NCBI GenBank assembly: GCA_963730935.1
Contig: CAVSTP010000003.1
Span: 542,292-606,291, forward strand
Source of the DNA: an uncultured Nitrospiraceae bacterium
Lineage (GTDB): Bacteria; Nitrospirota; Nitrospiria; Nitrospirales; Nitrospiraceae
DNA: 64,000 nt
Reading direction: 5' to 3'
A program made the position numbers and the translations under genes. Below, piece by piece: positions 1 to 64,000 of this stretch (positions within the stretch are counted from its first letter, which is position 1; each line of letters opens with the position of its first letter). The notes below the pieces were generated by a model. It saw nothing but the letters and a program-made list of their open reading frames with translations. It was not told where the DNA came from and searched no databases.

Positions 1-252
1 GATGACACGCTCGACGTGATGGGAACGCATGGCGTCGGCGGCATGCTCGGCATGGTGGGGGTCGGATTGTTTGCAGCGCACGGACATCTGGCGATGCAAC
101 TCGCTGCCGTGGTGGCCACCGCCGCCTTTTCTTTTCTCGGCAGCTACGCGATTTTAAAACTCATTGACGGAGCCATGGGTTTACGCGTGAGTCAAGAAGA
201 AGAGGCGACAGGTCTCGACCTGACCCAACACAACGAGCGGGCGTATTCGTGA
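1..252 (+). CDS. amt: Ammonium transporter (Amt/MEP family), C-terminal fragment; the 5' end lies upstream of the window
   Basis: The translation ...DDTLDVMGTHGVGGMLGMVGVGLFA...GLRVSQEEEATGLDLTQHNERAYS contains the second conserved Amt pore-His motif (HG-x-GG). Its C-terminal tail matches the two complete Amt paralogs at 9013-10335 and 10590-11756. Confidence 0.9.
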   Translation, partial: DDTLDVMGTHGVGGMLGMVGVGLFAAHGHLAMQLAAVVATAAFSFLGSYAILKLIDGAMGLRVSQEEEATGLDLTQHNERAYS

Positions 253-307
253 TGCTGAAAATTCACCTCCGCGTTCGGTCATGTGCGCTCCACGCCAACT
301 CCTCTAG

Positions 308-655
<348 letters not shown>

Positions 656-663
656 TACCGACC

Positions 664-3336
664 ATGGAACTGGAATCCTCCTCCGCCTCCCTTTCACACA
701 CGACCAGTATCGTCCAGGTGCTTGATGAGCATCGGGCGCTCGTGGCACGCCGCGTGATGGCCGGCGCCTCGGGCGCCGAGACGCTCGCTGCGATGACGGA
801 ATTCGTCGACGGGTTGATCATCGGGCGGTATCGAGACGCAATGCGACAGGGCGGTGACGAAACGGCGACCGTCGGCATGCAGCAGTGCTGTCTGATGGCC
901 TTGGGCGGCTATGGGCGGCGTGAGCTGGCGCCACAATCGGATATTGATCTGATGTTTTTGTATCAGGCAGGGTCCGGCAAACCGGTGGAATCGCTCATCC
1001 GCGCGGTGCTGCACCCACTGTGGGATTGCGGATTTCAGGTCGGGCACAGTGTCCGGACCATCGCCGACAGCATCGAGCTGGCGGAAACCGACGCAACCGT
1101 GAAGACGTCCATGATGGAAGCGCGGTTCCTGGCTGGAAGCTCGGACCTCTTTCAGGAGTTTCATCGCAAGTATTGGCGGAAGATTGTGTCCAAGAACAGC
1201 GATTTGTACCTCGACCAGAAGCTCGAAGAGCGGCGCCGGGAGTATCAGAAATTTGGGGAGACGGTGTATCTGCTGGAGCCGAACGTCAAGAAAAGCAAGG
1301 GCGGTCTGCGGGATCTCCATCTGCTGCAATGGGCGGGCATGGCTCGCTTTCAAGCACCGACCATCCGGGAGCTTTCCGACCGAGGCATCCTTTCGCGGGC
1401 GGATTCGCTGGCGTTGACGGAAGCACGGGAATTCCTGTGGCGCGTGCGTGCGCTTCTCCACGTCCACGCGGGAGCCCCTCAAGAGATCCTCACGTTTGAC
1501 GAGCAGGTCTGGCTCGCGCAGCACTTCGGCTATCACGATCAACCGCATTTGCTCGCGGTCGAGCAATTTATGCAGCAGTACTACCAGCACACGATGGGAT
1601 TGCACGAGCGCTGCATGCGGTTCGTGGAACGGTGCCGCAGCGTCCCGTTCTGGCAACGCCTGTCCCGCTTTTTGCCAGCTCCTCGAGTCGACGAGTACTT
1701 TGTGGTGCGGGGCAGTTTGCTTTCTGTTGCGGATGAGCATCGCAACAAGGTGCTCGACAGCCCGGCGCTCTTGTTACGGCTGTTCGACCTGGCGCGAGCA
1801 AGGAAGTTGACGATCGTGCCTCCTTTGATCGAAGACATTCACAGGCACGTCGATCAGGTGCCGGCCGACGCCTACCGCACCGCGGAGGTCAGCAACGGAT
1901 TTCTGAGAATCCTCGCCGGGCCCGGCACGACCGCCACCCTGGAGGCCATGCACCGCGCGCATCTATTGGAGAAGCTCGTGCCGGCGATGGGCACCGTGCG
2001 CGGGCTGATGCAGTTCAATCAGTACCATAAGTACACCGTGGATGAGCACAGCCTGCTGGCCGTCGGCCGCGCCGAAGCGCTTGGACAGGATGCCGGCGTG
2101 CTCGGCGAGGTCTACCGTGGCATCAAACGCAAGGACATCCTTCACCTGTCGGTCCTGATGCATGATCTGGGCAAAGGGCAGGAGGAGGATCACAGCGACG
2201 TCGGAAAGCGGTTGTCGGAGGAGGTCGCCGTTCGGCTGGGATTCGACGAGCAGGAAACGAGGACGCTTAGCTTTCTCGTGCACCGGCATCTCCTCATGGC
2301 GCACACGGCCTTCCGTCGTGATCCAAACGACGAAAAAGTGGTCCTCCCCTTCGCCCGCGAAGTGGGGACGCCGGAAGTCCTCAAGAAGCTGCTCGCGTTG
2401 ACGGCAGCCGACATTGCGGCTGTGGGACCTGGCGTCCTGACGAAATGGAAAGAGTCGTTGTTGATCGAGCTCTACACGAGAACCATGCCGGAAGTGTCGG
2501 GCGGTCGTGACGAGCAGGGAGCGCCTGAACGATGGTCGAAGGTGGTGGAAGAGGTCTCTCGGAATATGAGCCAGGCCGGCCATGGCGAGAGCGACCACGC
2601 ATGGATCGATGCGCAATTGAAACAATTCCCCGAGCGGTATGTCTACGGCACAGGCGGGGACCGCATTGCAGCCCACTTGACTGCCGTGCGCAGGCTTCAC
2701 CGCGGCGACGTCGTGGTCGAAACGGATTTCGACCGAGAATTGGGCGTCTGCGAGTATTCGGTGATTACGCATGACGATCTGACGCCAGGCATTTTCTCGA
2801 AAATCGCCGGTGTGATGGCGGGCAGCGGGTTGCAGATCCTCGATGCGCAAATTCTCACCCGGGCGGACGGTATTATCGTCGACACCTTTCAGGTGACCGA
2901 TCCTGATTATCAAGGGGAGCCGCCTGTCGAGCGGCGCCAAACCGTCGGCGATCGCATCGCGGCAGTGCTCAAAGGATGGGAGCACGTCGACGACGTACTT
3001 CGGCGTGGCGCCCGGTTGAAGCTCACCAAACCGTTGCCCAAGGCGCCAGAGGCGACTGAGGTGCGCATCGACAACGAGACGTCGGACAGCTGTACGATCA
3101 TTGATGTCTTCGCCGACGACCGCCAAGGGTTGCTCCACATCATCACCAACGCGATGTTTCAGCTTGGACTGTCGATTCACGCCGCCAGGATTTCGACTCG
3201 CCTGGACCAAGTGGCTGACGTGTTCTACGTGACCGATCAAGCAGGGGCCAAAGTACAGGACCATGGGCAATTGGAGCGGCTGCGAAGCGGAATCGAACAG
3301 GCGATCGAAAAATTCCTCGAAGTCAAAGCGGCGTGA
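664..3336 (+). CDS. glnD: [Protein-PII] uridylyltransferase / uridylyl-removing enzyme
   Basis: 890 aa with a nucleotidyltransferase motif (ALGGYGRRELAPQSDIDLMFLY), an HD domain (HDLGKG...) and two C-terminal ACT-like segments. It starts 8 nt after the glnK stop. Confidence 0.92.
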   Translation: MELESSSASLSHTTSIVQVLDEHRALVARRVMAGASGAETLAAMTEFVDGLIIGRYRDAMRQGGDETATVGMQQCCLMALGGYGRRELAPQSDIDLMFLYQAGSGKPVESLIRAVLHPLWDCGFQVGHSVRTIADSIELAETDATVKTSMMEARFLAGSSDLFQEFHRKYWRKIVSKNSDLYLDQKLEERRREYQKFGETVYLLEPNVKKSKGGLRDLHLLQWAGMARFQAPTIRELSDRGILSRADSLALTEAREFLWRVRALLHVHAGAPQEILTFDEQVWLAQHFGYHDQPHLLAVEQFMQQYYQHTMGLHERCMRFVERCRSVPFWQRLSRFLPAPRVDEYFVVRGSLLSVADEHRNKVLDSPALLLRLFDLARARKLTIVPPLIEDIHRHVDQVPADAYRTAEVSNGFLRILAGPGTTATLEAMHRAHLLEKLVPAMGTVRGLMQFNQYHKYTVDEHSLLAVGRAEALGQDAGVLGEVYRGIKRKDILHLSVLMHDLGKGQEEDHSDVGKRLSEEVAVRLGFDEQETRTLSFLVHRHLLMAHTAFRRDPNDEKVVLPFAREVGTPEVLKKLLALTAADIAAVGPGVLTKWKESLLIELYTRTMPEVSGGRDEQGAPERWSKVVEEVSRNMSQAGHGESDHAWIDAQLKQFPERYVYGTGGDRIAAHLTAVRRLHRGDVVVETDFDRELGVCEYSVITHDDLTPGIFSKIAGVMAGSGLQILDAQILTRADGIIVDTFQVTDPDYQGEPPVERRQTVGDRIAAVLKGWEHVDDVLRRGARLKLTKPLPKAPEATEVRIDNETSDSCTIIDVFADDRQGLLHIITNAMFQLGLSIHAARISTRLDQVADVFYVTDQAGAKVQDHGQLERLRSGIEQAIEKFLEVKAA

Positions 3337-3374
3337 GGCCGGTGGGTTCCCAGGATTTCTGAAAGGAGGAGGGG

Positions 3375-4784
3375 ATGAATGTTCGTGAGGCGTTAGAGTT
3401 TGCAAAAAAGAACAGGGTGCAGGTCGTGGACCTGAAGTTCGTCGATCTGATCGGGACGTGGCAACATTTCACGATTCCGGCCAACGAATTGACGGAAGAC
3501 CTGTTCAAGGATGGTTCCGGGTTGGACGGTTCGTCCATCCGCGGATGGAAAGCGATCAATAACAGTGACATGCTCGTTGTGCCTGACCCCGCCACGGCCT
3601 GCTTGGACCCCTTTACGTTGGTGCCGACGCTCAGCCTGATCGGCAATGTGGTCGATCCGATCTCGCGCGAGACCTATGAGCGCGATCCGCGCTACATCGC
3701 GCAGAAGGCGGAAAAATATCTCCAGAGCACCAAGATCGGGGACACATCGTACTGGGGGCCCGAAGCCGAATTCTTCATTTTTGATCACGCGCGGTACGAC
3801 CAGACGAGCCATAGCGGCTATTACCACATCGATTCAGATGAAGGCGTGTGGAACATGGGCCAGGACGGCGTCAACCTGGGCGGAAAGATCCGCCACAAGG
3901 AAGGCTACTTCCCGGTGCCGCCGACCGATACGCAACAGGACATCCGCAGCGAGATGATCCTGGAGATGGAGAAGGTGGGCATCGCCGTGGAGAAACATCA
4001 CCATGAAGTGGCCACCGCTGGCCAAGCGGAGATCGACATCCGGTTCGACTCACTGGTGCGCACGGCCGACAAAATGATGATGTACAAGTACATCGTCAAG
4101 AACGTCGCGCGCCGGCACGGCAAGACCGTCACCTTCATGCCGAAGCCGATCTTCGGCGACAACGGCAGCGGCATGCACACGCACCAGAGCATCTGGAAAG
4201 AGGGGAAGCCGCTCTTTGCCGGGAAGGAATACGCGGGGGTTTCGCAGATGTGTCTGCACTACATTGGCGGCATCCTCAAGCATGCGCCTGCATTGGCGGC
4301 AATCACCAACCCCACGACAAACTCCTACAAGCGGCTCACGCCGGGATTCGAAGCGCCTGTGTTGCTGGCCTATTCCAGCAGGAACCGATCCGCCGGCATC
4401 CGGATTCCGATGTATTCCCCGAGTCCCAAGGCGAAGCGGATCGAAGTCCGGTTCCCCGATCCTGGCGCCAATCCGTACCTGGCCTTCTCCGCCATGCTGA
4501 TGGCCGGCCTGGACGGCATCGAGAACAAAATCAATCCGGGCGAACCGGCCGAGAAGGACCTGTACGATTTGGAGGCCAAGGAAGCGGCCAAAATCCGGAC
4601 CATGCCTGGCAGCCTCGATGAAGCGCTCAGCAATCTGGAGAAGGATCACAAATTCCTCCTGAAAGGCGGCGTATTTACAGAGGATTTGATTGAGTCGTGG
4701 ATCGGCTACAAGCGGAGCAAGGAAGTTGATCCCATGCGGCTCCGGCCGCATCCCTACGAGTTTTTCCTGTACTACGACATCTAG
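3375..4784 (+). CDS. glnA: Glutamine synthetase type I
   Basis: 469 aa with hallmark GS-I blocks ([46 protein letters not shown]) and a DLYDLE segment equivalent to the adenylylation-site Tyr loop. RBS GGAGGAGGGG lies upstream. Confidence 0.97.
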
Positions 4785-4884
4785 TCACTCGGGACTGTTG
4801 ACGAGCGGGGAAGATGCATGCTACAAGATCTTTCAAGCTGAGCCAGGCAACGGCGCCTGGTTGAGCGTTCACGAGGTAACGGAC

Positions 4885-4933
4885 AAAGGCGTCCGTCATT
4901 CTGCAAGGAATGGCGGACGCCTTTCTAGTTTTT
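4885..4933 (+). terminator. Long GC-rich hairpin followed by a T-run, downstream of glnA (copy 1 of a 3-member hairpin family)
   Basis: 17-bp stem AAAGGCGTCCGTCATTC / GAATGGCGGACGCCTTT (4885-4901 / 4908-4924), 6-nt loop, then CTAGTTTTT. Confidence 0.6.
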
Positions 4934-4976
4934 CGACATAGACGGCGCGGGTCGCTGCAGATCCGCAAGCACAGGG

Positions 4977-5026
4977 ACAAAGGCGTCCTTCTCTCGACCG
5001 GGAGAAGGACGCCTTTGTGTTTCGAA
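4977..5026 (+). terminator. Second hairpin downstream of glnA and just upstream of the ABC-transporter gene (copy 2; the outer stem is shared with copies 1 and 3)
   Basis: 17-bp stem ACAAAGGCGTCCTTCTC / GAGAAGGACGCCTTTGT (4977-4993 / 5002-5018), 8-nt loop, then GTGTTTCG. Confidence 0.55.
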
Positions 5027-5060
5027 CCCGGGGGATGTGGCTCAGGGAAAGGGGCGCATC

Positions 5061-6353
5061 ATGAGCGATCAAAATTCGGAAGGGTCAAATTCTTCCGAGC
5101 GGCACTTGGAGCGGACCCTCGATCAGGCCGTGACTGCCGCCGTGCTGCAGGCAGCCGGACCAACGCGGCGCCAATTGCTGATCGGTCTGGGAGCGGCGAC
5201 GCTCAGCGCCATGATCGCAGAGATGTTTCCCTTGGCTCGACTGAAGGCATTTGCGGCGGATCCAGTGGGCAAGCCGGAGAAGAAGGATGTCAGTATCGCA
5301 TTCATCCCCATTACATGTGGAACGCCGATCATCATGGCCGAGCCGCTAGGGTTCTATAAGAAGCACGGGTTGAACGCATCCGTGAAGCGAGCGGCGGGCT
5401 GGGCCATGATCCGCGACTGGGCGGTGAACAAGGAAGTCGATGCGGCCCATATGCTCACACCCATGCCTCTGGCGATTACGTTGGGCGCCGGCTCTCAGCC
5501 GACGCCGATCTACATGCCGGCCGTCGAGAACATCAACGGGCAGGCCATCACGCTGCACATCAAACACAAGGACGTGAAGACTGCGGCCGATATGAAGGGT
5601 TTTCGCTTCTGTGTTCCGTTTGATTTTTCGATGCATAACTATCTGCTGCGGTATTTTCTCGCGGACGGGGGAGTGCATCCGGATAAGGATGTTCAGATCC
5701 GGGTGGTTCCCCCGGCGGAGATGGTCGCAAATCTCAAAGCCGGCAATGTGGACGGCTATCTGGGCCCCGACCCATTCAATCAGCGCGCCGTGTATGAGAA
5801 TGCCGGGTTCATCTTCAAACTGTCCAAAGACATCTGGGACCGGCATCCCTGCTGCGCATTCACGGTCACGAAGGAATTCGCGACGACCTATCCCAATACG
5901 TTCCTTGCCATGTGGCGCGCCATCGTGGACGCGACGCACTACGCGTCGGATCCAGCGCATCGTAAAGAAATCGCCGCAGCGATCGCGCCGACCAACTATT
6001 TAAATCAACCAGTGACTGTGCTGGAGCAGGTTCTCACCGGCACATATGCCGATGGGCTGGGCAACATCCGGAAGGAACCGAACCGCATCGATTTCGATCC
6101 GTATCCCTGGCATTCGATGGCCATCTGGATTCTCACGCAGATGAAGCGCTGGGGGCATCTGAAGGGAGATGTCAATTACAAGACCGTGGCCGAGCAAGTC
6201 TACCGGGCGGCGGATTGCGACCGCATTGCCAAGGAGCTGGGCTATGCCACGCATCAATCGACGACGGCCAGGCACGTCATTATGGGGAAGGAATTTGACT
6301 CCAACAACGCCGACGCCTATGCGAAGAGTTTCAAAATTCACAGCATGGCCTGA
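5061..6353 (+). CDS. cynA: ABC transporter periplasmic substrate-binding protein, NrtA/CynA (nitrate/nitrite/cyanate) family, Tat-type signal
   Basis: Twin-arginine-like signal (PTRRQLLIGLGAATLSAMIA) and an NrtA/CmpA-like body by eye. It is followed by the matching permease, ATPase and cynS. ATG 5061 has a better RBS (GGGAAAGGGG) than the alternative GTG 5037. The substrate assignment is an inference from the cynS linkage. Confidence 0.8.
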   Translation: MSDQNSEGSNSSERHLERTLDQAVTAAVLQAAGPTRRQLLIGLGAATLSAMIAEMFPLARLKAFAADPVGKPEKKDVSIAFIPITCGTPIIMAEPLGFYKKHGLNASVKRAAGWAMIRDWAVNKEVDAAHMLTPMPLAITLGAGSQPTPIYMPAVENINGQAITLHIKHKDVKTAADMKGFRFCVPFDFSMHNYLLRYFLADGGVHPDKDVQIRVVPPAEMVANLKAGNVDGYLGPDPFNQRAVYENAGFIFKLSKDIWDRHPCCAFTVTKEFATTYPNTFLAMWRAIVDATHYASDPAHRKEIAAAIAPTNYLNQPVTVLEQVLTGTYADGLGNIRKEPNRIDFDPYPWHSMAIWILTQMKRWGHLKGDVNYKTVAEQVYRAADCDRIAKELGYATHQSTTARHVIMGKEFDSNNADAYAKSFKIHSMA

Positions 6354-6530
6354 GGAGAAGCGATGGAATCGATGAACCGTACGATGGTGCCAGAAGTCCC
6401 GACAGTCCCCGCCGAAGGTTCGATGAGGCTTCATTTCCAGCGGCTCCTGAAGGACTGGCCTTCATCCGCCTGGCAATGGGCGACGGGATGGCGAAGGACC
6501 CGGGAGACTCAGGCGGGGCGAGGAGGAGTC

Positions 6531-7418
6531 ATGGCCGCTCGGTCGCAAGGTAACCCGTGGTACATCGCGGGATTTGTGCTCGTCGTGTTCCTGTTGAGCT
6601 GGCATTTCTTTACGCTTCGCTCGAGCTTCGATCAACGGGGGTTGAGCGAAGAACAGCTGCAGATGATGGAGTTCAACGGCGACATCGTGCGAGCAGCGGA
6701 TGGAAGCTACGCCTGGAATCCGGAAAAGGAGAAAGTCAAAGGCATCCCGGGTCCGCTGGCGGTGCTCGAGAAGGCCCGCGAAGAGCTGTCAGAGGCGTTT
6801 GTGAAAAAGGGCACCAACGATCATGGCATCGCCTATCTGGTGCTCTACACCGTCTCGCGGTTTGCCGGCGGGTTCCTTGCGGCCTCCGTCATCGCGATCA
6901 TGGTGGGCGTCATTCTCGGGCTGAACAAAGTGCTCTTTCGTGCCGCGAATCCGTTTATCCAGATCATGAAGCCGATTTCTCCGCTGGCATGGATGCCCCT
7001 GTTGCTCTATACCGTGAAAGATCCAAAGTGGACGGCGGTCCTTGTCGTGTTCATGGCGGCCGTGTGGCCGACTCTGGCCACGACGGCTTTCGGGGTCAGT
7101 TCCTTGAGGAAGGAGTATTTGCACGTCGCCGCGATCGTGCAGCTCTCATGGTTTCAGCGGCTCTTCAAGGTCATTCTCCCGGGAGCGGCGCCTACGATCG
7201 TCAATGGACTGCGCATCTCCTTCGGAAGCGCGCTGGTCGCGGTGGTGCCTGCAGAGATGCTGCTCGGAGAACTGGGGGTGGGCTATTTGAGCTGGATCGA
7301 ATGGAACAACCTCGACATCGCCGGCGTCATTTTCGCGATCCTTGTCGTCGGGGTCGTCGGCGTGATTCTCGATGCGGGATTCAACAAACTGGCCGGCCTT
7401 GTCACCTATCAGGAGTAA
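6531..7418 (+). CDS. cynB: ABC transporter permease, NrtB/CynB family
   Basis: Polytopic membrane protein with the binding-protein-dependent transport signature region (ALVAVVPAEMLLGELGVGYL). ATG 6531 is preceded by AGGAGGAG and gives about 295 aa, typical for the family. The ORF is open from 6363, so a longer N-terminus cannot be excluded. Confidence 0.85.
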   Translation: MAARSQGNPWYIAGFVLVVFLLSWHFFTLRSSFDQRGLSEEQLQMMEFNGDIVRAADGSYAWNPEKEKVKGIPGPLAVLEKAREELSEAFVKKGTNDHGIAYLVLYTVSRFAGGFLAASVIAIMVGVILGLNKVLFRAANPFIQIMKPISPLAWMPLLLYTVKDPKWTAVLVVFMAAVWPTLATTAFGVSSLRKEYLHVAAIVQLSWFQRLFKVILPGAAPTIVNGLRISFGSALVAVVPAEMLLGELGVGYLSWIEWNNLDIAGVIFAILVVGVVGVILDAGFNKLAGLVTYQE

Positions 7419-7421
7419 CCC

Positions 7422-8282
7422 ATGTCCTTTCTCCAAATCGATCATGTCACGAAGTATTTTCCGAACCCGTCGGGTCCCGGCCAGGTGTGCATCTTCAAGG
7501 ATGCCACCATCAAGATCGAAAAAGGGGAGTTCGTGACCTGCATCGGCCATTCTGGCTGTGGAAAGAGCACGTTGCTCAACATCATTGCCGGGCTGGAAAC
7601 GCCCAGTGAGGGCGGCATCATCCTCAACGGCCGTGAAGCCAGCGGGCCGGGGTTGGACCGGATGGTGGTGTTCCAGAACTTCGCGCTGATGCCCTGGATG
7701 ACGGTATTTCAAAACATTGCGCTGGCCGTGCGTTCTGCCTATCCCGACTGGAGTCATGAACAAGTCACGGCCCATGTCAACAAATACATCGCGCTCGTCG
7801 GGCTCAAGGGAGCGGAGGACAAGCGGCCTACGGCCTTGTCGGGTGGCATGAAACAACGCGTCGGCCTCGCCCGGGCGTTTTCCATCGAGCCCAAGGTCCT
7901 CCTGCTGGACGAGCCATTCGCGCAAATCGACGCCTTGACCCGAGGCGTCATTCAAGAGGAATTGATTCAAATGTGGAACACCTCGAGAAATACGGTGTTC
8001 ATGGTGACGCACGACGTCGATGAGGCCATTCTGTTGTCCGACCGTATTCTCCTCATGACCAATGGCCCGGAAGCGCGAATCGCCGAGGTGGTGCACGTGT
8101 CGATTGCGCGGCCGCGGTCACGGGAAACGATCATCGAGCATCCGCATTACTATAAGATCAGGAACCATATCATCCACTTCCTCGTTCGCCACGCCAAACA
8201 TGAGACAGCGACATCGGGTCCATCCACGAATGGGACGCCTGTCATCGTCAATTTTGAGGAGGGATCGGTTGTGACGCATTAG
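7422..8282 (+). CDS. cynD: ABC transporter ATP-binding protein, NrtD/CynD family
   Basis: Walker A GHSGCGKST, ABC signature LSGGMKQRV, Walker B LLLDEPF. It starts 3 nt after the permease stop. Confidence 0.92.
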   Translation: MSFLQIDHVTKYFPNPSGPGQVCIFKDATIKIEKGEFVTCIGHSGCGKSTLLNIIAGLETPSEGGIILNGREASGPGLDRMVVFQNFALMPWMTVFQNIALAVRSAYPDWSHEQVTAHVNKYIALVGLKGAEDKRPTALSGGMKQRVGLARAFSIEPKVLLLDEPFAQIDALTRGVIQEELIQMWNTSRNTVFMVTHDVDEAILLSDRILLMTNGPEARIAEVVHVSIARPRSRETIIEHPHYYKIRNHIIHFLVRHAKHETATSGPSTNGTPVIVNFEEGSVVTH

Positions 8283-8388
8283 GCGTCGCGGCGAACGAAA
8301 TACCTCAGCAGGGCCGGCACAGCCAGACGGACATCGGATGCAAGAGGCAACAATCGTCAATCACCGTTTCCACCAATGAGGGGGACCT

Positions 8389-8829
8389 ATGGATAAAGAA
8401 AAGGTGCGGACCATTGTGAAAGAAAAGCGTCAGAAAAAGAATGTCACCATCGCCGAGGTCGCTAAAACCGTCGGCAAGAATCCGACCTTCGTGGCTGCCG
8501 CGCTGAATGGGAACCATCGCTTTACGACCGATGAAGCCAAGAAGGTCGGAGCGTTGCTGGAGCTGGACGGGGAAACGACGGCCGCTCTGAGCAAGTTTCC
8601 GGTTCGCACCGATTTTCCGAATGCGGCGGATCCGTTCAAATATCGGTTGTTGGAAATTATCGGAGTCTACGGCGATTCGTTGCGCGATCAGGCCAATGAA
8701 ATGTTCGGCGACGGCATCATGAGCGCGATCGATTTCACGCTGGACATGGAGAAAGTGACGGGGAGCCAAGGGGAAGCGCGCTGTAAGATCACCTTGAACG
8801 GGAAGTGGCTGGAGTACAAGACCTTTTGA
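8389..8829 (+). CDS. cynS: Cyanase (cyanate hydratase)
   Basis: 146 aa. An N-terminal HTH-like half (TIAEVAKTVGKNPTFVAAAL) is followed by the conserved cyanase C-terminal domain (DPFKYRLLEIIGVYG...GDGIMSAIDF...KITLNGKWLEYK). Confidence 0.95.
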   Translation: MDKEKVRTIVKEKRQKKNVTIAEVAKTVGKNPTFVAAALNGNHRFTTDEAKKVGALLELDGETTAALSKFPVRTDFPNAADPFKYRLLEIIGVYGDSLRDQANEMFGDGIMSAIDFTLDMEKVTGSQGEARCKITLNGKWLEYKTF

Positions 8830-8931
8830 GTCTTACTGGGAGGGGCTGAAGCCTCCATCGAAACGAGTTCATCGGTTGCGGAGCGGCTGAGACAGTGTCG
8901 TCTTTAGCCGGTCCGGGGCAAATGTGAACGG

Positions 8932-8980
8932 ACAAAGGCGTCCGTCATTCGAAGAGAATGGCGGACGCCTTTGTGTTTGC
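8932..8980 (+). terminator. Hairpin downstream of cynS and 33 nt upstream of the amt start (copy 3; its stem includes the whole 17-bp stem of copy 1 plus two extra outer pairs)
   Basis: 19-bp stem ACAAAGGCGTCCGTCATTC / GAATGGCGGACGCCTTTGT (8932-8950 / 8956-8974), 5-nt loop, then GTTTGC. Confidence 0.55.
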
Positions 8981-9012
8981 GGCGATCACCGGAGCAGGAG
9001 GGTGGGAAGCTT

Positions 9013-10335
9013 ATGCAGAGACAGTTCGGGAACGACGCATGGATGACCGCCCTTGTCCTTTGTGCAGGGGTGATGGCGCCGGAGACCGCTTCCGCGGAAA
9101 CGATTGCCGCGGCTACCGTAAGCGGGGCGGACACGGCCTGGGTGTTAGTTTCTGCCGCCCTCGTGCTGGCGATGACCGTCCCGGGATTGGCTCTGTTCTA
9201 TGGCGGGCTGGTGCGGAGCAAGAACGTGCTCGGCACGATCATGCACAGCTTTGTGATTCTCTGCCTCATCAGCCTCTTCTGGGTGTTGCTCGGCTATAGC
9301 CTGGCGTTTGGACCGGACGTCAAAGGCGTGATCGGCAGCCTGGCCTGGGTCGGCTTGAGCGGCGTCGGCTTATCGCCCCATGCGGTCTATGGCCCGACGA
9401 TTCCGCATCAAGCCTTCATGGTGTTTCAGTTGATGTTCGCCGCGATCACGCCCGCCCTCATTACCGGCGCGTTCGCAGAGCGGATGAAGTTTGGTGCGCT
9501 GATCCTGTTTGCACTGCTCTGGTCGCTCCTCATCTATTGTCCCATTGCGCACTGGATCTGGGGCGGTGGATGGCTGGCTGGACTTGGCGCGTTGGATTTT
9601 GCCGGCGGCGCAGTCGTGCACATTAGTTCGGGCATCAGCGCCTTGGTCTGCGCCCTGGTGCTGGGAAGGCGTCAGGGCTACGGCACGGACTATATGGCTC
9701 CGCACAATCTGCCGATGGTGCTGTTGGGAACAGGCCTCCTCTGGGTCGGATGGTTCGGCTTCAATGCGGGCAGCGCGCTCGGCGCCAATGAAACGGCAGT
9801 TGTGGCGTTCGTCGCCACCCACACCGCGGCGGTCACGGCTGCCTTGACCTGGATGACCGTGGAGTGGTGGCACCGCGGAACGCCGACGGTGCTTGGAATT
9901 GCGAGCGGTGCCGTGGCGGGACTGGCCATGGTCACGCCAGGCGCCGGATTCGTGACCCCCTTCTCGGCGCTTTTCATGGGAATGGCTGCTGGAGGGTTGT
10001 CGTATGTCGCCATCATGAAGAAGGGGGGGCTCGGCTATGACGATTCGCTGGATGTGGTCGGGATCCACGGCGTAGCGGGAGTCGGCGGCATTCTAATGAC
10101 GGGTCTCTTCGCCTCGAAAGCGGTCAATGCCGCAGGCGCTGATGGTCTCTTGCAAGGAAATGGCGCTTTTTTTGCGGTGCAGGCGCTGACAGTCGTTGTC
10201 GTTGGACTGTTCTCTGCCGGAGGCACATGGGTGATCCTCAAAGTCGTGGATCGGGCTGTCGGGTTGCGCGTGACGCCGGAGGAGGAGCGCATGGGTCTGG
10301 ATCTGAGTCAGCATAACGAGCGTGCCTATTCATAA
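9013..10335 (+). CDS. amt: Ammonium transporter (Amt family) with cleavable signal peptide
   Basis: Signal-like N-terminus (MTALVLCAGVMAPETASA). Amt blocks LVLAMTVPGLALFYGG, DFAGGAVVHISSG and DVVGIHGVAGVGG (twin pore His). C-terminal tail GLDLSQHNERAYS. RBS GGAGCAGGAGGG lies before ATG 9013. Confidence 0.95.
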   Translation: MQRQFGNDAWMTALVLCAGVMAPETASAETIAAATVSGADTAWVLVSAALVLAMTVPGLALFYGGLVRSKNVLGTIMHSFVILCLISLFWVLLGYSLAFGPDVKGVIGSLAWVGLSGVGLSPHAVYGPTIPHQAFMVFQLMFAAITPALITGAFAERMKFGALILFALLWSLLIYCPIAHWIWGGGWLAGLGALDFAGGAVVHISSGISALVCALVLGRRQGYGTDYMAPHNLPMVLLGTGLLWVGWFGFNAGSALGANETAVVAFVATHTAAVTAALTWMTVEWWHRGTPTVLGIASGAVAGLAMVTPGAGFVTPFSALFMGMAAGGLSYVAIMKKGGLGYDDSLDVVGIHGVAGVGGILMTGLFASKAVNAAGADGLLQGNGAFFAVQALTVVVVGLFSAGGTWVILKVVDRAVGLRVTPEEERMGLDLSQHNERAYS

Positions 10336-10362
10336 ACAGTCTCAGATGAAAGGAGGCGTAGC

Positions 10363-10593
10363 ATGATCATGTCTGAAGAACGGTCATGTGAAGGAACGAC
10401 ATGTGAAAGGCGGCTTTTGGAAATTCTGCGTCAACAAGGACCGCAGACGCTCGACACTTTGTGCGAACTGCCGGAATTCACGTGGGCGCAGGTACTGCTG
10501 GCCGTCGATCACCTGAGCCGCTCCAGGGATATCTTGCTGGAGCTGGTCGGACCGCGAGAGTACCAAGTCTCGTTGGCGGAAAGGCGAGCGTGA
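10363..10593 (+). CDS. Small (76 aa) hypothetical protein, winged-helix/FeoC-like by eye, translationally coupled to the downstream Amt
   Basis: Strong RBS AAAGGAGG 6 nt before the ATG. The sequence is helical and protein-like (RRLLEILRQQGPQTLDTLCELPEFTWAQVLLAVDHLSRSRDILLELVG) with three Cys. Its stop TGA (10591-10593) overlaps the GTG (10590) of the next gene. Confidence 0.65.
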   Translation: MIMSEERSCEGTTCERRLLEILRQQGPQTLDTLCELPEFTWAQVLLAVDHLSRSRDILLELVGPREYQVSLAERRA

Positions 10594-11756
10594 GGGCGCC
10601 AGGCGATCAGACGCTGTGGCTGTTGGTGTCCTCGACGCTGCTGGCGTTGGCCGTGCCAGGCGTCGCGCTGTTTTACGGCGGCATGGTGAGAAAGAAAAAC
10701 ATCATGAACACGATCGCGCTCCCGTTTGTCGCGCTGGCGGTCGTATCGCTCGCATGGACGCTCGTCGGCAGCGGCTGGGCAGCCTGGAACGGGGCCGAAC
10801 ACGCCGCGGGTCATGAAGAGGCGCTGCGTTCGTTGTATCGAGGCATGATGGCGTCGGTCGCCCTGGCTTTGGTGGCCGGAGGCATCGTTGAGCGTATCCG
10901 CTTTTCGTTCTTTCTCGTCTTCGGACTCTGTTGGGTGGCAACGGTCTATGTTCCATTAGCGCAATCGTTATGGGGAGTGAACGGGTGGCTGGCAAATCTC
11001 GGCAGCCTGGACTTTGCGGGGGGCGCAGTGATCCACATTAGTGCCGGTGTTAGCGCGCTGGTGATGGCGATCACCATCGGGCCGCGGCATGGATATGGAC
11101 GCATCGACATGATGCCGAACCATTTGCCGTTCTCCTTCTGCGGGGCCGCGTTCATGTGGGTGGGCTGGTTCGGATTCACCGGAGCCGCCGCATCAGTGTC
11201 GATGGCGGTGGTGACCAGCGCCTTTGTGGCCATCCAGTTGTCGACGGTCGCCGCGGCGCTTGCCTGGATGGCAGTCGAGTGGCTCCAGCGGGATAAGCCG
11301 ACGGCCTTGGGAGCCATGAGCGGCGCCGTCGCAGGCCTGGTGGCCATCGCGCCGGCGGCAGGCTACGTGAGCCCGTTGTCTTCGCTCGTGATCGGCGTAG
11401 GAGCGGGAGGCCTCTGCTACATGGTGGTCAATTACGTAAAGCTCATTCTGGGGTACGACGACTCCCTGGATGTCTTCGGAATGCACGGGGTTGGAGGCAC
11501 CTGGGGGATGATTGCGACCGGTTTGTTTGCATCGACTGAAGTCAACGCAGGGGGAAGCGACGGGTTGTTCTACGGATATCCATATCAGTTTTTCGCTCAG
11601 GTGGTGGCCGCCCTTGCCGCGTGGGTCGTGGCCGGCGTGATGACCTGGCTGTTGGTGAAGGTTCTCACGATGATCGTCGCGCCGCGCGTCGACGAAGAGG
11701 CGGAACGGATGGGATTGGATCTTCATCAACACGGTGAGAAAGGCTACACGGGGTAA
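10590..11756 (+). CDS. amt: Ammonium transporter paralog (Amt family) without signal peptide
   Basis: GTG 10590 is the only start that preserves the conserved TM1 (DQTLWLLVSSTLLALAVPGVALFYGGMVRKKN). Amt blocks DFAGGAVIHISAG and DVFGMHGVGGTWG are present. The part of the ORF upstream of 10590 is Arg/Gly-rich and not protein-like. Confidence 0.9.
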   Translation: MRAPGDQTLWLLVSSTLLALAVPGVALFYGGMVRKKNIMNTIALPFVALAVVSLAWTLVGSGWAAWNGAEHAAGHEEALRSLYRGMMASVALALVAGGIVERIRFSFFLVFGLCWVATVYVPLAQSLWGVNGWLANLGSLDFAGGAVIHISAGVSALVMAITIGPRHGYGRIDMMPNHLPFSFCGAAFMWVGWFGFTGAAASVSMAVVTSAFVAIQLSTVAAALAWMAVEWLQRDKPTALGAMSGAVAGLVAIAPAAGYVSPLSSLVIGVGAGGLCYMVVNYVKLILGYDDSLDVFGMHGVGGTWGMIATGLFASTEVNAGGSDGLFYGYPYQFFAQVVAALAAWVVAGVMTWLLVKVLTMIVAPRVDEEAERMGLDLHQHGEKGYTG

Positions 11757-11760
11757 GGCC

Positions 11761-12207
11761 ATGGCCATTGTACACGACGATATCGGGCGGCGCCGTTTCC
11801 TGAGCCAGGCCGTGATGGGATTTGGGATGCTGTTCGGCATTGGCACGCTCGGCTTCCGCTTCCTGCAGTTTCTCTTACCGACACAGACCCGCAGGGAATC
11901 GGAGGCCGTGCTGATCGGCGCGGAGTCCCGCATTCCGCTTGGAGAAGCCGTGCCCATGGATCTTGGCGGCCGCAAGATTCTGGTGTTGAGGACAGAAGAC
12001 GGTGTCGCGGCCTTTTCTCGACGCTGCACGGACCTGGGCTGCCTCGTGTCGTGGAACAAGGAGCGGTCGCAGTTCATCTGCCCCTGCCATCAGGGCACGT
12101 TCGACCGCACCGGTCTGAACATTGCCGGGCCTCCTCCCCGGCCGTTGGACCGGTTGCAGATCGTCAAACGTGGCGAGCAGTTATACGTGAATATTCAGGC
12201 GACGTAG
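11761..12207 (+). CDS. Rieske-type [2Fe-2S] protein with Tat signal; first cluster box reads C-T-D-L-G-C instead of C-x-H-x-G-C
   Basis: RRRFLSQAVMGFGML is a Tat motif plus TM anchor. Box 1 is CTDLGC (12025-12042) and box 2 is CPCHQG (12079-12096). It starts 4 nt after the amt stop and is followed by cytochrome b. Confidence 0.85.
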   Translation: MAIVHDDIGRRRFLSQAVMGFGMLFGIGTLGFRFLQFLLPTQTRRESEAVLIGAESRIPLGEAVPMDLGGRKILVLRTEDGVAAFSRRCTDLGCLVSWNKERSQFICPCHQGTFDRTGLNIAGPPPRPLDRLQIVKRGEQLYVNIQAT

Positions 12208-12247
12208 CGAGACTCCGAAATCATCACCTATTCCGTAGGGTGAACGC

Positions 12248-13273
12248 GTGGCATCGACTGTTTCCGAGAATGCGAAACAAGAACCGGGCGAAAAATCCTG
12301 GGTGGATTACATCCAGAAGGACCTGCCCCAGCATCTTGATTGGTGGCCCTATACGCTGGGAGCGCTGCCGCTGACCCTATTCGGCCTCTTGGTCGGGACC
12401 GGTCTGCTGCTGACGTTTTATTACGTGCCGTCACCGGAACGAGCCTATGAGAGCGTCGATGAGATTACCAACGAGATCTACCTCGGGTGGTTCGTGCGGG
12501 GCCTGCACAAGACCTCGGTGGATCTCATGATCCTGTTCTTGTTCTTCCATGTCATCCGAGTGTTCATCACGCGTGCCTATCGAACGCCCGGCGAGCTGAA
12601 GTGGGTGAGCGGCTCGATCGTGCTGTTCGTCACGCTGGCGATGGGGTTCACTGGCTATTCGCTCATCTTCGACAACGTCTCCTATTGGGGCATGACGGTC
12701 GTGACCAACATGATCGGGACGCTTCCGGTAATCGGCACCCCGCTGCTCCATCTGTTGCGAGGTGGTGAGGAAGTCTCGGGCGTCACGTTATTGCGACTGT
12801 ACGACCTCCATACCAAGCTGCTGCCCGTGTTATTGGGCGGGCTGGTCCTCGGCCATGTGGTGATCGTACGCCTGTTGGGGTTTGCGGAGGTGAAAGGCAG
12901 CCGCGGGTTCCATTCCTTCTACCCCGAGCACACCTTGAAGATGGGCGCCATGGCGACGGGACTGCTTTTGTTAATCGTCAATATCGTCATGATCTTTCCG
13001 CCGCTGTTGGGACCGCCGGCTAACGTCCAGGAGGTGGCATCAGACGTGTCGCCCCCCTGGTATTTTTCCGCGCCGTTCATGTGGATTACCTTGCTGCCTG
13101 GCCCTCTGGCGCTGTGGAGCCTCCTCGGCTTTGCCGGGCTCTTTGTCGTGTATCCCTTTCTGGACCGGGTGCTGGATGAACGCGGATGGCCGATGGAGAT
13201 CGTCAATGCCCTTGTGGCAGCCACCGTGGTCTGCGCGATGGCAGGACTGATGTATCTCGATACGCTGATGTGA
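12248..13273 (+). CDS. Cytochrome b (b6-like, fused with a subunit-IV-like C-terminal part)
   Basis: Helix B His pair is spaced 14 residues (GLHKTSVDLMILFLFFH) and helix D His pair 15 (LHTKLLPVLLGGLVLGH), the b6-type spacing. The Qo motif is PPWY, a PEWY variant. GTG start. Confidence 0.88.
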   Translation: MASTVSENAKQEPGEKSWVDYIQKDLPQHLDWWPYTLGALPLTLFGLLVGTGLLLTFYYVPSPERAYESVDEITNEIYLGWFVRGLHKTSVDLMILFLFFHVIRVFITRAYRTPGELKWVSGSIVLFVTLAMGFTGYSLIFDNVSYWGMTVVTNMIGTLPVIGTPLLHLLRGGEEVSGVTLLRLYDLHTKLLPVLLGGLVLGHVVIVRLLGFAEVKGSRGFHSFYPEHTLKMGAMATGLLLLIVNIVMIFPPLLGPPANVQEVASDVSPPWYFSAPFMWITLLPGPLALWSLLGFAGLFVVYPFLDRVLDERGWPMEIVNALVAATVVCAMAGLMYLDTLM

Positions 13274-13321
13274 AGATTGGGCGCTCAGCCGTCCGCTTTT
13301 GATGGCTTACAAGGAGGTTAC

Positions 13322-14752
13322 ATGGACGAGCGCAATAGACAGCCTGATGAACGTGAGGACGAACATGCCCGTTCGAGCAACGGCAAGAAAAACTTCGCCC
13401 GCTATATGATCGGCGGGCTCTGCCTGATCCTCTTTCTCGCACTCACGGGCGTCGGCTATGTCCAGGTCGAAGAGCGGCGAGGCGGCGGTCTCCGGCCGTT
13501 TGTTTCCGGAGAAAACAAGAAATGCATCGACTGCCACATGGCCAAAGACGTCGCCGTGGGGGGCATCAACGATTGGAAAGTCAGCCGCCATGCGCCGAAG
13601 GGGATCGGCTGCGTCGAATGCCATCGGGCTGAGAAGGGCGAAGCGGACGCCTACGACCACGAGGGATTTCTCATCTCGACGCTCGTCACTCCCAAGGATT
13701 GCATGCGATGCCACGATCGAGAGGCCAAGGAATTTGCCAAGTCCCATCACGCCAAAGCTGCGCAGTTTACCGGCTCATTGGACAATTTTCTGGGCAACGT
13801 CGTCGAAGGTCCGGAGATCGTGACCACCGGGTGCGCCGGCTGTCACGGCAGCGTGGTGAAGGTGATGGAGAAGGGCAAGCTCCATCCGGCCACCTGGCCC
13901 AACTCCGGCATCGGGCGGGTGAATCCCGACGGCTCGAAAGGCACCTGCTCCGCTTGTCATGCACGGCATAGCTTCTCGGTAGCCCAAGCCAGGCAGCCGG
14001 AGAGCTGCGGCCGCTGCCACATGGGGCCCGACCATCCGCAGATTGAAGCCTATTATGAAAGCAAGCATGGCGTCATGTACGAGGCCAACAAGGAGAAGAT
14101 GAAGCTCGCGGACCCGACGGAGAAGTGGCATCCAGGCAAGGATTATCTGTATCCCACCTGCGCTACCTGTCACATGAGCGCGACGGGGACACAGGAGGTG
14201 ACGCACGATGTGGGAGACCGTATCAGCTGGACGCTACGGCCGGTGATCTCCACGCGTCTCGAGAACTACGAAGACCGGCGCAAAGCCATGCGGCAAGTCT
14301 GCGCGTCGTGCCATAGCGAACAGATCGTGGACCGGTTCTTTACCTCGATGGACCAGGGCATCAACCTGTACAACGACAAATTCGGCAAACCTGCGAAAGT
14401 AGCGATGGACCAGCTGCTGGCCATGAAGAAGCTTACGCCAACGCCATACGACGAAAAGATCGAATGGATCTTCTATGAATTGTGGCACCACGAGGGACGG
14501 CGCGCGCGGCACGGGCTGTCCAAGATCGCGCCTGATTACGTCCACTGGCAGGGGTTCTACGAAGTGGCCAAGACGTTCTACACCAAGTTTCTCCCGCTGG
14601 TGCGGGAGCTGTCGCCGCAGGTGGCGGAGGAGATGCTTCGTCATGAGAGCCACCGCTGGATCGAAAAAGGCATGACAAAGGAAGAAATTGGCCAGATGTT
14701 GGAGTTCTATAACAAGGAAATGCAGGGAAAGAGGGGAGGAGTGGATGGGTAG
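13322..14752 (+). CDS. Membrane-anchored octaheme cytochrome c, hydroxylamine-oxidoreductase (HAO)-like family; candidate periplasmic nitrite reductase
   Basis: Eight CxxCH motifs (CIDCH, CVECH, CMRCH, CAGCH, CSACH, CGRCH, CATCH, CASCH), an N-terminal TM helix (YMIGGLCLILFLALTGVGYV) and an HAO-family-like WHHEGRRARHG block. RBS AAGGAGG lies before ATG 13322. Confidence 0.85.
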   Translation: MDERNRQPDEREDEHARSSNGKKNFARYMIGGLCLILFLALTGVGYVQVEERRGGGLRPFVSGENKKCIDCHMAKDVAVGGINDWKVSRHAPKGIGCVECHRAEKGEADAYDHEGFLISTLVTPKDCMRCHDREAKEFAKSHHAKAAQFTGSLDNFLGNVVEGPEIVTTGCAGCHGSVVKVMEKGKLHPATWPNSGIGRVNPDGSKGTCSACHARHSFSVAQARQPESCGRCHMGPDHPQIEAYYESKHGVMYEANKEKMKLADPTEKWHPGKDYLYPTCATCHMSATGTQEVTHDVGDRISWTLRPVISTRLENYEDRRKAMRQVCASCHSEQIVDRFFTSMDQGINLYNDKFGKPAKVAMDQLLAMKKLTPTPYDEKIEWIFYELWHHEGRRARHGLSKIAPDYVHWQGFYEVAKTFYTKFLPLVRELSPQVAEEMLRHESHRWIEKGMTKEEIGQMLEFYNKEMQGKRGGVDG

Positions 14753-14769
14753 GCTCCACGCTGTTCCCC

Positions 14770-14798
14770 TTGAGCAACGTCCGCGGTTGCGCTATCCT
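14770..14798 (+). promoter_or_regulatory. Candidate sigma70-type promoter for the CBS-domain gene
   Basis: TTGAGC (14770-14775), 17-nt spacer, TATCCT (14793-14798), 27 nt before ATG 14825. Confidence 0.3.
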
Positions 14799-14824
14799 GC
14801 GTCTCGCCATTCAAGAGGGACGCA

Positions 14825-15580
14825 ATGCCAAAACGGGTTCGCAGTGGGTTAACACGTACTGACATTCTTCACCGCTACGTGGAGCGGTTCAGACAACAAC
14901 TGATCAAGCTGCGGCTGTTCCTCTCCCGCAAGCGGAGCACGACGACCATTGAGGACTTTGATGAGGCGGCGGAAGAGCTGATCAGCCAGGTGTTCGGAGC
15001 TGCCTCGGATGAAGCCGAGGCCTATTTCTACGCTAAGAGTGGGGAGTCCGCCTTATTGCCTGAGGAGGCCCAGGAAAACGGAACGCACGACGTTGAGCGT
15101 GAAAGCCTCCAACAACGCCGGCAAGTATTGGAAAGTTGCCTGGCCGATCTCGAGATGCGTCGCGTGGTGCAGGCAGCACGACATGGCAACGGCAAAGAAT
15201 TTTCAAAGTCGAAAGTCGAAGACTACATGTCCCACGACGTGCGCAGCATCCATCGAGCGGCCACCATTAAGGAAGCCGGGCTGCTGTTTCAGAAATACAA
15301 GGTGGGTTCGCTGATCGTGGACGACGGATCCCGCTATATCGGCATCGTCACGGATTCCGATCTCAGTCGAAAAGCCGTCGCCAAGGGTCTGGACCCAAAC
15401 ACGACGACCGTCACGTCCTGTATGAGCAAATCGCTCGTGACGATCGAAGAAGACGAGTTGCTGTCGGAAGCCATGGGGCTGATGAAAAAGCAGGGGATCC
15501 GTCACCTGCCCGTGACCGCCGACGGCACGATCATCGGCGTGTTGTCCGTCGCGGACCTCCTTCGCGCCTTGACCGACTGA
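14825..15580 (+). CDS. CBS-domain pair protein with an uncharacterised ~125-aa N-terminal region
   Basis: The C-terminal half has two CBS repeats (VEDYMSHDVRSIHRAATIKEAGLLFQKYKVGSLIVDD... / CMSKSLVTIEEDELLSEAMGLMKKQGIRHLPVTADGTIIGVLS). Confidence 0.8.
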   Translation: MPKRVRSGLTRTDILHRYVERFRQQLIKLRLFLSRKRSTTTIEDFDEAAEELISQVFGAASDEAEAYFYAKSGESALLPEEAQENGTHDVERESLQQRRQVLESCLADLEMRRVVQAARHGNGKEFSKSKVEDYMSHDVRSIHRAATIKEAGLLFQKYKVGSLIVDDGSRYIGIVTDSDLSRKAVAKGLDPNTTTVTSCMSKSLVTIEEDELLSEAMGLMKKQGIRHLPVTADGTIIGVLSVADLLRALTD

Positions 15581-15599
15581 CCGGCCTCCTGGTCAGTCG
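15574..15599. terminator. Hairpin overlapping the stop codon of the CBS gene
   Basis: 9-bp stem CGACTGACC / GGTCAGTCG with an 8-nt loop. No clear T-run follows, so the function is uncertain. Confidence 0.3.
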
Positions 15600-15926
15600 C
15601 GCGCAGAGACTTCTTCCTCAAAAGCCTGAACCTCCCCATCAATTGTTTGGCTACGGCGACCCGGCGCGATCATCGGCCCGAGCGTTGGCGCCGATAGAAT
15701 CGGACACCACACCGATTGCAGTGCCAGGGGGGAACATACCCAACAGACGGAAGAGAAAATCCTGCCAACTGTGACGGGTGGCACGATGGCATTCTTCTGA
15801 TGAACAGTACCGGCAGTGCATCCGGGACGCTGGGCTGTATCTGCCGCCTCTCTCCAGCATGAGCCACTCGGTTGTCACTCGCTCCGCTCGCGCCGCCTGG
15901 AGGATCGGCCGCGTGAGATAAGAAGG

Positions 15927-16328
15927 TTAAGAAGAGACGGGAGTCAGCATGTTCGCATCGCGAGCCAGCACCCATTTGCCGTGGTGCTTCTTGAGCACCG
16001 ATAGCGTATGACCCGCACGGGTCACGGATGAGCCGCCGGCCGACGGTGTCATGACGACTGAAAGCTTGGTCCAGATGAAGGCCCACTCGCCGAGAACGGT
16101 GATTTCTTGGATCTCGCTGGTCCCGTCGAACTTCGGTGCGTCTTTTCCCATTTGAGCACCTGCTGCCGCCGCAAAGTCGGCCTTGCGCATGGGTGGCTGG
16201 CCAGGCATGAGAAATACGACGTCATCGGACATCAAGGATAGAACCTTCTCGATGTCACCGGCCTTAGTGGCCGCGATCCAGGTGGACACTAATTCACGAA
16301 TCTGCTGCTCATCGCTCTGAGTGGACAT
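15927..16328 (-). CDS. NTF2-fold protein (SnoaL-like / DUF4440 family)
   Basis: 133 aa. The pattern IRELVSTWIAATKAGDIEKVLSLMSDDVVFLMPGQPPM ... KKHHGKWVLARDANM is typical of DUF4440/SgcJ-type NTF2-like proteins. Confidence 0.7.
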   Translation of the reverse strand: MSTQSDEQQIRELVSTWIAATKAGDIEKVLSLMSDDVVFLMPGQPPMRKADFAAAAGAQMGKDAPKFDGTSEIQEITVLGEWAFIWTKLSVVMTPSAGGSSVTRAGHTLSVLKKHHGKWVLARDANMLTPVSS

Positions 16329-16503
16329 GGCCCCGCAAGGCTATTCTTGGGAACCAAGTCGAGTCAACTGGTAGAAGGCGTTGGTGTGACCGGTTGGAGG
16401 GCGGAGAGGACGTCGCTCCTGTCAGGAATTTTCAGCGTGCGAGCGGTAATGATGGGCTACAGGGAGCGGATTGATCCAGATCCGATCCGCTCTCCTTGCG
16501 GCT

Positions 16504-17559
16504 TCAAGCTTTCCTGGGGGACAGCCTCTCCTCTTTCCCAAAATTCCAGATCGTTTCCGCTTTGCTGCCGATGTACCAGAAGCTGGCTGCCAGCAGCGCG
16601 AAGAAAATCGCCTTATGGAGGTTGTTCCAAAATAATTCGAAGAAGCGGGTATAGAGGTTGATGCCCAGGAATGTGACGCCGAAGCCTTTGGTGATATCGT
16701 TGTCGTGCCGCAAGCCGTGATAGATCGCCCACCCCGCCACCGCTGCGAACAGGATCGACCAATGGAACAGCTCGATCTGCTTCACCCGTTCCCACGCATG
16801 CATGTCTCCATAATTGCCGAATATGGACATGATCCATAACGCAATGAAGAGATAGAGCAGGCCCATGACCAGCGTGCTGCGATGGAATCGTGCCGCCACC
16901 GGATGGGGTTCCAAGGCCAACGCGCATCCCGTCAGCACGGTGCCGAAGAGGACGAAGCGTAGCGGATAGTTCATTCCCAGATAATAGGCTCCCCAGCCGG
17001 ACATATAGCCGGTCTCCGTTCCCATCCAGCCGCCGAGTGAAGCCAGTGCAAACACCCAGATCAGATTCGATTCCAGCGCGACGCCGAGGATGGCGTAGAC
17101 GAGAAACGACAGCAGCAGCAACAGCGAATAGTGGCCGCTGCCCGTATCAAGCGCCGCCCCGAGCTGTGATACAGCGCCGGCGGTCGTCAGCACGCCGAGA
17201 AAGAAGATCGCTTCGTTGCGATAGACACGATCCGGAGCCTGTTGCCGCTTGCTGAGTCCCAGGCGGTACAATCCTGCCGCCACGACAGCCAGGACCGCGC
17301 ATTTAAGCAAGGGAGGGGCCTTGAAGATAACTTCGAGCAAATCTTGAAGCATCCGATCGGAGAGCGCCGCACTGACCGACGAAATGATCGAGAAGAGCGC
17401 AATCCAGAACGAGTACTTGGCCAACTTCCGCCAATCGAAATACTGCACTTCAATCGTGCCGGCAAGTATTGCGGCCTGCGCCTCAGGAATCACGCCGTCC
17501 TGTTTCCATCGTGCGATGGCCTCTTGGACCACGGCAGCCTGCTTGCGGGGAAGCTTCAT
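16504..17559 (-). CDS. Polytopic membrane protein (DUF2157-like)
   Basis: 351 aa. A soluble N-terminal helix (VQEAIARWKQDGVIPEAQAAIL) is followed by about 9 predicted TM segments. The family assignment is by recollection only. Confidence 0.6.
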   Translation of the reverse strand: MKLPRKQAAVVQEAIARWKQDGVIPEAQAAILAGTIEVQYFDWRKLAKYSFWIALFSIISSVSAALSDRMLQDLLEVIFKAPPLLKCAVLAVVAAGLYRLGLSKRQQAPDRVYRNEAIFFLGVLTTAGAVSQLGAALDTGSGHYSLLLLLSFLVYAILGVALESNLIWVFALASLGGWMGTETGYMSGWGAYYLGMNYPLRFVLFGTVLTGCALALEPHPVAARFHRSTLVMGLLYLFIALWIMSIFGNYGDMHAWERVKQIELFHWSILFAAVAGWAIYHGLRHDNDITKGFGVTFLGINLYTRFFELFWNNLHKAIFFALLAASFWYIGSKAETIWNFGKEERLSPRKA

Positions 17560-17739
17560 GGCGGGCCCTCGTTGAGGTGAGAAGCGAGTGGGAATCGGGT
17601 GAGCCGATTATAGAGCGGATTGGAATTACCAGCTATCGAAAGGAGAAATGGTGCGCCAGCTCGCAACGAAATATGATGCTCCTTCCGAGCTTGCTGGTCC
17701 TTCCTTTCCCTAAAGCTTTTAGAGAGCTCTTCCTCTTTG

Positions 17740-17836
17740 GCGGGTGACGCTGACCTGGGCGCCCAGTCGCCTGCAGCGGGGTCCCCACACCGGGCGGGGT
17801 GCGAAGCCGACTGGGCTGGTCAGCGGCAGGACCCGC
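17740..17836 (-). repeat. Palindromic 3'-UTR repeat, short form (97 nt), copy A
   Basis: On the minus strand it reads GCGGGTCCTGCCGCTGACC...CCCGCCCGGTGTGGGGACCCCGCT...GGTCAGCGTCACCCGC and begins 21 nt after the mltC-like stop. It aligns over its whole length with 42791-42887. Confidence 0.85.
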
Positions 17837-17857
17837 CTTTCTTGTTCCTCTCACAGC

Positions 17858-19108
17858 TCAATTCGCTCCTCCCGCGCTCACATAGCTCTTTCGGTACGTG
17901 GTGACCTTTTCCAAATAATTGCGGGTTTCTTGATAGGGAAGATCGGCCCGTAACTTGTCGTAGAGGACGGCGGGTTGAAGGCCATTGATCTGCTGTACGG
18001 CGGTTGTCCGATTCTTGGAGAAGGTACGCAGGACGTTGCCGGGGCCCGTGTTGTACGCGGCGATCACACAATATTCGCGCGAAACCTCGTTGGCCACCTC
18101 CTCCAGTTGATTGAACGTGAGCACGTTCAGATAGGCCGTGCCGAGCTCCACGTTGTTCTGGGGGTCAAAGAGATAGTCCCTGGTTGGCGCGACATCCTCT
18201 CCCTTCGCCCGGCGATAGGCTTCGCGACCGCCGCTCGTCGGCACCAGTTGCATGAGGCCATAGGCCGGGGCCGAACTGACGGCGTAGGGATTGAAATTGC
18301 TTTCAGTCCTGATGATCGCGAACACCAGGCTCGGACTCATCTTGTACTGTTCGGCATAACGAAGCACCATTGTACGATATTTCTCCGCCTGCTTTTGCGG
18401 AAGGTTCACCACCATGTTCATGTTCACGAACGTGGCTTGTTTCCTGCTTTCGCCCTGTTCGATGACTCTCGTGCCGATTTTCTTGTCCAACAGGTGGTTG
18501 GCGAAGGCTTCCGCCTCAGCCTGCGTGCGTACCGGTTTCCCATGTTGGTCCAACACGAGTCCGAGCAGGTAGGGTTCTTCGTTGTTGTTTACCGGGACCT
18601 CTTTATCCGAAAAGACATCCACCACACGGGGATCCTGCGGCGTCAATAGTGTCATTACCACGGCATGGCTGAGGCTCTCCTGAGGATTCTTTTCATCCAC
18701 CGTTTCCACGGTAATCTGCCCGCGGTCGAAATCGACGATGGCACGGCTTCGATAGTTTTGCGTGTATTTCACATATTTCTTCTTCTCGGGAAGCTTAACT
18801 TCTTTTGGTCCCCACTTTTCTTTGACGTTACCAGTCAGGGCATCGTACAGCGCCTGGAATTCGTGCTGAGCGGCATGAAGGTCCTTGAGCAGCCGTTCAG
18901 GGTCACGCGCATAGTCATCGAGCCGCCCCTTGGCGATCTTTGAAGGGTCTTTCCCTCCAATGAGCGCGACGACATCCCTCCCGGTCCGGCCCGCGACTGC
19001 GTGCTCGGTGGCCTTTAGCATTCGATCCGTCGACTCGCAGCTAAGTAGAGCCAGCGAGAGGAAGGGCAATACAAATACGCGAAGCGTCAGACCCAGCATG
19101 GGGGGCAT
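17858..19108 (-). CDS. mltC: Membrane-bound lytic murein transglycosylase (MltC-like lipoprotein with SLT domain)
   Basis: Lipobox LALLSC. The SLT catalytic region is AIIRTESNFNPYAVSSAPAYGLMQLVP, and the N-terminal domain resembles the MltC-specific DUF3393. Confidence 0.75.
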   Translation of the reverse strand: MPPMLGLTLRVFVLPFLSLALLSCESTDRMLKATEHAVAGRTGRDVVALIGGKDPSKIAKGRLDDYARDPERLLKDLHAAQHEFQALYDALTGNVKEKWGPKEVKLPEKKKYVKYTQNYRSRAIVDFDRGQITVETVDEKNPQESLSHAVVMTLLTPQDPRVVDVFSDKEVPVNNNEEPYLLGLVLDQHGKPVRTQAEAEAFANHLLDKKIGTRVIEQGESRKQATFVNMNMVVNLPQKQAEKYRTMVLRYAEQYKMSPSLVFAIIRTESNFNPYAVSSAPAYGLMQLVPTSGGREAYRRAKGEDVAPTRDYLFDPQNNVELGTAYLNVLTFNQLEEVANEVSREYCVIAAYNTGPGNVLRTFSKNRTTAVQQINGLQPAVLYDKLRADLPYQETRNYLEKVTTYRKSYVSAGGAN

Positions 19109-19210
19109 TTTACTACAGGAAAGACACTCAGTCCTCTGAAAGTTTTGTTTTGTCTCCAGAAAAAATAGATTACAGAAATTTTACATCATCCTTACCAAGG
19201 ACCGATTGAA

Positions 19211-19238
19211 TCCGAATGACTTTCTGATTACATTCGGA
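19211..19238. promoter_or_regulatory. Perfect 8-bp inverted repeat in the AT-rich divergent intergenic region
   Basis: TCCGAATG-N12-CATTCGGA ends 3 nt before ATG 19242. It could be an operator or a 5' hairpin. Confidence 0.25.
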
Positions 19239-19241
19239 CGC

Positions 19242-20384
19242 ATGCATGACATTCTAAAATTTACACTCTTCTGTGTGTTGTTCCTTGGTCACGACTCGGT
19301 CTGGGCAGGCGGGGACGAATGGAAAACGAGCCCAAAACCGGCGGACACGTCCTGGTACCAGGCCAGGCTCACCCCAATGTCCGATGGTGTTCCCATGGCG
19401 CCGCCCAACGTGCGGAATCTGACGCCCGATACCGATCGGCCGCGCACACAAGGGATCCTGGCATCGACGACGTGGCTCAAAGGCGCATTCTCTACGGAAA
19501 CGGAAGTCGCGACCAATCAAGCGATCTCTCCGGGAGACGATCCCTCAAGTCGCATGATGCGACTCGGCGTCAGCGGCTCGGCGGGGCTCGTGCGCTACGG
19601 CATGACCTATCGCACGGCGGATCAGACTTTCTCTCAGACACCAGGCCAAGAGCAGAGGGAAGCCTGGGGAGAGTGGAAGAACGGAGCGATGGCGATCCGC
19701 AGCGCCGTCGGACAACGAAGTCAACTCGACGCCGACGCTACAGGCAATCGAGTGCAACAGAGTTACAACCGGATCGATGTGTTATGGGGCAAGCCTGCAT
19801 GGCCGCATCTCGCACTCAAATATGCGCAGAATGCTGCGAGCAACACGATAGATCCCTTGAGCCTGGTTCCGCAGAGGGCCGATCATCACCGGGTCGAGGC
19901 AGTGGTCGGCTATGGCGGTGCGATGTGGAAGGCCAGCCTGGCCTCCAGCTATGGCCTTGAAACCGATCTCATGAACCATGGCGCGGAGAGACAAGTCAAA
20001 ACGCAATCCATCACGGCCTCGTTGCGTCCGCATGAGTCGCTCACCATCACGCCCACGCTTGGCTATCGTGCCGAGCAGCAAGAATGGTCGGGCGGGCGGA
20101 TAGATTCGCCATCAGCATCCCTCTCCATGAATTACACACAGAGCCCGCGGATGAACTTTTCTGCGACGGGGAACTACTCTGGCCTGCGATCCACCGATAA
20201 GCTCATCGAGTTGGACAGCATCGGCGGGAAAGGCATCGTCTCATTGGAACTCGAACCGGTAAAAGACTGGAAACCGCAGCTCTCTCTGGAGGGTGGCTAT
20301 AATCTACAAGTCAATCGACTCATGCCCTCGGCTCAAACCGAAAACCTCTCCGGCCTCCTGCGCCTCGTCCTGGCCACGATGTAG
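19242..20384 (+). CDS. Hypothetical secreted protein, possibly an outer-membrane beta-barrel
   Basis: Signal peptide MHDILKFTLFCVLFLGHDSVWA. The body shows alternating polar/hydrophobic beta-like segments rich in Y/G/S/T. No family recognised. Confidence 0.55.
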   Translation: MHDILKFTLFCVLFLGHDSVWAGGDEWKTSPKPADTSWYQARLTPMSDGVPMAPPNVRNLTPDTDRPRTQGILASTTWLKGAFSTETEVATNQAISPGDDPSSRMMRLGVSGSAGLVRYGMTYRTADQTFSQTPGQEQREAWGEWKNGAMAIRSAVGQRSQLDADATGNRVQQSYNRIDVLWGKPAWPHLALKYAQNAASNTIDPLSLVPQRADHHRVEAVVGYGGAMWKASLASSYGLETDLMNHGAERQVKTQSITASLRPHESLTITPTLGYRAEQQEWSGGRIDSPSASLSMNYTQSPRMNFSATGNYSGLRSTDKLIELDSIGGKGIVSLELEPVKDWKPQLSLEGGYNLQVNRLMPSAQTENLSGLLRLVLATM

Positions 20385-20562
20385 AATTCACCGCGAGTAG
20401 CCTGTCCCGATGTTTGTCCCATCAGAGCTGAGGCTTGGTCTCGGTTGACTTCTCGCCAACGGACACGTAGAACAAAGGCCCTGGCATCCTTGCCCGCCCT
20501 GGCTCGAGTCATCCTGCCTGCGCGTTCATCACCCGATCTGAGAACCAGTTCGCCATCATCTT

Positions 20563-22389
20563 ATGCCACCGACCATGCTGCTCAGTTGTGAGTCCATTAG
20601 CAAGAGTTACGGGGTGAAACCGCTTTTCTCCGACCTGTCGCTCGGGCTCTGTGAAGGTGATCACGTCGGGCTGATCGGTCCCAACGGATCCGGCAAGTCG
20701 ACGTTGCTCAAAATACTGGCCGGCCTTGATGAGCCGGATCGCGGGAGCCGGTCAATTCGGCGCCAAGTCCGCATTGGCTATGTCCCCCAAGAACCGTCGT
20801 TTTCCACGTCTCACACGGTCGAGGAAGCGCTCACCCAAGTTCTCCTCGATGGTGGTCTGGACCCCCATGAGCACGGCGGCCGAATGGCCAAGGCCCTCAG
20901 CCTCGGAGGCTTCATAGCCGTCGACCAGTCCGTCGCTACCCTCTCCGGAGGTTGGAAGAAGCGTCTGGCGATCACGCAGTCGTTGATGCTGGAACCAGAC
21001 GTGTTGCTGATGGATGAACCGACCAATCATCTGGACGTTGAGGGAATACTCTGGTTGGAAAAAGTGTTGCAAGCCGAACCCCATGCGTTTCTCGTCGTCA
21101 GCCATGACCGGCGGTTTCTGGAATCGGTGGCCTCCCGCATCTGGGAATTAAACCGCTGTTATCCAAACGGCGTGTTTCAAGCGAACGGCCGGTATAGTGA
21201 TTTTTTGGAACAGCGCGATGCGGCACTGCAGGCGCAGGCCGATTATCAATCCTCCCTGGCAAATCGTGTGCGGCGCGAAGTGGAATGGCTCCGCCGCGGG
21301 CCCAAGGCCCGAACGACGAAAGCCAAAGCGCGTGTAGACGCAGCCGGGCGCCTGATTGACGAGTTGCAGACCATCGAATCCCGTCAGGCACAGAGTACCG
21401 CAGGGATCGACTTTACGGCGTCCGGGCGAAAGTCCAAACGGCTTCTGGCGGCTGCCAGGCTCGGCAAATCGCTTGGCGGGAAGCCGATCATCAGGGATCT
21501 CGACTTGCAGGTTGGCCCCGGCGAACGAATCGGGCTTCTTGGCCCCAACGGTAGCGGGAAGACCACTCTTCTGAAGTTGCTGGCCGGAACTCTGCAACCG
21601 GATACCGGAACCATCACCTGCGCCGACCGGCTGCGCGTCGTCACCTTCGAGCAACACCGCGAATCACTGGATCAGCAAGCCACACTACGGCGCTCTCTTG
21701 CACCCTCGGGCGACGCCGTCGTCTATCAAGACCGGTCCGTCCATGTGATCTCATGGGCGAAGCGTTTCCTGTTCAAACCGGAGCAACTGGATCTACCGGT
21801 CTCCCGCCTGTCCGGCGGGGAGCAGGCCCGATTGCTCATCGCACAGCTGATGCTCCAGCCGGCCGATCTGCTGATTCTGGACGAGCCAACGAACGATTTG
21901 GATATTCCTACGCTCGACGTGCTCGAGGACAGCCTGTTGGAATTCACGGGAGCGCTTGTCCTCGTGACGCACGACCGGTGGTTGCTGGACCGTATCTCCA
22001 CGCGGCTCCTCGCACTAGACGGCACGGGCCGCGTCGAGTGGTTTGCCGACTATGCCCAATGGGAAGCCTCACAAGTGCGGAATGCCGGAGATGCTAGTCG
22101 GTCCGCGGCTGCACTTGCCGGCACGGTGAAGAATTCTTCCAAACGGAAAGGGTTGTCCTACCGCGAACAACAGGAGTGGGACAAGATCGAGGAGCAGATT
22201 CTCAAGGCCGAGAAAGCCGTAACGAGCTGTCAGGCGGCAGCGAACGATCCAGCTATCGCTTCCTGCGCGGAAGCCCTCCATGAACGGTACAACGCGCTTC
22301 AAGCTGCGCAGGCCGAAGTCGAACGTCTCTACGCACGCTGGACCGAACTCGATGAGAAACGTACCAAGACTGTGAACAGCGCGCAATAG
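20563..22389 (+). CDS. uup: ABC-F family ATPase (Uup-like, two ABC domains plus C-terminal coiled coil)
   Basis: Two Walker A motifs (GPNGSGKST, GPNGSGKTT), two ABC signatures (LSGGWKKRL, LSGGEQARL), no TM domain, and a charged coiled-coil tail. Confidence 0.85.
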   Translation: MPPTMLLSCESISKSYGVKPLFSDLSLGLCEGDHVGLIGPNGSGKSTLLKILAGLDEPDRGSRSIRRQVRIGYVPQEPSFSTSHTVEEALTQVLLDGGLDPHEHGGRMAKALSLGGFIAVDQSVATLSGGWKKRLAITQSLMLEPDVLLMDEPTNHLDVEGILWLEKVLQAEPHAFLVVSHDRRFLESVASRIWELNRCYPNGVFQANGRYSDFLEQRDAALQAQADYQSSLANRVRREVEWLRRGPKARTTKAKARVDAAGRLIDELQTIESRQAQSTAGIDFTASGRKSKRLLAAARLGKSLGGKPIIRDLDLQVGPGERIGLLGPNGSGKTTLLKLLAGTLQPDTGTITCADRLRVVTFEQHRESLDQQATLRRSLAPSGDAVVYQDRSVHVISWAKRFLFKPEQLDLPVSRLSGGEQARLLIAQLMLQPADLLILDEPTNDLDIPTLDVLEDSLLEFTGALVLVTHDRWLLDRISTRLLALDGTGRVEWFADYAQWEASQVRNAGDASRSAAALAGTVKNSSKRKGLSYREQQEWDKIEEQILKAEKAVTSCQAAANDPAIASCAEALHERYNALQAAQAEVERLYARWTELDEKRTKTVNSAQ

Positions 22390-22483
22390 CACTCGGCAAT
22401 CGACCTGCAAGGCTGCCGCTCATTCCGAACGCCGCGCTAGATGCCGAGGCTTTGAGAAACGTTATAACGGAAGGTGCTTGAGA

Positions 22484-22636
22484 TCAGGCGGCGACGTTTG
22501 ATTGTGGCTTCTCAGACGTGTCCTTGCCTTCGGTATTGTCTCTCAAGCGGTGTGCCTGACGAAACTCGGCCAAGGCCTTCGGTCCGAGGAAGAAAAAACC
22601 AATCACACATGCCGCCAATGTTATGAGTTTTAGCAT
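22484..22636 (-). CDS. Possible 50-aa single-TM protein (below the ORF-track cut-off)
   Basis: MLKLITLAACVIGFFFLGPKALAEFRQAHRLRDNTEGKDTSEKPQSNVAA has a hydrophobic helix followed by an amphipathic/charged tail, vaguely TatA-like. The RBS is weak, so this is speculative. Confidence 0.25.
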   Translation of the reverse strand: MLKLITLAACVIGFFFLGPKALAEFRQAHRLRDNTEGKDTSEKPQSNVAA

Positions 22637-22763
22637 TAGAGGGTGTCCTGTACGAGAGTGCCTAGCCGAAATCTAGCTCCATCATCCACATCCGGTCGCC
22701 TCGGAACCTCTCTAGCAAACAAGTCGTGTAAAATCCTTCGTAAGAAGCCGGCGTCTCCAGCAT

Positions 22764-23240
22764 CTAGAACGTTTCTCCAGCTGTCTCAACGGCCAGGATG
22801 GCAGCCTGGCGCGCCTGTTCGAGACCGGCACGAGCCAGTGCGTCCACACGTTCGTTATCCGTGTGACCTGAATGTCCTCTGACCCAATGCCATTCGAGCG
22901 TGTGACCAACGGTCAACGCATCGAGACGACGCCACAGATCCTCATTCTTGACGGGCTCATTGCTCGCTGTTTTCCAGCCGCGTCGCTTCCAATTATGAAT
23001 CCAGATGCTGATACCCTTCTGCACGTACTGGGAATCGGTATAGATTCGCGCCTCGACCGGATGCCTGAGACTTTGCAAGGCCTCAATGACGGCACGCAGC
23101 TCCATGCGATTGTTGGTCGTCGCCGGCTCACCTCCGAACAGCTCCGTCTCGATGCTCTCCACGCGTAGTAAGACGCCCCAACCGCCAATTCCTGGATTTC
23201 CACAACAGGCACCGTCCGTATAGATTTCAATCCTGTCCAC
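22764..23240 (-). CDS. rnhA: Ribonuclease HI
   Basis: [22 protein letters not shown]...[15 protein letters not shown]...TDSQYV...[15 protein letters not shown] are the canonical RNase H DEDD blocks. Confidence 0.95.
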
Positions 23241-23295
23241 GTTTTCTTATGTGCTCCGCTTAAAGGAATCAGGGCTCACTACGGTCTATGTGGGC

Positions 23296-23622
23296 TCACG
23301 GCTCTCCGATCGCTTGAATGCAGCTCGAACCAACCAACAAGATGTAGAAATTGGTGATCTGAAGGGTGCGTATTCGCTTAATAGGCGTTCGATCATTGAG
23401 TTTTATCCGCGAGCGGAACTCGCCAACGTCTCCCATTGGCCTGCCGTCTTTTTGCGCACCTTCGATGGTGTTCGTGCCGAGCCCCATACCGAGCACAATA
23501 GGGGTGCAGTCTTCTCCCATCAGCACGCCTTTGACGTCGGCATTGCTCGGCTGTAGCTCGGTGGTGATATTGATGCAACCTGACAGGAGCAGCGTGAACA
23601 GGAAGACGAACACAAGCTGCAT
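23296..23622 (-). CDS. Small lipoprotein (TRL-like family by eye)
   Basis: Lipobox LLLSGC. 108 aa with two conserved-looking Cys (GEDCTPIVLGMGLG ... LVGSSCIQAIGE). Confidence 0.55.
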   Translation of the reverse strand: MQLVFVFLFTLLLSGCINITTELQPSNADVKGVLMGEDCTPIVLGMGLGTNTIEGAQKDGRPMGDVGEFRSRIKLNDRTPIKRIRTLQITNFYILLVGSSCIQAIGEP

Positions 23623-24039
23623 CGGACGGACTCCTTCTTGAATGTGGGAACATGAAAAAGCCAGACAGGCTACCGGTGCGGGAAGGGGTGTGTCAATCGT
23701 GATAGAGGCAACAGGAGTATTAATGTTGTTATCCCGACGCTAGAGAGAGCAGTGCATAGGAATGCGAGCATGAATCGCATCAGTTTCTGGCTCCGTTCTT
23801 GAATGCTCTTCCCCGCGACTTGCGAAGACTCATATCATACAGGCGCTCGCCCAGAGACGTTTCCTCCAGCGTCAATGAGTGATTCGGCCTTCTCCTTAGC
23901 CATAGCTATCAATTTTCGGCGTGAGGTATGAAAATACGGCCGCTGGATCGCCTGGATTCGGATGCCATATCGAGCGCAGCTCTGCTTGAGGTGCAGTGAT
24001 ATGTAAAGCACCGCCCGCCCACATGGAATGGAGGGAGAC

Positions 24040-25023
24040 ATGAAATCTCTCATTGCAGGTTTACTCTTCTTCATCACTCTCATTCAGGGATGTTCCACTC
24101 TCTCAGAGGGGCGGGGAACGCCTGCATCTACGAACACGTACTACGAACGCCGATGCAGTTCCGGGGTTCTGTTGGAGCCGCTCGATGCCGAAGCGCAGCT
24201 GTCGCCCGAGCGCCTGGCATTGTTGAGAGGGCAGTTCTCCATCACGGCATTTGAGACCGCGGCCGCGCTTGGAGTGGTTCCTTTTCTGGATCACCTCTTA
24301 ACTCTCGAGACCCAAGTAGGTCCACGTGGAGAAGGGCCGGCGCTCGAGTATGTTCGGGAACGCCGGCATATCACAGATCGCATTACGTTAGGAATTCTGG
24401 ACGTATCGAGTGTTGCCGTCGAGGCGGGGTGCGAGCAAGGCCGCGCGACCTTGTTGGCCGAGCACTTGCAAAAGTCGCTCGACAAGCGCCAGAACGTCTA
24501 TACCATCCTCGGTTTGGTCGGCAGCGGTGTCCTTACAGTCATCAGCGGAGCCATCGGGGTAGGGGCTTCCAGCATCGGCGTCTTGAACACGGCGAATGTT
24601 GCCACGGTGATCGGCGGAGCCAGCGAGCTCATTTTTGGATCAGCCGCGTTGATTGACACGACCGGAACTGAGGAACTTCATCACGAGCGCAATCTTCTAA
24701 AAGACATTTGGACCGGAGAGAACAGCACCTTTGTCCCCGCCGTCTGGTCCTTCCTGAACACCCGATTGACGGACGAGCCGGCTCAGCCGACCTTGCGAGA
24801 AACCCTGATTATGAGGTGGCGAGAAGAGGGCCGCCTTGGTCCACCAGGGTCGGAGGACGAACAGCACCGGATCGACCTCTTTTTTGGAAAGGGAGGCCGT
24901 TACACGATCGATGAGCTCCGAGCGAGAGCGGCGATGCTCGATCTCCTCGAGATCGATATCAGTCTGATGCACCAAGGAATGAACCGACTGATCCGGGAGC
25001 TCTTGAGGCGAGACAAGGTCTAG
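24040..25023 (+). CDS. Hypothetical lipoprotein
   Basis: RBS GGAGGGAG before ATG 24040. Signal and lipobox MKSLIAGLLFFITLIQGC. There is an internal Gly/Ala-rich hydrophobic stretch. No family recognised. Confidence 0.6.
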   Translation: MKSLIAGLLFFITLIQGCSTLSEGRGTPASTNTYYERRCSSGVLLEPLDAEAQLSPERLALLRGQFSITAFETAAALGVVPFLDHLLTLETQVGPRGEGPALEYVRERRHITDRITLGILDVSSVAVEAGCEQGRATLLAEHLQKSLDKRQNVYTILGLVGSGVLTVISGAIGVGASSIGVLNTANVATVIGGASELIFGSAALIDTTGTEELHHERNLLKDIWTGENSTFVPAVWSFLNTRLTDEPAQPTLRETLIMRWREEGRLGPPGSEDEQHRIDLFFGKGGRYTIDELRARAAMLDLLEIDISLMHQGMNRLIRELLRRDKV

Positions 25024-25303
25024 CTGACGGTCCTTCCGAGCTTGCGTGTACTTCCCGTCCCTTCGGGCAGGTCAGAGACGGATGTCTTGCCTGCGATTTT
25101 AGCGAAGGCGAGGGGTACCGTCGACTCGGCCGGCGACTTTGACGGTTGGCATGGTGGTGGACTTCGGTCGCTTTAGCGACGGCTCTGTATGTCAGATGGT
25201 CCGTTGACGAACGTCACAATGGACCGAGTTTACAGAGCCGAGGCGTCTAGTGACCATGCGTTTTCAACCGTCGCGGAGCCGGCGCACCGAATCCCTGCAA
25301 GCC

Positions 25304-27577
25304 TCACAACTTTCCAAACGTCCTCTCCCAAAACTCCCTCACCTTCCCCATATGCTCTTCAACATCTGTCTTCAAATGCCTCGCTCCCGCCTGCCAGTCG
25401 TCGGTGGTGTAGCCGACGCGGCGCGCCAGAAAGATAAACTCGTCTGAATCGGCGGGCGGAAGGACCAAGTCCTTGGCATGGCCTCGCACCATGCGTAGTC
25501 CGTCGATCAGCATCCGGATAAACAGGTACGCCTTTCGGAGATTCTCGCCGTTCTGCCGGCTGACAATCCCGCACTCAACAAGTCCCGCAAGCGCCTGCAT
25601 AGCGTTCGGCGTGCGCAGCACCGCATGACGGTGCCCGTGCATGAGCTGGAGGTATTGAATGGCGTATTCGATGTCGACGACCCCTCCGGGACTGAGCTTG
25701 GCGTTCACAGTGCCGCGCTCGACGAGTTGTTTGAGTTGTTGCCGGCGCAGGTCGAGGGCGGAGGCCACATCCCACGGCGCCGCGCTATAGACATACCGGT
25801 CCCGATGGACTTCGACCTGTTTCCCGAGGGCGGCATCGCCGGCGACGTGGCGGAGCTTGATCATGGCCTGCCGTTCGAACGGCACGGCGAGTCCTTGCTC
25901 ACTGTAATACGCGGTGATTTCGTCCAAAGGATTGGCCAGAAAGCCTTTGCTCCCGTGGGGACGCAGACGGACGTCGAGATGAAAGATGCCTTCCTGCTTG
26001 GCCTCGATCCACTGCAGCAACTCCTGCGTGAGCCGCTCGAAGTATTCGCTGTTCTCGATGCCGGCTTTGCCGTTGGTACGGCCGGCGCCGCCGTAGACGA
26101 ACAGGACTTCGATATCAGACGCATAGCCCAACTCCCGGCCGCCGAACTTGCCCGCGCCCATCACGGCAAAGGAGCAGGGCTTGCCGTTCGTCAACCGGGG
26201 GGCGCCGTACATCTTGTTGAGTTTCGCCTGGCAGTCTTTCAGGCTGCGTTCGACGATCACTTCGGCTAACTGAGTCAGGGCGAGGGAGAAGTCGGCGAGG
26301 CTCGTGTCGGGCTCGACGATGTGCTTCATGTCGATGCGGAACAGTTCCTGATCCTTGAAGCGATTCAGCGCGTCTTTCCGTCCAGCGTCATCTTTGGCTC
26401 GGTCCACGACGCGGTCGAGCGCCTTGCGGAGCGCCGCGCGCGGCGTGATGAGAGGCGCGTCACGATAGTCGTGAAGCAGCGGCAGGAGGTGATCATGCTG
26501 ACGGCGGAGAAAGTCTTCCCAGAGAAAATCGCTGGCGCCGAGGAGCCGGGCCAAGAGCGGAAACGTTTTCTTGTCGCTTAGAAAGGCCAGGGCTTCCTCA
26601 CGAGCCTTGCCCTTCGTCTCCTGAACGGTGAGATCGAGAAATTGGTCAAAGGCTTCCAGGGCCTTGGTCGGGTCCGGCGCCCAGGTGAGGGCGTGGGTGA
26701 ACTGCTTGATGAGGACAGCCGTCAACCGCAACTGCTGCTGCTCAGCCGGGTCGGTCAGTTTCTGGCCGTAACGGTTACGTACGGCAAACCGGTCATGCAG
26801 CTTGCCGCCGTCGAGGTCGATGCGGGCTGTCGTGATATACACGTTTCTCATCGCAAGCGCATTGGCGAAGGCATAGAGGAAGGCGGGCGTATCGTCCGAG
26901 CGGATGTCCATGATCGTGTCGGTCGGCGATTGGCTGTTGTCGAACCCAATTTGGACCGGATGCAGCAAGCCGCTGAATGAGCCTCGCCGCTTGCCCAGAT
27001 GTTCTACCAGGTGACGATTCACCGCATGCCGGGCTTCCTCGGACTTGCCTTCGTCCAGCAGGCCGATCAACGTACGGAGTTCGCCTTTGAAGCGCACTTG
27101 ATCGTCCGGTGTGAAGGAGGCGTCGCCGACCGGTTGCACGCGAAAAACGTCCACAATCTTTTTCCGGCTCAAGCCGGGACGCTGCTTGGGGCGTTGGCGC
27201 GGACCTTCGCTGTAGGCGGGCCTCGTGGACGGGCTGGAAACCGCCCCCTCACTGAATGTGTAGATCTGACCTTCCTCGATGTTCAGTCCGAATGCCGACA
27301 GGAGGCCACAGATGGTGGCGAATTCTGCAAAGTAATCGTAGGCGACGACCGTCAGCTCGAAGTGGCCGTTGCGAAATTCGGACACGGAGCACTCGGATAG
27401 ATGATCCGGCGTCAATACCGCTGCCAACCGGACATGCTGTGCGATCGTAGGGAGGGGGATGTGGCGGAAATACTCCCCGTCCATCCGGGTGACAAAATCA
27501 CGAAGAATATCCGGCGGGACGTCCGTAGAGAGGGGACTGAGGGCCTGAAGCAACTCTTCACGGTCCGAATTGGCCAT
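25304..27577 (-). CDS. glnE: GlnE-like nucleotidyltransferase, single-module, with an ACT-like N-terminal extension (half of a split glutamine-synthetase adenylyltransferase)
   Basis: One GlnE NTase core (FAVMGAGKFGGRELGYASDIEVLFVY ... YFERLTQELL ... HLDVRLRPHGSKG ... ERQAMIKLRHVAGD). The N-terminal ~250 aa resembles GlnD-type ACT segments. ATG 27577 is preferred over GTG 27598. Confidence 0.75.
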   Translation of the reverse strand: MANSDREELLQALSPLSTDVPPDILRDFVTRMDGEYFRHIPLPTIAQHVRLAAVLTPDHLSECSVSEFRNGHFELTVVAYDYFAEFATICGLLSAFGLNIEEGQIYTFSEGAVSSPSTRPAYSEGPRQRPKQRPGLSRKKIVDVFRVQPVGDASFTPDDQVRFKGELRTLIGLLDEGKSEEARHAVNRHLVEHLGKRRGSFSGLLHPVQIGFDNSQSPTDTIMDIRSDDTPAFLYAFANALAMRNVYITTARIDLDGGKLHDRFAVRNRYGQKLTDPAEQQQLRLTAVLIKQFTHALTWAPDPTKALEAFDQFLDLTVQETKGKAREEALAFLSDKKTFPLLARLLGASDFLWEDFLRRQHDHLLPLLHDYRDAPLITPRAALRKALDRVVDRAKDDAGRKDALNRFKDQELFRIDMKHIVEPDTSLADFSLALTQLAEVIVERSLKDCQAKLNKMYGAPRLTNGKPCSFAVMGAGKFGGRELGYASDIEVLFVYGGAGRTNGKAGIENSEYFERLTQELLQWIEAKQEGIFHLDVRLRPHGSKGFLANPLDEITAYYSEQGLAVPFERQAMIKLRHVAGDAALGKQVEVHRDRYVYSAAPWDVASALDLRRQQLKQLVERGTVNAKLSPGGVVDIEYAIQYLQLMHGHRHAVLRTPNAMQALAGLVECGIVSRQNGENLRKAYLFIRMLIDGLRMVRGHAKDLVLPPADSDEFIFLARRVGYTTDDWQAGARHLKTDVEEHMGKVREFWERTFGKL

Positions 27578-27607
27578 TGGGCAGTCAGTATATCTCACGA
27601 GTGTTCA

Positions 27608-27636
27608 TTGTGCGCAATACAGGCTGACAGTATAAT
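27608..27636 (+). promoter_or_regulatory. Candidate sigma70 promoter for the plus-strand glnE-like gene
   Basis: TTGTGC (27608-27613), 17-nt spacer, perfect TATAAT (27631-27636). This implies a ~190-nt leader that contains the palindromic element at 27657-27801. Confidence 0.4.
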
Positions 27637-27656
27637 GCCGCGCCGGCAGGATGTTG

Positions 27657-27801
27657 AAAAAGGTCGTCAGCTACGTTCTCGCATCGCTCAGCGGCTCGAC
27701 ATACGCACCCCGGAAAGAGCTGTTCCGGAAGCTCGGGGCGGGCGGGTGAGGAAGGTCTGCGTCACCGCTTCGCTCGCTGCGGCCTTACCGACGACCTTTT
27801 T
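27657..27801 (+). repeat. 145-nt palindromic element related to the right-hand module of the long-form repeat
   Basis: 12-bp closing stem AAAAAGGTCGTC / GACGACCTTTTT. Internal hairpin CCGGAA...TTCCGG. G-tract block GGGGCGGGCGGGTGAGGAAGG matches GGGTGGGCGGGTGAGAAG of the copies at 56.8, 42.0 and 37.07 kb. Confidence 0.7.
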
Positions 27802-27834
27802 GACCAGTCTGCGGGATATTGGTCTCATCAACTC

Positions 27835-29595
27835 ATGTTTGCCGAGGAGAGCTTGGGTACCAAAAAGGCATACCGTCGCCCGTTGAGCAAGCGAGAATCC
27901 TCGAAGTCGGCTCCGTTTCTAGTCCAACCTGCGATCGGAAAGCCCGACCCCACGCCGCTGTTGCTTGCGTCGGAACGCAATCCCCAGGAGGTACGCGGCA
28001 TCCTGACGGCCTACGGAGTGACGGACGTCGAACAAGCGGATCGTAATCTCCAATCCATGGCCGGTCACCCGCACGAGCGCCATCAGCTCGTCGCCATCCT
28101 GCCGATGCTGATGGAGTCCATTGCGCGCACCGCCGATCCGGATCAGGCGCTGAACCATTGGGAGCGGCTTCTCGAGAACATGACGCGTTCCACCTTTCTC
28201 GACTATCTGCACAGCTCTCCGCGGATGCTCGACCTGTTATCCACCATTTTCGGCAACAGCGATTCACTCGCCTTCACGATCATCCGAGATCCCATGTTGG
28301 TCTATTGGTTGGCCGAAGAGGACGTGCTCTCCAAACCGTCGACGAGAGCCGGTCTCGAGCAGGCCATCCAAAAGCAATTGGCCCGTCTCACCGTGAAAGA
28401 GCTGAAACTGGCGGCGCTCCGCCGGTTTCGCCGGCGTGAGATGCTCCGCATCGGTGTGCGGGATCTGCTGCGGCTGGCGGACGTGTCCGAGACGACGGCA
28501 TCCCTGTCGGATCTGGCCGCACTCCTGATTCATGCGGGCTATGAAATTGTTGATGCCGACCTGCGCCGGCAATACGGCCGGCCCATGCATAAGAGCCGGC
28601 AGGGGAAATGGGTGGAGACGGGTTTCGCCGTCATAGGGATGGGAAAGCTCGGCGGGCACGAGCTGAACTACAGCTCGGATGTAGATCTGATCTTCGTCTA
28701 CGCGTCTCACGAAGGAGAAACCCGAGCGAGGCAAGCTGCCGCCAAGGCGGTGGCTGCCGGCATTGCGAATGAGGAGTATTTCGAGATCCTCTCGCGCGAA
28801 CTCACCAAGGCCTTGAGCGAGCCGACCAAGGAAGGGTACGTCTTCCGTGTCGACCTGCGCCTTCGTGCGGAGGGATCGGTGGGACAACTCGCCCGGTCGT
28901 TGGATGACTATCGAAGGTACTATCTGACACGGGGCCAGATCTGGGAGCGACTCGCCCTGCTCAAAGCCTGGCCGGTGGCCGGCTCTTCTGAAGTGGGCAA
29001 GGCGTTCTTAAGGGTGGTGGCGCCATTTGTGTTGGGACGAGGCAATGCCAATCCTGGCCTGGCCGGCGCCATGGCCGTCATCGACGATGTGCGAACGGTC
29101 AAAGAAATGATCGATGCCAAGATGGCCGATCGGGGACATGAGCAGCGCAACGTCAAGCTTGGCACCGGCGGCATCAGGGAAATCGAATTCTTGGTGCAGA
29201 CCATTCAAGTGCTGGCCGGTAGAGCCGTTCCGACATTGCTCGACCGAAGTACGCTTGGGTCGTTGAGGGCGTTTGCGGCGAAGAAACTGTTGCCGGCGAA
29301 GGAGCGCGATGCCCTTTCGGCCGCCTATCTGTTCCTCCGGGACGTCGAACACAAGCTGCAGATGGTGCACGATCTGCAAACGCACTCGTTGCCGGATAGG
29401 GCTGAAGAACTTGCGCACTGCGCGATTCGGATGGGATACGACACGAAAGATCGAGCGCGAGGTGTGACCCAGTTTCTGGCCGATCATCAATACCACACCG
29501 AACTCGTCAATCGGACGTTCCGGGCCTTCTTTCATGAGCGCAAGACATCGCGCCTCCTGAAAAAAGTCCTGCAGTCGATCCGCGCTCGCCGCTGA
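27835..29595 (+). CDS. glnE: GlnE-like nucleotidyltransferase, single-module (other half of a split glutamine-synthetase adenylyltransferase)
   Basis: 586 aa with a GlnE N-terminal helical region (MLDLLSTIFGNSDSLAFTIIRDPMLVYWL), an NTase core (FAVIGMGKLGGHELNYSSDVDLIFVY) and YFEILSRELT...VDLRLRAEGSVG...WERLALLKAWPVAG. Confidence 0.8.
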   Translation: MFAEESLGTKKAYRRPLSKRESSKSAPFLVQPAIGKPDPTPLLLASERNPQEVRGILTAYGVTDVEQADRNLQSMAGHPHERHQLVAILPMLMESIARTADPDQALNHWERLLENMTRSTFLDYLHSSPRMLDLLSTIFGNSDSLAFTIIRDPMLVYWLAEEDVLSKPSTRAGLEQAIQKQLARLTVKELKLAALRRFRRREMLRIGVRDLLRLADVSETTASLSDLAALLIHAGYEIVDADLRRQYGRPMHKSRQGKWVETGFAVIGMGKLGGHELNYSSDVDLIFVYASHEGETRARQAAAKAVAAGIANEEYFEILSRELTKALSEPTKEGYVFRVDLRLRAEGSVGQLARSLDDYRRYYLTRGQIWERLALLKAWPVAGSSEVGKAFLRVVAPFVLGRGNANPGLAGAMAVIDDVRTVKEMIDAKMADRGHEQRNVKLGTGGIREIEFLVQTIQVLAGRAVPTLLDRSTLGSLRAFAAKKLLPAKERDALSAAYLFLRDVEHKLQMVHDLQTHSLPDRAEELAHCAIRMGYDTKDRARGVTQFLADHQYHTELVNRTFRAFFHERKTSRLLKKVLQSIRARR

Positions 29596-29689
29596 GTATA
29601 AATCCCTCTTCCAGGACGCGCCTCGGTGTCTGGATCGCTCCTAGGAAATCAAGTTGGAGAATTCTGCCGTGATCGGATTCGTGTGGGTG

Positions 29690-30316
29690 TCAAAACCTAT
29701 AGCCCACTTCGATGATGTACAGGTCCACACCCAGGGCATCAGAACCGTAGAGACCGGCATCGGAGAAGTGCTGAAGACGGAATCCCGCAAATGCGTGAGG
29801 GATTGGATGGATTTGCAGTCCAGTGGTTCCCACAATTTGGACGTGCCCCCCGAAGTCCTGTGTGCCGTATTTGTCCCGACCGAAGAACCCTAGTCCCAAT
29901 CCTGCGTCAAGCGACACGAATCCATCCCAGCCGCTTAAGGCTATATTGGGTACAACAGTCGCTATGAACCCCGTGTCTCCTCCACCATAGAGGGCCCCCG
30001 CACTGGTGATCAGTCTTGTCTCGACATTCCAAGGACTTTCACCAAGCGGCCATGACCAAGGAAGTCGGAAGGTGGCGGCTACGTCGAAAAGGTTAAAATT
30101 GTATGTCTGTTGTTTTCCCAAAAGGGGACTTTTCCCACTGAACCCATACCGTGGGCCGATGCTCAAGAGAGTGATATCCCCCGCAATGCTCTTTCCATCA
30201 ATCAGGATGAACAGCCCCAGAATAGCGATTGTAGCAACCAGGGTGTGAAGGATGAATGAGTCGGAACCACCCAGCCTTGGCAGGTTGGCTTTCTTTAATC
30301 CAATGAAAGGCAGCAT
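29690..30316 (-). CDS. Outer-membrane lipid A deacylase-like protein (PagL / acyloxyacyl hydrolase family)
   Basis: 208 aa from ATG 30316, with an N-terminal anchor/signal (LVATIAILGLFILIDG). The beta-barrel-like body ends in ...HFSDAGLYGSDALGVDLYIIEVGYRF, a His-x-Ser motif plus terminal Phe. The longer ORF to 30688 has a non-protein-like N-terminus. Confidence 0.6.
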   Translation of the reverse strand: MLPFIGLKKANLPRLGGSDSFILHTLVATIAILGLFILIDGKSIAGDITLLSIGPRYGFSGKSPLLGKQQTYNFNLFDVAATFRLPWSWPLGESPWNVETRLITSAGALYGGGDTGFIATVVPNIALSGWDGFVSLDAGLGLGFFGRDKYGTQDFGGHVQIVGTTGLQIHPIPHAFAGFRLQHFSDAGLYGSDALGVDLYIIEVGYRF

Positions 30317-30441
30317 CGTTCCATCCTGCCACGAAAAGTGCAGAGATTTTTGTCCAAATAAGACGATGGTGTACCAGAGTATTAAGTTGGTCAAGCAGAA
30401 GTACGGAGCTAGTATCCCGGCGGAAACCTCATGCGTCGTCG

Positions 30442-30810
30442 CTATGAAGGGGAAGCATCCCCATACCGGAGGTCGCGCTCGCTGGAAAGCGAGAGATGCG
30501 TCTCGCCCCATTGATGGGAACTGGCGAGACTCCACGGCTCTTCCATAGTAATCGGTTTGAACCGCAACCCGTACAGGCCGCCGTAGACAAGATAGGCCAG
30601 ACCTGAACCGGAGTCTTCGACGAGTTGCCCATAGGCCGGACAGGGAGGCGACTCCACGTTGTCGCTCCATCCTGTCACCCAGTACCACTCGCCGGCGGAG
30701 TTTCGATCATAGAGCCGCACTTGAATGACCGGCTTGGCGGGCCCAGCATCCTTGAACCGGGCGAAGACACCGTCTACGCAATTCTCGTTGGACTCGACTT
30801 CGATGATCAC
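30442..30810 (-). CDS. Hypothetical protein (about 122 aa)
   Basis: The core is protein-like (VIQVRLYDRNSAGEWYWVTGWSDNVE...LAYLVYGGLYGLRF). GTG 30810 with AAGGA upstream was chosen because the annotated TTG start (30864) lies inside the groEL terminator tail. Confidence 0.35.
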   Translation of the reverse strand: MIIEVESNENCVDGVFARFKDAGPAKPVIQVRLYDRNSAGEWYWVTGWSDNVESPPCPAYGQLVEDSGSGLAYLVYGGLYGLRFKPITMEEPWSLASSHQWGETHLSLSSERDLRYGDASPS

Positions 30811-30858
30811 GTCAGATCCTTGGAGGAGGTGATCTATTGTAGTCCCGGCGCCGCGGCG

Positions 30859-30897
30859 CAACAAACACGAAGGGCCCGGCGGTTGCCCGCCGAGCCC
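30859..30897 (-). terminator. Intrinsic terminator of groESL
   Basis: Minus strand: GGGCTCGGCGG-GCAA-CCGCCGGGCCC followed by TTCGTGTTTGTTG, 47 nt after the groEL stop. Confidence 0.75.
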
Positions 30898-30943
30898 TTC
30901 AATGCGTTCACCGAGCTCTCAGCGAGCTCGATCGCCGTCTTCT

Positions 30944-32599
<1,656 letters not shown>

Positions 32600-32630
32600 T
32601 TAAAGTCAGTCGTCTGGTGGTTGATTCAGA

Positions 32631-32930
32631 TTAGTTAGTAAAAACCCCGAGGATATCTTCTTCTTTGAGGATCAAGCACTCTTCGTCCTCGATCCGAAGC
32701 TTGCTGCCTGAATACTTATCAAACAGGACCTGATCGCCGACCTTGACGTTTTCCACCTTCTTGCCGACGGCTTGAACGATTCCCCGTTGGGGTTTTTCCT
32801 TGGCCGAGTCCGGCACATAGATCCCGCCTGACGTCCGATCCAATTCTTCAGTGTAGGTCACGAAAACCCTGTCGCCGAGGGGCTGGAAGCCCTTGGCCAC
32901 GTTCTTCTTCTCCTTCGCCGCTGTGCTCAT
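32631..32930 (-). CDS. groES: Co-chaperonin GroES (Cpn10)
   Basis: 99 aa with FQPLGDRVFV...SGGIYVPDSAKEKPQRGIVQAVG...VGDQVLFDKYSG, canonical Cpn10. Confidence 0.98.
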   Translation of the reverse strand: MSTAAKEKKNVAKGFQPLGDRVFVTYTEELDRTSGGIYVPDSAKEKPQRGIVQAVGKKVENVKVGDQVLFDKYSGSKLRIEDEECLILKEEDILGVFTN

Positions 32931-33058
32931 AACGCAAACCTCCTCGTGGTGTAAGTTAACCCGAAAGATGTCGACAATTTAGAACGGGTTCGCACTCGAT
33001 GGCGCAGGTCTAAGACCCCAGCGCGAGCAGAATCCCTGATCTTGCGAAGCTGAGCGAG

Positions 33059-33090
33059 AGATAGCCCCGTCTTCGATTGAGTCAAGGGGG
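33059..33090 (-). promoter_or_regulatory. Candidate sigma32-type heat-shock promoter of groESL
   Basis: Minus strand: CCCCCTTGAC-N12-GGGCTATCTCT. As I recall it, the E. coli groE sigma32 promoter is CCCCCTTGAA-N13-CCCCATTTCT. The rpoH gene lies immediately upstream. Confidence 0.4.
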
Positions 33091-33198
33091 ACCCGCCGAA
33101 AAAATCTTTTGGCCCCCCGAGCGCTCGGGAAGTGGGGATAATACCGGAAGGTCATCCGGATATGCCAGACTATTCGGCGGAAAGGTGGGAAAAATGAC

Positions 33199-34188
33199 TC
33201 AGGCGCGTAACCGGTCGAAATCCTTTATATCTTTCTTCATGTAGTCCCGCAGGCGCTTGATGATGCGGGCCTCCAGCTGGCGGGTCCGCTCCTTGGTGAT
33301 ACCGTATTTGGCACCCAGATCGTCGAGGGTCAGGGGCGTTTCGGACAGGAGGCGGTTGCGCAGAATGTCCTCGTCGCGTTCGTCGAGGGTCTTCACGAAT
33401 TCAGCCAGCTTCTCCCGGAAGAGGGTTTGCAACTGGTCATGGGCGAGCTGCTCGTCGGCCGGTACTTGTTGGGACGGCAGAATATCGAGCAGGCTGCCGT
33501 CCTGGTCTTCTCCGATGGGTTGATCGAGCGACAACTCCCAATTGCCGAGCCGCTGGTCCATCTCGACCACGTCGCGCTCGCGGACGTTCAACCGATCAGC
33601 CAGCAATTTGGTGTCCGGTGCGAACCCCTCACGCTCGAGCTTGGATTTTTCCTTTTTGAGGTTATAGAAGAGTTTGCGTTGGTCCTGCGTGGTCCCGATC
33701 TTGACCAGTCGGTAGGTATTCAAGAGATAGCGCAGAATATAGGCACGTGACCACCATGCCGCATAGGCATGGAAGCGCACGTTCTTCGACGGGTCGAATT
33801 TCTTGATGGCTTGAAGCAGGCCTACATTGCCTTCCTGGATCAGATCCATGTGGTCGGCGCCGGTATGCAGATATTCGGCGGCGATCGCGACCGAGACCCG
33901 CAGATTCGCCATGATCAGCCTCACGGCCGCGTCCCGGCTGCCATGCGTGCGGTATTCCTCAAAGAGCCGGAGTTCTTCTTCTTTCGATAAATAGGGGTGG
34001 CGCCGGATTTCGGCCAAATATTGTTGAAGGGCGGTAACCGGCACAACCGCCGTTGTGTCGGGACGGCCGTCTGCAGACGGCGGCAACTCCGTCGCGGGCG
34101 TGCCTCCTTCCGGCAGTTCGTCGACCGGATCGAGCACTTCCGGTTCGAGGACTTCGGTTTCCTGTTTCTTGGCGCGGCGTTTGGCCAT
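33199..34188 (-). CDS. rpoH: RNA polymerase sigma factor RpoH (sigma-32) with an extended N-terminus
   Basis: Sigma70 regions 2-4 are present, with the RpoH box (TTQDQRKLFYNLKKEK). ATG 34188 is preferred over the upstream TTG 34200. Confidence 0.88.
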   Translation of the reverse strand: MAKRRAKKQETEVLEPEVLDPVDELPEGGTPATELPPSADGRPDTTAVVPVTALQQYLAEIRRHPYLSKEEELRLFEEYRTHGSRDAAVRLIMANLRVSVAIAAEYLHTGADHMDLIQEGNVGLLQAIKKFDPSKNVRFHAYAAWWSRAYILRYLLNTYRLVKIGTTQDQRKLFYNLKKEKSKLEREGFAPDTKLLADRLNVRERDVVEMDQRLGNWELSLDQPIGEDQDGSLLDILPSQQVPADEQLAHDQLQTLFREKLAEFVKTLDERDEDILRNRLLSETPLTLDDLGAKYGITKERTRQLEARIIKRLRDYMKKDIKDFDRLRA

Positions 34189-34200
34189 AGGAATGCGCAA

Positions 34201-34228
34201 ACTATAGCAGAAGCTCCCGCCTCGACAA
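34201..34228 (-). promoter_or_regulatory. Candidate sigma70 promoter for rpoH
   Basis: Minus strand: TTGTCG, 16-nt spacer, TATAGT. This implies a very short leader, so it is uncertain. Confidence 0.25.
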
Positions 34229-34244
34229 AGCTGCCGGTGTCCCT

Positions 34245-34272
34245 AAGGGGCTCGCTTTCAAGGGGCTCGCTT
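34245..34272. promoter_or_regulatory. Tandem direct repeat (2 x 13 nt, 15-nt period) in the rpoH-narK divergent region
   Basis: AAGGGGCTCGCTT at 34245-34257 and again at 34260-34272. The second copy overlaps the -35 of the putative narK promoter. Confidence 0.4.
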
Positions 34273-34299
34273 GCGAGGAGAAAAGCTGTCCCCTATGAT
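34271..34299 (+). promoter_or_regulatory. Candidate sigma70 promoter for narK
   Basis: TTGCGA (34271-34276), 17-nt spacer, TATGAT (34294-34299), 34 nt before ATG 34333. Confidence 0.4.
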
Positions 34300-34332
34300 G
34301 CCTGACCGGCGCGTGAGACTGTCGATCATAGC

Positions 34333-35538
34333 ATGGCAATTCTGAACACCCTTCGGAGCGGACACTGGCCCTCGCTGGCAGGGGCCTGGCTGCATTTCGA
34401 AGTCAGTTTTATGACGTGGCTCTTGATCGGTTCCCTCGGCGTGCCGATTGCGGAAGAATTCGGGCTTTCGGCGACGCAAAAGGGATTGCTTGTGGCTTGT
34501 CCATTGCTGAGCGGGGCGCTCCTTCGGATTTGGGTTGGGTTGAGCAGTGATCGCCTGGGTGCGAAATTGACGGGCCTCTACCTGCTGGCAGGCGAAATGG
34601 GGGCATTAGTGTGGGGCTGGCTGGGCGGAGGAAGCTTTTTCCAACTGCTCGGTATCGGGCTTCTGCTCGGTGTGGCCGGCGCCAGCTTTGCGGTGGCACT
34701 CCCCATTGCAAGTCGGGCCTATCCTCCAGCCTATCAAGGGCTGGCGATGGGCATTGCCGCGTCGGCAAACAGCGGAACGGTCCTTGCGATGTTCCTGGCG
34801 CCACGCTTGGCGAACTCCGTGGGCTGGCACGGGGTATTTGGGGTGACGCTGGTGCCTGTCCTGGTGACGGCCATTCTGTTTGCCTTCATGGTTCGGGGCG
34901 ACGCGCAAGTTGGACGACTGAGACCACGCGGGCACTGGTGGCACGACCTTCGTGAGGGGCTCGCACAGCCATCCATGCACTGGCTCTGCCTGTTGTACGC
35001 CGTCACGTTCGGTGGCTTCGTCGGTGTCTGCAGTTTCCTGCCGATTTTTCTGCACGACCAATACGGGTTCGACCGGGTCACAGCCGGGTCTATTACTGCC
35101 TTGGGAGGCCTGCTCGGAAGTTTCATCAGGCCTCTTGGCGGATACACGGCAGACCGTCTCGGAGGGATTTGCGTGCTTCCGTTTGTCTTCGGAGCGATCG
35201 CGGCGACTGTTGCAGGTGTGGGATGGCTGCCAGAAGCGGCATGGGGAGTGGTGCTTCTCATGGCGGGGCTTGCAGCCATGGGATTTGGAAATGGCGTGGT
35301 GTTCCAAGTTGTGTCTGACCGGTTCTCGAAGCAGATGGGCATGGCTTCTGGCGTGATTGGCGCAGCAGGCGGAATCGGCGGATTCTTACTTCCGCTCTGT
35401 TTAGGTGGGCTCAAGGATCTGACGGGAACGTATGCAACCGGTCTTTGGTGCTTTGTCGTGGCAGCCGGTTGCGCATTGATGACGGTCGTGGCGGCTCAAC
35501 GGCGGGCTGCGCTGGCCGACCGAGGACTGCACGGATAG
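34333..35538 (+). CDS. narK: MFS transporter, nitrate/nitrite porter (NNP/NarK) family
   Basis: 401 aa with 12 TM-like segments, MFS motif LSSDRLGAKLTG and an NNP signature-like AAMGFGNGVVFQ. Confidence 0.8.
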   Translation: MAILNTLRSGHWPSLAGAWLHFEVSFMTWLLIGSLGVPIAEEFGLSATQKGLLVACPLLSGALLRIWVGLSSDRLGAKLTGLYLLAGEMGALVWGWLGGGSFFQLLGIGLLLGVAGASFAVALPIASRAYPPAYQGLAMGIAASANSGTVLAMFLAPRLANSVGWHGVFGVTLVPVLVTAILFAFMVRGDAQVGRLRPRGHWWHDLREGLAQPSMHWLCLLYAVTFGGFVGVCSFLPIFLHDQYGFDRVTAGSITALGGLLGSFIRPLGGYTADRLGGICVLPFVFGAIAATVAGVGWLPEAAWGVVLLMAGLAAMGFGNGVVFQVVSDRFSKQMGMASGVIGAAGGIGGFLLPLCLGGLKDLTGTYATGLWCFVVAAGCALMTVVAAQRRAALADRGLHG

Positions 35539-35646
35539 GGCCTTTTCCCGCAGCAGGTGGCCCAAAAAAACCATGTTAATCATCGATGTTCAATGATAAA
35601 TTGATCGTCCCTGACCATCGCGAGTTGACCACTCATCCGTTGATCT

Positions 35647-36855
35647 ATGGCAAAGCCTTTCAACGATATCGAAGACGCCGTCCGCGACATTAAGAAGGGG
35701 AAGTTCGTCATCCTGGTCGACGACGAAGACCGGGAAAACGAAGGCGACCTCGTCATTGCCGCAGAAAAGGTGACCCCTCAGGCCATCAATTTCATGGCCA
35801 GGCATGCCCGCGGATTGATCTGCCTGGCACTGACTCCCGAGCGCGTCGAAGAACTGCACTTGCCCCAGCAGGCGGTCGAAAATACCGCGGTGTTTGGCAC
35901 CGCTTTCACGGTCTCGATCGACGCGCGCAAAGACATCACGACCGGGATCTCGGCGGCGGACCGTGCCACCACGATTCATGTGGCAATCGATCCCAAATCA
36001 AAACCGACAGACCTGGCGCGTCCCGGCCATATCTTTCCATTGAAGGCCGTACGGGGCGGTGTGTTGCGTCGCGCGGGGCAAACGGAAGGGTCGGTCGACC
36101 TGGCGCGTCTGGCGGGACTTCAGCCTGCCGGCGTCATCTGCGAAATCATGAACGAAGACGGCACGATGGCTCGTGTGCCCGAACTCACGAAATTCGCCAA
36201 GGCGCACAAGCTGAAGATGGTGACGGTCAAGGCCTTGATCGAATACCGCATGCGCCGGGAAACGTTCATCAAGCGGATGGCGAGCGCGCGGTTGCCCACG
36301 ATCTTCGGCGAATTCGATGCCGTCGCGTTCGAGAACGAAATCGACCACGTCACGCACATTGCGCTCGTCAGAGGCCGGGTGGACAACGGTGCGCCCACGC
36401 TGGTGCGGGTGCATTCCGGCTGTCTCACGGCCGACGCGCTGGGGTCGTTGCGATGTGACTGCCGTGATCAACTGCATGCAGCCATGGAAATCATTCAGAA
36501 GGAAGGGCGCGGGGTACTACTCTATTTGAATCAAGAAGGACGCGGCATCGGCCTGCTCAACAAGATCAAGGCGTACGGGCTACAGGATAAGGGCAGTGAC
36601 ACGGTGGAAGCGAATCTCAAGCTCGGCTTCAAGGCCGACCTGCGGGATTACGGCGTCGGCGCCCAGATTCTCGCGAATCTCGGCTTGCATCAGATCAAGC
36701 TAATTACCAACAACCCGCGCAAGATCGTCGGCATCGAAGGCTACGGGTTGAAAGTGGTCGAGCGCGTGCCGATCGAGATTCAGCCGCACGCGGGGAATGT
36801 CAGGTATTTAACGACCAAAAAGCAAAAACTAGGACACATTCTAAAAAAGGTTTGA
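35647..36855 (+). CDS. ribBA: Bifunctional 3,4-dihydroxy-2-butanone-4-phosphate synthase / GTP cyclohydrolase II
   Basis: DHBP synthase blocks ([22 protein letters not shown]) are followed by GCH II blocks ([31 protein letters not shown]). Confidence 0.97.
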
Positions 36856-36870
36856 GTCGGCTCGCCAAAC

Positions 36871-37112
36871 GCGCACTCCAGAATGGGGGGATCAGCCTGG
36901 TCAGTCCATGTGCTCGCTGAAGACGGCACACCAGACCAATCCTATTTTCATTTAGGCGATGCTTTCACGCGCGCACGTTTCGACTGATCCAGGCTGCTCC
37001 TGCTGGGTAAGAACAAGCGGCGGGACTCACCTGCGGAAAGGGCGCGTCTCGACATTCCAAGGGGTGGGCGGGTGAGAAATGACGCGCACTCTGGGACTAT
37101 CCCAACCACCCT
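36871..37112 (+). repeat. Degenerate copy of the nested repeat (homologous to the internal and right-hand modules of 41737-42033)
   Basis: Shared strings in the same order: TGGGGGGA, TGTGCTCGC, CGGCACAC, ACGCGCGCACGTTT, GCGTCTC, GGGTGGGCGGGTGAGAA. It lies between the ribBA stop and the ribH start. Confidence 0.6.
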
Positions 37113-37153
37113 CTGAGGGGTGAGACCAAGAGAAAAGAGAAAACACAAGCTCC

Positions 37154-37699
37154 ATGAGACTTCGTAAAGGCTCACATAACGCGACTGGGTTGAAGTTCGG
37201 GATCGTCGTCTCCAAATTCAATAAATTCGTCACGAGCAAGCTGTTGAGCAGCTGCGTTGAGGGACTGACGAAACACGGCGTGGTGCCGGAAGATATCGAG
37301 GTCGTGCGCGTGCCAGGCGCGTTTGAAATCCCGCTCGTGGCGAAGACCCTAGCCGGGACGAAACGGTTCGATGCAGTGATCTGCCTCGGGGCAGTGATTC
37401 GCGGCGACACGCCTCATTTCGACTACATCAGCGCGGAAGCGAGCCGGGGTATTGGCCAGGCGGCCTTAGACGCCGATGTGCCCATTATTTTCGGAGTCCT
37501 GACGACCGATACGGTGGCGCAGGCCATCGTCCGAGCAGAGCCGACCAAATTCAATCGGGGAGGCGAAGCTGCGAAGTCCGCGATCGAGATGGCGACCGTG
37601 ATGCGGATGATTCGTGGCGGTGAAGGGACGGCACCATCGAAGGACAATGCCGGGAAAAACGGCGCCACGAGACGTCCGTCGCGAAAGCGCGCTTCCTAA
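37154..37699 (+). CDS. ribH: 6,7-dimethyl-8-ribityllumazine synthase with a basic C-terminal extension
   Basis: [17 protein letters not shown]...[12 protein letters not shown]...[20 protein letters not shown] are canonical RibH blocks. There are about 25 extra C-terminal residues (…[13 protein letters not shown]). Confidence 0.93.
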
Positions 37700-38154
37700 T
37701 GTTGGGATCTCGCCATCAGTCTCGCGAGCGAGCGCTGCAGATCCTGTTTCAATACGACATTCACGGTAAACCGGGCGTCTGGCTGGATGAGTTCTGGAAA
37801 CAGTTCAAAGTGAGCGAGGCCGTCAAAGCGTTCGCCGAGCAGCTGGTCAACGGCGTGTTGGAACACAAAAAGGACCTCGATACGCTCATCGGCAAGTATG
37901 CGACCAACTGGAAGGTGAGCCGGATGCAGATCGTGGATCGCAACATTCTCCGCCTTGGCGCCTACGAATTGCTGTGGTTGGACGAAGTGCCCGCTAAGGT
38001 GACGGTGAACGAAGCCATCGAGCTCGCGAGGGATTTTGGTGACGAGGAAGCCGCCAAATTCGTGAACGGGATTCTGGACAAGGTGCTGACGACTGAGGCC
38101 AAGTTGGAGCGGAAACGGCAAGAGGCTGTTCGGCAGACCAGGCGTCAGGCGTGA
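37699..38154 (+). CDS. nusB: Transcription antitermination factor NusB
   Basis: 151 aa with [13 protein letters not shown]...[11 protein letters not shown]...[14 protein letters not shown]. The start overlaps the ribH stop (TAATG). Confidence 0.93.
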
Positions 38155-38169
38155 GGTTTTAGAACTCTT

Positions 38170-39498
38170 ATGATCGAACGCTATACCCGTCCGCAAATGA
38201 AGGTCATTTGGGATCTCAAGCACAAGTACGAGATCTGGCTGGAGGTCGAGCTCCAGGCGACGGCGGCTTTCGAGCGCGCCGGGCAGGCCCCGCGAGGAAC
38301 CGCCGCGAAAATCCGTAAGAAGGCGAAGGTCGATGTGGCTCGCATCGCCGAGATCGAGAAAGTCACCAAGCATGACGTGATCGCGTTCCTCGAATCGCTG
38401 ATGGATACGGTTGGGCCCGAACATCGTTTCTTACACATGGGATTGACCTCATCGGACATCGTCGATACGTCGTTGGCCATTCAGATGACCGAGGCGCTCG
38501 ATCTGATTCTCGAAGGAATCGAAGGATTCTTGGCCGTGCTTAAGCGCCAGGCTTTTCGGTACAAGGCGCAGATCATGGTCGGCCGCTCGCACGGCATTCA
38601 TGGGGAGCCGATCTCGTTCGGCTTCAAACTGGCCATTTGGCACGAGGAAGTGAGCCGGCATCTCACGCGCCTGCGCCAGGTGCGGAAGGAGATCGCCGTC
38701 GGCAAGCTCTCCGGCGCCATGGGCACGTTCGCGCATCAAGGGCCGGACATCGAAGCGTACGTCTGTGAAAAACTTGGCCTGACGGTCGACCCGGTGTCCA
38801 ACCAGATCGTGCAGCGCGACCGCCACGCCGCCTATGCGACGGCCCTCGCTTTGCTTGGGGCGACGATCGAGAAGATCGCGACTGAGGTGCGCCATCTCCA
38901 ACGGACGGAGGTTCTGGAGGCCGAAGAACATTTTTCGGCTGGCCAAAAGGGATCGTCGGCGATGCCGCACAAGCGCAATCCGATTGTGTCGGAAAACCTC
39001 TGCGGACTGGCGCGGCTCGTCCGGGCCAACAGTCTGGCGGCGATGGAGAATGTGGCGCTGTGGCACGAGCGGGACATTAGCCACTCGTCGGTCGAACGGG
39101 TCATCATGCCGGACAGCACCATTCTCATCGACTATATGTTGGCCAAGGTGACGGATTTGATCGAGCATCTGGTCGTCTATCCCGCCAATATGAAGCGCAA
39201 TCTCGAACTCACGGGCGGCTTGGTGTACTCGCAGCGGCTCCTGCTGGCGCTCATTGAGAAGGGCGCGCAGCGAAAGGAATCCTACGAGGCGGTGCAGCGC
39301 AATGCGATGGCGTCCTGGAACGGCTCCGGGGGGTTGCAGGAACTCGTCAGCAAGGACCCATTCATTGCACAGCATCTCAAGAAGAGCGAAATTGCGGCCT
39401 GTTTTGATCCAAAATACTATTTGCGGCATGTCGACGACATTTTTAAGCGAGTATTCGGAACCGGCTCACGGTCTCAATCAGGGAAAGGAAGGTCATGA
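38170..39498 (+). CDS. purB: Adenylosuccinate lyase
   Basis: 442 aa starting MIERYTRPQM, with the fumarate-lyase signature GSSAMPHKRNP. Confidence 0.97.
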   Translation: MIERYTRPQMKVIWDLKHKYEIWLEVELQATAAFERAGQAPRGTAAKIRKKAKVDVARIAEIEKVTKHDVIAFLESLMDTVGPEHRFLHMGLTSSDIVDTSLAIQMTEALDLILEGIEGFLAVLKRQAFRYKAQIMVGRSHGIHGEPISFGFKLAIWHEEVSRHLTRLRQVRKEIAVGKLSGAMGTFAHQGPDIEAYVCEKLGLTVDPVSNQIVQRDRHAAYATALALLGATIEKIATEVRHLQRTEVLEAEEHFSAGQKGSSAMPHKRNPIVSENLCGLARLVRANSLAAMENVALWHERDISHSSVERVIMPDSTILIDYMLAKVTDLIEHLVVYPANMKRNLELTGGLVYSQRLLLALIEKGAQRKESYEAVQRNAMASWNGSGGLQELVSKDPFIAQHLKKSEIAACFDPKYYLRHVDDIFKRVFGTGSRSQSGKGRS

Positions 39499-40289
39499 GA
39501 GCTCGACACGCTGGGTGCTTTGGGATCGTTGTGTTGGTCGCGTCGCTGTGGGCGACCGTGGCGCACGCGGCTCCCGATCGCGAGAAACTCTTGGCGGACC
39601 CAGGCGTCTACGGAACCTTTGCTGCCTACAGCTTCAATGATGACTGGGGGAGGAAGGAAGGTGCCACGCGCATTGCGCTCTTGACCGTACTCAAGGGAGT
39701 GGTGGAGCAGCATCGAGAAAAGATCGCGATCGATATGTATCTGTTGCGGGGGCTCTCCGACCGTGCGGACATACTGTTTCGCGTCCATGCCAACGAGATG
39801 CGCGATACGCAAAGGTTTCTGGTCGATCTCCAGGGCAGCGCGTTTGGAAAGCAGTTGCAAGTCACCGGGATCATGCATGGGTTGACCAAGAAGACCAACT
39901 ACGTGCCAGAATTCCCTGATGAAATGAAGGCTGATTTGAAAACGGCGAGCGACCCGGGCCCCAAACCGTATGCCGTCGTCATTCCCATTCGAAAAAGTGC
40001 CGACTGGTGGGCACTAGACCAGGAGACGCGGGCGGCCATGATGAAGGAGCACACCGAGGCGGCCTTGCCCTATCATAAGACGGTGAAGCGCAAACTCTAC
40101 CATTCGACTGGCCTCGACGATATGGATTTCATTACCTATTTTGAAACTTCGAAGATCGAGGACTTCCACAGCCTCATTCTGGCAATCGAGAAAGTGAAGG
40201 AATTCCAATATACGAGACGATTTGGTCATCCGATCTGGCTCGGCACGGCCAGGGGGTTGGATGAGATCATCGAGATCCTGGCGCAGTAG
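39495..40289 (+). CDS. cld: Chlorite dismutase (Cld), periplasmic, Nitrospira-type
   Basis: Signal peptide, then blocks I remember from the characterised Nitrospira defluvii Cld: ADREKLL, YLLRGLSD.AD..FRVHA, PYA.VIPI.K.A.WWALDQE, LPY.KTVKRKLYHSTGLDD.DFITYFET, VKEF...RRFGHP. The start overlaps the purB stop (ATGA). Confidence 0.92.
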   Translation: MRARHAGCFGIVVLVASLWATVAHAAPDREKLLADPGVYGTFAAYSFNDDWGRKEGATRIALLTVLKGVVEQHREKIAIDMYLLRGLSDRADILFRVHANEMRDTQRFLVDLQGSAFGKQLQVTGIMHGLTKKTNYVPEFPDEMKADLKTASDPGPKPYAVVIPIRKSADWWALDQETRAAMMKEHTEAALPYHKTVKRKLYHSTGLDDMDFITYFETSKIEDFHSLILAIEKVKEFQYTRRFGHPIWLGTARGLDEIIEILAQ

Positions 40290-40315
40290 ACGCCTGGGGA
40301 CGGTGGGGAGACACC

Positions 40316-41020
40316 ATGGGAACAGGGACACTTATTTACGAAGGCAAAGCCAAAAAAATCTTCACCACGGGTCATCCCGATGAAGTCCTCCAATACTTCA
40401 AGGATGACGCGACGGCATTCAACGCGCAGAAGCGGGGAACGATCGTAGAAAAGGGCATCATCAACAATAAGGTGTCGGAACGATTATTCCGACTGCTCGA
40501 GCAGAGCGGAGTGCCCACGCACTTCGTGGAGCGGAAGAGCGATCGGGAAATGCTCACGAAAAAGGTTAAGATCGTGCCGGTTGAAGTCGTCGTGCGCAAT
40601 GTGGTGGCAGGTAGTCTGGCGAAGCGGTTGGGCCTGAAGGAAGGCGAGACAATTCAACCGCCCATCGTGGAGTGGTACTACAAGAACGATGCGTTAGGAG
40701 ATCCGCTGATTGCGGATGATCATGTGCGTCTCCTGAATCTGGCAACGCCTGAACAGTTAGTGGAAATCAGGCGGCTCGCCTTGAAAGTGAACAGCGTTCT
40801 GCAGCCGTTTTTTGCCGAAAGAAGGATGATCCTTGTCGATTTCAAGCTGGAGTTCGGCGTGCACAACGGCCGGATGATTTTGGCCGACGAGATTTCACCT
40901 GATACCTGCCGGTTCTGGGATCAGGCGACGAAGGAGTCGATGGACAAGGATCGGTTTAGAAAAGATCTGGGTAAGATAGAGGAGGCGTATCACGAGGTGT
41001 TGAAGCGGGTATGCGGGTAG
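40316..41020 (+). CDS. purC: Phosphoribosylaminoimidazole-succinocarboxamide (SAICAR) synthase
   Basis: 234 aa with LIYEGKAKKIF...DDATAFNAQK...VEVVVRN..AGS...DEISPDTCRFWD. Confidence 0.96.
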   Translation: MGTGTLIYEGKAKKIFTTGHPDEVLQYFKDDATAFNAQKRGTIVEKGIINNKVSERLFRLLEQSGVPTHFVERKSDREMLTKKVKIVPVEVVVRNVVAGSLAKRLGLKEGETIQPPIVEWYYKNDALGDPLIADDHVRLLNLATPEQLVEIRRLALKVNSVLQPFFAERRMILVDFKLEFGVHNGRMILADEISPDTCRFWDQATKESMDKDRFRKDLGKIEEAYHEVLKRVCG

Positions 41021-41058
41021 CGGAGACTGAGCCTTGCCCGCTCACACACTGCAACTCG

Positions 41059-41181
41059 ACCGCACTAAGTTTCGCATAGCTCGCCCCGCGAAACTTGTTC
41101 CGTTCAAAGCTACGCTCGAACGGAACTTCGAACATCGCGAGCCGTCCACATGGTGGACCGCTCCTGCTCAACTAGTGCGGT
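41059..41181 (+). other. Multi-hairpin structured intergenic element (candidate ncRNA/REP-like)
   Basis: Closing stem ACCGCACTA / TAGTGCGGT (41059-67 / 41173-81). It encloses two hairpins of identical geometry (9-bp stem, 12-nt loop): AAGTTTCGC/GCGAAACTT and GTTCCGTTC/GAACGGAAC. A third hairpin is GTCCAC-ATG-GTGGAC. Confidence 0.5.
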
Positions 41182-41262
41182 GACCCGAGTTTCCGTGATA
41201 TCGCGGAACAAGGCTCAGAACTCCACCCGCTTTTGAGGAGAAGGGAGACAAAGAAGTAGGGA

Positions 41263-41481
41263 ATGCTGAAGGCGTTTTTGAATTATGGGTTGGTTGCGGC
41301 GGTGATCGTGTGGGCAGGGGTCGTCGCCCTGATGGCGTATCGGTTGGACGATTCACCGTGGCGGTGGGCGTTTGCGGCCCTTGCTGTCGGTGGCATTGCG
41401 ACCGTGGCAGTCATTTTCAAAATTCGACGGTATGTCGACGAGTTGACCAAGGCGTCCGGAGAGCAGGGGAGTAAGTCGTGA
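41263..41481 (+). CDS. Small (72 aa) two-TM hypothetical membrane protein
   Basis: Two hydrophobic helices (YGLVAAVIVWAGVVALMAY, AFAALAVGGIATVAVIF). The stop overlaps the purS GTG start (GTGA), suggesting co-translation. Confidence 0.5.
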   Translation: MLKAFLNYGLVAAVIVWAGVVALMAYRLDDSPWRWAFAALAVGGIATVAVIFKIRRYVDELTKASGEQGSKS

Positions 41482-41717
41482 AAGCCAAGATTCATGTCAC
41501 GTTGAAGCAGGGAATTTTGGATCCGCAGGGCAAGGCCATTGAACATGCGCTCGACTCGCTGGGCTTTAAAAACGCCGCCAACGTTAGGGTCGGCAAATAT
41601 ATGGAATTGGATGTGAGCGAGAAAGACAAGGCAAAAGCCGAGGCACAGGTGAAGCAGATGTGCGAGAAGCTGTTGGCGAATACGATCATTGAAGAATATC
41701 GGTACGAGTTGACGTGA
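41478..41717 (+). CDS. purS: Phosphoribosylformylglycinamidine synthase subunit PurS
   Basis: 79 aa with KIHVTLKQGILDPQGKAIEHALDSLGF..V..VRVGKY.EL, canonical PurS. Confidence 0.93.
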   Translation: MKAKIHVTLKQGILDPQGKAIEHALDSLGFKNAANVRVGKYMELDVSEKDKAKAEAQVKQMCEKLLANTIIEEYRYELT

Positions 41718-41736
41718 AGTATCTTGGAAAAAGGGC

Positions 41737-42033
41737 GCGGGTCCTGTCACTGGCGGAGCCCACCGTGCTCGTTCCCCCGTCCGGTGTGGGGGGAGACAGG
41801 GCGGCCCATTAGCCTCTTGTGCTCGCGGAACGCGGCACACGGGAACAATCGTATTTGCACATTGCGGGAGGTGCTCGTTCGACGCGCGCACGTTTGAGGC
41901 AAAACGGACCTCCCCTAGAAAACGAGTGAGCAAGTGCGAGAAGGGTTGGCAGACGCTGCGGGCGTCTGGTGAAAGCCGCGTCTCAGCGCGGCAGGGTGGG
42001 CGCGTGAGAAGGCCCTCCGCCAGTGCCACCCGC
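41737..42033 (+). repeat. Palindromic 3'-UTR repeat, nested form (297 nt), copy E
   Basis: Family ends GCGGGTCCTG...GCCACCCGC. A perfect 10-bp helix ACTGGCGGAG / CTCCGCCAGT is present. It carries the long-form module (GCCGCGTCTCAGCGCGGCAGGGTGGGCGCGTGAGAAGG) plus a ~160-nt internal insert. It begins 19 nt after the purS stop. Confidence 0.8.
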
Positions 42034-42071
42034 TCAAGATTCGCTCAGCTGCTTTGTGGGAAAGGGAAGAA

Positions 42072-42788
42072 GTGAATATCGGGGTGATCGTATTTCCTGG
42101 CTCGAATTGTGATCACGACTGCGAGCATGTCTTCAGAGATGTGCTGGGACAGAATGTGACGATGGTCTGGCATAAGGAAACGTCCTTGGCCGGTCTGGAC
42201 GGCGTCGTTCTGCCGGGAGGGTTTTCATACGGAGATTATCTTCGTACGGGAGCCATTGCCAGGTTTTCACCGGTGATGCCGGCGATCAAGGAATTCGCCC
42301 AAGGTGGTGGCTTGGTCATGGGCATCTGCAACGGGTTTCAAATTTTGCTCGAGGCAGGATTGCTCCCGGGGGCGATGCTGCGGAACCGCTCGCTCCACTT
42401 CGTCTGCAAGGATGTTCGTGTGCGGGTAGAAAACGCCGCCACTCCTTTCACTAGTGCATGCCAGCCCGGCCAGGTGCTCAACATTCCGGTCGCCCACGCC
42501 GATGGGAATTACTATACCGACCCCGTGACGCTGGCTGGACTGCAGGCCAATGCTCAAGTGGTCTTTCGGTATTGCACACCGGAGGGGAAGATCACGGCGG
42601 AAGCCAACCCGAACGGCTCCCTCGACAATATCGCCGGCATTCGCAATGCCGAAGGCAATGTGTTGGGCATGATGCCGCATCCCGAGCGCTCCGCTGAGGA
42701 ACTGTTGGGGAATGTGGACGGTCGGTTGATTCTGATGTCCATGCTGGAGTCGTTGAAGAATCGGCCGCTGAAAATGGTGGGGGCGTGA
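42072..42788 (+). CDS. purQ: Phosphoribosylformylglycinamidine synthase subunit PurQ (glutaminase)
   Basis: [16 protein letters not shown]...[15 protein letters not shown]...GICNGFQIL...MPHPER is the GATase triad context. GTG 42072 fits the family N-terminus better than TTG 42054. Confidence 0.93.
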
Positions 42789-42790
42789 CC

Positions 42791-42887
42791 GCGGGTCCTG
42801 CCGATGATCAGCCCGTCCGTCCTCGCATCCCGCCCGGTGTAGGGACCCCGCTCCGGGCGGACGGGCGCCCAGATCATCGTCACCCGC
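42791..42887 (+). repeat. Palindromic 3'-UTR repeat, short form (97 nt), copy B
   Basis: GCGGGTCCTGCCGATGATCAGCCCGTCCG...CCCGCCCGGTGTAGGGACCCCGCT...CGGACGGGCGCCCAGATCATCGTCACCCGC. It begins 2 nt after the purQ stop and is followed by ATTTTT. Confidence 0.88.
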
Positions 42888-43008
42888 AGTCATTTTTCTG
42901 TGAGGGAAAGCGGAGAAGAGAAAAAGTGTAAAGGGGCCTGATCGCTCTTGGCAAGTCGCTTCAAGACATGGGCTCACCGTTTGTAGTGGCCGGGAGGAAA
43001 AAAGAGGA

Positions 43009-43338
43009 GTGCGCATCTGGGATATTTCGCCGAAGCGGTTGTGCCGGAATCATTTGCTCGGCGAGCACCGGGAGCTCCACGCGATCTGGTCGGTGCTGGT
43101 AAATGGCAAGAAAGGCTATGCGCATCATCCTGAGACCTTGCGCTGGCGCGGCAAGCTCAAGGCTCTCTATGGCCGGCATGACGCGTTGGTCCAGGAGATG
43201 GCGGTTCGCGGATATCAGCATCGAAGCCCGTTGCCAAAGAGGTCGGCACGTGGCAGCGCTATTCAACGTGCCGTTGTCACCACGAAGCGTGCGCAGGTCG
43301 AGATCTTGAGAAAAAAGCGCTGTCGCTGTGATGTGTAG
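43009..43338 (+). CDS. Pyrimidine-dimer DNA glycosylase / endonuclease V-like protein
   Basis: 109 aa. MRIWDISPKRLCRNHLLGEHRELHAIWSVL..GKKGYAHHPETLRW resembles the bacterial DenV-like (Pyr_excise) family pattern MRLW.L.P..L....L..E.RE. The call is by eye. Confidence 0.6.
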   Translation: MRIWDISPKRLCRNHLLGEHRELHAIWSVLVNGKKGYAHHPETLRWRGKLKALYGRHDALVQEMAVRGYQHRSPLPKRSARGSAIQRAVVTTKRAQVEILRKKRCRCDV

Positions 43339-43344
43339 GGACTT

Positions 43345-45594
43345 ATGAAGACGAACACTGTTGACATCAAAGAACTCTTGGCACAGCACAATCTGACGGA
43401 AGACGAGTACAAGAAGATTCTCGAAATCTTGGGCCGCGAGCCCAATCTCACTGAACTCGGCATGTTTTCCGTCATGTGGTCGGAGCATTGTTCGTACAAG
43501 AGCTCGCGCGTCCATCTCAAGAAGCTTCCGACTACGGGGCCTCGGGTGGTGCAGGGACCGGGGGAAAATGCGGGCGCCGTCGACATTGGAGACGGCTTGT
43601 GCGTCGTGTTCAAGATGGAGTCGCACAACCATCCGTCCTTCATCGAGCCCTATCAAGGAGCTGCCACCGGCGTCGGCGGCATCCTGCGCGACGTCTTTAC
43701 GATGGGAGCGAGACCGATTGCCTTGCTCGATTCGCTGCGCTTCGGCGGGTTGGATTCGGCGAAGAATCGTCACCTGATGAGGGGCGTTGTGGCTGGGATT
43801 GCCGGCTACGGCAACTGCATGGGGGTTCCAACGGTGGGTGGGGAAGTGCGTTTCGACGACATTTACTCCCTGAATCCGCTTGTGAATGCCTTCTGTCTGG
43901 GCGTCGCGCACAAGGACAGGATCTTTCGGGGCACCGCCGCGGGTGTCGGCAACCCCGTCATCTACTTTGGCTCGAAGACGGGCCGAGACGGGATCCACGG
44001 CGCCACGATGGCGTCAGACGCGTTCGATGATGAGTCCGAGCAAAAACGGCCAACCGTCCAGGTGGGCGACCCGTTCCAGGAAAAATTACTGCTGGAAGCC
44101 TGTCTTGAATTGATGGCGAACGACCTGCTCGTCGGCATTCAGGACATGGGCGCCGCAGGGCTGACGAGCTCATCGTGCGAAATGGCCTCGCGGGCCGGGA
44201 ATGGCATCGAACTGGATTTGACGCATGTGCCTCGCCGTGAGCCGGGGATGACCCCGTATGAATTGATGCTCTCCGAATCTCAGGAACGCATGTTGATGGT
44301 GGCCAAAGCGGGAAAGGAAGAGGAGTGCCTCAGGATTTGCCGGAAGTGGGATCTCGACGTGGCGGTTGTCGGCAAGGTCACGGGGGACGGCCTCTTGCGA
44401 GTACTCGATCAAGGCCAGGTTGTGGCGGAAATTCCAGCGAAAGCCCTGGCCGATGATGGCCCAAAGTACGAACGCCCGTACTCACCTCCTGCGTATCAGG
44501 ACATGCTGACGAACCTTAACTACGATTCCATTCCGGACGTCAAAGACGCGAATGCGGCCCTGCTGACATTGTTGTCGAGTCCGACGATCGCCAGTAAGCG
44601 GTGGGTGTATGAACAGTACGATCATATGGTGCGGACCAACACCATTGTGAGGCCAGGGTCCGATGCCGCAGTGGTCCGGATCAAGGGCACGAACAAAGCG
44701 GTCGCAATGACCGTCGATTGCAACGGCCGATATTGTCTTCTGCATCCCTATGAAGGAGCCCGGCTGGCGGTGGTGGAGGCGGCCCGCAACCTCATCTGTT
44801 CCGGAGCCGAACCGATCGGCCTGACGGACTGCCTGAATTTTGGAAATCCCGAGCGGCCCGACATCATGTGGCAGTTCGTCCTGGCGATCGAGGGTCTCAA
44901 GGATGCCTGCGAGCATTTCAACATTCCCATCGTCAGCGGCAACGTAAGTTTCTATAACGAAACCAACGGCCTGTCCATCTATCCGACCCCGATGCTCGGG
45001 ATGGTCGGATTGATCGATGAGGCCGATCGAGCCATGACCCAATGGTTCAGGGAGGACGGCGATGCCATCGTGCTTCTGGGCAAGACCAGGGAGGATCTGG
45101 GCGGCAGCGAATATTTGAAAGTCTTGCAGCATCGGGAGCAGGGCTCTCCGCCCCTGCTGAATCTCGAAATCGAAAAGGCGCTTCAGGATTTCGTATTGAA
45201 AGTGATCCATGAAGGACTGATTCAATCCGCGCATGACTGCTCGGACGGCGGACTTGCGGTGGCGTTGGCGGAATGCTGCGTGTCTGGGCCGCGCGCGGCG
45301 CGAGGGGCTGTGGTAAAATTAGGGCTCGGTTCATTGCGGCGCGACGCCCTCTTGTTTGGCGAAAGCCAGTCGCGAATCATCCTTTCGACAAGGTCGAATG
45401 TTGTGGAATCGTTGTTGAGTCGTGCAGCCGAGGCCGGTGTGCCGGCCGCCAAGATCGGCACCGTGGGCGGGGATCGCTTGGTCATCGAAGTGGAGCCGGG
45501 TAAGGTGAGCGATGGTTGCCGCGTTGATCTTCCTATTGGCGAGGTGTCGGACCGCTGGGTCCATGCGATCGAGGAACAGTTGAGTCAGGAATAA
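43345..45594 (+). CDS. purL: Phosphoribosylformylglycinamidine synthase subunit PurL
   Basis: 749 aa with [32 protein letters not shown] and [12 protein letters not shown], canonical FGAM synthase II. Confidence 0.97.
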
Positions 45595-45604
45595 CGGTTG
45601 GGGT

Positions 45605-47035
45605 ATGCGCAAAGAACTTCCCATCCTGAGTCCCGATAAGTTTCACGACGAGTGCGCCGTCTTCGGCATCTACGGCCACAAGGAAGCGGCCAATCTGACG
45701 TATCTCGGACTCTATGCGCTGCAGCACCGCGGACAGGAAGCGTCCGGCATCGTCTCCGCGGACGGCGATCATTTCCACCTGCATAAGGGCATGGGACTGG
45801 TCGCGGACATTTACAACAATCAGACCCTCAAGAACCTCACAGGATCGATGGCCATCGGCCACAATCGCTACTCGACCGCCGGAGGCCAGGACCTCAAGAA
45901 CGTTCAGCCGCTCACCGTCAATTTTGCCTTCGGGAATCTAGCGTTGGCGCACAACGGGAATCTCATCAATGCGCAGGTGCTACGCAATGAGCTCGAAGCC
46001 TACGGCGCCATTTTCCAATCCACGTCGGACAGCGAGGTGATCATTCACCTGATTGCCCATTCCCGGGCCGACACGTTGCTCGCCCGGATCATCGACGCGC
46101 TCAGCCAGGTCCGTGGGGCGTTCTCCGTCGTGCTGCTTACCGACGACGGCATTATCGCCGCGCGCGATCCGCACGGGTTCAGACCGTTGTCGCTTGGACG
46201 GTTGCGGGATACCTATCTCGTCGCGTCGGAAACCTGCGCGTTCGATCTGCTGGATGCCGAGATCGTTCGAGAGATCGAGCCTGGCGAGCTCGTCGTGCTC
46301 AATGAACAGGGCGTCACGAGTTACAAGCCATTTTCGTCCGTCCAGCCGGCGATGTGCATCTTCGAATATGTGTATTTCGCGAGGCCGGACAGCAAAATTT
46401 TCGGAGCCAATGCGGTCTATACCACCCGAAAAGCCTTGGGGCGCCAGTTGGCGCAGGAGTCCTGGGTGCCGGCCGATGTCGTCATTCCTGTGCCGGACTC
46501 GGGCGTGCCGGCGGCGCTGGGCTATAGTGAAGGGGCCGGCATTCCGTTCGAAACCGGCTTGATCAGAAACCATTATGTCGGACGCACCTTCATCGAGCCC
46601 GAACAGTCGATCCGGCACTTCGGCGTGAAGGTCAAGCTGAATGCCGTCCCCGAGGTGCTGCACGGTAAACGCGTCGTCGTGGTCGATGATTCACTGGTCC
46701 GCGGAACCACTAGCCGCAAGATTGTGAAGATGATCCGTCAGGCCGGTGCCAAAGAAGTGCACATGCGGATCAGCTCCCCGCCGATCATTTCACCCTGTTT
46801 CTACGGCATCGATACGCCGACAAAGAAGGAATTGATCGCGTCGAGTCATTCGTCAGAAGAGATTCGCAAGTACATTACGGCTGACAGTCTCGCCTATTTG
46901 AGTCTCGACGGCATGTTGAAATCTGCTCCCGGCGCTCCCGATCACTACTGCAACGCCTGCTTCACCGAGCGGTACCCGATTTCCTTCACACGGGCCGAAG
47001 AATTCCAACTCGGACTGTTCGAACGATCGAGCTAG
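45605..47035 (+). CDS. purF: Amidophosphoribosyltransferase
   Basis: 476 aa with the DECAVFGI N-terminal Cys nucleophile context, ALQHRGQE, the PRTase motif [14 protein letters not shown], and Cys ligands of the [4Fe-4S]-type PurF ([13 protein letters not shown]...CNAC). Confidence 0.97.
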
Positions 47036-47164
47036 AACGCAAGTCTCACCGTTACCTGCTGTCTCCTTCTCACCAAGTGCCTCTCTCCTCCGCCTGTACG
47101 GCTGCCGTTGCTCCCCAAAAAAACTGCATGGTAGGATAGCGCGACTGCACGATCATATCGCCTC

Positions 47165-47713
47165 ATGGAGGTCCTCATGAACCGTCTTGCCGTCATCCTT
47201 GGCGTCGTTCTGGTCCCTGTACTGTCTGTTCACCTCCTGCTTGCCGCAGGATTCTTCAAAGTCGGCGAAAAAGCGCCCTCCTTCGCGTTGAATGCCATTA
47301 GCGGCGAACCCGTCTCATTGGATGCCTATAAGGGAAAGGTCGTTGTGCTCGGGCTCTTCCACATCTGCGACCCCTGCATGATGCAGGGTACCAACTTGCA
47401 AAAGGTCTATGAAGCGACTCAGGGAAAGAATGTCGCAGTCGTCGGGGTCAATTCATCCGGCAATTCCAAAAAGGAGGTCGGCGAGTTTCTGTCTGCGTTT
47501 CCAGTGAAGGTCACCTATCCGTATCTCCTGGATCCTGGCAAAGTGACTGATAAGCTCTACGGCGGCGGCAAATTCATTCCGAATGTGTATGTCATCGATC
47601 AGCAAGGCGTCATTCGCTGGCAGCGAGTCGGAAACATGGAACTGGCAGGAGCGGACGTCATCATTGCAGAGGTGGAGAAGCTACTGGCTGCCGGGAGCAG
47701 CAGCAAGATGTAA
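47165..47713 (+). CDS. Thioredoxin-fold protein (TlpA/redoxin family), membrane-anchored or secreted
   Basis: N-terminal hydrophobic segment, a redoxin-like layout and the CxxC motif CDPC (LFHICDPCMMQG). Confidence 0.7.
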   Translation: MEVLMNRLAVILGVVLVPVLSVHLLLAAGFFKVGEKAPSFALNAISGEPVSLDAYKGKVVVLGLFHICDPCMMQGTNLQKVYEATQGKNVAVVGVNSSGNSKKEVGEFLSAFPVKVTYPYLLDPGKVTDKLYGGGKFIPNVYVIDQQGVIRWQRVGNMELAGADVIIAEVEKLLAAGSSSKM

Positions 47714-47747
47714 GCAGCGGGTCTGCTGCGAGAGAGGAAACTCCAGA

Positions 47748-47987
47748 ATGGATGAGATGGAAGAGGGGAAACAGAAGTTTCTGGAAGTGGTGAAAGGGAT
47801 TGACCCACAAGTATCGGTCGTGATCCCGGTCACGCCGTCGAACAGCATGTTCCTCATATCGCTCACGAAAGGGGCCAATCGCAAATTCATTACGGTGCCA
47901 GAGGACGACATCATCGATTTGCCCAACGAAGCCGGCATCCTCACCAAGGTCACCAAGACGGTCAAGGATGCGGTGGGTTCGCTATGA
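47748..47987 (+). CDS. Small (79 aa) hypothetical protein
   Basis: ATG 47748 with GAGAGGAA upstream. The sequence is protein-like (KFLEVVKGIDPQVSVVIPVTPSNSMFLISLTKGANRKFITVPEDDIIDL). No family recognised. Confidence 0.45.
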   Translation: MDEMEEGKQKFLEVVKGIDPQVSVVIPVTPSNSMFLISLTKGANRKFITVPEDDIIDLPNEAGILTKVTKTVKDAVGSL

Positions 47988-48027
47988 AGCGGTCCGCGCT
48001 TCCACTCAAGGTAACCATACGGCGGTC

Positions 48028-48621
48028 ATGAAGCCACTTTTTCCCGGTATCTGGCAGTGGTCCTGGTTTTCCGAAGAGAAGCAGTTGAATTTCAACGGCC
48101 TGTTTCTCACGGTCGGAGAACATAAAATTCTTGTCGATCCGCCTCCCATGACGGCAGAGGCCAGCACCTTTATCCGACGACAGGGTCAACTCGACTACAT
48201 TATCGTGACGAATCGAGACCATGCGCGTGAAGCGGGGGCTTGCCAGTCGGATTTCCGCTGCCAGTTGCAAGTTCCCGATGCCGATGCGCCTCAGATGGAT
48301 CTCAAACCGTCCAAGACCTTCAAGGACCAAGAACTGTTGCCCGGCGGCCTCTGGGTCATTCACCTGCAGGATCAGAAATCGCCTGGTGAATCGGCGTTGT
48401 TTCTTCAACAGGGGAAAGGTGTGCTCATCGTCGGCGATGCATTGATCGGCAAACCGCCCGGCGCGCTGTCGTTATTGCCGCCGGAGAAATATGCCGATGC
48501 GGCCAAAGCCAAAGCAGGGCTGCGCCGTCTTTTGAAATATCAATTTGACGCCATCCTTGTCGGCGATGGAACCTCGATGCTCACGGACGCGAAAGCGGCT
48601 GTTGAACAGGCCGTCGCCTAG
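48028..48621 (+). CDS. Metallo-beta-lactamase-fold-like protein with a degenerate metal motif
   Basis: MBL-like layout (NGLFLTVGEHKILVDPP...YIIVTNRDHAREAG...ILVGDG), but the HxHxDH box reads TNRDH. Confidence 0.5.
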   Translation: MKPLFPGIWQWSWFSEEKQLNFNGLFLTVGEHKILVDPPPMTAEASTFIRRQGQLDYIIVTNRDHAREAGACQSDFRCQLQVPDADAPQMDLKPSKTFKDQELLPGGLWVIHLQDQKSPGESALFLQQGKGVLIVGDALIGKPPGALSLLPPEKYADAAKAKAGLRRLLKYQFDAILVGDGTSMLTDAKAAVEQAVA

Positions 48622-48649
48622 CCTGTGACGAATCGGTTGACGACATCCC

Positions 48650-49474
48650 ATGCCACTCAAGAACGGGCTATCCGAAGAATTGAACCGGCAGGGCAACGAA
48701 CATTTTGGCCGCGGCCACTATACTGAAGCCTATGCCTGCTACGCCAAGGCCCTCGAATGCGATCGTCTCACCGGTGATCAGCGGGCGTTGGCGGCAACGC
48801 TGGGGAATTTAGGGAATATTTGCGCCGTGAGCGGCCGGCGCGACGCGGCCCAGAATTATTATCAGGAAGTCCTGGAGTTGCAGAAAATCTTCGGAGACGA
48901 AAAGGGCATTGGCACCACGTTGGCGAACCTTGGAAACTTGCGCGCGGATGCAGGGGAATGGGACCGCGCCAAGGCCTATTATCTCGAGGCGCTCGATTTG
49001 ATGATGAAGACGCACGATGAAGCCGCCAAGGCCGTGCTGTTTTCAGATTTGGGCCTGATCGCCAGGGAACAGGGCCAGTTCCACGAGGCGATTGCCTATT
49101 ACGAGAAGTCGATGCTTTTGATGCGCCGGCTGGGCAACGATGGCGGAGTGGCCGATGCCTGGCGCATGATGGGCCGCACGTTCTTGCTTCAAAAGCGGTT
49201 TGACGACGCGGTCGCCTGCGGCCATACCAGCCAGTCGATTGCGGAACGGTTCCGCGACGAACTCCGTAACGGCGGGGCGCGGTATCTGCTGGCCGACTGT
49301 TATGAAGCCATGGGCCGGGTAGAGGAAGCGGCTCAGTTGCTCGAACTGGTGGTTGCGATGGACCGAAAGTATCAACTGCCTAAGCTGGAAGAGAATACCA
49401 GACGGTTGCACGCGCTACGGGAGCGGCTCTCGAATGACGCCTCACGAGAGGCTGCCAGGGAGTCACACGGATGA
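48650..49474 (+). CDS. Tetratricopeptide-repeat (TPR) protein
   Basis: About six tandem ~40-aa repeats of the type A.TLGNLGN......G....A..YY..AL. Confidence 0.8.
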   Translation: MPLKNGLSEELNRQGNEHFGRGHYTEAYACYAKALECDRLTGDQRALAATLGNLGNICAVSGRRDAAQNYYQEVLELQKIFGDEKGIGTTLANLGNLRADAGEWDRAKAYYLEALDLMMKTHDEAAKAVLFSDLGLIAREQGQFHEAIAYYEKSMLLMRRLGNDGGVADAWRMMGRTFLLQKRFDDAVACGHTSQSIAERFRDELRNGGARYLLADCYEAMGRVEEAAQLLELVVAMDRKYQLPKLEENTRRLHALRERLSNDASREAARESHG

Positions 49475-49908
49475 GTGAGACTATGTTACCGCAGTGGAAG
49501 GAAGCTCGGACGACGTTGGCCAAAGCGTTTCCACAACTCTACGAGCTGGAGCCTGACGGCCCTCTGGCCCTTGACCTCGGGACTGACGGTTGGTTGCTGG
49601 AGATCAAGCCGGACGGCAAGTTGCTCTGCCAGTACGGCGTTGCGATGGACGATGTCATGAGCCTCCTGTCCGAGGGGACGCCTGAGGACTTAGGTACGGA
49701 CGAGGTGGCCAAGCAGGCCAAGTACTTCATCCAACCCGCCGTCTCGAAATTCCGGCCGTTGCTGCTGCAATCGGGATTTTCCGAGCAAACGGAGATGACC
49801 GAGGAGTATGTGGCGGTGACGTTCGAGCGCGAGGTGGATTTGGGGAATCTCTCCAAAGTCCAGGACCTCGTGCGCTGGTGCTGCCGGCAGATCGGCGGAG
49901 CGCCATGA
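49471..49908 (+). CDS. Hypothetical protein (145 aa), translationally coupled on both sides
   Basis: ATGA overlaps at both ends (49471-49474 and 49905-49908). Acidic, soluble-looking. No family recognised. Confidence 0.55.
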   Translation: MSETMLPQWKEARTTLAKAFPQLYELEPDGPLALDLGTDGWLLEIKPDGKLLCQYGVAMDDVMSLLSEGTPEDLGTDEVAKQAKYFIQPAVSKFRPLLLQSGFSEQTEMTEEYVAVTFEREVDLGNLSKVQDLVRWCCRQIGGAP

Positions 49909-50972
49909 GGCCGTCCATCAAGACCTTCGAAGATTTCCGCGACACCCTGTCGGCGTATTGCCTCCCTCGGGTGATTCTGACTGCGCTCGAACTGAAGCTC
50001 TTCACAGTGATCGGCAAAAATACCTGGCAATTGGAGGACCTTGCGCGCGAACTGAAAGTGAGCGAGCGCGGGCTGTCGATCTTGTGTCGGAATCTGGCCA
50101 TGGCCGGACTGCTGCACAAAAAGGGAAATCGCTATCGCAACAGCCCGCTTGCCGCGACTGCCTTGAACGCCGACGATCCGGCTTATCGCGGAAGCTATTT
50201 GCACCTGATCACGAACCATTCGACCGACTGGTTGCGCCTGATGGAATCGATCAGAACGGGAGAGCCGCTGGATAAAGACGAACCGGAAGCACCGGACTAC
50301 CGCCGCCAGTTTACCTGGGCCATGCACCATCGGACGCTGGAGACGGCGCCGATGATCGCCGCCCAACTGCCCCTAAAAGGGGTCAGGACGTTGCTCGATC
50401 TCGGAGGAGGGCCGGGAACGTATGCGATGGCGTTTCTCGCCAAGAACCCTGGTCTTCAGGCCACGGTCTGCGACCGTCCAGCTGCATTGGAGGTGGCCAG
50501 AGAGATTGCGGCGACACACAAGGCAGGCGCTCGTCTCTCGTATCTACCGGTGGACCTATTGAGTGACGACATCCCTGGACGGTTTGATGTGATCTGGTAT
50601 TCCAATGTGCTCCACATTTACTCGCCCGAGCAAAATTTCCAGGTGTTCCGCCGTGCCAGGGCAGCGCTGGCTGACGGGGGCCGCTTGATCATTCAGGATG
50701 CATTCCTGCACGGTCGCGAGGGGTTGTTCCCCGAAGAAGCCTCCCTATTCGCGGTGTCCATGTTGCTGTTCACAGAATCAGGCAATACCTATTCCGTGGC
50801 AGACACGACATCGTGGTTAAAGGAAGCGGGTTTTTCGTCCGTCAGGCCGTTGAAGATGGCGAGGGGGAAGGAGGATTGGGAGGGCGGGATCCTCGAGGCC
50901 GTAGTCCCTGCAAGACCGTCCAAAACGCGCGCCCCCCGAAGACGATCAGCGCGAAATTCGCGCTCCCGCTGA
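49905..50972 (+). CDS. Class I SAM-dependent O-methyltransferase (family 2, with N-terminal winged-helix dimerisation domain)
   Basis: SAM motif LLDLGGGPGTYAMAF, a downstream DVIWYSNVLH block, and an N-terminal wHTH-like segment (ALELKLFTVIG...LEDLARELKVSERGLSILCRNLAMAGLL). Confidence 0.8.
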   Translation: MRPSIKTFEDFRDTLSAYCLPRVILTALELKLFTVIGKNTWQLEDLARELKVSERGLSILCRNLAMAGLLHKKGNRYRNSPLAATALNADDPAYRGSYLHLITNHSTDWLRLMESIRTGEPLDKDEPEAPDYRRQFTWAMHHRTLETAPMIAAQLPLKGVRTLLDLGGGPGTYAMAFLAKNPGLQATVCDRPAALEVAREIAATHKAGARLSYLPVDLLSDDIPGRFDVIWYSNVLHIYSPEQNFQVFRRARAALADGGRLIIQDAFLHGREGLFPEEASLFAVSMLLFTESGNTYSVADTTSWLKEAGFSSVRPLKMARGKEDWEGGILEAVVPARPSKTRAPRRRSARNSRSR

Positions 50973-51270
50973 CCACACTGAGGGCGAGCGTGAGATCCGA
51001 CCCCTCGCGTCCTCCCAGAATGCTGACCACTGTGGCGAGGTCGACCGCTAATCCAATGGTGCCGTAGACGACAGCCGCCATCGCGGCCCAACCCCATCCC
51101 AACAGAATGGCCCCAGCCAGGCCAAGCGGCAGCAGCACGAGAAAGAGCCACCACAGGACATGAGGCGATCCCGGCATGGCCGGAGACAGGACGAGCAACA
51201 AGGTGGCGACACCAACTGCAGCGAGGGTGAGCAGCGTGACGAGTAAGATCTGTCGATGGGGCATGTGCAA
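50842..51270 (-). CDS. Hypothetical 4-TM membrane protein
   Basis: Four clear hydrophobic helices. The Pro/Ser-rich tail overlaps the 3' end of the methyltransferase gene by 131 nt, tail to tail. Confidence 0.5.
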   Translation of the reverse strand: MHMPHRQILLVTLLTLAAVGVATLLLVLSPAMPGSPHVLWWLFLVLLPLGLAGAILLGWGWAAMAAVVYGTIGLAVDLATVVSILGGREGSDLTLALSVVSGSANFALIVFGGRAFWTVLQGLRPRGSRPPNPPSPSPSSTA

Positions 51271-51317
51271 ATCTTACTGGTCGCGCCATGAACGGGCAAC
51301 CATGCACAGGCCGAGCT

Positions 51318-51713
51318 ATGGACGAGCCGTTTTCTCGCGATACGCCACAATGTCTCATCTATGACGGCCGCTGCCGGATGTGCGTCACGGCCAAGGGTGG
51401 TCTCGAGCGGCTGGCCGGTAAAGGCAAGGCTCTGCGTATGATCCCGTATCAGAGCGAGGAGGCCGAACGGTTGCTGGGCCCACGATACCATGGGGGTCGA
51501 CCAGAGGCCGCCTTTCTGGTCGCTGCCGATGGCCGGATCGCCACTGGGCTGGACGCCTTTCTCCCGCTGCTTCCTGGGTTAAAGGGGGGGCGTATCCTGG
51601 CCAGGCTGTTCGCCTTTCCGTTTGTGAAACCGCTTGGCTATTGGGTCTACAGGCTGGTAGCTAAGTACCGCTACGAGGTCTTTGGAGAAGTCCCTCTCGA
51701 CCGGAAGGACTAA
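51318..51713 (+). CDS. Thiol-disulfide oxidoreductase, DCC family (DUF393)
   Basis: The characteristic N-terminal motif CLIYDGRCRMC (D-G-x-C-x-x-C), and a size of about 130 aa. Confidence 0.75.
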   Translation: MDEPFSRDTPQCLIYDGRCRMCVTAKGGLERLAGKGKALRMIPYQSEEAERLLGPRYHGGRPEAAFLVAADGRIATGLDAFLPLLPGLKGGRILARLFAFPFVKPLGYWVYRLVAKYRYEVFGEVPLDRKD

Positions 51714-51853
51714 TTGTCCTCTACTCCGTTGCCTCTGCAACTTTTGATCGGTTGGGAACACCACCCCCTTTTGGGGGATTGTCCCCCACAGCGGGGAATG
51801 TTCAGCATAGGTCGGTTCCTGGCATAGTCGGTACAGGAACGGGAGGCCTGAAT

Positions 51854-52729
51854 ATGCCGTCTACCTTGAGGTTAGGAAGTCTGGTCTTCACGATCATTGC
51901 CTTCCCGGTGCTGGGTCTGGCGGGCGAGCCGGCAGCCGTTCCAGCCGCGAACGCGCAGGTCGTCGTCGCAGCCGGATTCGGATTTCAGGACGAAGAAGCC
52001 TCCTCTATCACCGTCAAGACCTACGATGCGCAATCCGGGGAAGTGCTTTCCGCGGACACCTACGAACTCGATATCAAGGACGATGGCCCTTCTTCCAGCC
52101 ATCCTCGCACGCGAATCTTTGCCGGAGGAGTCGGGGCAGGGACCGGCAGTCTTTCGGAATTTACCCTTCGGGTCTACGATGCATCGAACGGACGTTTTCT
52201 CTGGGAAGGTCGTCTGAACCTCACCCCCGGCGAACATCCGGAGGTCGGGACACACCGAGTCGTGGCGCACGTCCAACCGCGAGCAGCGGCCACTAGGGTT
52301 GCTGCCAGACCAAAAGACGCCGGACAGCCCCATTTCGTCCTTCGCGCTCTGAATCCTCAGACAGGACAGTTGGTGTGGGCCGACGAATTTTCTACGGAAG
52401 CCCCGGAGGTGCGGATCGAGCGGATTAGCCGAAGCGTCATCGGCATGACGGGAACGGCACCGCGTGATATCGATTTCCGGATCAAGATGCCGGATCAAGC
52501 CGGCCGGCGGTGGTTATGGGAGGATAAGATTGAACCCGCCGATGAGGACAGTGAGGCCTCTGCGCCCGATCAGTCGGATGAGACGGCGGGATTCTTCCGA
52601 CATGATCGTCAGATTACGATTCCTTCGGCCGCCCTTCCTGCCAGTGCGCCATCCAGCGGGATTGGAATTGATCGTAGGACAGTGACAGTTCGGCTTGCAT
52701 CGCGGCCGGCAGGCTTTGCTTTTTCTTGA
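51854..52729 (+). CDS. Secreted repeat protein (four PQQ/beta-propeller-like blades by eye)
   Basis: RBS GGGAGG and a signal peptide. Four repeats of a V.xYDAxxGxxLW-type unit (TVKTYDAQSGEVL, TLRVYDASNGRFLW, VLRALNPQTGQLVW, MPDQAGRRWLW). Confidence 0.55.
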   Translation: MPSTLRLGSLVFTIIAFPVLGLAGEPAAVPAANAQVVVAAGFGFQDEEASSITVKTYDAQSGEVLSADTYELDIKDDGPSSSHPRTRIFAGGVGAGTGSLSEFTLRVYDASNGRFLWEGRLNLTPGEHPEVGTHRVVAHVQPRAAATRVAARPKDAGQPHFVLRALNPQTGQLVWADEFSTEAPEVRIERISRSVIGMTGTAPRDIDFRIKMPDQAGRRWLWEDKIEPADEDSEASAPDQSDETAGFFRHDRQITIPSAALPASAPSSGIGIDRRTVTVRLASRPAGFAFS

Positions 52730-54062
52730 GCCTGGCCAACAATTGCTGCACTTCGTGCATCCCGTAGCGATTGATGAGATACCGGGTTGCTGAATCCGCC
52801 TCCAGGTAGGCCACAGAGGCCGCTTCGCTCGAAAGCTCGTTCCAACTACCTTCCAGCGCGGTCAATGGAATCACGGAAAGCTCATGCCGGCGAAGTTGGT
52901 CGATGTCCGGCCAATGATCGCTGGACAGCTGCATGGCCAGCCCTTCGTTGAGCCAGGTCGGTAAGGCGTTCTGGTTCACGCCCTGCTGATCGTGCAGCAA
53001 TGCGTGGACGAATTCATGGCGCAGCACCCGCTTCAACCAGGCCCGGTCCGTCAACGCCCCTTGCGTCGGCAGGTGAATGCGACCTAAGACCGGATCGAAC
53101 AATCCATCGGCCCAGGCAGGACTACCGGTATTGGCTTGAAAGCTCGCATTCGGGTGCAGGACGACGACTATAGGTTTCGAGGGGAAATGCCCGAACTTTT
53201 GGCCCACTTCCCTGTAGGCCTCTTCGAGGATATCCAGCACAATCGTCCAAGAATCCTGATCGCCGTGTCCGTCGTATTTGACCGTGAAGTGAGCGCCGTC
53301 ACGGCTCGTCAGCCGGCTTTCCATGTGATCGGCCTGCTGCATTTTCGAAGTTACCGTGCGCAGGTAGGACTGCGCGGACGGATCGTCTGCCGACCGTTGG
53401 GAGGCCTGATCCAAATGGCGGGCCGCTTCACCGAGGCGCCCGTGCTCCTGGAGCCAGTCGGCTAACGCGACATGCGGGAACGGGTCCTGCGGCGCCAGCG
53501 CAACCAGCCGTTCGAGGAAGTCCTGATTCATCGCGGGATCGCGTTGCTCCCAGTACCCGTGGGCCAGGTTCATCTGGATGACGGGATTGTTCGGATCGAG
53601 AGAGGCCGCTTTCTTGAACGCCTTGAGCGAGCCCTTGGTTCCCTCGAGCTTTTCCTGCTCGATGCCGAGATTGTTCCAAAGAATCGCGACATAGGAGCGG
53701 GTGCGCGCGTCGGCTTGTACGGCCTCAGGCAGGTCGTGCAGTTGCGCCTCAGCCGTCTTCAGGTTACCTTTCTCGATCTCTTCCCGAATCGCTTCCAAGG
53801 TTCTACGGTGCTTGGTGTCGGGCACCCCACCCGCATCAATGACGCGCAGTTGTTTTTGAGCCGGTGCCGGAGGTTCCTCAGGGGGTGGTTCATAGGCCGA
53901 GTCAGCGACGCGGTCCGTCCGATCGATCGTCGAGTTATGATCGACGGGTGCCGGTGGCGGAGTTTGGATATAGACAGGCTTGAGGACCGCCTCGTAGACG
54001 ATAAACAGTCCCAGCACGCCTGCAATCGGATAGAGGATATTGGAAATGTTTCGACGGTACAT
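52614..54062 (-). CDS. Membrane-anchored TPR protein with a zinc-metallopeptidase-like (HExxH) C-terminal domain
   Basis: N-terminal TM (ILYPIAGVLGLFIVY), TPR-like repeats, and HEFVHALLHD (HExxH) with a downstream NEGLAM. Confidence 0.65.
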   Translation of the reverse strand: MYRRNISNILYPIAGVLGLFIVYEAVLKPVYIQTPPPAPVDHNSTIDRTDRVADSAYEPPPEEPPAPAQKQLRVIDAGGVPDTKHRRTLEAIREEIEKGNLKTAEAQLHDLPEAVQADARTRSYVAILWNNLGIEQEKLEGTKGSLKAFKKAASLDPNNPVIQMNLAHGYWEQRDPAMNQDFLERLVALAPQDPFPHVALADWLQEHGRLGEAARHLDQASQRSADDPSAQSYLRTVTSKMQQADHMESRLTSRDGAHFTVKYDGHGDQDSWTIVLDILEEAYREVGQKFGHFPSKPIVVVLHPNASFQANTGSPAWADGLFDPVLGRIHLPTQGALTDRAWLKRVLRHEFVHALLHDQQGVNQNALPTWLNEGLAMQLSSDHWPDIDQLRRHELSVIPLTALEGSWNELSSEAASVAYLEADSATRYLINRYGMHEVQQLLARLKKKQSLPAAMQAELSLSYDQFQSRWMAHWQEGRPKES

Positions 54063-54207
54063 GAAGACCGACCATTTCAGTCTGCGGTCAGTCTAGCACT
54101 AAGGATCCCTACGCCAAAGAAATGTAAGGAAATCTACAGGACTTCTCGGTATGTCGGGGCCGGCTTCCGTTGAGGAGGCATTAGGGCTGTGATACGATCG
54201 GCCCTCA

Positions 54208-56748
54208 ATGTGGCGCTCCTCCGAGCCCAATCCTCTGACCCACTTCCAACAATGGTTGGACCGCCTCGCGCGTCCTATTGAATTCGCCAGCCGCGACGCA
54301 TGTGCCCATCTTCCCACGGTCAAAAATTTGAGCAGCTTCGTCTCCTCGCAGGTCCTGGGGGCGCTCTCAGACCGTGTCTATCCGAAATCCGTTGAAGCCG
54401 CCTTGCTCAAGCTTCGAGCATTGTTTGTGGAGGACCAGGGGCGATTGACGACCGACGAGCAACAGCGCCGGTTGCTCGAGGCTGCCGCAATTGTGAAATC
54501 ACTGCGCGACGCCGCCCATGACCAGCGACAGGTGTGGGAGCAGCCGGAGCCGCTCAAGACCTCAGAGGATGAGTCTCGGCGAGCCCCTTCGCGTGACGTC
54601 GGTCATTTGCCGATCAGATTCGCCAAAGGTGTCGGTCCGAAGCGTAGCTCGCTCATGGAACGGTTGGGCATCGAAACCGTCGAAGATGCGCTCTGGACCG
54701 TGCCTTGGCGCTACGAAGACCGCTCGGTGATGACGCCACTGGGCGATCTGGTCCCCGGCATGGTGACAGCCGTGTGTGCAACGGTGGCCAAAAGCACCGT
54801 GAAGCGAACGAGAAACAGGCGTTTCACGGTGTTGGAAGTAGGGTTGGAAGACCACACGGGACGCATGCAGGCAGTGTTCTTCAACCAGTCCTATCTGGAG
54901 CAGGTATTGGCCGTGGGCAGATCGGTCATGATGAGCGGGCGCATCATTGCCGGACGACAGGGGTGGATGGTCCCCAGAATGGAAGTCTCTCAGTATGAAG
55001 TCGTGGGCGAAGGCAGCGAGTACACGCTGCATGTGGGGCGCATCGTGCCGATTTACCATGAGACGAAGGGATGGACGTCCCGCCAGATGCGCGTGCTGGT
55101 GAAGGGACTGTTGGATGAGCACGCGGCCGGTCTCAAGGACACATTGCCGGTCGCCGTACGGGCCAGGCAGCGGCTGATGCCGGTGCAGGAGGCGCTGGCC
55201 GACGTGCATTTCCCCAAATCCGGCGCCGATCTCCCGTCGTTCGACCAAGGCCGATCGCCGGCACACCGACGGCTGGCGTTCGAGGAGCTGTTCCTTCTGC
55301 AAGTGGCGCTCGCTGCGCGGCAGCGGTCCGTCCAGATGGAGGAAAAAAGTTTGCAGTTCAATCCGAGGACGCCTCTTCTGGAAAGACTGGGACGCGCCTT
55401 GCCGTTTCAATTGACGGCTGCGCAGGATGTTGTCGTCCGAGAGATCTTTCGCGACATGCTCTCGCCTCGGCCGATGAACCGGTTGGTGCAGGGTGACGTG
55501 GGATCGGGAAAAACAGTCGTGGCGCTCCATGCGATCGTCATGGCCTGCGGTTCCGGCTATCAGGCCGCGCTTATGGCGCCCACCGAAATCCTGGCGGAAC
55601 AGCACTACCGAAATCTCAGTCGACTCTTGGATACGCTTGGGTTGAAGGCGGCGCTGTTGCGAGGCAGCGATAAGGCGGCGGTCAAGAAATCTCAACTGGC
55701 TCAGCTCGCCTCAGGTCAGATTCAGGTGGCGATCGGCACACACGCCCTGATCCAGAAAAGTGTAAAGTTCCAGAACCTGGCGCTCGCGGTCGTAGATGAA
55801 CAGCACAAGTTCGGAGTGCTGCAGCGCAAAACCCTGAGTGACAAAGCCTACAAGCCCGATGTGCTCGTCTTGACCGCGACGCCGATTCCACGGACGCTGG
55901 CCATGACCGTCTACGGCGATCTGGATGTCTCGGTCATTGGTGCGCTGCCGCCGGGACGGAAACCGGTCCGGACGTTTCTCTTCGGAGACGCGCATCGCAG
56001 GCGGGCCTATCAGATTCTCCGGGACGAATTGCACAATAAGCGGCAGGCCTATGTGGTGTATCCGTTGGTCGAGGAATCCGAAAAGTCCGATTTGCAGGCG
56101 GCGATTCAAGGGGCTGAGCGATTACAGAATGAAGAGTTCAAGGATTTCCGGGTCGGGCTCCTGCACGGGCGGATGAAGCAGTCTGAGAAAGAAGCGGTCA
56201 TGGCGGATTTCATGGCCGGCAAGATCCATCTCTTGGTGGCGACGACCGTCATCGAGGTCGGTGTGGATGTCCCGAATGCGACCATTATGATGATCGAGCA
56301 TGCCGAGCGCTTCGGTCTCGCGCAACTCCACCAATTGCGGGGACGGGTCGGCCGAGCCGGGCACCAGTCCTACTGTCTGCTCATGGCGGCCACCCTCGGC
56401 CGCCACCGGGTGCCGCCGGGGAAACGGCCGACGGGAAATCAGGAGCCGGCGTCGTTGGTCAAAGAGCGGTTGGAGGCCTTGGTACGGTCGAACGACGGAT
56501 TCGAGATTGCGGAAGAAGACCTGCGAATCAGAGGGCCGGGGGAATTCTTCGGCTTCCGGCAATGGGGCATGCCGGAGTTCCGCGTGGCCAACATCGTGAG
56601 GGATGGCGACTTGCTGCAGCTGGCCAGATCGGAAGCCTTTTCCTTGGTGAAGCAGGATCCCCAGTTGAGTGCCCCGGCGCATCAACGCATCAAGGAGATG
56701 ATGCTGCGGAAGTGGGAAAAAAAGTTGGATTTGGGATCGGTGAGTTGA
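54208..56748 (+). CDS. recG: ATP-dependent DNA helicase RecG (with a ~125-aa N-terminal extension)
   Basis: Wedge-domain entry (IRFAKGVGPKRSSLMERLGIETVEDALWTVPWRYEDRS), helicase motifs GDVGSGKT and VVDEQHKFGV, and the TRG-region QLHQLRGRVGRG. Confidence 0.93.
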   Translation: MWRSSEPNPLTHFQQWLDRLARPIEFASRDACAHLPTVKNLSSFVSSQVLGALSDRVYPKSVEAALLKLRALFVEDQGRLTTDEQQRRLLEAAAIVKSLRDAAHDQRQVWEQPEPLKTSEDESRRAPSRDVGHLPIRFAKGVGPKRSSLMERLGIETVEDALWTVPWRYEDRSVMTPLGDLVPGMVTAVCATVAKSTVKRTRNRRFTVLEVGLEDHTGRMQAVFFNQSYLEQVLAVGRSVMMSGRIIAGRQGWMVPRMEVSQYEVVGEGSEYTLHVGRIVPIYHETKGWTSRQMRVLVKGLLDEHAAGLKDTLPVAVRARQRLMPVQEALADVHFPKSGADLPSFDQGRSPAHRRLAFEELFLLQVALAARQRSVQMEEKSLQFNPRTPLLERLGRALPFQLTAAQDVVVREIFRDMLSPRPMNRLVQGDVGSGKTVVALHAIVMACGSGYQAALMAPTEILAEQHYRNLSRLLDTLGLKAALLRGSDKAAVKKSQLAQLASGQIQVAIGTHALIQKSVKFQNLALAVVDEQHKFGVLQRKTLSDKAYKPDVLVLTATPIPRTLAMTVYGDLDVSVIGALPPGRKPVRTFLFGDAHRRRAYQILRDELHNKRQAYVVYPLVEESEKSDLQAAIQGAERLQNEEFKDFRVGLLHGRMKQSEKEAVMADFMAGKIHLLVATTVIEVGVDVPNATIMMIEHAERFGLAQLHQLRGRVGRAGHQSYCLLMAATLGRHRVPPGKRPTGNQEPASLVKERLEALVRSNDGFEIAEEDLRIRGPGEFFGFRQWGMPEFRVANIVRDGDLLQLARSEAFSLVKQDPQLSAPAHQRIKEMMLRKWEKKLDLGSVS

Positions 56749-56753
56749 CAGCC

Positions 56754-56893
56754 GCGGGTCCTGTCCTCGACCAGCCCGACCGTCCTCGCACCCCGCCCGG
56801 TGTAGGGACTCCGCTGCGGGCGCTTGGTGAAGGCCGCGTCCCGGCGCGGCTGGGTGGGCGGGTGAGAAGATCTCCCAGGTCGAGGCCACCCAC
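56754..56893 (+). repeat. Palindromic 3'-UTR repeat, long form (140 nt), copy C
   Basis: GCGGGTCCTGTCCTCGACC...CCCGCCCGGTGTAGGGACTCCGCT...GCCGCGTCCCGGCGCGGCTGGGTGGGCGGGTGAGAAG...GGTCGAGGCCACCCAC. It begins 5 nt after the recG stop. Confidence 0.88.
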
Positions 56894-56941
56894 TGAAGGA
56901 GAAACCCGATCACGGTGTGAGTATGAGAGGGGTGAAGGCTA

Positions 56942-57265
56942 ATGGGCTTGCTGCAGCGGTTAAAGCATGATCTGAAGTCGGGGCTGGCGACGCTCCGGTT
57001 GGGCACGGCGCAGGCCGCCAATCGCGCACTCGAGGAGACGGAGTTGTTGCGTCTCCGCCTCGAACTCCGGCGGATCGATCAGGAATTGAAGGAGCTGTAT
57101 CGCGACGTGGGTGAGCGGGCCGTGAGTCTTCGTGAGGCCGGTGAGCCCGTAGAACGTGTCTTGTACGATACGGAGATTGCCCGCCTCGTGAAGGACATCC
57201 AGCAGTTGAAAGAGACGAGCGCCAAGCTAGAAGCTGAAATGCAGGAAATTCGCGACGCAGAATGA
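56942..57265 (+). CDS. Hypothetical coiled-coil protein (107 aa)
   Basis: Heptad-rich, highly charged sequence. The stop overlaps the start of the downstream Ppx/GppA gene (ATGA). Confidence 0.55.
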   Translation: MGLLQRLKHDLKSGLATLRLGTAQAANRALEETELLRLRLELRRIDQELKELYRDVGERAVSLREAGEPVERVLYDTEIARLVKDIQQLKETSAKLEAEMQEIRDAE

Positions 57266-58194
57266 GGGACCAGCGCCTTGCAGGCATCGACATTGGGACA
57301 CTGACTTGCCGACTCCTCATTGCCGATCTTCCCGCCAACGGCCCCTTGAAGGAACTGCACTCAGAGCGACGGATTCTTCGGCTCGGCGAAGGCGTCGATC
57401 AGTCGAAACGGCTGAAGCCAGAGGCGATGGACCGCGTGGCTCGGTGCCTTCAAGAATGGCGCAGAGTCATCGACGGCTATGACGTGCAGGCGCGAACGGC
57501 CGTGGCGACAAGCGCCGTTCGTGACGCGAAGAATCGGCAGCAGTTTGTGGATCGAGTCAAATCGGAGACCGGCCTCGAGGTCGAAATCCTCACCGGCGAG
57601 GAAGAAGCGAAACGAACCATGCTCGGCATTCGCTCTGGCCTCCCTCAAGGAGTTACCGACGTACTGGCGCTAGACATTGGCGGGGGCAGCACGGAATTCA
57701 TCTTGGCTCAACAGGGACAACCACCCGTCGTGTGCTCGATCGATATCGGGGTCGTACGGCTCTCCGAACGGCTGTTGCATCATGATCCGCCGACAAGAGA
57801 GGAGATAGAGCAGGCGCGTGTCTGGATCCGGCGGGAAACCACTGAGGCTTTGGCTGCAATGCCGCGCTCGTCAGGATTCACCTTCGTCGGGACAGCAGGC
57901 ACGATCACCTCATTGGCGGCCATGGCGCAGCAGCTTCCCGTCTATGAGCCGACAAGGATCCATAACTACCGACTGGGGCTGGAAACAATCGCCGACCTCG
58001 AGCAGCAATTGCTGAGTCGATCCAAAGCGGCGCGAGTCGGCATGCCTGGACTGGAAAAAAATCGAGAAGACGTTATTGCCTCCGGAGCCATCATCCTCCG
58101 GACGGTCATGGACACCTTGGGCGAGCGGGAGTGCCTTGTAAGTGATCTGGGATTACGGGAAGGGGTGCTGATTCACTTGGCCATGAGCCAATAA
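57262..58194 (+). CDS. Ppx/GppA-family phosphatase (exopolyphosphatase / guanosine pentaphosphate phosphohydrolase, short form)
   Basis: ASKHA-fold motifs AGIDIGTLTCRLLIA, ATSAVRDAKN and LALDIGGGSTEF. 310 aa. Confidence 0.85.
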   Translation: MRDQRLAGIDIGTLTCRLLIADLPANGPLKELHSERRILRLGEGVDQSKRLKPEAMDRVARCLQEWRRVIDGYDVQARTAVATSAVRDAKNRQQFVDRVKSETGLEVEILTGEEEAKRTMLGIRSGLPQGVTDVLALDIGGGSTEFILAQQGQPPVVCSIDIGVVRLSERLLHHDPPTREEIEQARVWIRRETTEALAAMPRSSGFTFVGTAGTITSLAAMAQQLPVYEPTRIHNYRLGLETIADLEQQLLSRSKAARVGMPGLEKNREDVIASGAIILRTVMDTLGERECLVSDLGLREGVLIHLAMSQ

Positions 58195-58283
58195 TGTTCT
58201 GAATTGTGTCTGTTGCCTGTCCTCCGTTCAGTACGACCACTGCGGCTTCTGCTCGCTGATTCAAAAAGTATCCTTTCTCCTTT

Positions 58284-58423
58284 GCGGGTGGCGCTGATCT
58301 GGAACCTTTTTCACCCACCCAACCCTGCCGCGCCGAGACGCGGCTTTTCACCAAGCGCCCTTAGCGGGGTCCCTACACCGGGCGGGGGCGAGGACGGACG
58401 GGCTGGTCAGCGTCAGGACCCGC
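58284..58423 (-). repeat. Palindromic 3'-UTR repeat, long form (140 nt), copy D
   Basis: The minus-strand reading aligns end to end with copy C. It begins 16 nt after the stop of the minus-strand 496-aa methyltransferase gene. Confidence 0.88.
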
Positions 58424-58439
58424 TACTTCCCTTCTTCTT

Positions 58440-59930
58440 TTATCGCTGGGAGTACCACCTGTAGCCTTTGTTTTCCGTGTACGTCGGCTTGTGCGTCCCG
58501 CCGGGCTTTCCCAGCAACAAGACTTTGAAATCAATCAGCCCAAACCAGGCCGGGTCGGCCACGTCGTGATAGTGGGTGCCCTGGAACTTCGGGAGTAGAT
58601 CGCCGAGCGTCTGTTTGAGTTCGTTCTCCGTGTAGGCCCGGACGACAAACGGTTTGTTCATCGCCTGGCAAAACCGCTGAATCGTATAGGCGGCGCCGGT
58701 GCAAAGCACTTTTGTGTCCGGCCTCATCGTCAAGAACTGCGGGAGCGCCAAGTACTGCTCCTGAAAGCCGAGCCAGCGGGCGGCCTGCCTCAAGTGACTA
58801 TATTGAACCTCGTATTCGGTATGACCCGGCAGTTTCACCGGCGAGGGCCATCCTTCTTCGATGCCGAATTCCGTCAGAAAGGCGTGGCCGCCTGGTTTGA
58901 GGACGCGCCACAACTCTGCGATGAATCGGAAGGGACCTAGATTGAAGATGACGTCATCGGGCAGGTCATTGCCGAGCGGCAGACGCACACGCCGGATCCA
59001 ATCCAGCGCTTCCTGATGCTGTGGAGTGGCACCCGCCCCTGACAGCAATTCCTGTTTCGTCAGCTTGACCGGTGTCATGTCGGCCATGTTCTCGTTGTCG
59101 ATGACCAGATCGACCGAGTTATCCTTGAAGGGCAGCCATTCCGCATTCGCTTGTGTGCCGCTGCAGGGCCAGCCGCCCGCTGTTGCACGGCTGATCTGCA
59201 GTTTCAGGAAGGGTTTGGTGATATCGACCGAGCAGTATCTGATGCTCTCCTTCTCGAAAGGCAGGAGTTCCTTGCCGAGTTCCCGGGCGACATAGCCAAG
59301 TCCACCGCCCACTTCGACGATGATGCGCGGCTTCGGATTGAACCAGCCGAGGCGCCGGAGTTTCTGCATGAGCAGCCTGCCGTAGGTCAGGCCGTTCAAG
59401 GCTTCGTTGGGCTCACGGAAGAGATGTGAGACTGTCGTTTCGATCAGATCGAAATGCCCGTCGTCCTCGGCGCTGTCTTTTAGTTCGTGAAGGTGAAAAT
59501 CTTCGAGGTGATCTTCACCTTCAAAGCCGTCTTGTCCCGACCAGCCTTCTCGGATCTGCTGAAGCAGCACGTCCCATTTGGCCTTATGCCGGTGGCCGCC
59601 GGGAGGCTCGGCTCCGTAGTAACAGAGCGAATAATTGGGAAGGGCCCAGCGCTCTAAATGCCACTGGCCCGGCTGCCCGTCAGGCCCGCATACTTTCGAT
59701 CCATACCGTTCAACCAATGCACGGACGGTCGTGTGGCCGTTCATCGCCTTGAGCATGTCGAGACCGGTACGGTTTAGCCGTACGATTGGCAGATTGTCGT
59801 CGAGAGGCGCGAACCACCATTCGTCGGGATGATGTTGATAGGCCACCAGGTCGGGGATGTGCCAGGCCAGGAGATTGAGGGTGTCTCCCGAGAGATGACG
59901 GGGTTCGTGAACAGCAACAGCCGGCTTCAT
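58440..59930 (-). CDS. Class I SAM-dependent methyltransferase-fold protein (MidA/DUF185-like core) with a PqqD/RRE-like N-terminal segment
   Basis: SAM motif IIVEVGGGLGYVARELG. IDNENMADMTPV and FLTEFG echo the MidA-family blocks. The N-terminal IVRLNRTGLDMLKAMNGHTTVRALVERYG resembles the PqqD-family LN.T....W..LDG..T..E pattern. All assignments are by eye. Confidence 0.55.
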   Translation of the reverse strand: MKPAVAVHEPRHLSGDTLNLLAWHIPDLVAYQHHPDEWWFAPLDDNLPIVRLNRTGLDMLKAMNGHTTVRALVERYGSKVCGPDGQPGQWHLERWALPNYSLCYYGAEPPGGHRHKAKWDVLLQQIREGWSGQDGFEGEDHLEDFHLHELKDSAEDDGHFDLIETTVSHLFREPNEALNGLTYGRLLMQKLRRLGWFNPKPRIIVEVGGGLGYVARELGKELLPFEKESIRYCSVDITKPFLKLQISRATAGGWPCSGTQANAEWLPFKDNSVDLVIDNENMADMTPVKLTKQELLSGAGATPQHQEALDWIRRVRLPLGNDLPDDVIFNLGPFRFIAELWRVLKPGGHAFLTEFGIEEGWPSPVKLPGHTEYEVQYSHLRQAARWLGFQEQYLALPQFLTMRPDTKVLCTGAAYTIQRFCQAMNKPFVVRAYTENELKQTLGDLLPKFQGTHYHDVADPAWFGLIDFKVLLLGKPGGTHKPTYTENKGYRWYSQR

Positions 59931-60009
59931 GCCAATCGTAGAGCGTTAGGCGCAGAAGCCTACACGAGCCTGTGGTTTTCCTGCAAGAACCTCTAGGGGA
60001 CCGGCGGAG

Positions 60010-60396
60010 TTACAGTTGAGAAGGGACCGGGGAGCCATCCGTGACGATGATCGTCCCGTGCATAATGGGGTGGATACGGCAGATGTATTGATATTTCCCC
60101 GGCGTCAAGCCGGGATGTGTGTACGTATCGTTGGGCAGTACGATCCCGGAATCGAACGCACAGCCGTCACCGTCCTCGAGACAGCCGACGTGCGTAATCG
60201 TGTGTTCAGTCGGGGTGGGATTCTCCCATCTGATCGGGGCACCCGTGGACACGGTAGCCGATTTCGGAACGAAGTAAGGCGATCCGCTGTCGATAATGAT
60301 GGCGGTGTACGGCGGCGTCGCCGATGTTGGCCACGCCGTCCATGCCATGACCAGCAGCATGGCGATAAAAGTTCGTCTGTAGATGGCGTCTTTCAT
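60010..60396 (-). CDS. Secreted cupredoxin (type 1 blue copper protein)
   Basis: Signal peptide (FIAMLLVMAWTAWPTSA), an upstream His (EHTITH) and the C-terminal ligand loop C-R-I-H-P-I-M (YICRIHPIMHGTI). Confidence 0.8.
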   Translation of the reverse strand: MKDAIYRRTFIAMLLVMAWTAWPTSATPPYTAIIIDSGSPYFVPKSATVSTGAPIRWENPTPTEHTITHVGCLEDGDGCAFDSGIVLPNDTYTHPGLTPGKYQYICRIHPIMHGTIIVTDGSPVPSQL

Positions 60397-60497
60397 ATCC
60401 TCATTTCTGGATAACCATTCTACCATGCCGGTCAAGAAGTAGGCGTCAACACCGCCCAATTGTCCCAGGAACAGTCTTGACCTGGGAACGGGATTGT

Positions 60498-61538
60498 ATG
60501 ATTCTTCGCCTTATTTCAATGATGCTTAGGGACCCCGAGGTGCACCCTATTTTCGTGACAATCCGATTGGTTCTGCTGGCAGGGAGCGGCTGGTTCCTTG
60601 CTATGTCGTCCCCGCCGGCGTCGGCACTTACTCTGACGATGCCGGCCGCTGACGCACAGGTGGCTTCCGGTCAAACGCTTCGGGTTGCCGTTGACGTGGG
60701 TAAGGAACTCAATCTGCGACGGCTCCATTATTATTGGTACCGGATCGACGAGGAACCGCTAGCGTCGCACCAGGCGAATCCGGCGCCATTTACTCCCTCG
60801 CAAGACGGCTCTCCGTTTGTCGGCACCGTGGTAGTCCCTGCCGATGCGCTCGGCAAGATGCGACTGTTAGCTGTTGGCGAGGTCGTCAGAGGCCGCATGG
60901 AGAGTCATGAGGAGTTTGACGAGGTGCTGGTGAACGTCGAGACGACAGCCGAGCTACAGGCTATTGAGTTCACGGTGCGCAAGCCATGGAGGCTGGCGCA
61001 GGCTGGTAAGCGGGTGATGGTCCCCGCGGTTGGACAGTTCAGTGACGGCATATCTCGTCTCCTCGTCGGTCCAAGTGCCGGCAGTCGTTTCCATTCATCC
61101 GATGAACGGGTCGTGTCGGTGGACGCCCATGGAGCCCTCCAAGTGATGGGCGCGGGCAAGGCGGCCGTTGCCGTCGAAAACCGCGGGAAAACGGGAACGG
61201 TGGACGTCATCGTTGAGACGGATGGAGAACCGAATCGTCCGCCGATTGCAGAAGTGGTCAAAGAACTGCACGCCAAATCGGGTGACCTTGTGTTGCTTGA
61301 CGGCCTCAGAAGCCGCGATCCTGATGGCGATCCACTACACTTCGAGTGGAAGCAGATCCTTGGTCATCGCGTCATCCTCAGCAATGTGAACGAGGCCAAG
61401 GCGACCTTCGTGGCGCCCCAAGTCTCAGAGCAAAAACAGTATCAATTTTCTTTGGTGGTCACCGACATGGCGGGGCCGGACACGATCAAGGGAGCGGATA
61501 GCGCTCCGGCCGTCGTGACGGTATGGATCACCCCTTGA
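60498..61538 (+). CDS. Secreted protein with bacterial Ig-like (BIG2) and PKD-like domains
   Basis: Signal peptide. BIG2-like SSDERVVSVDAHGALQVMGAGKAAVAVENRGKTGTVDVIV. PKD-like NRPPIAEV...LDGLRSRDPDGDPLHFEWKQ. The start is uncertain (60477/60498/60519). Confidence 0.65.
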   Translation: MILRLISMMLRDPEVHPIFVTIRLVLLAGSGWFLAMSSPPASALTLTMPAADAQVASGQTLRVAVDVGKELNLRRLHYYWYRIDEEPLASHQANPAPFTPSQDGSPFVGTVVVPADALGKMRLLAVGEVVRGRMESHEEFDEVLVNVETTAELQAIEFTVRKPWRLAQAGKRVMVPAVGQFSDGISRLLVGPSAGSRFHSSDERVVSVDAHGALQVMGAGKAAVAVENRGKTGTVDVIVETDGEPNRPPIAEVVKELHAKSGDLVLLDGLRSRDPDGDPLHFEWKQILGHRVILSNVNEAKATFVAPQVSEQKQYQFSLVVTDMAGPDTIKGADSAPAVVTVWITP

Positions 61539-61647
61539 TGGTAGGGAAAACCCGAGTCCAGACCCCGTTGCAACACTCCGTACATTCATGCTAGATGGAG
61601 GCCGCATTCGAGTTCAACGTGCATGGTGATGAAAGAGGAGAGGATCG

Positions 61648-62058
61648 ATGGCGAAGATGAAGAAGCGTCCGGCAAAAAAGAAACCTGCCAAGGCGAAGGC
61701 GAAGAAATCGCCAAAAAAAGCGGCGAAGAAGACGGCAAAGAAGCAGGCCGCGAAAGCGGCTCCGAAGAAAAAAATCAGCGCGGCGCCCGCTCCGTCCAAA
61801 CCCACGGCCGTGAAAAAAGCCGTACCCGACGAGGAAACCAGAAAGCCCTCCGCGTCCAAGGGAATGCCAGTGATGCCCAAGGACCCCGAGCTGGATGAGG
61901 AAGAGATAGGAGAAGAAGAGATCGATCTCACCGGCGAAGGCGAGATGGATGACGATGTGGAAGAGGACCTCTCCCTGGACGACGAAGATGAAGAAGATGT
62001 CGACTACATCGAAAAGTCTGACGATCTCATCGACGATTCCGACGACTATCGGCACTAA
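61648..62058 (+). CDS. Bipolar low-complexity protein: histone-H1-like Lys/Ala-rich N-terminal half and poly-acidic C-terminal half
   Basis: RBS GAGGAGAGG. The N-terminal ~60 aa are KKPAKAKAKKSPKKAAKKTAKKQAAKAAPKKK-type. The C-terminal ~70 aa are D/E-rich (DEEEIGEEEIDL...DDEDEEDVDY...DDSDDY). Confidence 0.65.
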   Translation: MAKMKKRPAKKKPAKAKAKKSPKKAAKKTAKKQAAKAAPKKKISAAPAPSKPTAVKKAVPDEETRKPSASKGMPVMPKDPELDEEEIGEEEIDLTGEGEMDDDVEEDLSLDDEDEEDVDYIEKSDDLIDDSDDYRH

Positions 62059-62171
62059 ATCCTATTCACCTCACCTGACAGAAGCTTCCGGCCTAGCAGC
62101 TTTTACCGGCCTGCTGTTGACTTGTCCGCTGCCGCGGTCGAGCTGTGGAACACTCTGACGTTGATGAGCAC

Positions 62172-62633
62172 ATGTCCGATTTTCTCTTTATTGTTCCAGC
62201 GCTGCGTGAGCGGACATCCGAAGCGAGTGCGGACCTGCAGCTTTCACACGGGCTGTGGGGACTGTGCACCGCCCTGATTCGATCTAATCTCCAAACCTAT
62301 CTGACCCCGGAGTCGCGAGGCGTGGTCTACGTTTTGAAGGTCGGCCTTTGCGCGGAATTCAAACTCGTGCCTCCTGTGCAGGACTTCTCAGGGCTTGATG
62401 AGTTTCTCAAGGATGAATTGCGGACGGAAGCCAGGCATGGATTCGTACGGATCGACGGTATGAAGCGGTGGACATGGTCGGCCCATGCCAGTCAGGCGCT
62501 CTTGCTGCGCGTGCTGAAGATCGCGGATCAGGCGGAACTGACGCGGAGGCTTGCGCTCGGGATGCATCGGCTGATGCCGGAAGAGTATGAGGCCATTTTG
62601 ACGGGAATTCGAGAAGGGCTCGCGCAAGGCTGA
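62172..62633 (+). CDS. Hypothetical protein (about 153 aa)
   Basis: Protein-like composition. No family recognised. Start ATG 62172, with GTG 62145 as the alternative. Confidence 0.45.
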   Translation: MSDFLFIVPALRERTSEASADLQLSHGLWGLCTALIRSNLQTYLTPESRGVVYVLKVGLCAEFKLVPPVQDFSGLDEFLKDELRTEARHGFVRIDGMKRWTWSAHASQALLLRVLKIADQAELTRRLALGMHRLMPEEYEAILTGIREGLAQG

Positions 62634-62657
62634 AAGACGCGGCGGAGAGGACACCCA

Positions 62658-63299
62658 TCACAGGCTTTTGCCGGTCATGAACAGATACGCGTCGTCGATG
62701 GTGTCGACTTCCTTGACCGTGATGTTGAGCTGAAAGCTCAGTTCAATGAGATTCCAGTGCGCCGAGTGCAGCTGCCCGCGCGGCACAAGCACGGTGTGAT
62801 ATCCCTCCCGTTTTGCCGCCCGGATCTTATCGGGAATGGCGCCGACCCAACCGATCCGGCCGCCGGGTTCGAGGGTTCCGGTCAGTGCAGTGCCCCGCTG
62901 AATACGATCACCTTTGAACGTGGCAATGAATCCCACCGCCATCACTGCGCCGGCGCTCGGACCATCAGTGCCTGTCGGCCGGTATGAGATCCCCTGCACA
63001 ACCACTGTACCGGTATGCGACAGGCCGGTGGTGCGCTCAACGGCATAGTCGAAGGCCTGCGCCATCGATCCCAATTGGGTCTTTCCGTAGCGGACGCCTG
63101 CGATATTCATCTGAAGTTGAACCGGATTCGGATCGGACTTTCTGTCCCACCCCATCAGCATGATCTCAAACACGCCGAGGTTGTTTTGTCCAATCGCAGC
63201 TAGGACGGGGAGTTCGATGTACTCGGCATGGGCAGAGACTGCAGCCGTCAAGACGAGGGCCGTGAGGAGCGGGGCGATCATCAGGGCCTGTGCACGCAT
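62658..63299 (-). CDS. Secreted Lon-protease-like S16 peptidase domain protein (no AAA+ module)
   Basis: Signal peptide MRAQALMIAPLLTALVLTAAVSAHA. Lon proteolytic-domain blocks are TDGPSAGAVMAVGF (catalytic Ser context) and IGWVGAIPDKIRAAKREGYHTVLVP (Lys context). Confidence 0.75.
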   Translation of the reverse strand: MRAQALMIAPLLTALVLTAAVSAHAEYIELPVLAAIGQNNLGVFEIMLMGWDRKSDPNPVQLQMNIAGVRYGKTQLGSMAQAFDYAVERTTGLSHTGTVVVQGISYRPTGTDGPSAGAVMAVGFIATFKGDRIQRGTALTGTLEPGGRIGWVGAIPDKIRAAKREGYHTVLVPRGQLHSAHWNLIELSFQLNITVKEVDTIDDAYLFMTGKSL

Positions 63300-63390
63300 G
63301 GAAACGAGTCTACCAAACCGCCTGTCTGCGTAAAGAAAGCGATGATTTCGTGACTTGCCTTGCGCCAGGCCATTCCGTATAAGGACCGTC

Positions 63391-64000
63391 ATGCTCAAGC
63401 CGATATACATCGGCCGTTGGTGGGTGGCGGTGTTGCTCTGTGTGTTTCCGGCCCCGGCCGCCGCCGGCTGCCTTCTCGACGATGCGGCGTCCGGCGCGCA
63501 AGGACGATTCAAAATTCATCTCAGTGAGTCCTGCACGCAGGCCGAGCGGGATGCTCATGCCGTCAAGGCGTCCACAGTCCTGGCAGCCTTGACACGAGGA
63601 CAGACCGTCGATCTGGACGGTGTGGTGATTCACGGCGACCTGACGCTCGAGACGTTGCCTGTGGTCACCGATCCTCCCGCGCTCGACGGGATCATCGGTC
63701 CGCAGGACAAGGTGGTCAGAGTGATCGCCGGCGGGCTGTCTCTCGTCAATTCCACCGTGCAGGGGAAGATTGTGCATCGGTCGGCGGACGGAACCCTCCT
63801 CTTCAGCGGTCCTGTGACGTTTCGAGGCACGACATTCGAGCAAATGGTGGATCTGTCGCGCTCCGTATTCACGCAGCCTGTGGTCTTGTCCGGGGCGGTG
63901 TTTCTCGCAGAAGGGTATTTTGTGCAAGGTCAGTTTCTCGGCGAGATGACCGGCGAGAAAACAGCCTTCGGTCCTCACACAAGGTTCCACCGCTCCCGAT
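63391..64000 (+). CDS. Hypothetical lipoprotein, N-terminal part (runs off the window; absent from the ORF track because no stop is reached)
   Basis: ATG 63391 and lipobox LLCVFPAPAAAGC. High GC3 with no stop for 203 codons. A repetitive V.G.. pattern suggests a beta-helix/pentapeptide-like fold. The overlapping minus-strand ORF 63310-63990 is Arg/His-rich and not protein-like. Confidence 0.6.
   Translation, partial: MLKPIYIGRWWVAVLLCVFPAPAAAGCLLDDAASGAQGRFKIHLSESCTQAERDAHAVKASTVLAALTRGQTVDLDGVVIHGDLTLETLPVVTDPPALDGIIGPQDKVVRVIAGGLSLVNSTVQGKIVHRSADGTLLFSGPVTFRGTTFEQMVDLSRSVFTQPVVLSGAVFLAEGYFVQGQFLGEMTGEKTAFGPHTRFHRSR

Follow-up and report, generated by a model that had tools for sequence, protein, structure and literature searches.

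A Nitrospira Amt-linked Rieske/cytochrome b/octaheme cytochrome unit with aspartate at a Rieske histidine-ligand position

In a five-gene unit of Nitrospira, the Rieske protein carries an aspartate where a histidine ligand of its iron-sulfur centre would be expected, a change that is apparently unreported in the literature on this gene cluster and that is the part worth testing. The unit occupies positions 10363-14752 of a 64,000-nucleotide stretch of DNA (the window) whose source is a lineage II Nitrospira, and sequence comparison identifies it as the ortholog of N. moscoviensis NITMOv2_1277-1281. Both the gene cluster and its functional hypothesis have already been described. The best-supported explanation, and in our judgment a probable one, is that the Rieske protein, cytochrome b and octaheme cytochrome (ONR) carry out quinol-driven, periplasmic reduction of nitrite to ammonium, which is re-imported by the Amt3 channel.

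A first-pass annotation had described five closely packed genes with gaps of -4, 4, 40 and 48 nt, and all five plus-strand ORFs were confirmed with that spacing. One part of the annotation set the Rieske gene directly before the octaheme gene; the actual order is Rieske, cytochrome b, octaheme, as its own title had it. The stop of the first gene, encoding a small winged-helix protein, and the start of the Amt3 gene share 4 nt (GTGA). Upstream, an Amt1-type ammonium transporter gene (AmtB_2 ortholog; 8971..10335, + strand; PF00909 4e-121) is separated from the unit by only 27 nt and is possibly on the same transcript. Downstream, a gene for a CBS-pair protein (14825..15580, + strand; 251 aa; PF00571), of uncertain membership, begins 72 nt 3′ of ONR. 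No terminator-like site was found in the interval between the octaheme and CBS genes, and a promoter and terminator search around the unit found none above chance marking its limits. Given the 27-nt gap upstream and the lack of a terminator-like site before the CBS gene, the transcription unit may include more than five genes. The window also encodes glnB, glnD, glnA, nrtABD, cynS and two further Amt genes, and the unit sits in a conserved nitrogen-assimilation supercluster with the order amt - glnB - glnD - glnA - nrtABD - cynS - amt - [unit].

The Rieske-type iron-sulfur subunit (11761..12207, + strand; 148 aa; PF00355 E 2.4e-11) had been treated as ordinary, but one of the two histidine ligands of its centre is missing. 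Box I (12025-12042) reads C-T-D-L-G-C, not C-x-H-x-G-C. Asp91 (GAC, 12031-12033) occupies the position of the first histidine cluster ligand and aligns with the His ligand of the solved Rieske proteins 9rk4, 9rk3 and 8hn2. Box II is CPCH (12079-12090), His5 and His110 are the only histidines of the protein, and a Tat motif, GRRRFLS (11785-11805), is accompanied by a TM helix. CTDLGC is invariant in approximately 46 Nitrospira loci and was found in 120 of the 120 closest homologs of the Deltaproteobacterial Rieske copy. Among the nearest 150 representatives of 50%-identity clusters, the residue was His in 137 and Asp in one, the other 12 being fragments, frameshifted or not parsed. As the centre is without a canonical ligand, normal Qo-site chemistry is not to be assumed. 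Conceivably, the Asp-type protein holds no cluster at all, or a different one via its two "disulfide" cysteines, and is a structural subunit only, with electrons reaching the octaheme otherwise. The soluble domain does retain a single histidine (His110), and the nitrite-reductase small subunit NirD, which has a Rieske fold without a cluster, offers a precedent. Nevertheless, this is highly unlikely in our view: none of the four cysteines nor His110 varies over the 52-100% identity range, the protein keeps its Tat motif, as exported cofactor-containing proteins typically do, and the Asp itself is invariant at the ligand position, which suggests selection for a specific ligand.

The idea that electrons pass from quinol through Rieske/cytochrome b to a periplasmic, ammonium-forming ONR is credited to Koch 2015. 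It was repeated by a review (Koch 2019), which has a figure of the region and a text passage on a divergent third Amt, and by a 2019 transcriptome study (Mundinger 2019), both of which treat that Amt and its expression; it is restated in PMC6311188 and PMC12342949. In N. moscoviensis with nitrite as sole N source, ONR and Rieske/cytochrome b are highly expressed (PMC6606698), and the transcript levels of NITMOv2_1277-1281 on nitrite alone are high and similar (381, 552, 770, 712 and 774 in the supplement, with 147 for the upstream AmtB_2; unit of these values unconfirmed). In N. japonica, onr expression was confirmed by RT-PCR (PMC5767232), and added ammonium lowers it according to two later papers citing that study. 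These ONR-bearing Nitrospira have no NirA, but they can grow when nitrite is their only N source. A 2025 comparative paper still terms the electron-donor role a hypothesis. The first-pass annotation was right that no such complex has been biochemically characterized, the literature containing no purified enzyme from this clade. Conversely, what it presented as an addition from the sequence, a link with an Amt paralog and a small winged-helix protein, was known already: by coordinates and locus tags, the same five genes, 4-nt overlap included, are NITMOv2_1277-1281.

The cytochrome b (12248..13273, + strand; 341 aa; PF00033 2e-46 and PF13631) is of the fused b6 plus subunit-IV type and has seven hydrophobic helices. 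Its earlier description as b6-type, with His spacings of 14 and 15 and a PPWY motif, agrees with the four heme-ligand histidines (His87/101 and His188/203) and with PPWY at 13052-13063; an N-terminal Cys for heme ci was sought in the sequence and is absent. The motif is PPWY in 54 Nitrospira copies and all seven Asp-type outgroups and PEWY in the two His-type outgroups. The Rieske Asp co-varies perfectly with PPWY (not PEWY) and with a directly upstream Amt gene, the seven non-Nitrospira loci included. We infer an Amt-linked subtype with a remodelled Qo site (Rieske His to Asp, PEWY Glu to Pro), and as a result the iron-sulfur centre feeding the heme chain probably has a lower, re-tuned potential.

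Gene order around these proteins is well conserved. About 45 Nitrospira loci keep Amt-Rieske-cytochrome b-ONR, as do seven of seven related non-Nitrospira loci, the latter all arranged as PII-Amt(-Amt)-Rieske-cytochrome b-ONR. Four of these seven have an ANTAR response regulator and a GATase gene upstream, and one has a NirB-like gene after ONR. All Asp-type loci examined, under several taxonomic labels, have an Amt gene directly 5′ of Rieske; the upstream Amt1-type gene is syntenic in nearly all loci, and most loci reaching that far have a CBS gene immediately after ONR or no more than a few kb beyond it. The conserved order, together with PII in the non-Nitrospira loci, strengthens the link to Amt. 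The bc1 complexes of A. ferrooxidans run in reverse, uphill, and reverse operation could be proposed here too, with the multiheme collecting periplasmic electrons and Rieske/cytochrome b using proton-motive force to push them uphill to the quinone pool. PPWY is reported in the A. ferrooxidans bc1 complexes, and a Pro at Qo position 2 (PPWY, APWY) is found in A. ferrooxidans and in a Geobacter bc complex proposed for a reversed Q cycle. Nitrite oxidizers require reverse electron flow according to the cited literature, and uphill transfer would be easier with a Rieske centre of lower potential. We regard this as most improbable, however, since the context is exclusively one of nitrogen assimilation (PII, Amt, glnA, ANTAR regulator), in non-nitrifiers as well, expression falls with ammonium, and two other Nitrospira complex III copies have been assigned to respiration in the cited work.

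The octaheme cytochrome c ("ONR" or OCC; 13322..14752, + strand; 476 aa; PF13447 E 5e-32) is the ortholog of NITMOv2_1281 and NSJP_2412, with 82% identity to the N. moscoviensis copy and 99% to that of the Nitrospira MAG HEB_FP_1_bin.25. As annotated at first pass, it is a TM-anchored octaheme of the HAO family: there are exactly eight CxxCH motifs (spanning 13523-14314), no CxxCK motif in the protein sequence, and one N-terminal TM helix (residues 27-48, ~13400-13465) without an obvious cleavage site. A profile search of the PDB gave 5.6e-68 for 4qo5 (IhOCC) and ~5e-33 for HAO. Foldseek comparison of the AF2 model gave TM scores of 0.62 for 4qo5, 0.52 for 6h5l (KsHAOr), 0.46-0.50 for oxidative HAO/HDH and ~0.2 for TvNiR. 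Asp237-His238 align with HAO Asp267-His268, and the invariant Arg306 aligns with HAO Tyr334. The cross-linking Tyr467 of HAO is not mappable onto the octaheme because both sequence and profile alignments end near HAO residue 405; the family has conserved Tyr 413 and 420 in its unaligned C-terminal helices. By profile and fold search, then, ONR appears to belong to the cross-link-less IhOCC/HAOr branch, not to oxidative HAO, with the Tyr467 position outside the alignments. IhOCC has no P460 cross-link (PMC9250108). KsHAOr is a reductase that converts nitrite to NO in vivo and forms ammonium only with strong artificial reductants (PMC8042395). For εHao enzymes without the Tyr, in vitro reduction of nitrite and of hydroxylamine is described (PMC8042395). 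Being the second-closest solved structure, KsHAOr lends some weight to a nitrite reductase that forms NO, or a reductase that detoxifies hydroxylamine or NO, with Amt neighbours that reflect general N-cluster organization only, as does the lack of published biochemistry for the Nitrospira enzyme. Such a role is distinctly unlikely given growth of NirA-less, ONR-bearing Nitrospira on nitrite as sole N source, the decrease of onr expression with ammonium, the Amt gene directly 5′ of Rieske in every Asp-type locus examined, the εHao activities, and a closest solved relative that is IhOCC rather than HAOr. The functional reading of the first-pass annotation agrees with what has been proposed for the N. 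moscoviensis and N. japonica orthologs and is supported by the conserved Amt synteny. Ammonium is a putative product; KsHAOr, the nearest relative that has been studied biochemically and the best studied of those without the cross-link, makes NO in vivo.

Amt3 (10590, GTG start, to 11756, + strand; 388 aa; PF00909 E 3.6e-94, TIGR00836 above cut-off), the ortholog of NITMOv2_1278 (AmtB_3), has A. fulgidus Amt-1 as its best PDB match (8e-82) and 45% identity to Amt1. The absence of a signal peptide, noted previously, follows from a start only ~8 residues ahead of TM1; the upstream Amt (8971-10335) has a signal-like N-terminal extension of ~45 aa and canonical vestibule motifs. All Amt3 orthologs keep the Asp and twin His of the pore, and most keep the Phe and Trp of the inner gate. 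Two motifs that do not vary in Amt1 and outgroup Amts, FQxMFAAI with the outer-gate Phe and FNAGS for recruitment, are degenerate in Amt3 orthologs. Amt3 thus appears to combine conserved pore residues with a degenerate periplasmic vestibule. The small winged-helix protein (10363..10593, + strand; 76 aa; strong AAAGGAGG RBS; NITMOv2_1277 ortholog) seems to represent a Nitrospira-only family, as all named members among its 174 homologs are from Nitrospira. No Pfam domain is present in any of the homologs. In the alignment 17 columns do not vary, Cys34, Asp49 and His50 among them, and the N-terminal cysteines show no conservation. The AF2 model (pLDDT 80) matches Zalpha, MarR and ArsR winged helices in Foldseek (TM ~0.7), and an HMM search found the gene adjoining the module in ~38 loci, 3′ of ONR in four of these. 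It may be an accessory protein peculiar to this lineage, with a role in regulation or as a partner of Amt3. Amt3 could also be a sensor, regulatory scaffold or reductase docking partner, with the translationally coupled winged-helix protein as its cytoplasmic partner in place of PII and not a DNA-binding regulator. The degenerate ammonium-recruiting motifs point this way, as do the PII gene preceding the Amt gene(s) 5′ of Rieske outside Nitrospira where Nitrospira has the small protein directly before Amt3, the 4-nt overlap shared with N. moscoviensis, and a NITMOv2_1277 transcript level roughly two thirds that of the Amt, seemingly high for a repressor. Conversely, the retained pore and inner-gate residues are what a conducting channel needs, the predicted fold of the small protein is that of an ordinary DNA-binding winged helix, and in four loci the gene is 3′ of ONR, apart from Amt3. 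We consider this reading unlikely but credible, and it is compatible with the redox part of the main explanation.

In the preferred explanation, nitrite reduction by the Rieske/cytochrome b/ONR proteins with Amt3 re-import, the Rieske protein and the 7-helix b6-type cytochrome b would act as a membrane quinol oxidase, quinol being the presumed electron donor. The N-terminally anchored, periplasm-facing octaheme would replace cytochrome c1/f, receiving electrons via the Rieske chain, and the three redox proteins would form one complex. Nitrite would be reduced at the five-coordinate heme 4, with its conserved distal Asp-His pair and invariant Arg, most likely to ammonium (six electrons), for assimilation when nitrite is the sole N source. 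Ammonium, the putative product, would arise outside the cytoplasmic membrane, so that the Amt3 channel encoded in the same unit would serve as importer. Counting against this explanation are the NO product of KsHAOr, the position of HAO Tyr467 beyond the alignments, the Rieske ligand loss, PPWY, the lost recruitment motifs of Amt3 and the unmarked limits of the unit.

The closest known system is the N. moscoviensis NITMOv2_1277-1281 / N. japonica NSJP_2412 cluster (Koch 2015; Ushiki 2018; Mundinger 2019; Koch 2019), which is orthologous gene for gene, lies in the same supercluster and shares CTDLGC and PPWY. Identities to N. moscoviensis are 50, 68, 80, 84 and 82% for the small gene, AmtB_3, Rieske, cytochrome b and octaheme, respectively. 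The window comes from a different species, closest to MAG HEB_FP_1_bin.25 (99%); here 27 nt separate the unit from the upstream Amt, compared with ~250 nt in N. moscoviensis, and ONR is followed by a CBS gene instead of DUF1348. IhOCC of Ignicoccus hospitalis (4qo5), the closest solved structure by sequence and fold, has an HAO-type heme arrangement without the P460 cross-link and is described as membrane-associated, in keeping with the anchored octaheme of the window. However, it is archaeal, only ~25% identical and has a ~80-residue insertion after heme 7, and no Rieske/cytochrome b or Amt partner is described in the accessible part of its literature. In Kuenenia stuttgartiensis, Kuste4569-4574 likewise encode a Rieske protein and b6-like cytochrome b with an HAO-family octaheme, and among solved Rieske proteins Kuste4569 is the nearest (8.6e-20). 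Where the window has Asp, the Rieske proteins of Kuenenia keep the canonical His ligand, with Em values exceeding +300 mV, and their complexes have extra subunits (NAD(P) oxidoreductase, other multihemes) and split rather than fused b6/SUIV. Also in Kuenenia, HAOr (Kustc0457/8, 6h5l), a cross-link-less reductase with the second-closest octaheme fold, is soluble, unlike the anchored octaheme, pairs with a diheme protein and produces NO. TvNiR, TaNiR and NrfAH share with the function proposed here the periplasmic multiheme reduction of nitrite to ammonium fed by the quinol pool, and they share the name "ONR". TvNiR and TaNiR nevertheless form a different, CxxCK-type clade, whose Lys-ligated heme is absent from the window octaheme (fold TM ~0.2 to CxxCK-type ONR; NrfA match E ~1e-3), and the quinol link of these systems is NrfH/NapC-type instead of Rieske/cytochrome b. 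Epsilonproteobacterial εHao, compared by description, are HAO-family proteins without the cross-link Tyr in dissimilatory or detoxifying contexts. Finally, the unit resembles canonical bc1/b6f complexes in its TM-anchored, Tat-motif Rieske protein, four heme-b histidines at b6-type spacing, ef-loop xxWY and adjacent c-type cytochrome gene. It differs from them in the Box I Asp, the PEWY Glu to Pro change, the fusion of b6 and subunit IV and the missing heme ci Cys, and its presumed acceptor is an enzyme, the octaheme reductase, where bc1/b6f have cytochrome c1/f.

The unit at 10363-14752 comprises five closely packed ORFs on the + strand, and the spacings given in the first-pass annotation were reproduced by the start codons. 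An ORF call at 10363-10593 encodes a small protein; the unit's own ammonium transporter gene, Amt3 (10590-11756), begins at a GTG within GTGA, with a 4-nt overlap with the small gene; and the Rieske gene (11761-12207), the cytochrome b gene (12248-13273) and the octaheme cytochrome c gene, here ONR (13322-14752), follow after gaps of 4, 40 and 48 nt, the last with an AGGAGG ribosome-binding site. The order is therefore Rieske, cytochrome b, octaheme, and the earlier placement of the Rieske gene directly before the octaheme gene was mistaken. Four of the five proteins were matched by Pfam and NCBIfam models (Ammonium_transp, 3.6e-94; Rieske, PF00355, 2.4e-11; Cytochrome_B, PF00033, 2e-46; and PF13447, 5e-32). 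Other details of the first-pass annotation agreed with our analysis. The octaheme protein has exactly eight CxxCH motifs, a single N-terminal hydrophobic helix and no CxxCK; cytochrome b has seven hydrophobic helices, a PPWY motif and the four b6-type heme-ligand His residues on helices B and D (His87/101 spaced by 14, His188/203 by 15); and Amt3 has no N-terminal extension, in contrast to the upstream AmtB_2-type paralog Amt1 (8971-10335).

Promoter and terminator scans of positions 8200-16000 gave no signal above shuffled expectation; neither the gaps within the unit nor the stretch following ONR contained a site. A sigma-54 consensus search returned 12 matches where 18 were expected, which is below chance. 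One non-significant sigma-54-like -24/-12 element (TGGCGC-N5-TTGCG, two mismatches; 10161-10176) lies inside the Amt1 gene, approximately 190 nt before the small gene begins. Across the entire window, neither Rfam nor tRNA scans gave any match.

Upstream of the unit are a third Amt gene, of which only the 3′ portion is included (16-252, at the window start), glnB encoding PII (317-655), glnD (664-3336), glnA (3375-4784), an nrtA/B/D-like ABC transporter (5037-8282) and the cyanase gene cynS (8389-8829). Together with the unit, these genes make up the full nitrogen-assimilation supercluster known from canonical Nitrospira. When one genome per species was scanned, 68 loci were recovered, 62 of them from Nitrospira or Nitrospiraceae with ONR identities of 81-99%; the best ONR match was the MAG HEB_FP_1_bin.25 (99%), and N. 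moscoviensis ONR was 82% identical. When window proteins were used in tblastn searches, the order nrtB-nrtD-cynS-Amt1-(small ORF)-Amt3-Rieske-cytochrome b-ONR-(CBS) was found to be kept in approximately 45 loci. The last gene in this order encodes a CBS-pair protein (14825-15580) whose N-terminal ~120 aa have no assigned function. It starts 72 nt past ONR with no terminator-like site between, and in most Nitrospira loci that reach that far it lies directly or a few kb after ONR; in N. moscoviensis a DUF1348 gene intervenes. Further downstream, ORFs at 16504-17559 (- strand; 351 aa, multi-pass membrane-like) and 19206-20384 (+ strand; 392 aa) gave no Pfam hit (E ≤ 1e-4).

With this cluster, many nitrite-oxidizing Nitrospira, which are key organisms of soils and wastewater treatment, presumably gain cell nitrogen from nitrite without a ferredoxin-dependent NirA. 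Koch 2015 is credited with the proposal that ONR substitutes for NirA and receives electrons from the quinone pool via the adjoining Rieske/cytochrome b, and later papers restate it (PMC6311188, PMC12342949); hence the first-pass reading, in which quinol oxidation drives nitrite reduction to ammonium and the ammonium is taken up by Amt, is reasonable and is the standing published hypothesis. Use of quinol rather than low-potential ferredoxin as donor would alter the energetics of growing on nitrite. In N. japonica, onr expression was confirmed by RT-PCR (Ushiki 2018; PMC5767232), and two later papers, where they cite that study, state that expression falls upon ammonium addition. The ONR and Rieske/cytochrome b genes were reported to be expressed highly and at similar levels (Mundinger 2019; PMC6606698). 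The supplement to that work lists NITMOv2_1277 as a hypothetical 231-nt gene ending 4 nt inside amtB, NITMOv2_1278 as AmtB_3, and also 1279, 1280 and 1281, with expression values for 1277-1281 of 381/552/770/712/774 compared to 147 for the upstream AmtB_2 (column units unverified). The co-cistronic Amt and small genes, which the first-pass annotation had taken as new, were thus already present in published genomes and tables. A 2019 review drew the region in a figure and remarked on the third, divergent Amt, and a 2025 comparative study found petBC adjoining ONR in most ONR-containing genomes, with NapC instead in lineage IV. The finding is real, but the cluster and the hypothesis were published in 2015 and have been discussed repeatedly since. 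Re-finding the cluster adds little, given that the idea is ten years old and the biochemistry is still absent; the earlier remark that the complex had not been biochemically characterised still appears to be true. We consider it probable that the functional model holds, with electrons passing from quinol through Rieske/cytochrome b to ONR and the resulting ammonium to Amt; its least certain points are the product, ammonium or NO, and the putative complex.

The one feature that might surprise specialists, and that is apparently unreported, is an Asp-for-His replacement in the Rieske centre, accompanied by a PPWY motif in cytochrome b and tied to Amt adjacency. The protein has a Rieske fold, a Tat signal-anchor (GRRRFLS followed by a hydrophobic stretch) and a cytochrome b gene 40 nt downstream. 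Its earlier description as a Tat-exported Rieske protein was correct as to the Tat motif but overlooked that the Rieske protein is atypical. Box I reads C89-T-D91-L-G-C94 (12025-12042) and box II C107-P-C109-H110, which departs from the canonical Cys2His2 ligand set (CxHxGC, CxCH) in having Asp91 at the first His-ligand position. Asp91 aligns to the His ligand in 9rk4, 9rk3 and 8hn2; the closest solved Rieske proteins are Kuenenia Kuste4569 and Kustd1480 from anammox Rieske/cytochrome b complexes. His110 is the sole His of the soluble domain. The CTDLGC motif is present in all intact Nitrospira Rieske copies (approximately 46 loci, N. moscoviensis included) and in 120/120 of the best database matches to a Deltaproteobacterial homolog (52-100% identity; the best 120 of 418 at E ≤ 1e-15). 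This constancy shows that the His-to-Asp change is no error. Among the 150 nearest cluster representatives, drawn from 1.84 billion proteins, 137 have His at the Asp91 position; Asp occurs only in the cluster that contains the window's Rieske family, the other 12 being fragments, frameshifted or unparsed.

Cytochrome b, the partner subunit, covaries. Its Qo motif is PPWY (13052-13063) and thus lacks the residue that provides a carboxylate at the second position of PEWY. This rare variant has been described from A. ferrooxidans, and we found it in 54 Nitrospira cytochrome b copies. The pairing of an Asp-type Rieske protein with PPWY therefore means that the Qo carboxylate is lost from cytochrome b and gained on the iron-sulfur protein. 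The bovine Rieske motif around box II is CPCHGSHY and contains the residues that make the potential of bc1-type centres higher; these are changed in the window protein, which has CPCHQGTF. Em exceeds +300 mV in the nearest Rieske proteins that have been characterised, and an anionic ligand would be expected, from general iron-sulfur chemistry, to lower Em. No mention of a natural Asp-ligated bc-type Rieske protein was found in the literature searched, a limited collection.

Loci outside Nitrospira tie both changes to Amt. In all of the seven Asp-type loci, the order is PII-Amt(-Amt)-Rieske-cytochrome b-ONR and cytochrome b carries PPWY. The taxonomic labels of these loci are mixed, with Deltaproteobacteria or Thermodesulfobacteriota in those record titles that were available, and one locus is from a hydrothermal-vent metagenome record tagged GAMMA26; an ANTAR response regulator and a GATase gene lie upstream in 4/7, and a NirB-like gene lies 3′ of ONR in one. 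Both His-type loci, defined by the canonical CxHxGC box I, have PEWY and lack Amt. One is Rieske-cytochrome b-ONR alone. The other, in a Wallbacteria MAG (GCA_016213845.1; 4554-10475), has Rieske-cytochrome b-ONR-NapA-NapB behind a sigma-54 two-component system, and resembles a form of this core module that serves respiratory reduction of nitrate to ammonium. Covariation of Asp, PPWY and Amt is complete in this small sample of nine non-Nitrospira loci (7 Asp-type, 2 His-type), and the Amt link is ancient and tracks the Asp type. A functional coupling of Amt to the reductase is therefore better supported than by the single window. Two further arrangements were seen. In a Burkholderiales MAG (GCA_035499735.1; 1219-7347) an ONR homolog of 52% identity has no Rieske/cytochrome b, and overlaps by 7 nt a preceding NiFe hydrogenase operon (small subunit, Fe-S/CCG protein and HoxH-like large subunit); in this case the reductase may be driven by hydrogen. 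On a contig of Deltaproteobacterial type (L075), tandem ONR paralogs of 453 and 450 aa (7827-10661) follow Rieske and cytochrome b.

A possible, if somewhat doubtful, reading of these observations is that Nitrospira and several other phyla possess, in their Amt-linked modules, a natural type of Rieske centre not described before, ligated by Cys2-His-Asp or, with recruitment of a 'disulfide' Cys, by Cys3-His. Such a centre would have co-evolved with the change from PEWY to PPWY, its potential and proton coupling re-tuned to feed quinol electrons into a nitrite-reducing heme chain, and would set apart the 'ammonium loop' of an assimilatory quinol:nitrite reductase plus Amt as an enzyme system that is both distinct and widespread. 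If Asp does ligate the cluster, a redox centre studied more than almost any other in bioenergetics would have a natural variant, and CTDLGC, PPWY and an adjacent Amt would serve as a metagenome marker that separates assimilatory modules from respiratory ones (Nap-linked, PEWY, His-type).

Amt3 shares 45% identity with Amt1 and approximately 50% with the Rieske-adjacent outgroup Amts, and matches the family models PF00909 and TIGR00836. The pore Asp (E. coli D160) and twin His are kept in all Amt3 orthologs (LDFAGGAVIH, FGMHGVGG), and the inner Phe gate and Trp148 are kept in most (WFGF, LWG..GW). Because these pore and gate residues are retained, Amt3 looks, from its sequence, like a functional channel. 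The outer gate and recruitment site (E. coli F107, S219) are degenerate: Amt3 has YRGMMASV and FTGAA, motifs that vary among its orthologs, in place of FQxMFAAI and FNAGS, from which neither Amt1 nor the outgroup Amts deviate. The periplasmic mouth of Amt3 is therefore under different constraints. This could reflect a high local ammonium concentration beside the reductase, docking to the reductase, or a function as a sensor.

The small protein directly upstream of Amt3 belongs to a family of 174 database proteins, the named ones all from Nitrospira, with 17 invariant residues and no Pfam or NCBIfam family match. A confident AF2 model (pLDDT 80) has a winged-helix fold of H-H-H-E-E topology, a three-helix bundle with a beta-hairpin wing; Foldseek matched it to Zalpha, MarR and ArsR domains with TM of 0.65-0.75, each at E ≥ 0.01. 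In most loci the gene immediately precedes Amt3, and in four (L023, L035, L038 and L046; ~9400-9900) a diverged homolog lies downstream of ONR, replacing or besides the upstream copy. Its location next to Amt3 contrasts with the other phyla, in which the Amt gene or genes ahead of Rieske are immediately preceded by PII. The protein may bind either DNA or Amt3. A FeoC-like metal-binding role, suggested by N-terminal Cys residues, was rejected, as Cys9 and Cys14 are not conserved and only Cys34 is.

The octaheme protein is a member of the HAO family, with its eight CxxCH motifs in HAO order in addition to the PF13447 match. The closest solved structure by sequence was IhOCC of Ignicoccus hospitalis (4qo5), at 4e-44 for the single sequence and 5.6e-68 for a 37-member family profile, with HAO, HOX, HDH and HAOr ranking next in the PDB search (1e-22 to 4e-33; HAO about 5e-33 with the profile); a match to NrfA was marginal, covering just a short stretch at E about 1e-3. 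A fold search with an AlphaFold model of ONR (pLDDT 74) gave the same ranking as sequence: IhOCC (TM 0.62), Kuenenia reductive HAOr (6h5l; TM 0.52), oxidative HAO/HOX/HDH (TM 0.46-0.50) and CxxCK-type TvNiR (TM about 0.2, E above 0.3). IhOCC is without the P460 cross-link (PMC9250108), as is HAOr, a reductase (PMC8042395), so that the two structures closest to ONR are both cross-link-less family members. The distal Asp-His pair is retained (Asp237-His238, corresponding to NeHAO Asp267-His268; invariant in 37 homologs), and the position of HAO Tyr334 is occupied by an invariant Arg306, a residue that would be suited to anion binding. Alignments to HAO/HDH, both by phmmer with a C-terminal fragment and by the 37-sequence profile against the PDB, end near HAO residue 405, short of the region of Tyr467, and the fold search yields no residue mapping for NeHAO Tyr467, the P460 cross-linking Tyr. 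Assignment of ONR to the CxxCK-type ONR/NrfA enzymes was rejected, given the absence of CxxCK and the poor matches to TvNiR and NrfA. The 'octaheme nitrite reductase' of Trichlorobacter/Desulfurivibrio (TaNiR) was likewise rejected as a relative because it belongs to the CxxCK family. TvNiR and TaNiR thus have the name 'ONR' in common with the window protein, but are unrelated CxxCK enzymes.

Follow-up and report, generated by a model that had tools for sequence, protein, structure and literature searches.

A large, old family of hairpin-forming intergenic repeats with a bias towards gene ends in Nitrospira

Five repeats in a 64,000-nt stretch of DNA from an uncultured Nitrospiraceae bacterium (the window, meaning the whole stretch analysed) are members of a large, old Nitrospira family of hairpin-forming intergenic repeats. 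In a genome scan the family reached at least 116 loci among the matches listed, and the covariance model gave more than 100 sense matches at 50-136 bits, with antisense shadows of no more than 24 bits. The family is native to Nitrospiraceae, whose MAGs hold more than 100 copies, and is present too in some high-GC Methylomirabilia-labelled MAGs (66-71% GC), which hold a few. We see an about even chance that it is a long-resident mosaic palindromic element of the REP/BIME, ERIC or TRIT kind, probably co-transcribed and forming a hairpin at cistron ends. An initial annotation of the window had proposed a candidate new 3'-UTR RNA element. That the repeats form a real hairpin-forming family is borne out by the covariance-model copies and by covariation; the proposal of a new class is not supported, because the element fits the known REP/ERIC/TRIT kind, turns over at the same sites and has no G·U preference.

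All five copies were found at the coordinates and on the strands claimed for them (Table 1), and each does begin 2-21 nt past a stop codon, the measured distances being 2 nt (copy B), 21 nt (A), 19 nt (C), 5 nt (D) and 16 nt (E). The names given to the neighbouring genes were also backed (PurS, PurQ and PurC; MltC-like, RecG and methyltransferase). Copy A follows the MltC-like gene (17858-19108, minus strand), with 180 nt to the next minus-strand gene, and copy B follows purQ, with the next gene (Pyr_excise) 121 nt on. It is the 297-nt copy C, behind purS, that lies within purS-purQ, where the initial annotation had written copy E. Copy D follows recG and precedes the next gene by 48 nt, while copy E, behind the minus-strand gene of a 496-aa methyltransferase, is convergent with the Ppx/GppA gene, whose end is 89 nt away. 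Orientation in the window tracks the gene and not the replichore, since GC skew is positive throughout and yet copies A and E, both on the minus strand, follow genes of that strand.

Table 1 Coordinates of the five copies, their parts and a related hairpin in the window.
Feature	Position	Strand	Description
Copy A	17740-17836	-	97-nt short type; MFE -55.5, z -3.15; 122 bits (covariance model)
Copy B	42791-42887	+	97-nt short type; MFE -52.7, z -3.55; 123.8 bits sense, 19.6 antisense
Copy B, foot	42791-42796 paired with 42882-42887	+	internal loop CCUG versus CC
Copy B, locus-specific stem GATGATC	42804-42809 paired with 42872-42877	+	
Copy B, 12-bp stem including U·G pair	42811-42822 paired with 42855-42866	+	
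Copy B, apical domain	42823-42854	+	
Copy B, outer stem extension	42786-42892	+	read from sequence
Copy C	41737-42033	+	297-nt mosaic between purS and purQ; 14.4 bits for the 5' part
Copy C, family 5' arm and diverged core	about 41737-41800	+	
Copy C, nested unrelated palindromic element	about 41800-41955	+	
Copy C, 3' module and closing arm	about 41956-42033	+	
Copy D	56754-56893	+	140-nt type; 60.2 bits
Copy E	58284-58423	-	140-nt type; 49.9 bits
Sixth, related long hairpin	41021-41262	+	MFE -102.3, z -5.86

The core CCCGCCCGGTGTRGGGAC has 5 matches in the window at up to 3 mismatches, against 0.16 expected; it is exact in four copies and carries 3 mismatches in copy C, and GCGGGTCCTG is exact in 5/5 copies. 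The conserved ends described for the family hold in general, except that copy D ends CCACCCAC, one mismatch away. The second helices, quoted as differing in sequence, were verified (GATGATC/GATCATC, GCTGACC/GGTCAGC, CTCGACC/GGTCGAG and ACTGGCGGAG/CTCCGCCAGT), together with the one C-A mismatch in that of copy E. The covarying third helix was found in the two 97-nt copies only; in the 140-nt copies its 3' strand has been swapped for another module. The organisation is a mosaic of BIME type: the short type consists of a 5' arm, core and 3' arm, and the 140-nt type adds a 3' module, the order in copy D being the short-type 5' arm and apical domain, the 3' module (CTTGGTGAAGGCCGCGTCCCGGCGCGGCTGGGTGGGCGGGTGAGAAG) and the closing arm. 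Long forms throughout are mosaics, either with this shared 3' module, which is also present in other element families, or with other palindromes nested inside. Nested blocks are carried by copy C and loci L204 and L097; that of copy C is seen again at 36954-36980 of the window and in L117 and L120.

Beyond the five copies, the covariance-model scan of the window found none, and a "degenerate copy" reported between ribBA and ribH went undetected with filters off and E up to 10. The Rfam search that had been recommended as a check returned zero family matches in Rfam 15: there were no matches for the whole window at gathering thresholds, and the sole match for 41650-42950 at E up to 10 was IRES_Bip (E = 9.2), a chance match outside the elements. 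The sixth hairpin in Table 1, absent from the initial annotation, begins at the purC stop codon (boundary TAG/CGGAG) and ends at the boundary between CTCCACCCGC and TTTTGAGG. L197 and L199 have a 140-nt family copy at the site orthologous to it, with which it shares the 3' foot and flank but not the interior.

A family member is one long hairpin, about 40 bp and interrupted. Its conserved foot (GCGGGU/ACCCGC) carries an asymmetric internal loop, CCUG//CC; the other parts are two stems of locus-specific yet complementary sequence, a U·G pair that is conserved, and a C-rich apical domain, likewise conserved and about 23 nt long, which ends in a small CCC-GGUGUR-GGG hairpin. Alifold gave 27 pairs, 20 of them with double changes, and across 79 copies 80.8% of cells were paired (71.6% in shuffles), with changes on both sides at 35 of 44 pairs. 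The covariation that had been claimed is statistically solid, with a score of 0.283 compared with 0.127 in shuffles (0/500 reached 0.283) and 0.06-0.08 for slid partners. Double compensated changes occur at strictly orthologous sites, for example GATGATC in copy B and GCTGACC in L073. Pairing also runs outwards: two positions outside the foot pair in 68-76% of copies family-wide, and in copy B the TGAC at 42786-42789 (the purQ stop codon plus one base) pairs with GTCA at 42889-42892.

Selection on an RNA helix would normally be expected to leave an excess of G·U over A·C, and the stems show none. Three counts gave A·C and G·U mismatches of 82 vs 56, 62 vs 28 and 21 vs 7, a ratio that fits the background sense-strand substitution asymmetry at third codon positions. 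Since A·C is at least as common as G·U, the covariation is no proof of RNA function, and DNA-level hairpin maintenance accounts for it equally well; the compensatory changes had been taken as a sign of RNA-level function, and this argument falls. One DNA-level reading, which we hold to be very improbable, is an ssDNA hairpin or cruciform that is bound or recombined by a protein, either attC-like or a nucleoid-protein or gyrase site. The build is indeed attC-like (the ends are conserved and pair, a spacer stays unpaired, the inner stems are less conserved and have extrahelical bases, and the top varies), the element begins at or near a stop codon and is oriented with the gene, and a mismatch is G·T more often when read on the bottom strand than on the top. 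However, background substitution bias explains this bottom-strand excess, and the conserved U·G pair is itself a mismatch on the bottom strand. Integron attC sites are marked by R''/R' core sites (RYYYAAC...GTTRRRY), cassette arrays and a nearby intI gene. The copies described here end in GCGGGT/ACCCGC with no GTTRRRY/RYYYAAC core, are scattered behind housekeeping genes on both strands in no cassette array, and have no integrase found nearby and no recombinase recurring near them, so that identity with attC was rejected.

The placement census comprised 66 ortholog clusters, with genes called by a crude, custom-built finder. Tandem gene contexts had 33 sense and 6 antisense copies (p = 1.4e-5). 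The usual site is a few nucleotides past the stop codon of a same-strand gene, often within operons, with a median of 6 nt separating the element from the upstream stop codon and one of 54 nt separating it from the next start codon. A coding ORF ended within 30 nt upstream in sense at 32/63 clusters and at the mirror position at 6/63. The initial annotation had called the repeats orientation-locked, of which a strong bias and the nearness to stop codons remain; the sense share is about 85%, with about 15% of tandem-context copies antisense, no more than about half of the clusters have a stop codon within 30 nt, and 6 clusters lie between divergent genes, where a 3'-UTR role is impossible.

The view that these are not simple intrinsic terminators was upheld. 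The hairpin is present, but a T-run (at least 4 T within 14 nt) follows in just 2/56 clusters and in 17/33 tandem-sense copies the next start codon comes within 60 nt, and we rejected an intrinsic (Rho-independent) terminator on these grounds. A hairpin without a U-tract could instead halt or pause RNA polymerase with the help of a protein, as a non-canonical terminator or attenuator resembling TRIT (Tuberculosis Rho-independent terminator motif), and we think it quite unlikely that the family works in this way. TRIT, in Mycobacterium, keeps to a very narrow range of positions about the stop codon (Gardner et al. 2011, PMC3152330), the host genome has few canonical terminators, and the authors suggested a binding factor (PMC3152330). 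The Nitrospira element likewise adjoins stop codons with a narrow distance distribution and is a high-GC, multi-copy hairpin conserved in sequence and structure that lacks a canonical U-tract; its conserved loops suggest a binding factor. Canonical terminator-like sites at 40-60 kb of the window are not enriched (14, against 18.5 ± 4.2 in shuffled sequence), and in relatives with the shared 3' module the end is formed by a closing stem and TTTTT, as it is in the window element at 27643-27815. Against termination stand the scarcity of T-runs, the half of tandem-sense copies so close upstream of the next start codon, and the copies within obvious operons (purS-purQ, recG and its next gene). TRIT is moreover symmetric, mostly bidirectional and confined to Mycobacterium, whereas the Nitrospira element is asymmetric, with conserved loops, orientation-biased, longer (97-300 nt), mosaic and often in operons. 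Membership of TRIT itself was rejected, as there is no sequence relationship, sense matches score 100-136 bits against no more than 24 bits antisense, and the host is Nitrospiraceae.

Orthologous copies have an identity of 0.91, compared with 0.60 at third and 0.90 at first-plus-second codon positions of the adjacent genes (28 pairs), and in family-variable columns identity is 0.75 between orthologs and 0.42 between non-orthologs. The copies have thus been kept nearly unchanged at the same loci while synonymous sites diverged heavily, a constraint that could partly be homogenisation among copies instead of function. From placement and constraint we infer a role in RNA. In close relatives, exactly these sites have undergone deletion, takeover by other palindromes, nesting and the swapping of modules, which is behaviour of the REP/BIME or ERIC type. 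The purS-purQ site has alleles of 35, about 50, 191 and 336-354 nt in strains with identical PurS.

Shared feet with different interiors and copies in MAGs of another phylum are typical of mobile DNA. The family may accordingly be read as a non-autonomous mobile element (MITE or REPIN-like), whose hairpin foot would be recognised as ss or dsDNA by a transposase encoded elsewhere; the hairpin would serve transposition, any effect on the host would be incidental, and the orientation bias would come from harmful antisense insertions or from insertion coupled to transcription. This we rate as rather unlikely. Several families with common GCGGG...CCCGC ends and different interiors do occupy the same sites, small hairpins are nested in larger loops, and other palindromes lie inside copy C. 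Among strains whose PurS is identical, or whose 107-aa neighbour protein is, the site can carry the element, lack it or have another occupant, and the Methylomirabilia-labelled copies and the stems without G·U preference also fit. Losses, however, are imprecise deletions that leave remnants, not excisions, and the copies are old; orthologous loci have conserved them, locus-specific stems included. The lack of a clear target-site duplication, noted from the window, was borne out more widely, and no transposase was found in the about 1.6 Mb covered. Direct flank repeats of 3, 4, 5 and 6 nt were observed 1, 3, 0 and 0 times (expected 0.8, 0.4, 0.2 and 0.02) and are at chance beyond 2 nt; it is inverted flank matches that are enriched 20-35 times (for 5 nt, 8/49 clusters against 0.27 expected). 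The terminal inverted repeat GCGGGT/ACCCGC is conserved and paired over only 6-8 bp, and the palindrome often runs on into locus-specific flanks. No transposase-like protein recurs near the copies, the top family occurring at 4/66 clusters and all recurrent families looking ordinary. In these loci and their flanking sequence we saw no autonomous element with a transposase and the same ends, and no Y1-transposase similarity by tblastn, a weak test with two queries. The element was not found in plasmid and viral collections.

Among known repeats, REPs often lie within 15-20 nt of a stop codon (PMC12306157), and those within 15 nt stall ribosomes according to work cited in that paper (PMC12306157). 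The family resembles the REP, BIME and REPIN elements of Enterobacteria and Pseudomonas as a many-copy, intergenic, imperfect palindrome near stop codons, probably co-transcribed with upstream genes, and in its module mosaics, retained hairpin and long vertical persistence. It differs from them in that REPs conserve the palindrome sequence, whereas here the stems are locus-specific and the loops and foot are conserved. A GTAG-like foot on a short conserved palindrome was rejected, since the foot reads GCGGGU and its loop CCUG; a tblastn search of the loci with two Y1-transposase queries gave no RAYT gene. The ERICs (IRUs) of Enterobacteria and Vibrio, too, are imperfect palindromes, about 127 bp long and situated between genes in regions that are transcribed. 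Insertions at fixed internal sites reportedly gave rise to longer ERICs and deletions to shorter ones; ERICs are also reported to be retained at orthologous loci and more conserved than neutral sequence, and their effects on mRNA are reportedly orientation-dependent. Imperfect palindromes, length variants and orthologous retention are shared, but there is no sequence similarity, ERICs have TA target duplications that the Nitrospira copies lack, and the host phylum is another. Correia/NEMIS elements of Neisseria and other MITEs are similar in their short terminal inverted repeats and length variants and, if the Nitrospira copies are transcribed as we presume, in their hairpin transcripts and co-transcription with neighbours. 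Correia/NEMIS, however, carry TA target-site duplications, long conserved terminal inverted repeats and IHF sites, in contrast to the short terminal pairing of the Nitrospira element and flanks that often extend its palindrome.

If the family is a long-resident, REP/BIME-, ERIC- or TRIT-like element, it would be transcribed as the tail of the upstream cistron, and the RNA hairpin would mark the cistron end. The hairpin could block 3'-to-5' exonucleases, or be a site of processing that determines how stable the segments of an operon are relative to one another. Coupling to translation termination, as for E. coli REPs within 15 nt of the stop codon, is possible and is proposed because the element starts within the ribosome footprint of the stop codon. 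The conserved unpaired bases suggest a sequence-specific factor, which would read the foot and apical domain. Origin, spread and turnover would take place at the DNA level, by insertion into or beside existing hairpins, deletion and module exchange, and template switching between the palindrome arms could yield both "compensatory" changes and outward stem growth into the flanks.

Nitrospira are key nitrite oxidisers and include the comammox organisms; to our knowledge, little is known of their transcript ends or of the tuning of expression in their operons. A hairpin module that is conserved and oriented, and that follows many genes in a region where canonical terminators are not enriched, offers a concrete way into the mRNA 3'-end biology of the phylum. 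The family is also a practical annotation feature, its covariance model separating the strands cleanly, and its elements probably contribute to MAG fragmentation. It further serves as a cautionary case, in that RNA function cannot be concluded from strong covariation alone when the sequence is a long DNA palindrome. As a speculation that we believe unlikely to be right as it stands, the foot and the C-rich apical domain may be the binding site of a dedicated protein that reads the cistron end in the mRNA right behind the terminating ribosome, so that, in Nitrospiraceae and some NC10 bacteria, canonical intrinsic terminators would be replaced by a "cistron-end" RNA module that depends on a protein and is orientation-specific. 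Such a module, if real, would serve factor-assisted termination, processing or stabilisation, and would be a widespread cis-acting RNA of a new class, in a group of environmental importance.

All five copies of the repeat family proposed by the initial annotation were found by sequence check at their expected coordinates and on their expected strands, and the family was also recovered independently by repeat finding. In the window, the 18-nt core matched five times at ≤3 mismatches (0.16 expected), and the 5' end GCGGGTCCTG was exact in 5/5 copies. MAFFT alignment revealed three size classes with common ends (97, 140 and 297 nt), and the 97-nt copies folded into a single long hairpin, with MFE values of -55.5 kcal/mol for copy A (z -3.2) and -52.7 kcal/mol for copy B (z -3.6). 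The stem pairs quoted in the annotation were all correct, and so were the distances of 2 to 21 nt between stop codon and copy. The flanking genes encode PurS, PurQ, RecG, an MltC-like transglycosylase and a methyltransferase. A copy does lie inside the purS-purQ operon, but it is the 297-nt copy C and not copy E, and the "degenerate copy" reported at ribBA-ribH was not found by our covariance model R1 with filters off. This model, built from an alignment of 79 short-type copies, detected exactly five copies in the window, while its antisense shadows scored ≤20 bits.

Coordinates of the repeat copies and of other features in the window
Feature	Position	Strand	Type or context	Distance from stop codon (nt)	R1 sense score (bits)
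Copy A	17740-17836	-	97-nt short type	21	122
Copy B	42791-42887	+	97-nt short type	2	124
Copy C	41737-42033	+	297-nt mosaic, purS-purQ spacer	19	14
Copy D	56754-56893	+	140-nt type	5	60
Copy E	58284-58423	-	140-nt type	16	50
3' module	56846-56870
3' module	58306-58330	-
3' module	41990-42012
Long hairpin	41021-41262	+	~240 nt, from the purC stop codon
Mosaic element	~36870-37120	+	between genes 35647-36855 and 37154-37699
Large palindrome	27643-27815		between 5' ends of divergent genes 25304-27598 (-) and 27835-29595 (+)
Small hairpin repeats	4878-4901, 4972-5018, 8927-8974		intergenic
38-nt repeat	17674-17711		adjoins copy A
38-nt repeat	25025-25062		directly past stop codon of gene 24028-25023
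38-nt repeat	39480-39505	inverted
Chlorite-dismutase-family gene	39495-40289		purine-biosynthesis cluster

Beyond the window, scanning one genome per species for the exact core gave at least 116 loci. Among the matches listed, about 95 were true copies, nearly all from Nitrospira or Nitrospiraceae MAGs; four of the copies listed lay on contigs labelled Methylomirabilia or "uncultured bacterium", with 66-71% GC versus ~53-62% for the Nitrospira loci, and about 20 of the matches listed were chance matches in other phyla, without the conserved paired ends (the foot, GCGGGU/ACCCGC). In the loci retrieved, R1 detected over 100 sense copies, about nine of which had not been selected by the core pattern. 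A known RNA family was ruled out, as Rfam 15 gave no match over the whole window at gathering thresholds and none to the element around copies B and C at E-values up to 10. A phage or plasmid origin was unsupported: the plasmid collection held zero copies, and in the sole viral match the core matched by chance and the flanking foot was missing. A literature search for an earlier description in Nitrospira returned nothing specific. The repeat family is real and well-defined, and apparently has not been described before.

The hairpin is built in layers. Its outermost part is a variable extension, in which pairing occurs at the two flanking positions in 68-76% of copies and, in a subset, reaches 5-14 bp into the locus-specific flanks. 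Inside it come the conserved foot, an asymmetric internal loop (CCUG versus CC) whose closing pair is G-C or G·U, a stem of 6-9 bp that differs between loci, and an A bulge facing the 5-nt loop GCCCA. The 12-bp inner stem that follows varies in its outer half and contains a U·G pair conserved in 85/101 copies; it leads through a short interrupted helix (CCUCGC/GCUGCGG) to a C-rich internal loop and the small apical hairpin CCC-GGUGUR-GGG, which in one copy, at locus L197, has the compensated form CUCG-GUGU-CGAG. In the 79-copy alignment, 80.8% of cells were paired versus 71.6% in shuffles, and 35 of 44 pairs showed double changes. The covariation claimed by the initial annotation was thus upheld, with a score of 0.283 versus 0.127 after shuffling (reached in 0/500 shuffles) and 0.06-0.08 with slid partners.

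In the 140-nt type, a separate module, CTTGGTGAA-GCCGCG-TCYC-GGCGCGGC-NGGGTGGGYGGGTGAGAAG, stands in place of the 3' strand of the 12-bp stem. For helix 3, we ruled out this G-rich module as partner of the 5' strand, because that strand is wholly different between copies and the module does not change along with it. Other element families contain the module too, in many cases with a closing stem and TTTTT after it, and it was seen at L024, L035, L057, L078 and L121. The module includes a G3-N1-G3-N1-G3 tract (GGGTGGGCGGGTGAGAAGG), to which some copies add a fourth G-run; judged by sequence alone, this tract seems able to form a sense-strand G-quadruplex. At two different loci (L097, ~6860-6900; L204, ~400-440) the small hairpin GGGAAATCGATTGCAAAGCAATCGGGGGG sits within the loop of the module's GCCGCG...CGCGGC hairpin, which makes a third layer of nesting.

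Several other elements were observed in the window. The mosaic element at ~36870-37120 has the ACGCGCGCACGTTT block in common with the interior of copy C, and the GGGGTGGGCGGGTGAGAA tract in common with the 3' module. The large palindrome, closed by AAAAAGGTCGTC...GACGACCTTTTT with GGGGCGGGCGGGTGAGGAAGG inside, looks like a bidirectional terminator. The small intergenic hairpins form a separate family (ACAAAGGCGTCC.../...GGACGCCTTTGT), and the two direct copies of the 38-nt repeat (TGAYGSTCCTTCCGAGCTTGC...TCCCT) are 82% identical. The chlorite-dismutase-family gene lies within the cluster purB-cld-purC-...-purS-purQ, and the related contigs L197-L199 share this arrangement.

For the analysis of placement, genes were called by a simple codon-usage finder, and 113 hits were grouped by flank similarity into 66 ortholog clusters. 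Between tandem genes, the element was sense in 33 clusters and antisense in 6 (binomial p = 1.4e-5); a further 9 clusters had convergent and 6 divergent genes. The orientation described as locked is therefore a strong bias of ~85%, but not a rule. Tandem-sense copies lay at a median of 6 nt past the upstream gene's stop codon and 54 nt from the downstream start codon, with ≤60 nt to that codon in 17 of 33 cases. Of 63 evaluable clusters, 32 had a coding ORF in the sense direction that stopped ≤30 nt before the element (mostly at -1 to 12 nt), versus only 6 at the mirror position, and all three kinds of stop codon were used. Replication direction was ruled out as the cause: GC skew has one sign throughout the window, yet there are minus-strand copies (A and E, each behind a minus-strand gene) as well as plus-strand ones (B, C and D), so orientation follows genes. 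Stop-codon hairpins as a general trait of the window's genes were also unsupported: a crude fixed-window fold gave z < -2 at just 6 of the 58 gene ends.

As the initial annotation had held, the element is not a simple terminator: a T-run followed it in only 2/56 clusters, and together with the many copies inside operons this ruled out a canonical terminator. Canonical terminator-like sites were not enriched at 40-60 kb of the window (14 versus 18.5 ± 4.2 expected), which leaves room for some copies to act like TRIT of Mycobacterium (PMC3152330). We consider a factor-assisted terminator improbable as the explanation of the family.

We compared the element with the final 100 codons of the gene upstream of it. 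Across 28 orthologous pairs, mean identity was 0.60 at third codon positions, 0.90 at first and second positions, 0.91 in the element and 0.80 in the 60 nt beyond it. Family-variable columns had an identity of 0.75 between orthologs versus 0.42 between non-orthologs, while for conserved columns the values were 0.91 versus 0.89. These identities indicate that the copies are old, slowly evolving residents of their loci, locus-specific stems included. Strictly orthologous sites do show double compensated changes; for example, GATGATC/GATCATC in copy B corresponds to GCTGACC/GGTCAGC at L073.

The same sites also show turnover. Among contigs whose PurS is identical to the window's, the purS-purQ spacer was 35 nt with only GCGGG kept (four contigs), a ~50-nt remnant GCGGGTCCTGTC (two), 191 nt with a small nested hairpin (one) or a ~340-nt form (the remaining contigs). 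Distant PurQ relatives (75-81% identity) lacked the family; there, the purS and purQ stop codons are immediately followed by long palindromes of other kinds, or the two genes nearly abut. In relatives, the copy B site is occupied by a short-type element, a 140-nt element or an unrelated palindrome; of this last, the window retains the 3' half, downstream of copy B. Behind purC, L197 and L199 carry a 140-nt family copy and the window a different hairpin (MFE -102 kcal/mol, z -5.9) that ends CTCCACCCGC|TTTTGAGG; its 3' foot and flank are the same as in the L197/L199 copy, while its interior is unrelated and contains AACTTGTTCCGT...CGAACGGAACTTCGAACA, which occurs also at the recG site of L211 and L214-L216. 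At the copy D site, another element, again starting with GCGGG just past the stop codon, is present in a sister lineage whose downstream protein is identical. Unrelated long palindromes were seen at the same purS/purQ 3' flanks in other Nitrospira lineages (L119, L120, L122, L199, L205); their 5' arm spans the upstream stop codon, as in GGTGAGGCCATG...CATGGCCTCACC after purQ, so stop-codon-overlapping stems are not peculiar to the repeat family.

Such swapped interiors raise the possibility that the copies are mobile DNA without host function, which we regard as unlikely, though the most serious of the alternatives. No protein family was regularly associated with copies in the 66 clusters (the most frequent appeared in 4), and in agreement with the annotation no transposase was seen near copies in ~1.6 Mb, a weak test given the approximate Y1 queries. 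A truncated copy at L109 adjoins a rearranged gene, not an insertion sequence. A classical MITE with target-site duplication was ruled out, since the element flanks carry no direct-repeat duplication. Inverted flank complementarity was instead enriched 20-35 times (at 5 nt, 8/49 clusters versus 0.27 expected).

Covariation tells that the hairpin is maintained; it does not tell which molecule forms it. In an RNA helix under selection, G·U pairs normally far outnumber A·C. In the variable stems, counted once per ortholog cluster, we found A·C 62 versus G·U 28 in the MAFFT alignment (p 4e-4), 21 versus 7 in a gap-free subset, and 82 versus 56 in the model-based alignment of 101 copies (p 0.03). 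Third codon positions of the adjacent genes were asymmetric on the sense strand in the same way (92 G>A plus T>C changes versus 61 C>T plus A>G, by parsimony and confounded by codon usage), so the stem mismatches look like raw mutational input without wobble tolerance. Template switching between quasi-palindrome arms in replication is a mutational mechanism known, reportedly, from studies by Ripley and by Lovett, and would yield both "compensatory" changes and outward stem growth, and the inverted flank complementarity without direct-repeat duplication fits this idea. The outer extension often takes in the upstream gene's stop codon and last codons, leaving the right flank alone free to change. 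An integron attC site, raised by the architecture and a bottom-strand G·T excess, was ruled out by context, by core sequence and by the agreement of that excess with background substitution bias. That the hairpin works as a DNA-level site seems very improbable to us. The proposal of a new 3'-UTR RNA element is plausible but unproven; the covariation on which it chiefly rests cannot separate RNA from DNA.

The best explanation, in which our confidence is about even, is a role in the upstream gene's transcript combined with DNA-level origin and turnover. The orientation bias, stop-codon proximity, operon-internal positions and strongly constrained asymmetric unpaired bases argue for the former; the mosaic structure, common ends around swapped interiors, nesting, imprecise losses, presence in more than one phylum and lack of G·U preference argue for the latter. 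The closest published parallels include TRIT, ERIC and the REP/BIME elements, with their stop-codon-proximal class as cited in PMC12306157, and the element belongs to an already known kind. In Nitrospira, the hairpin at the end of a cistron would likely block exonucleases or direct processing, may be linked to the ribosome that terminates there, and is probably read by a sequence-specific factor, while its copies would arise and turn over by DNA-level processes.
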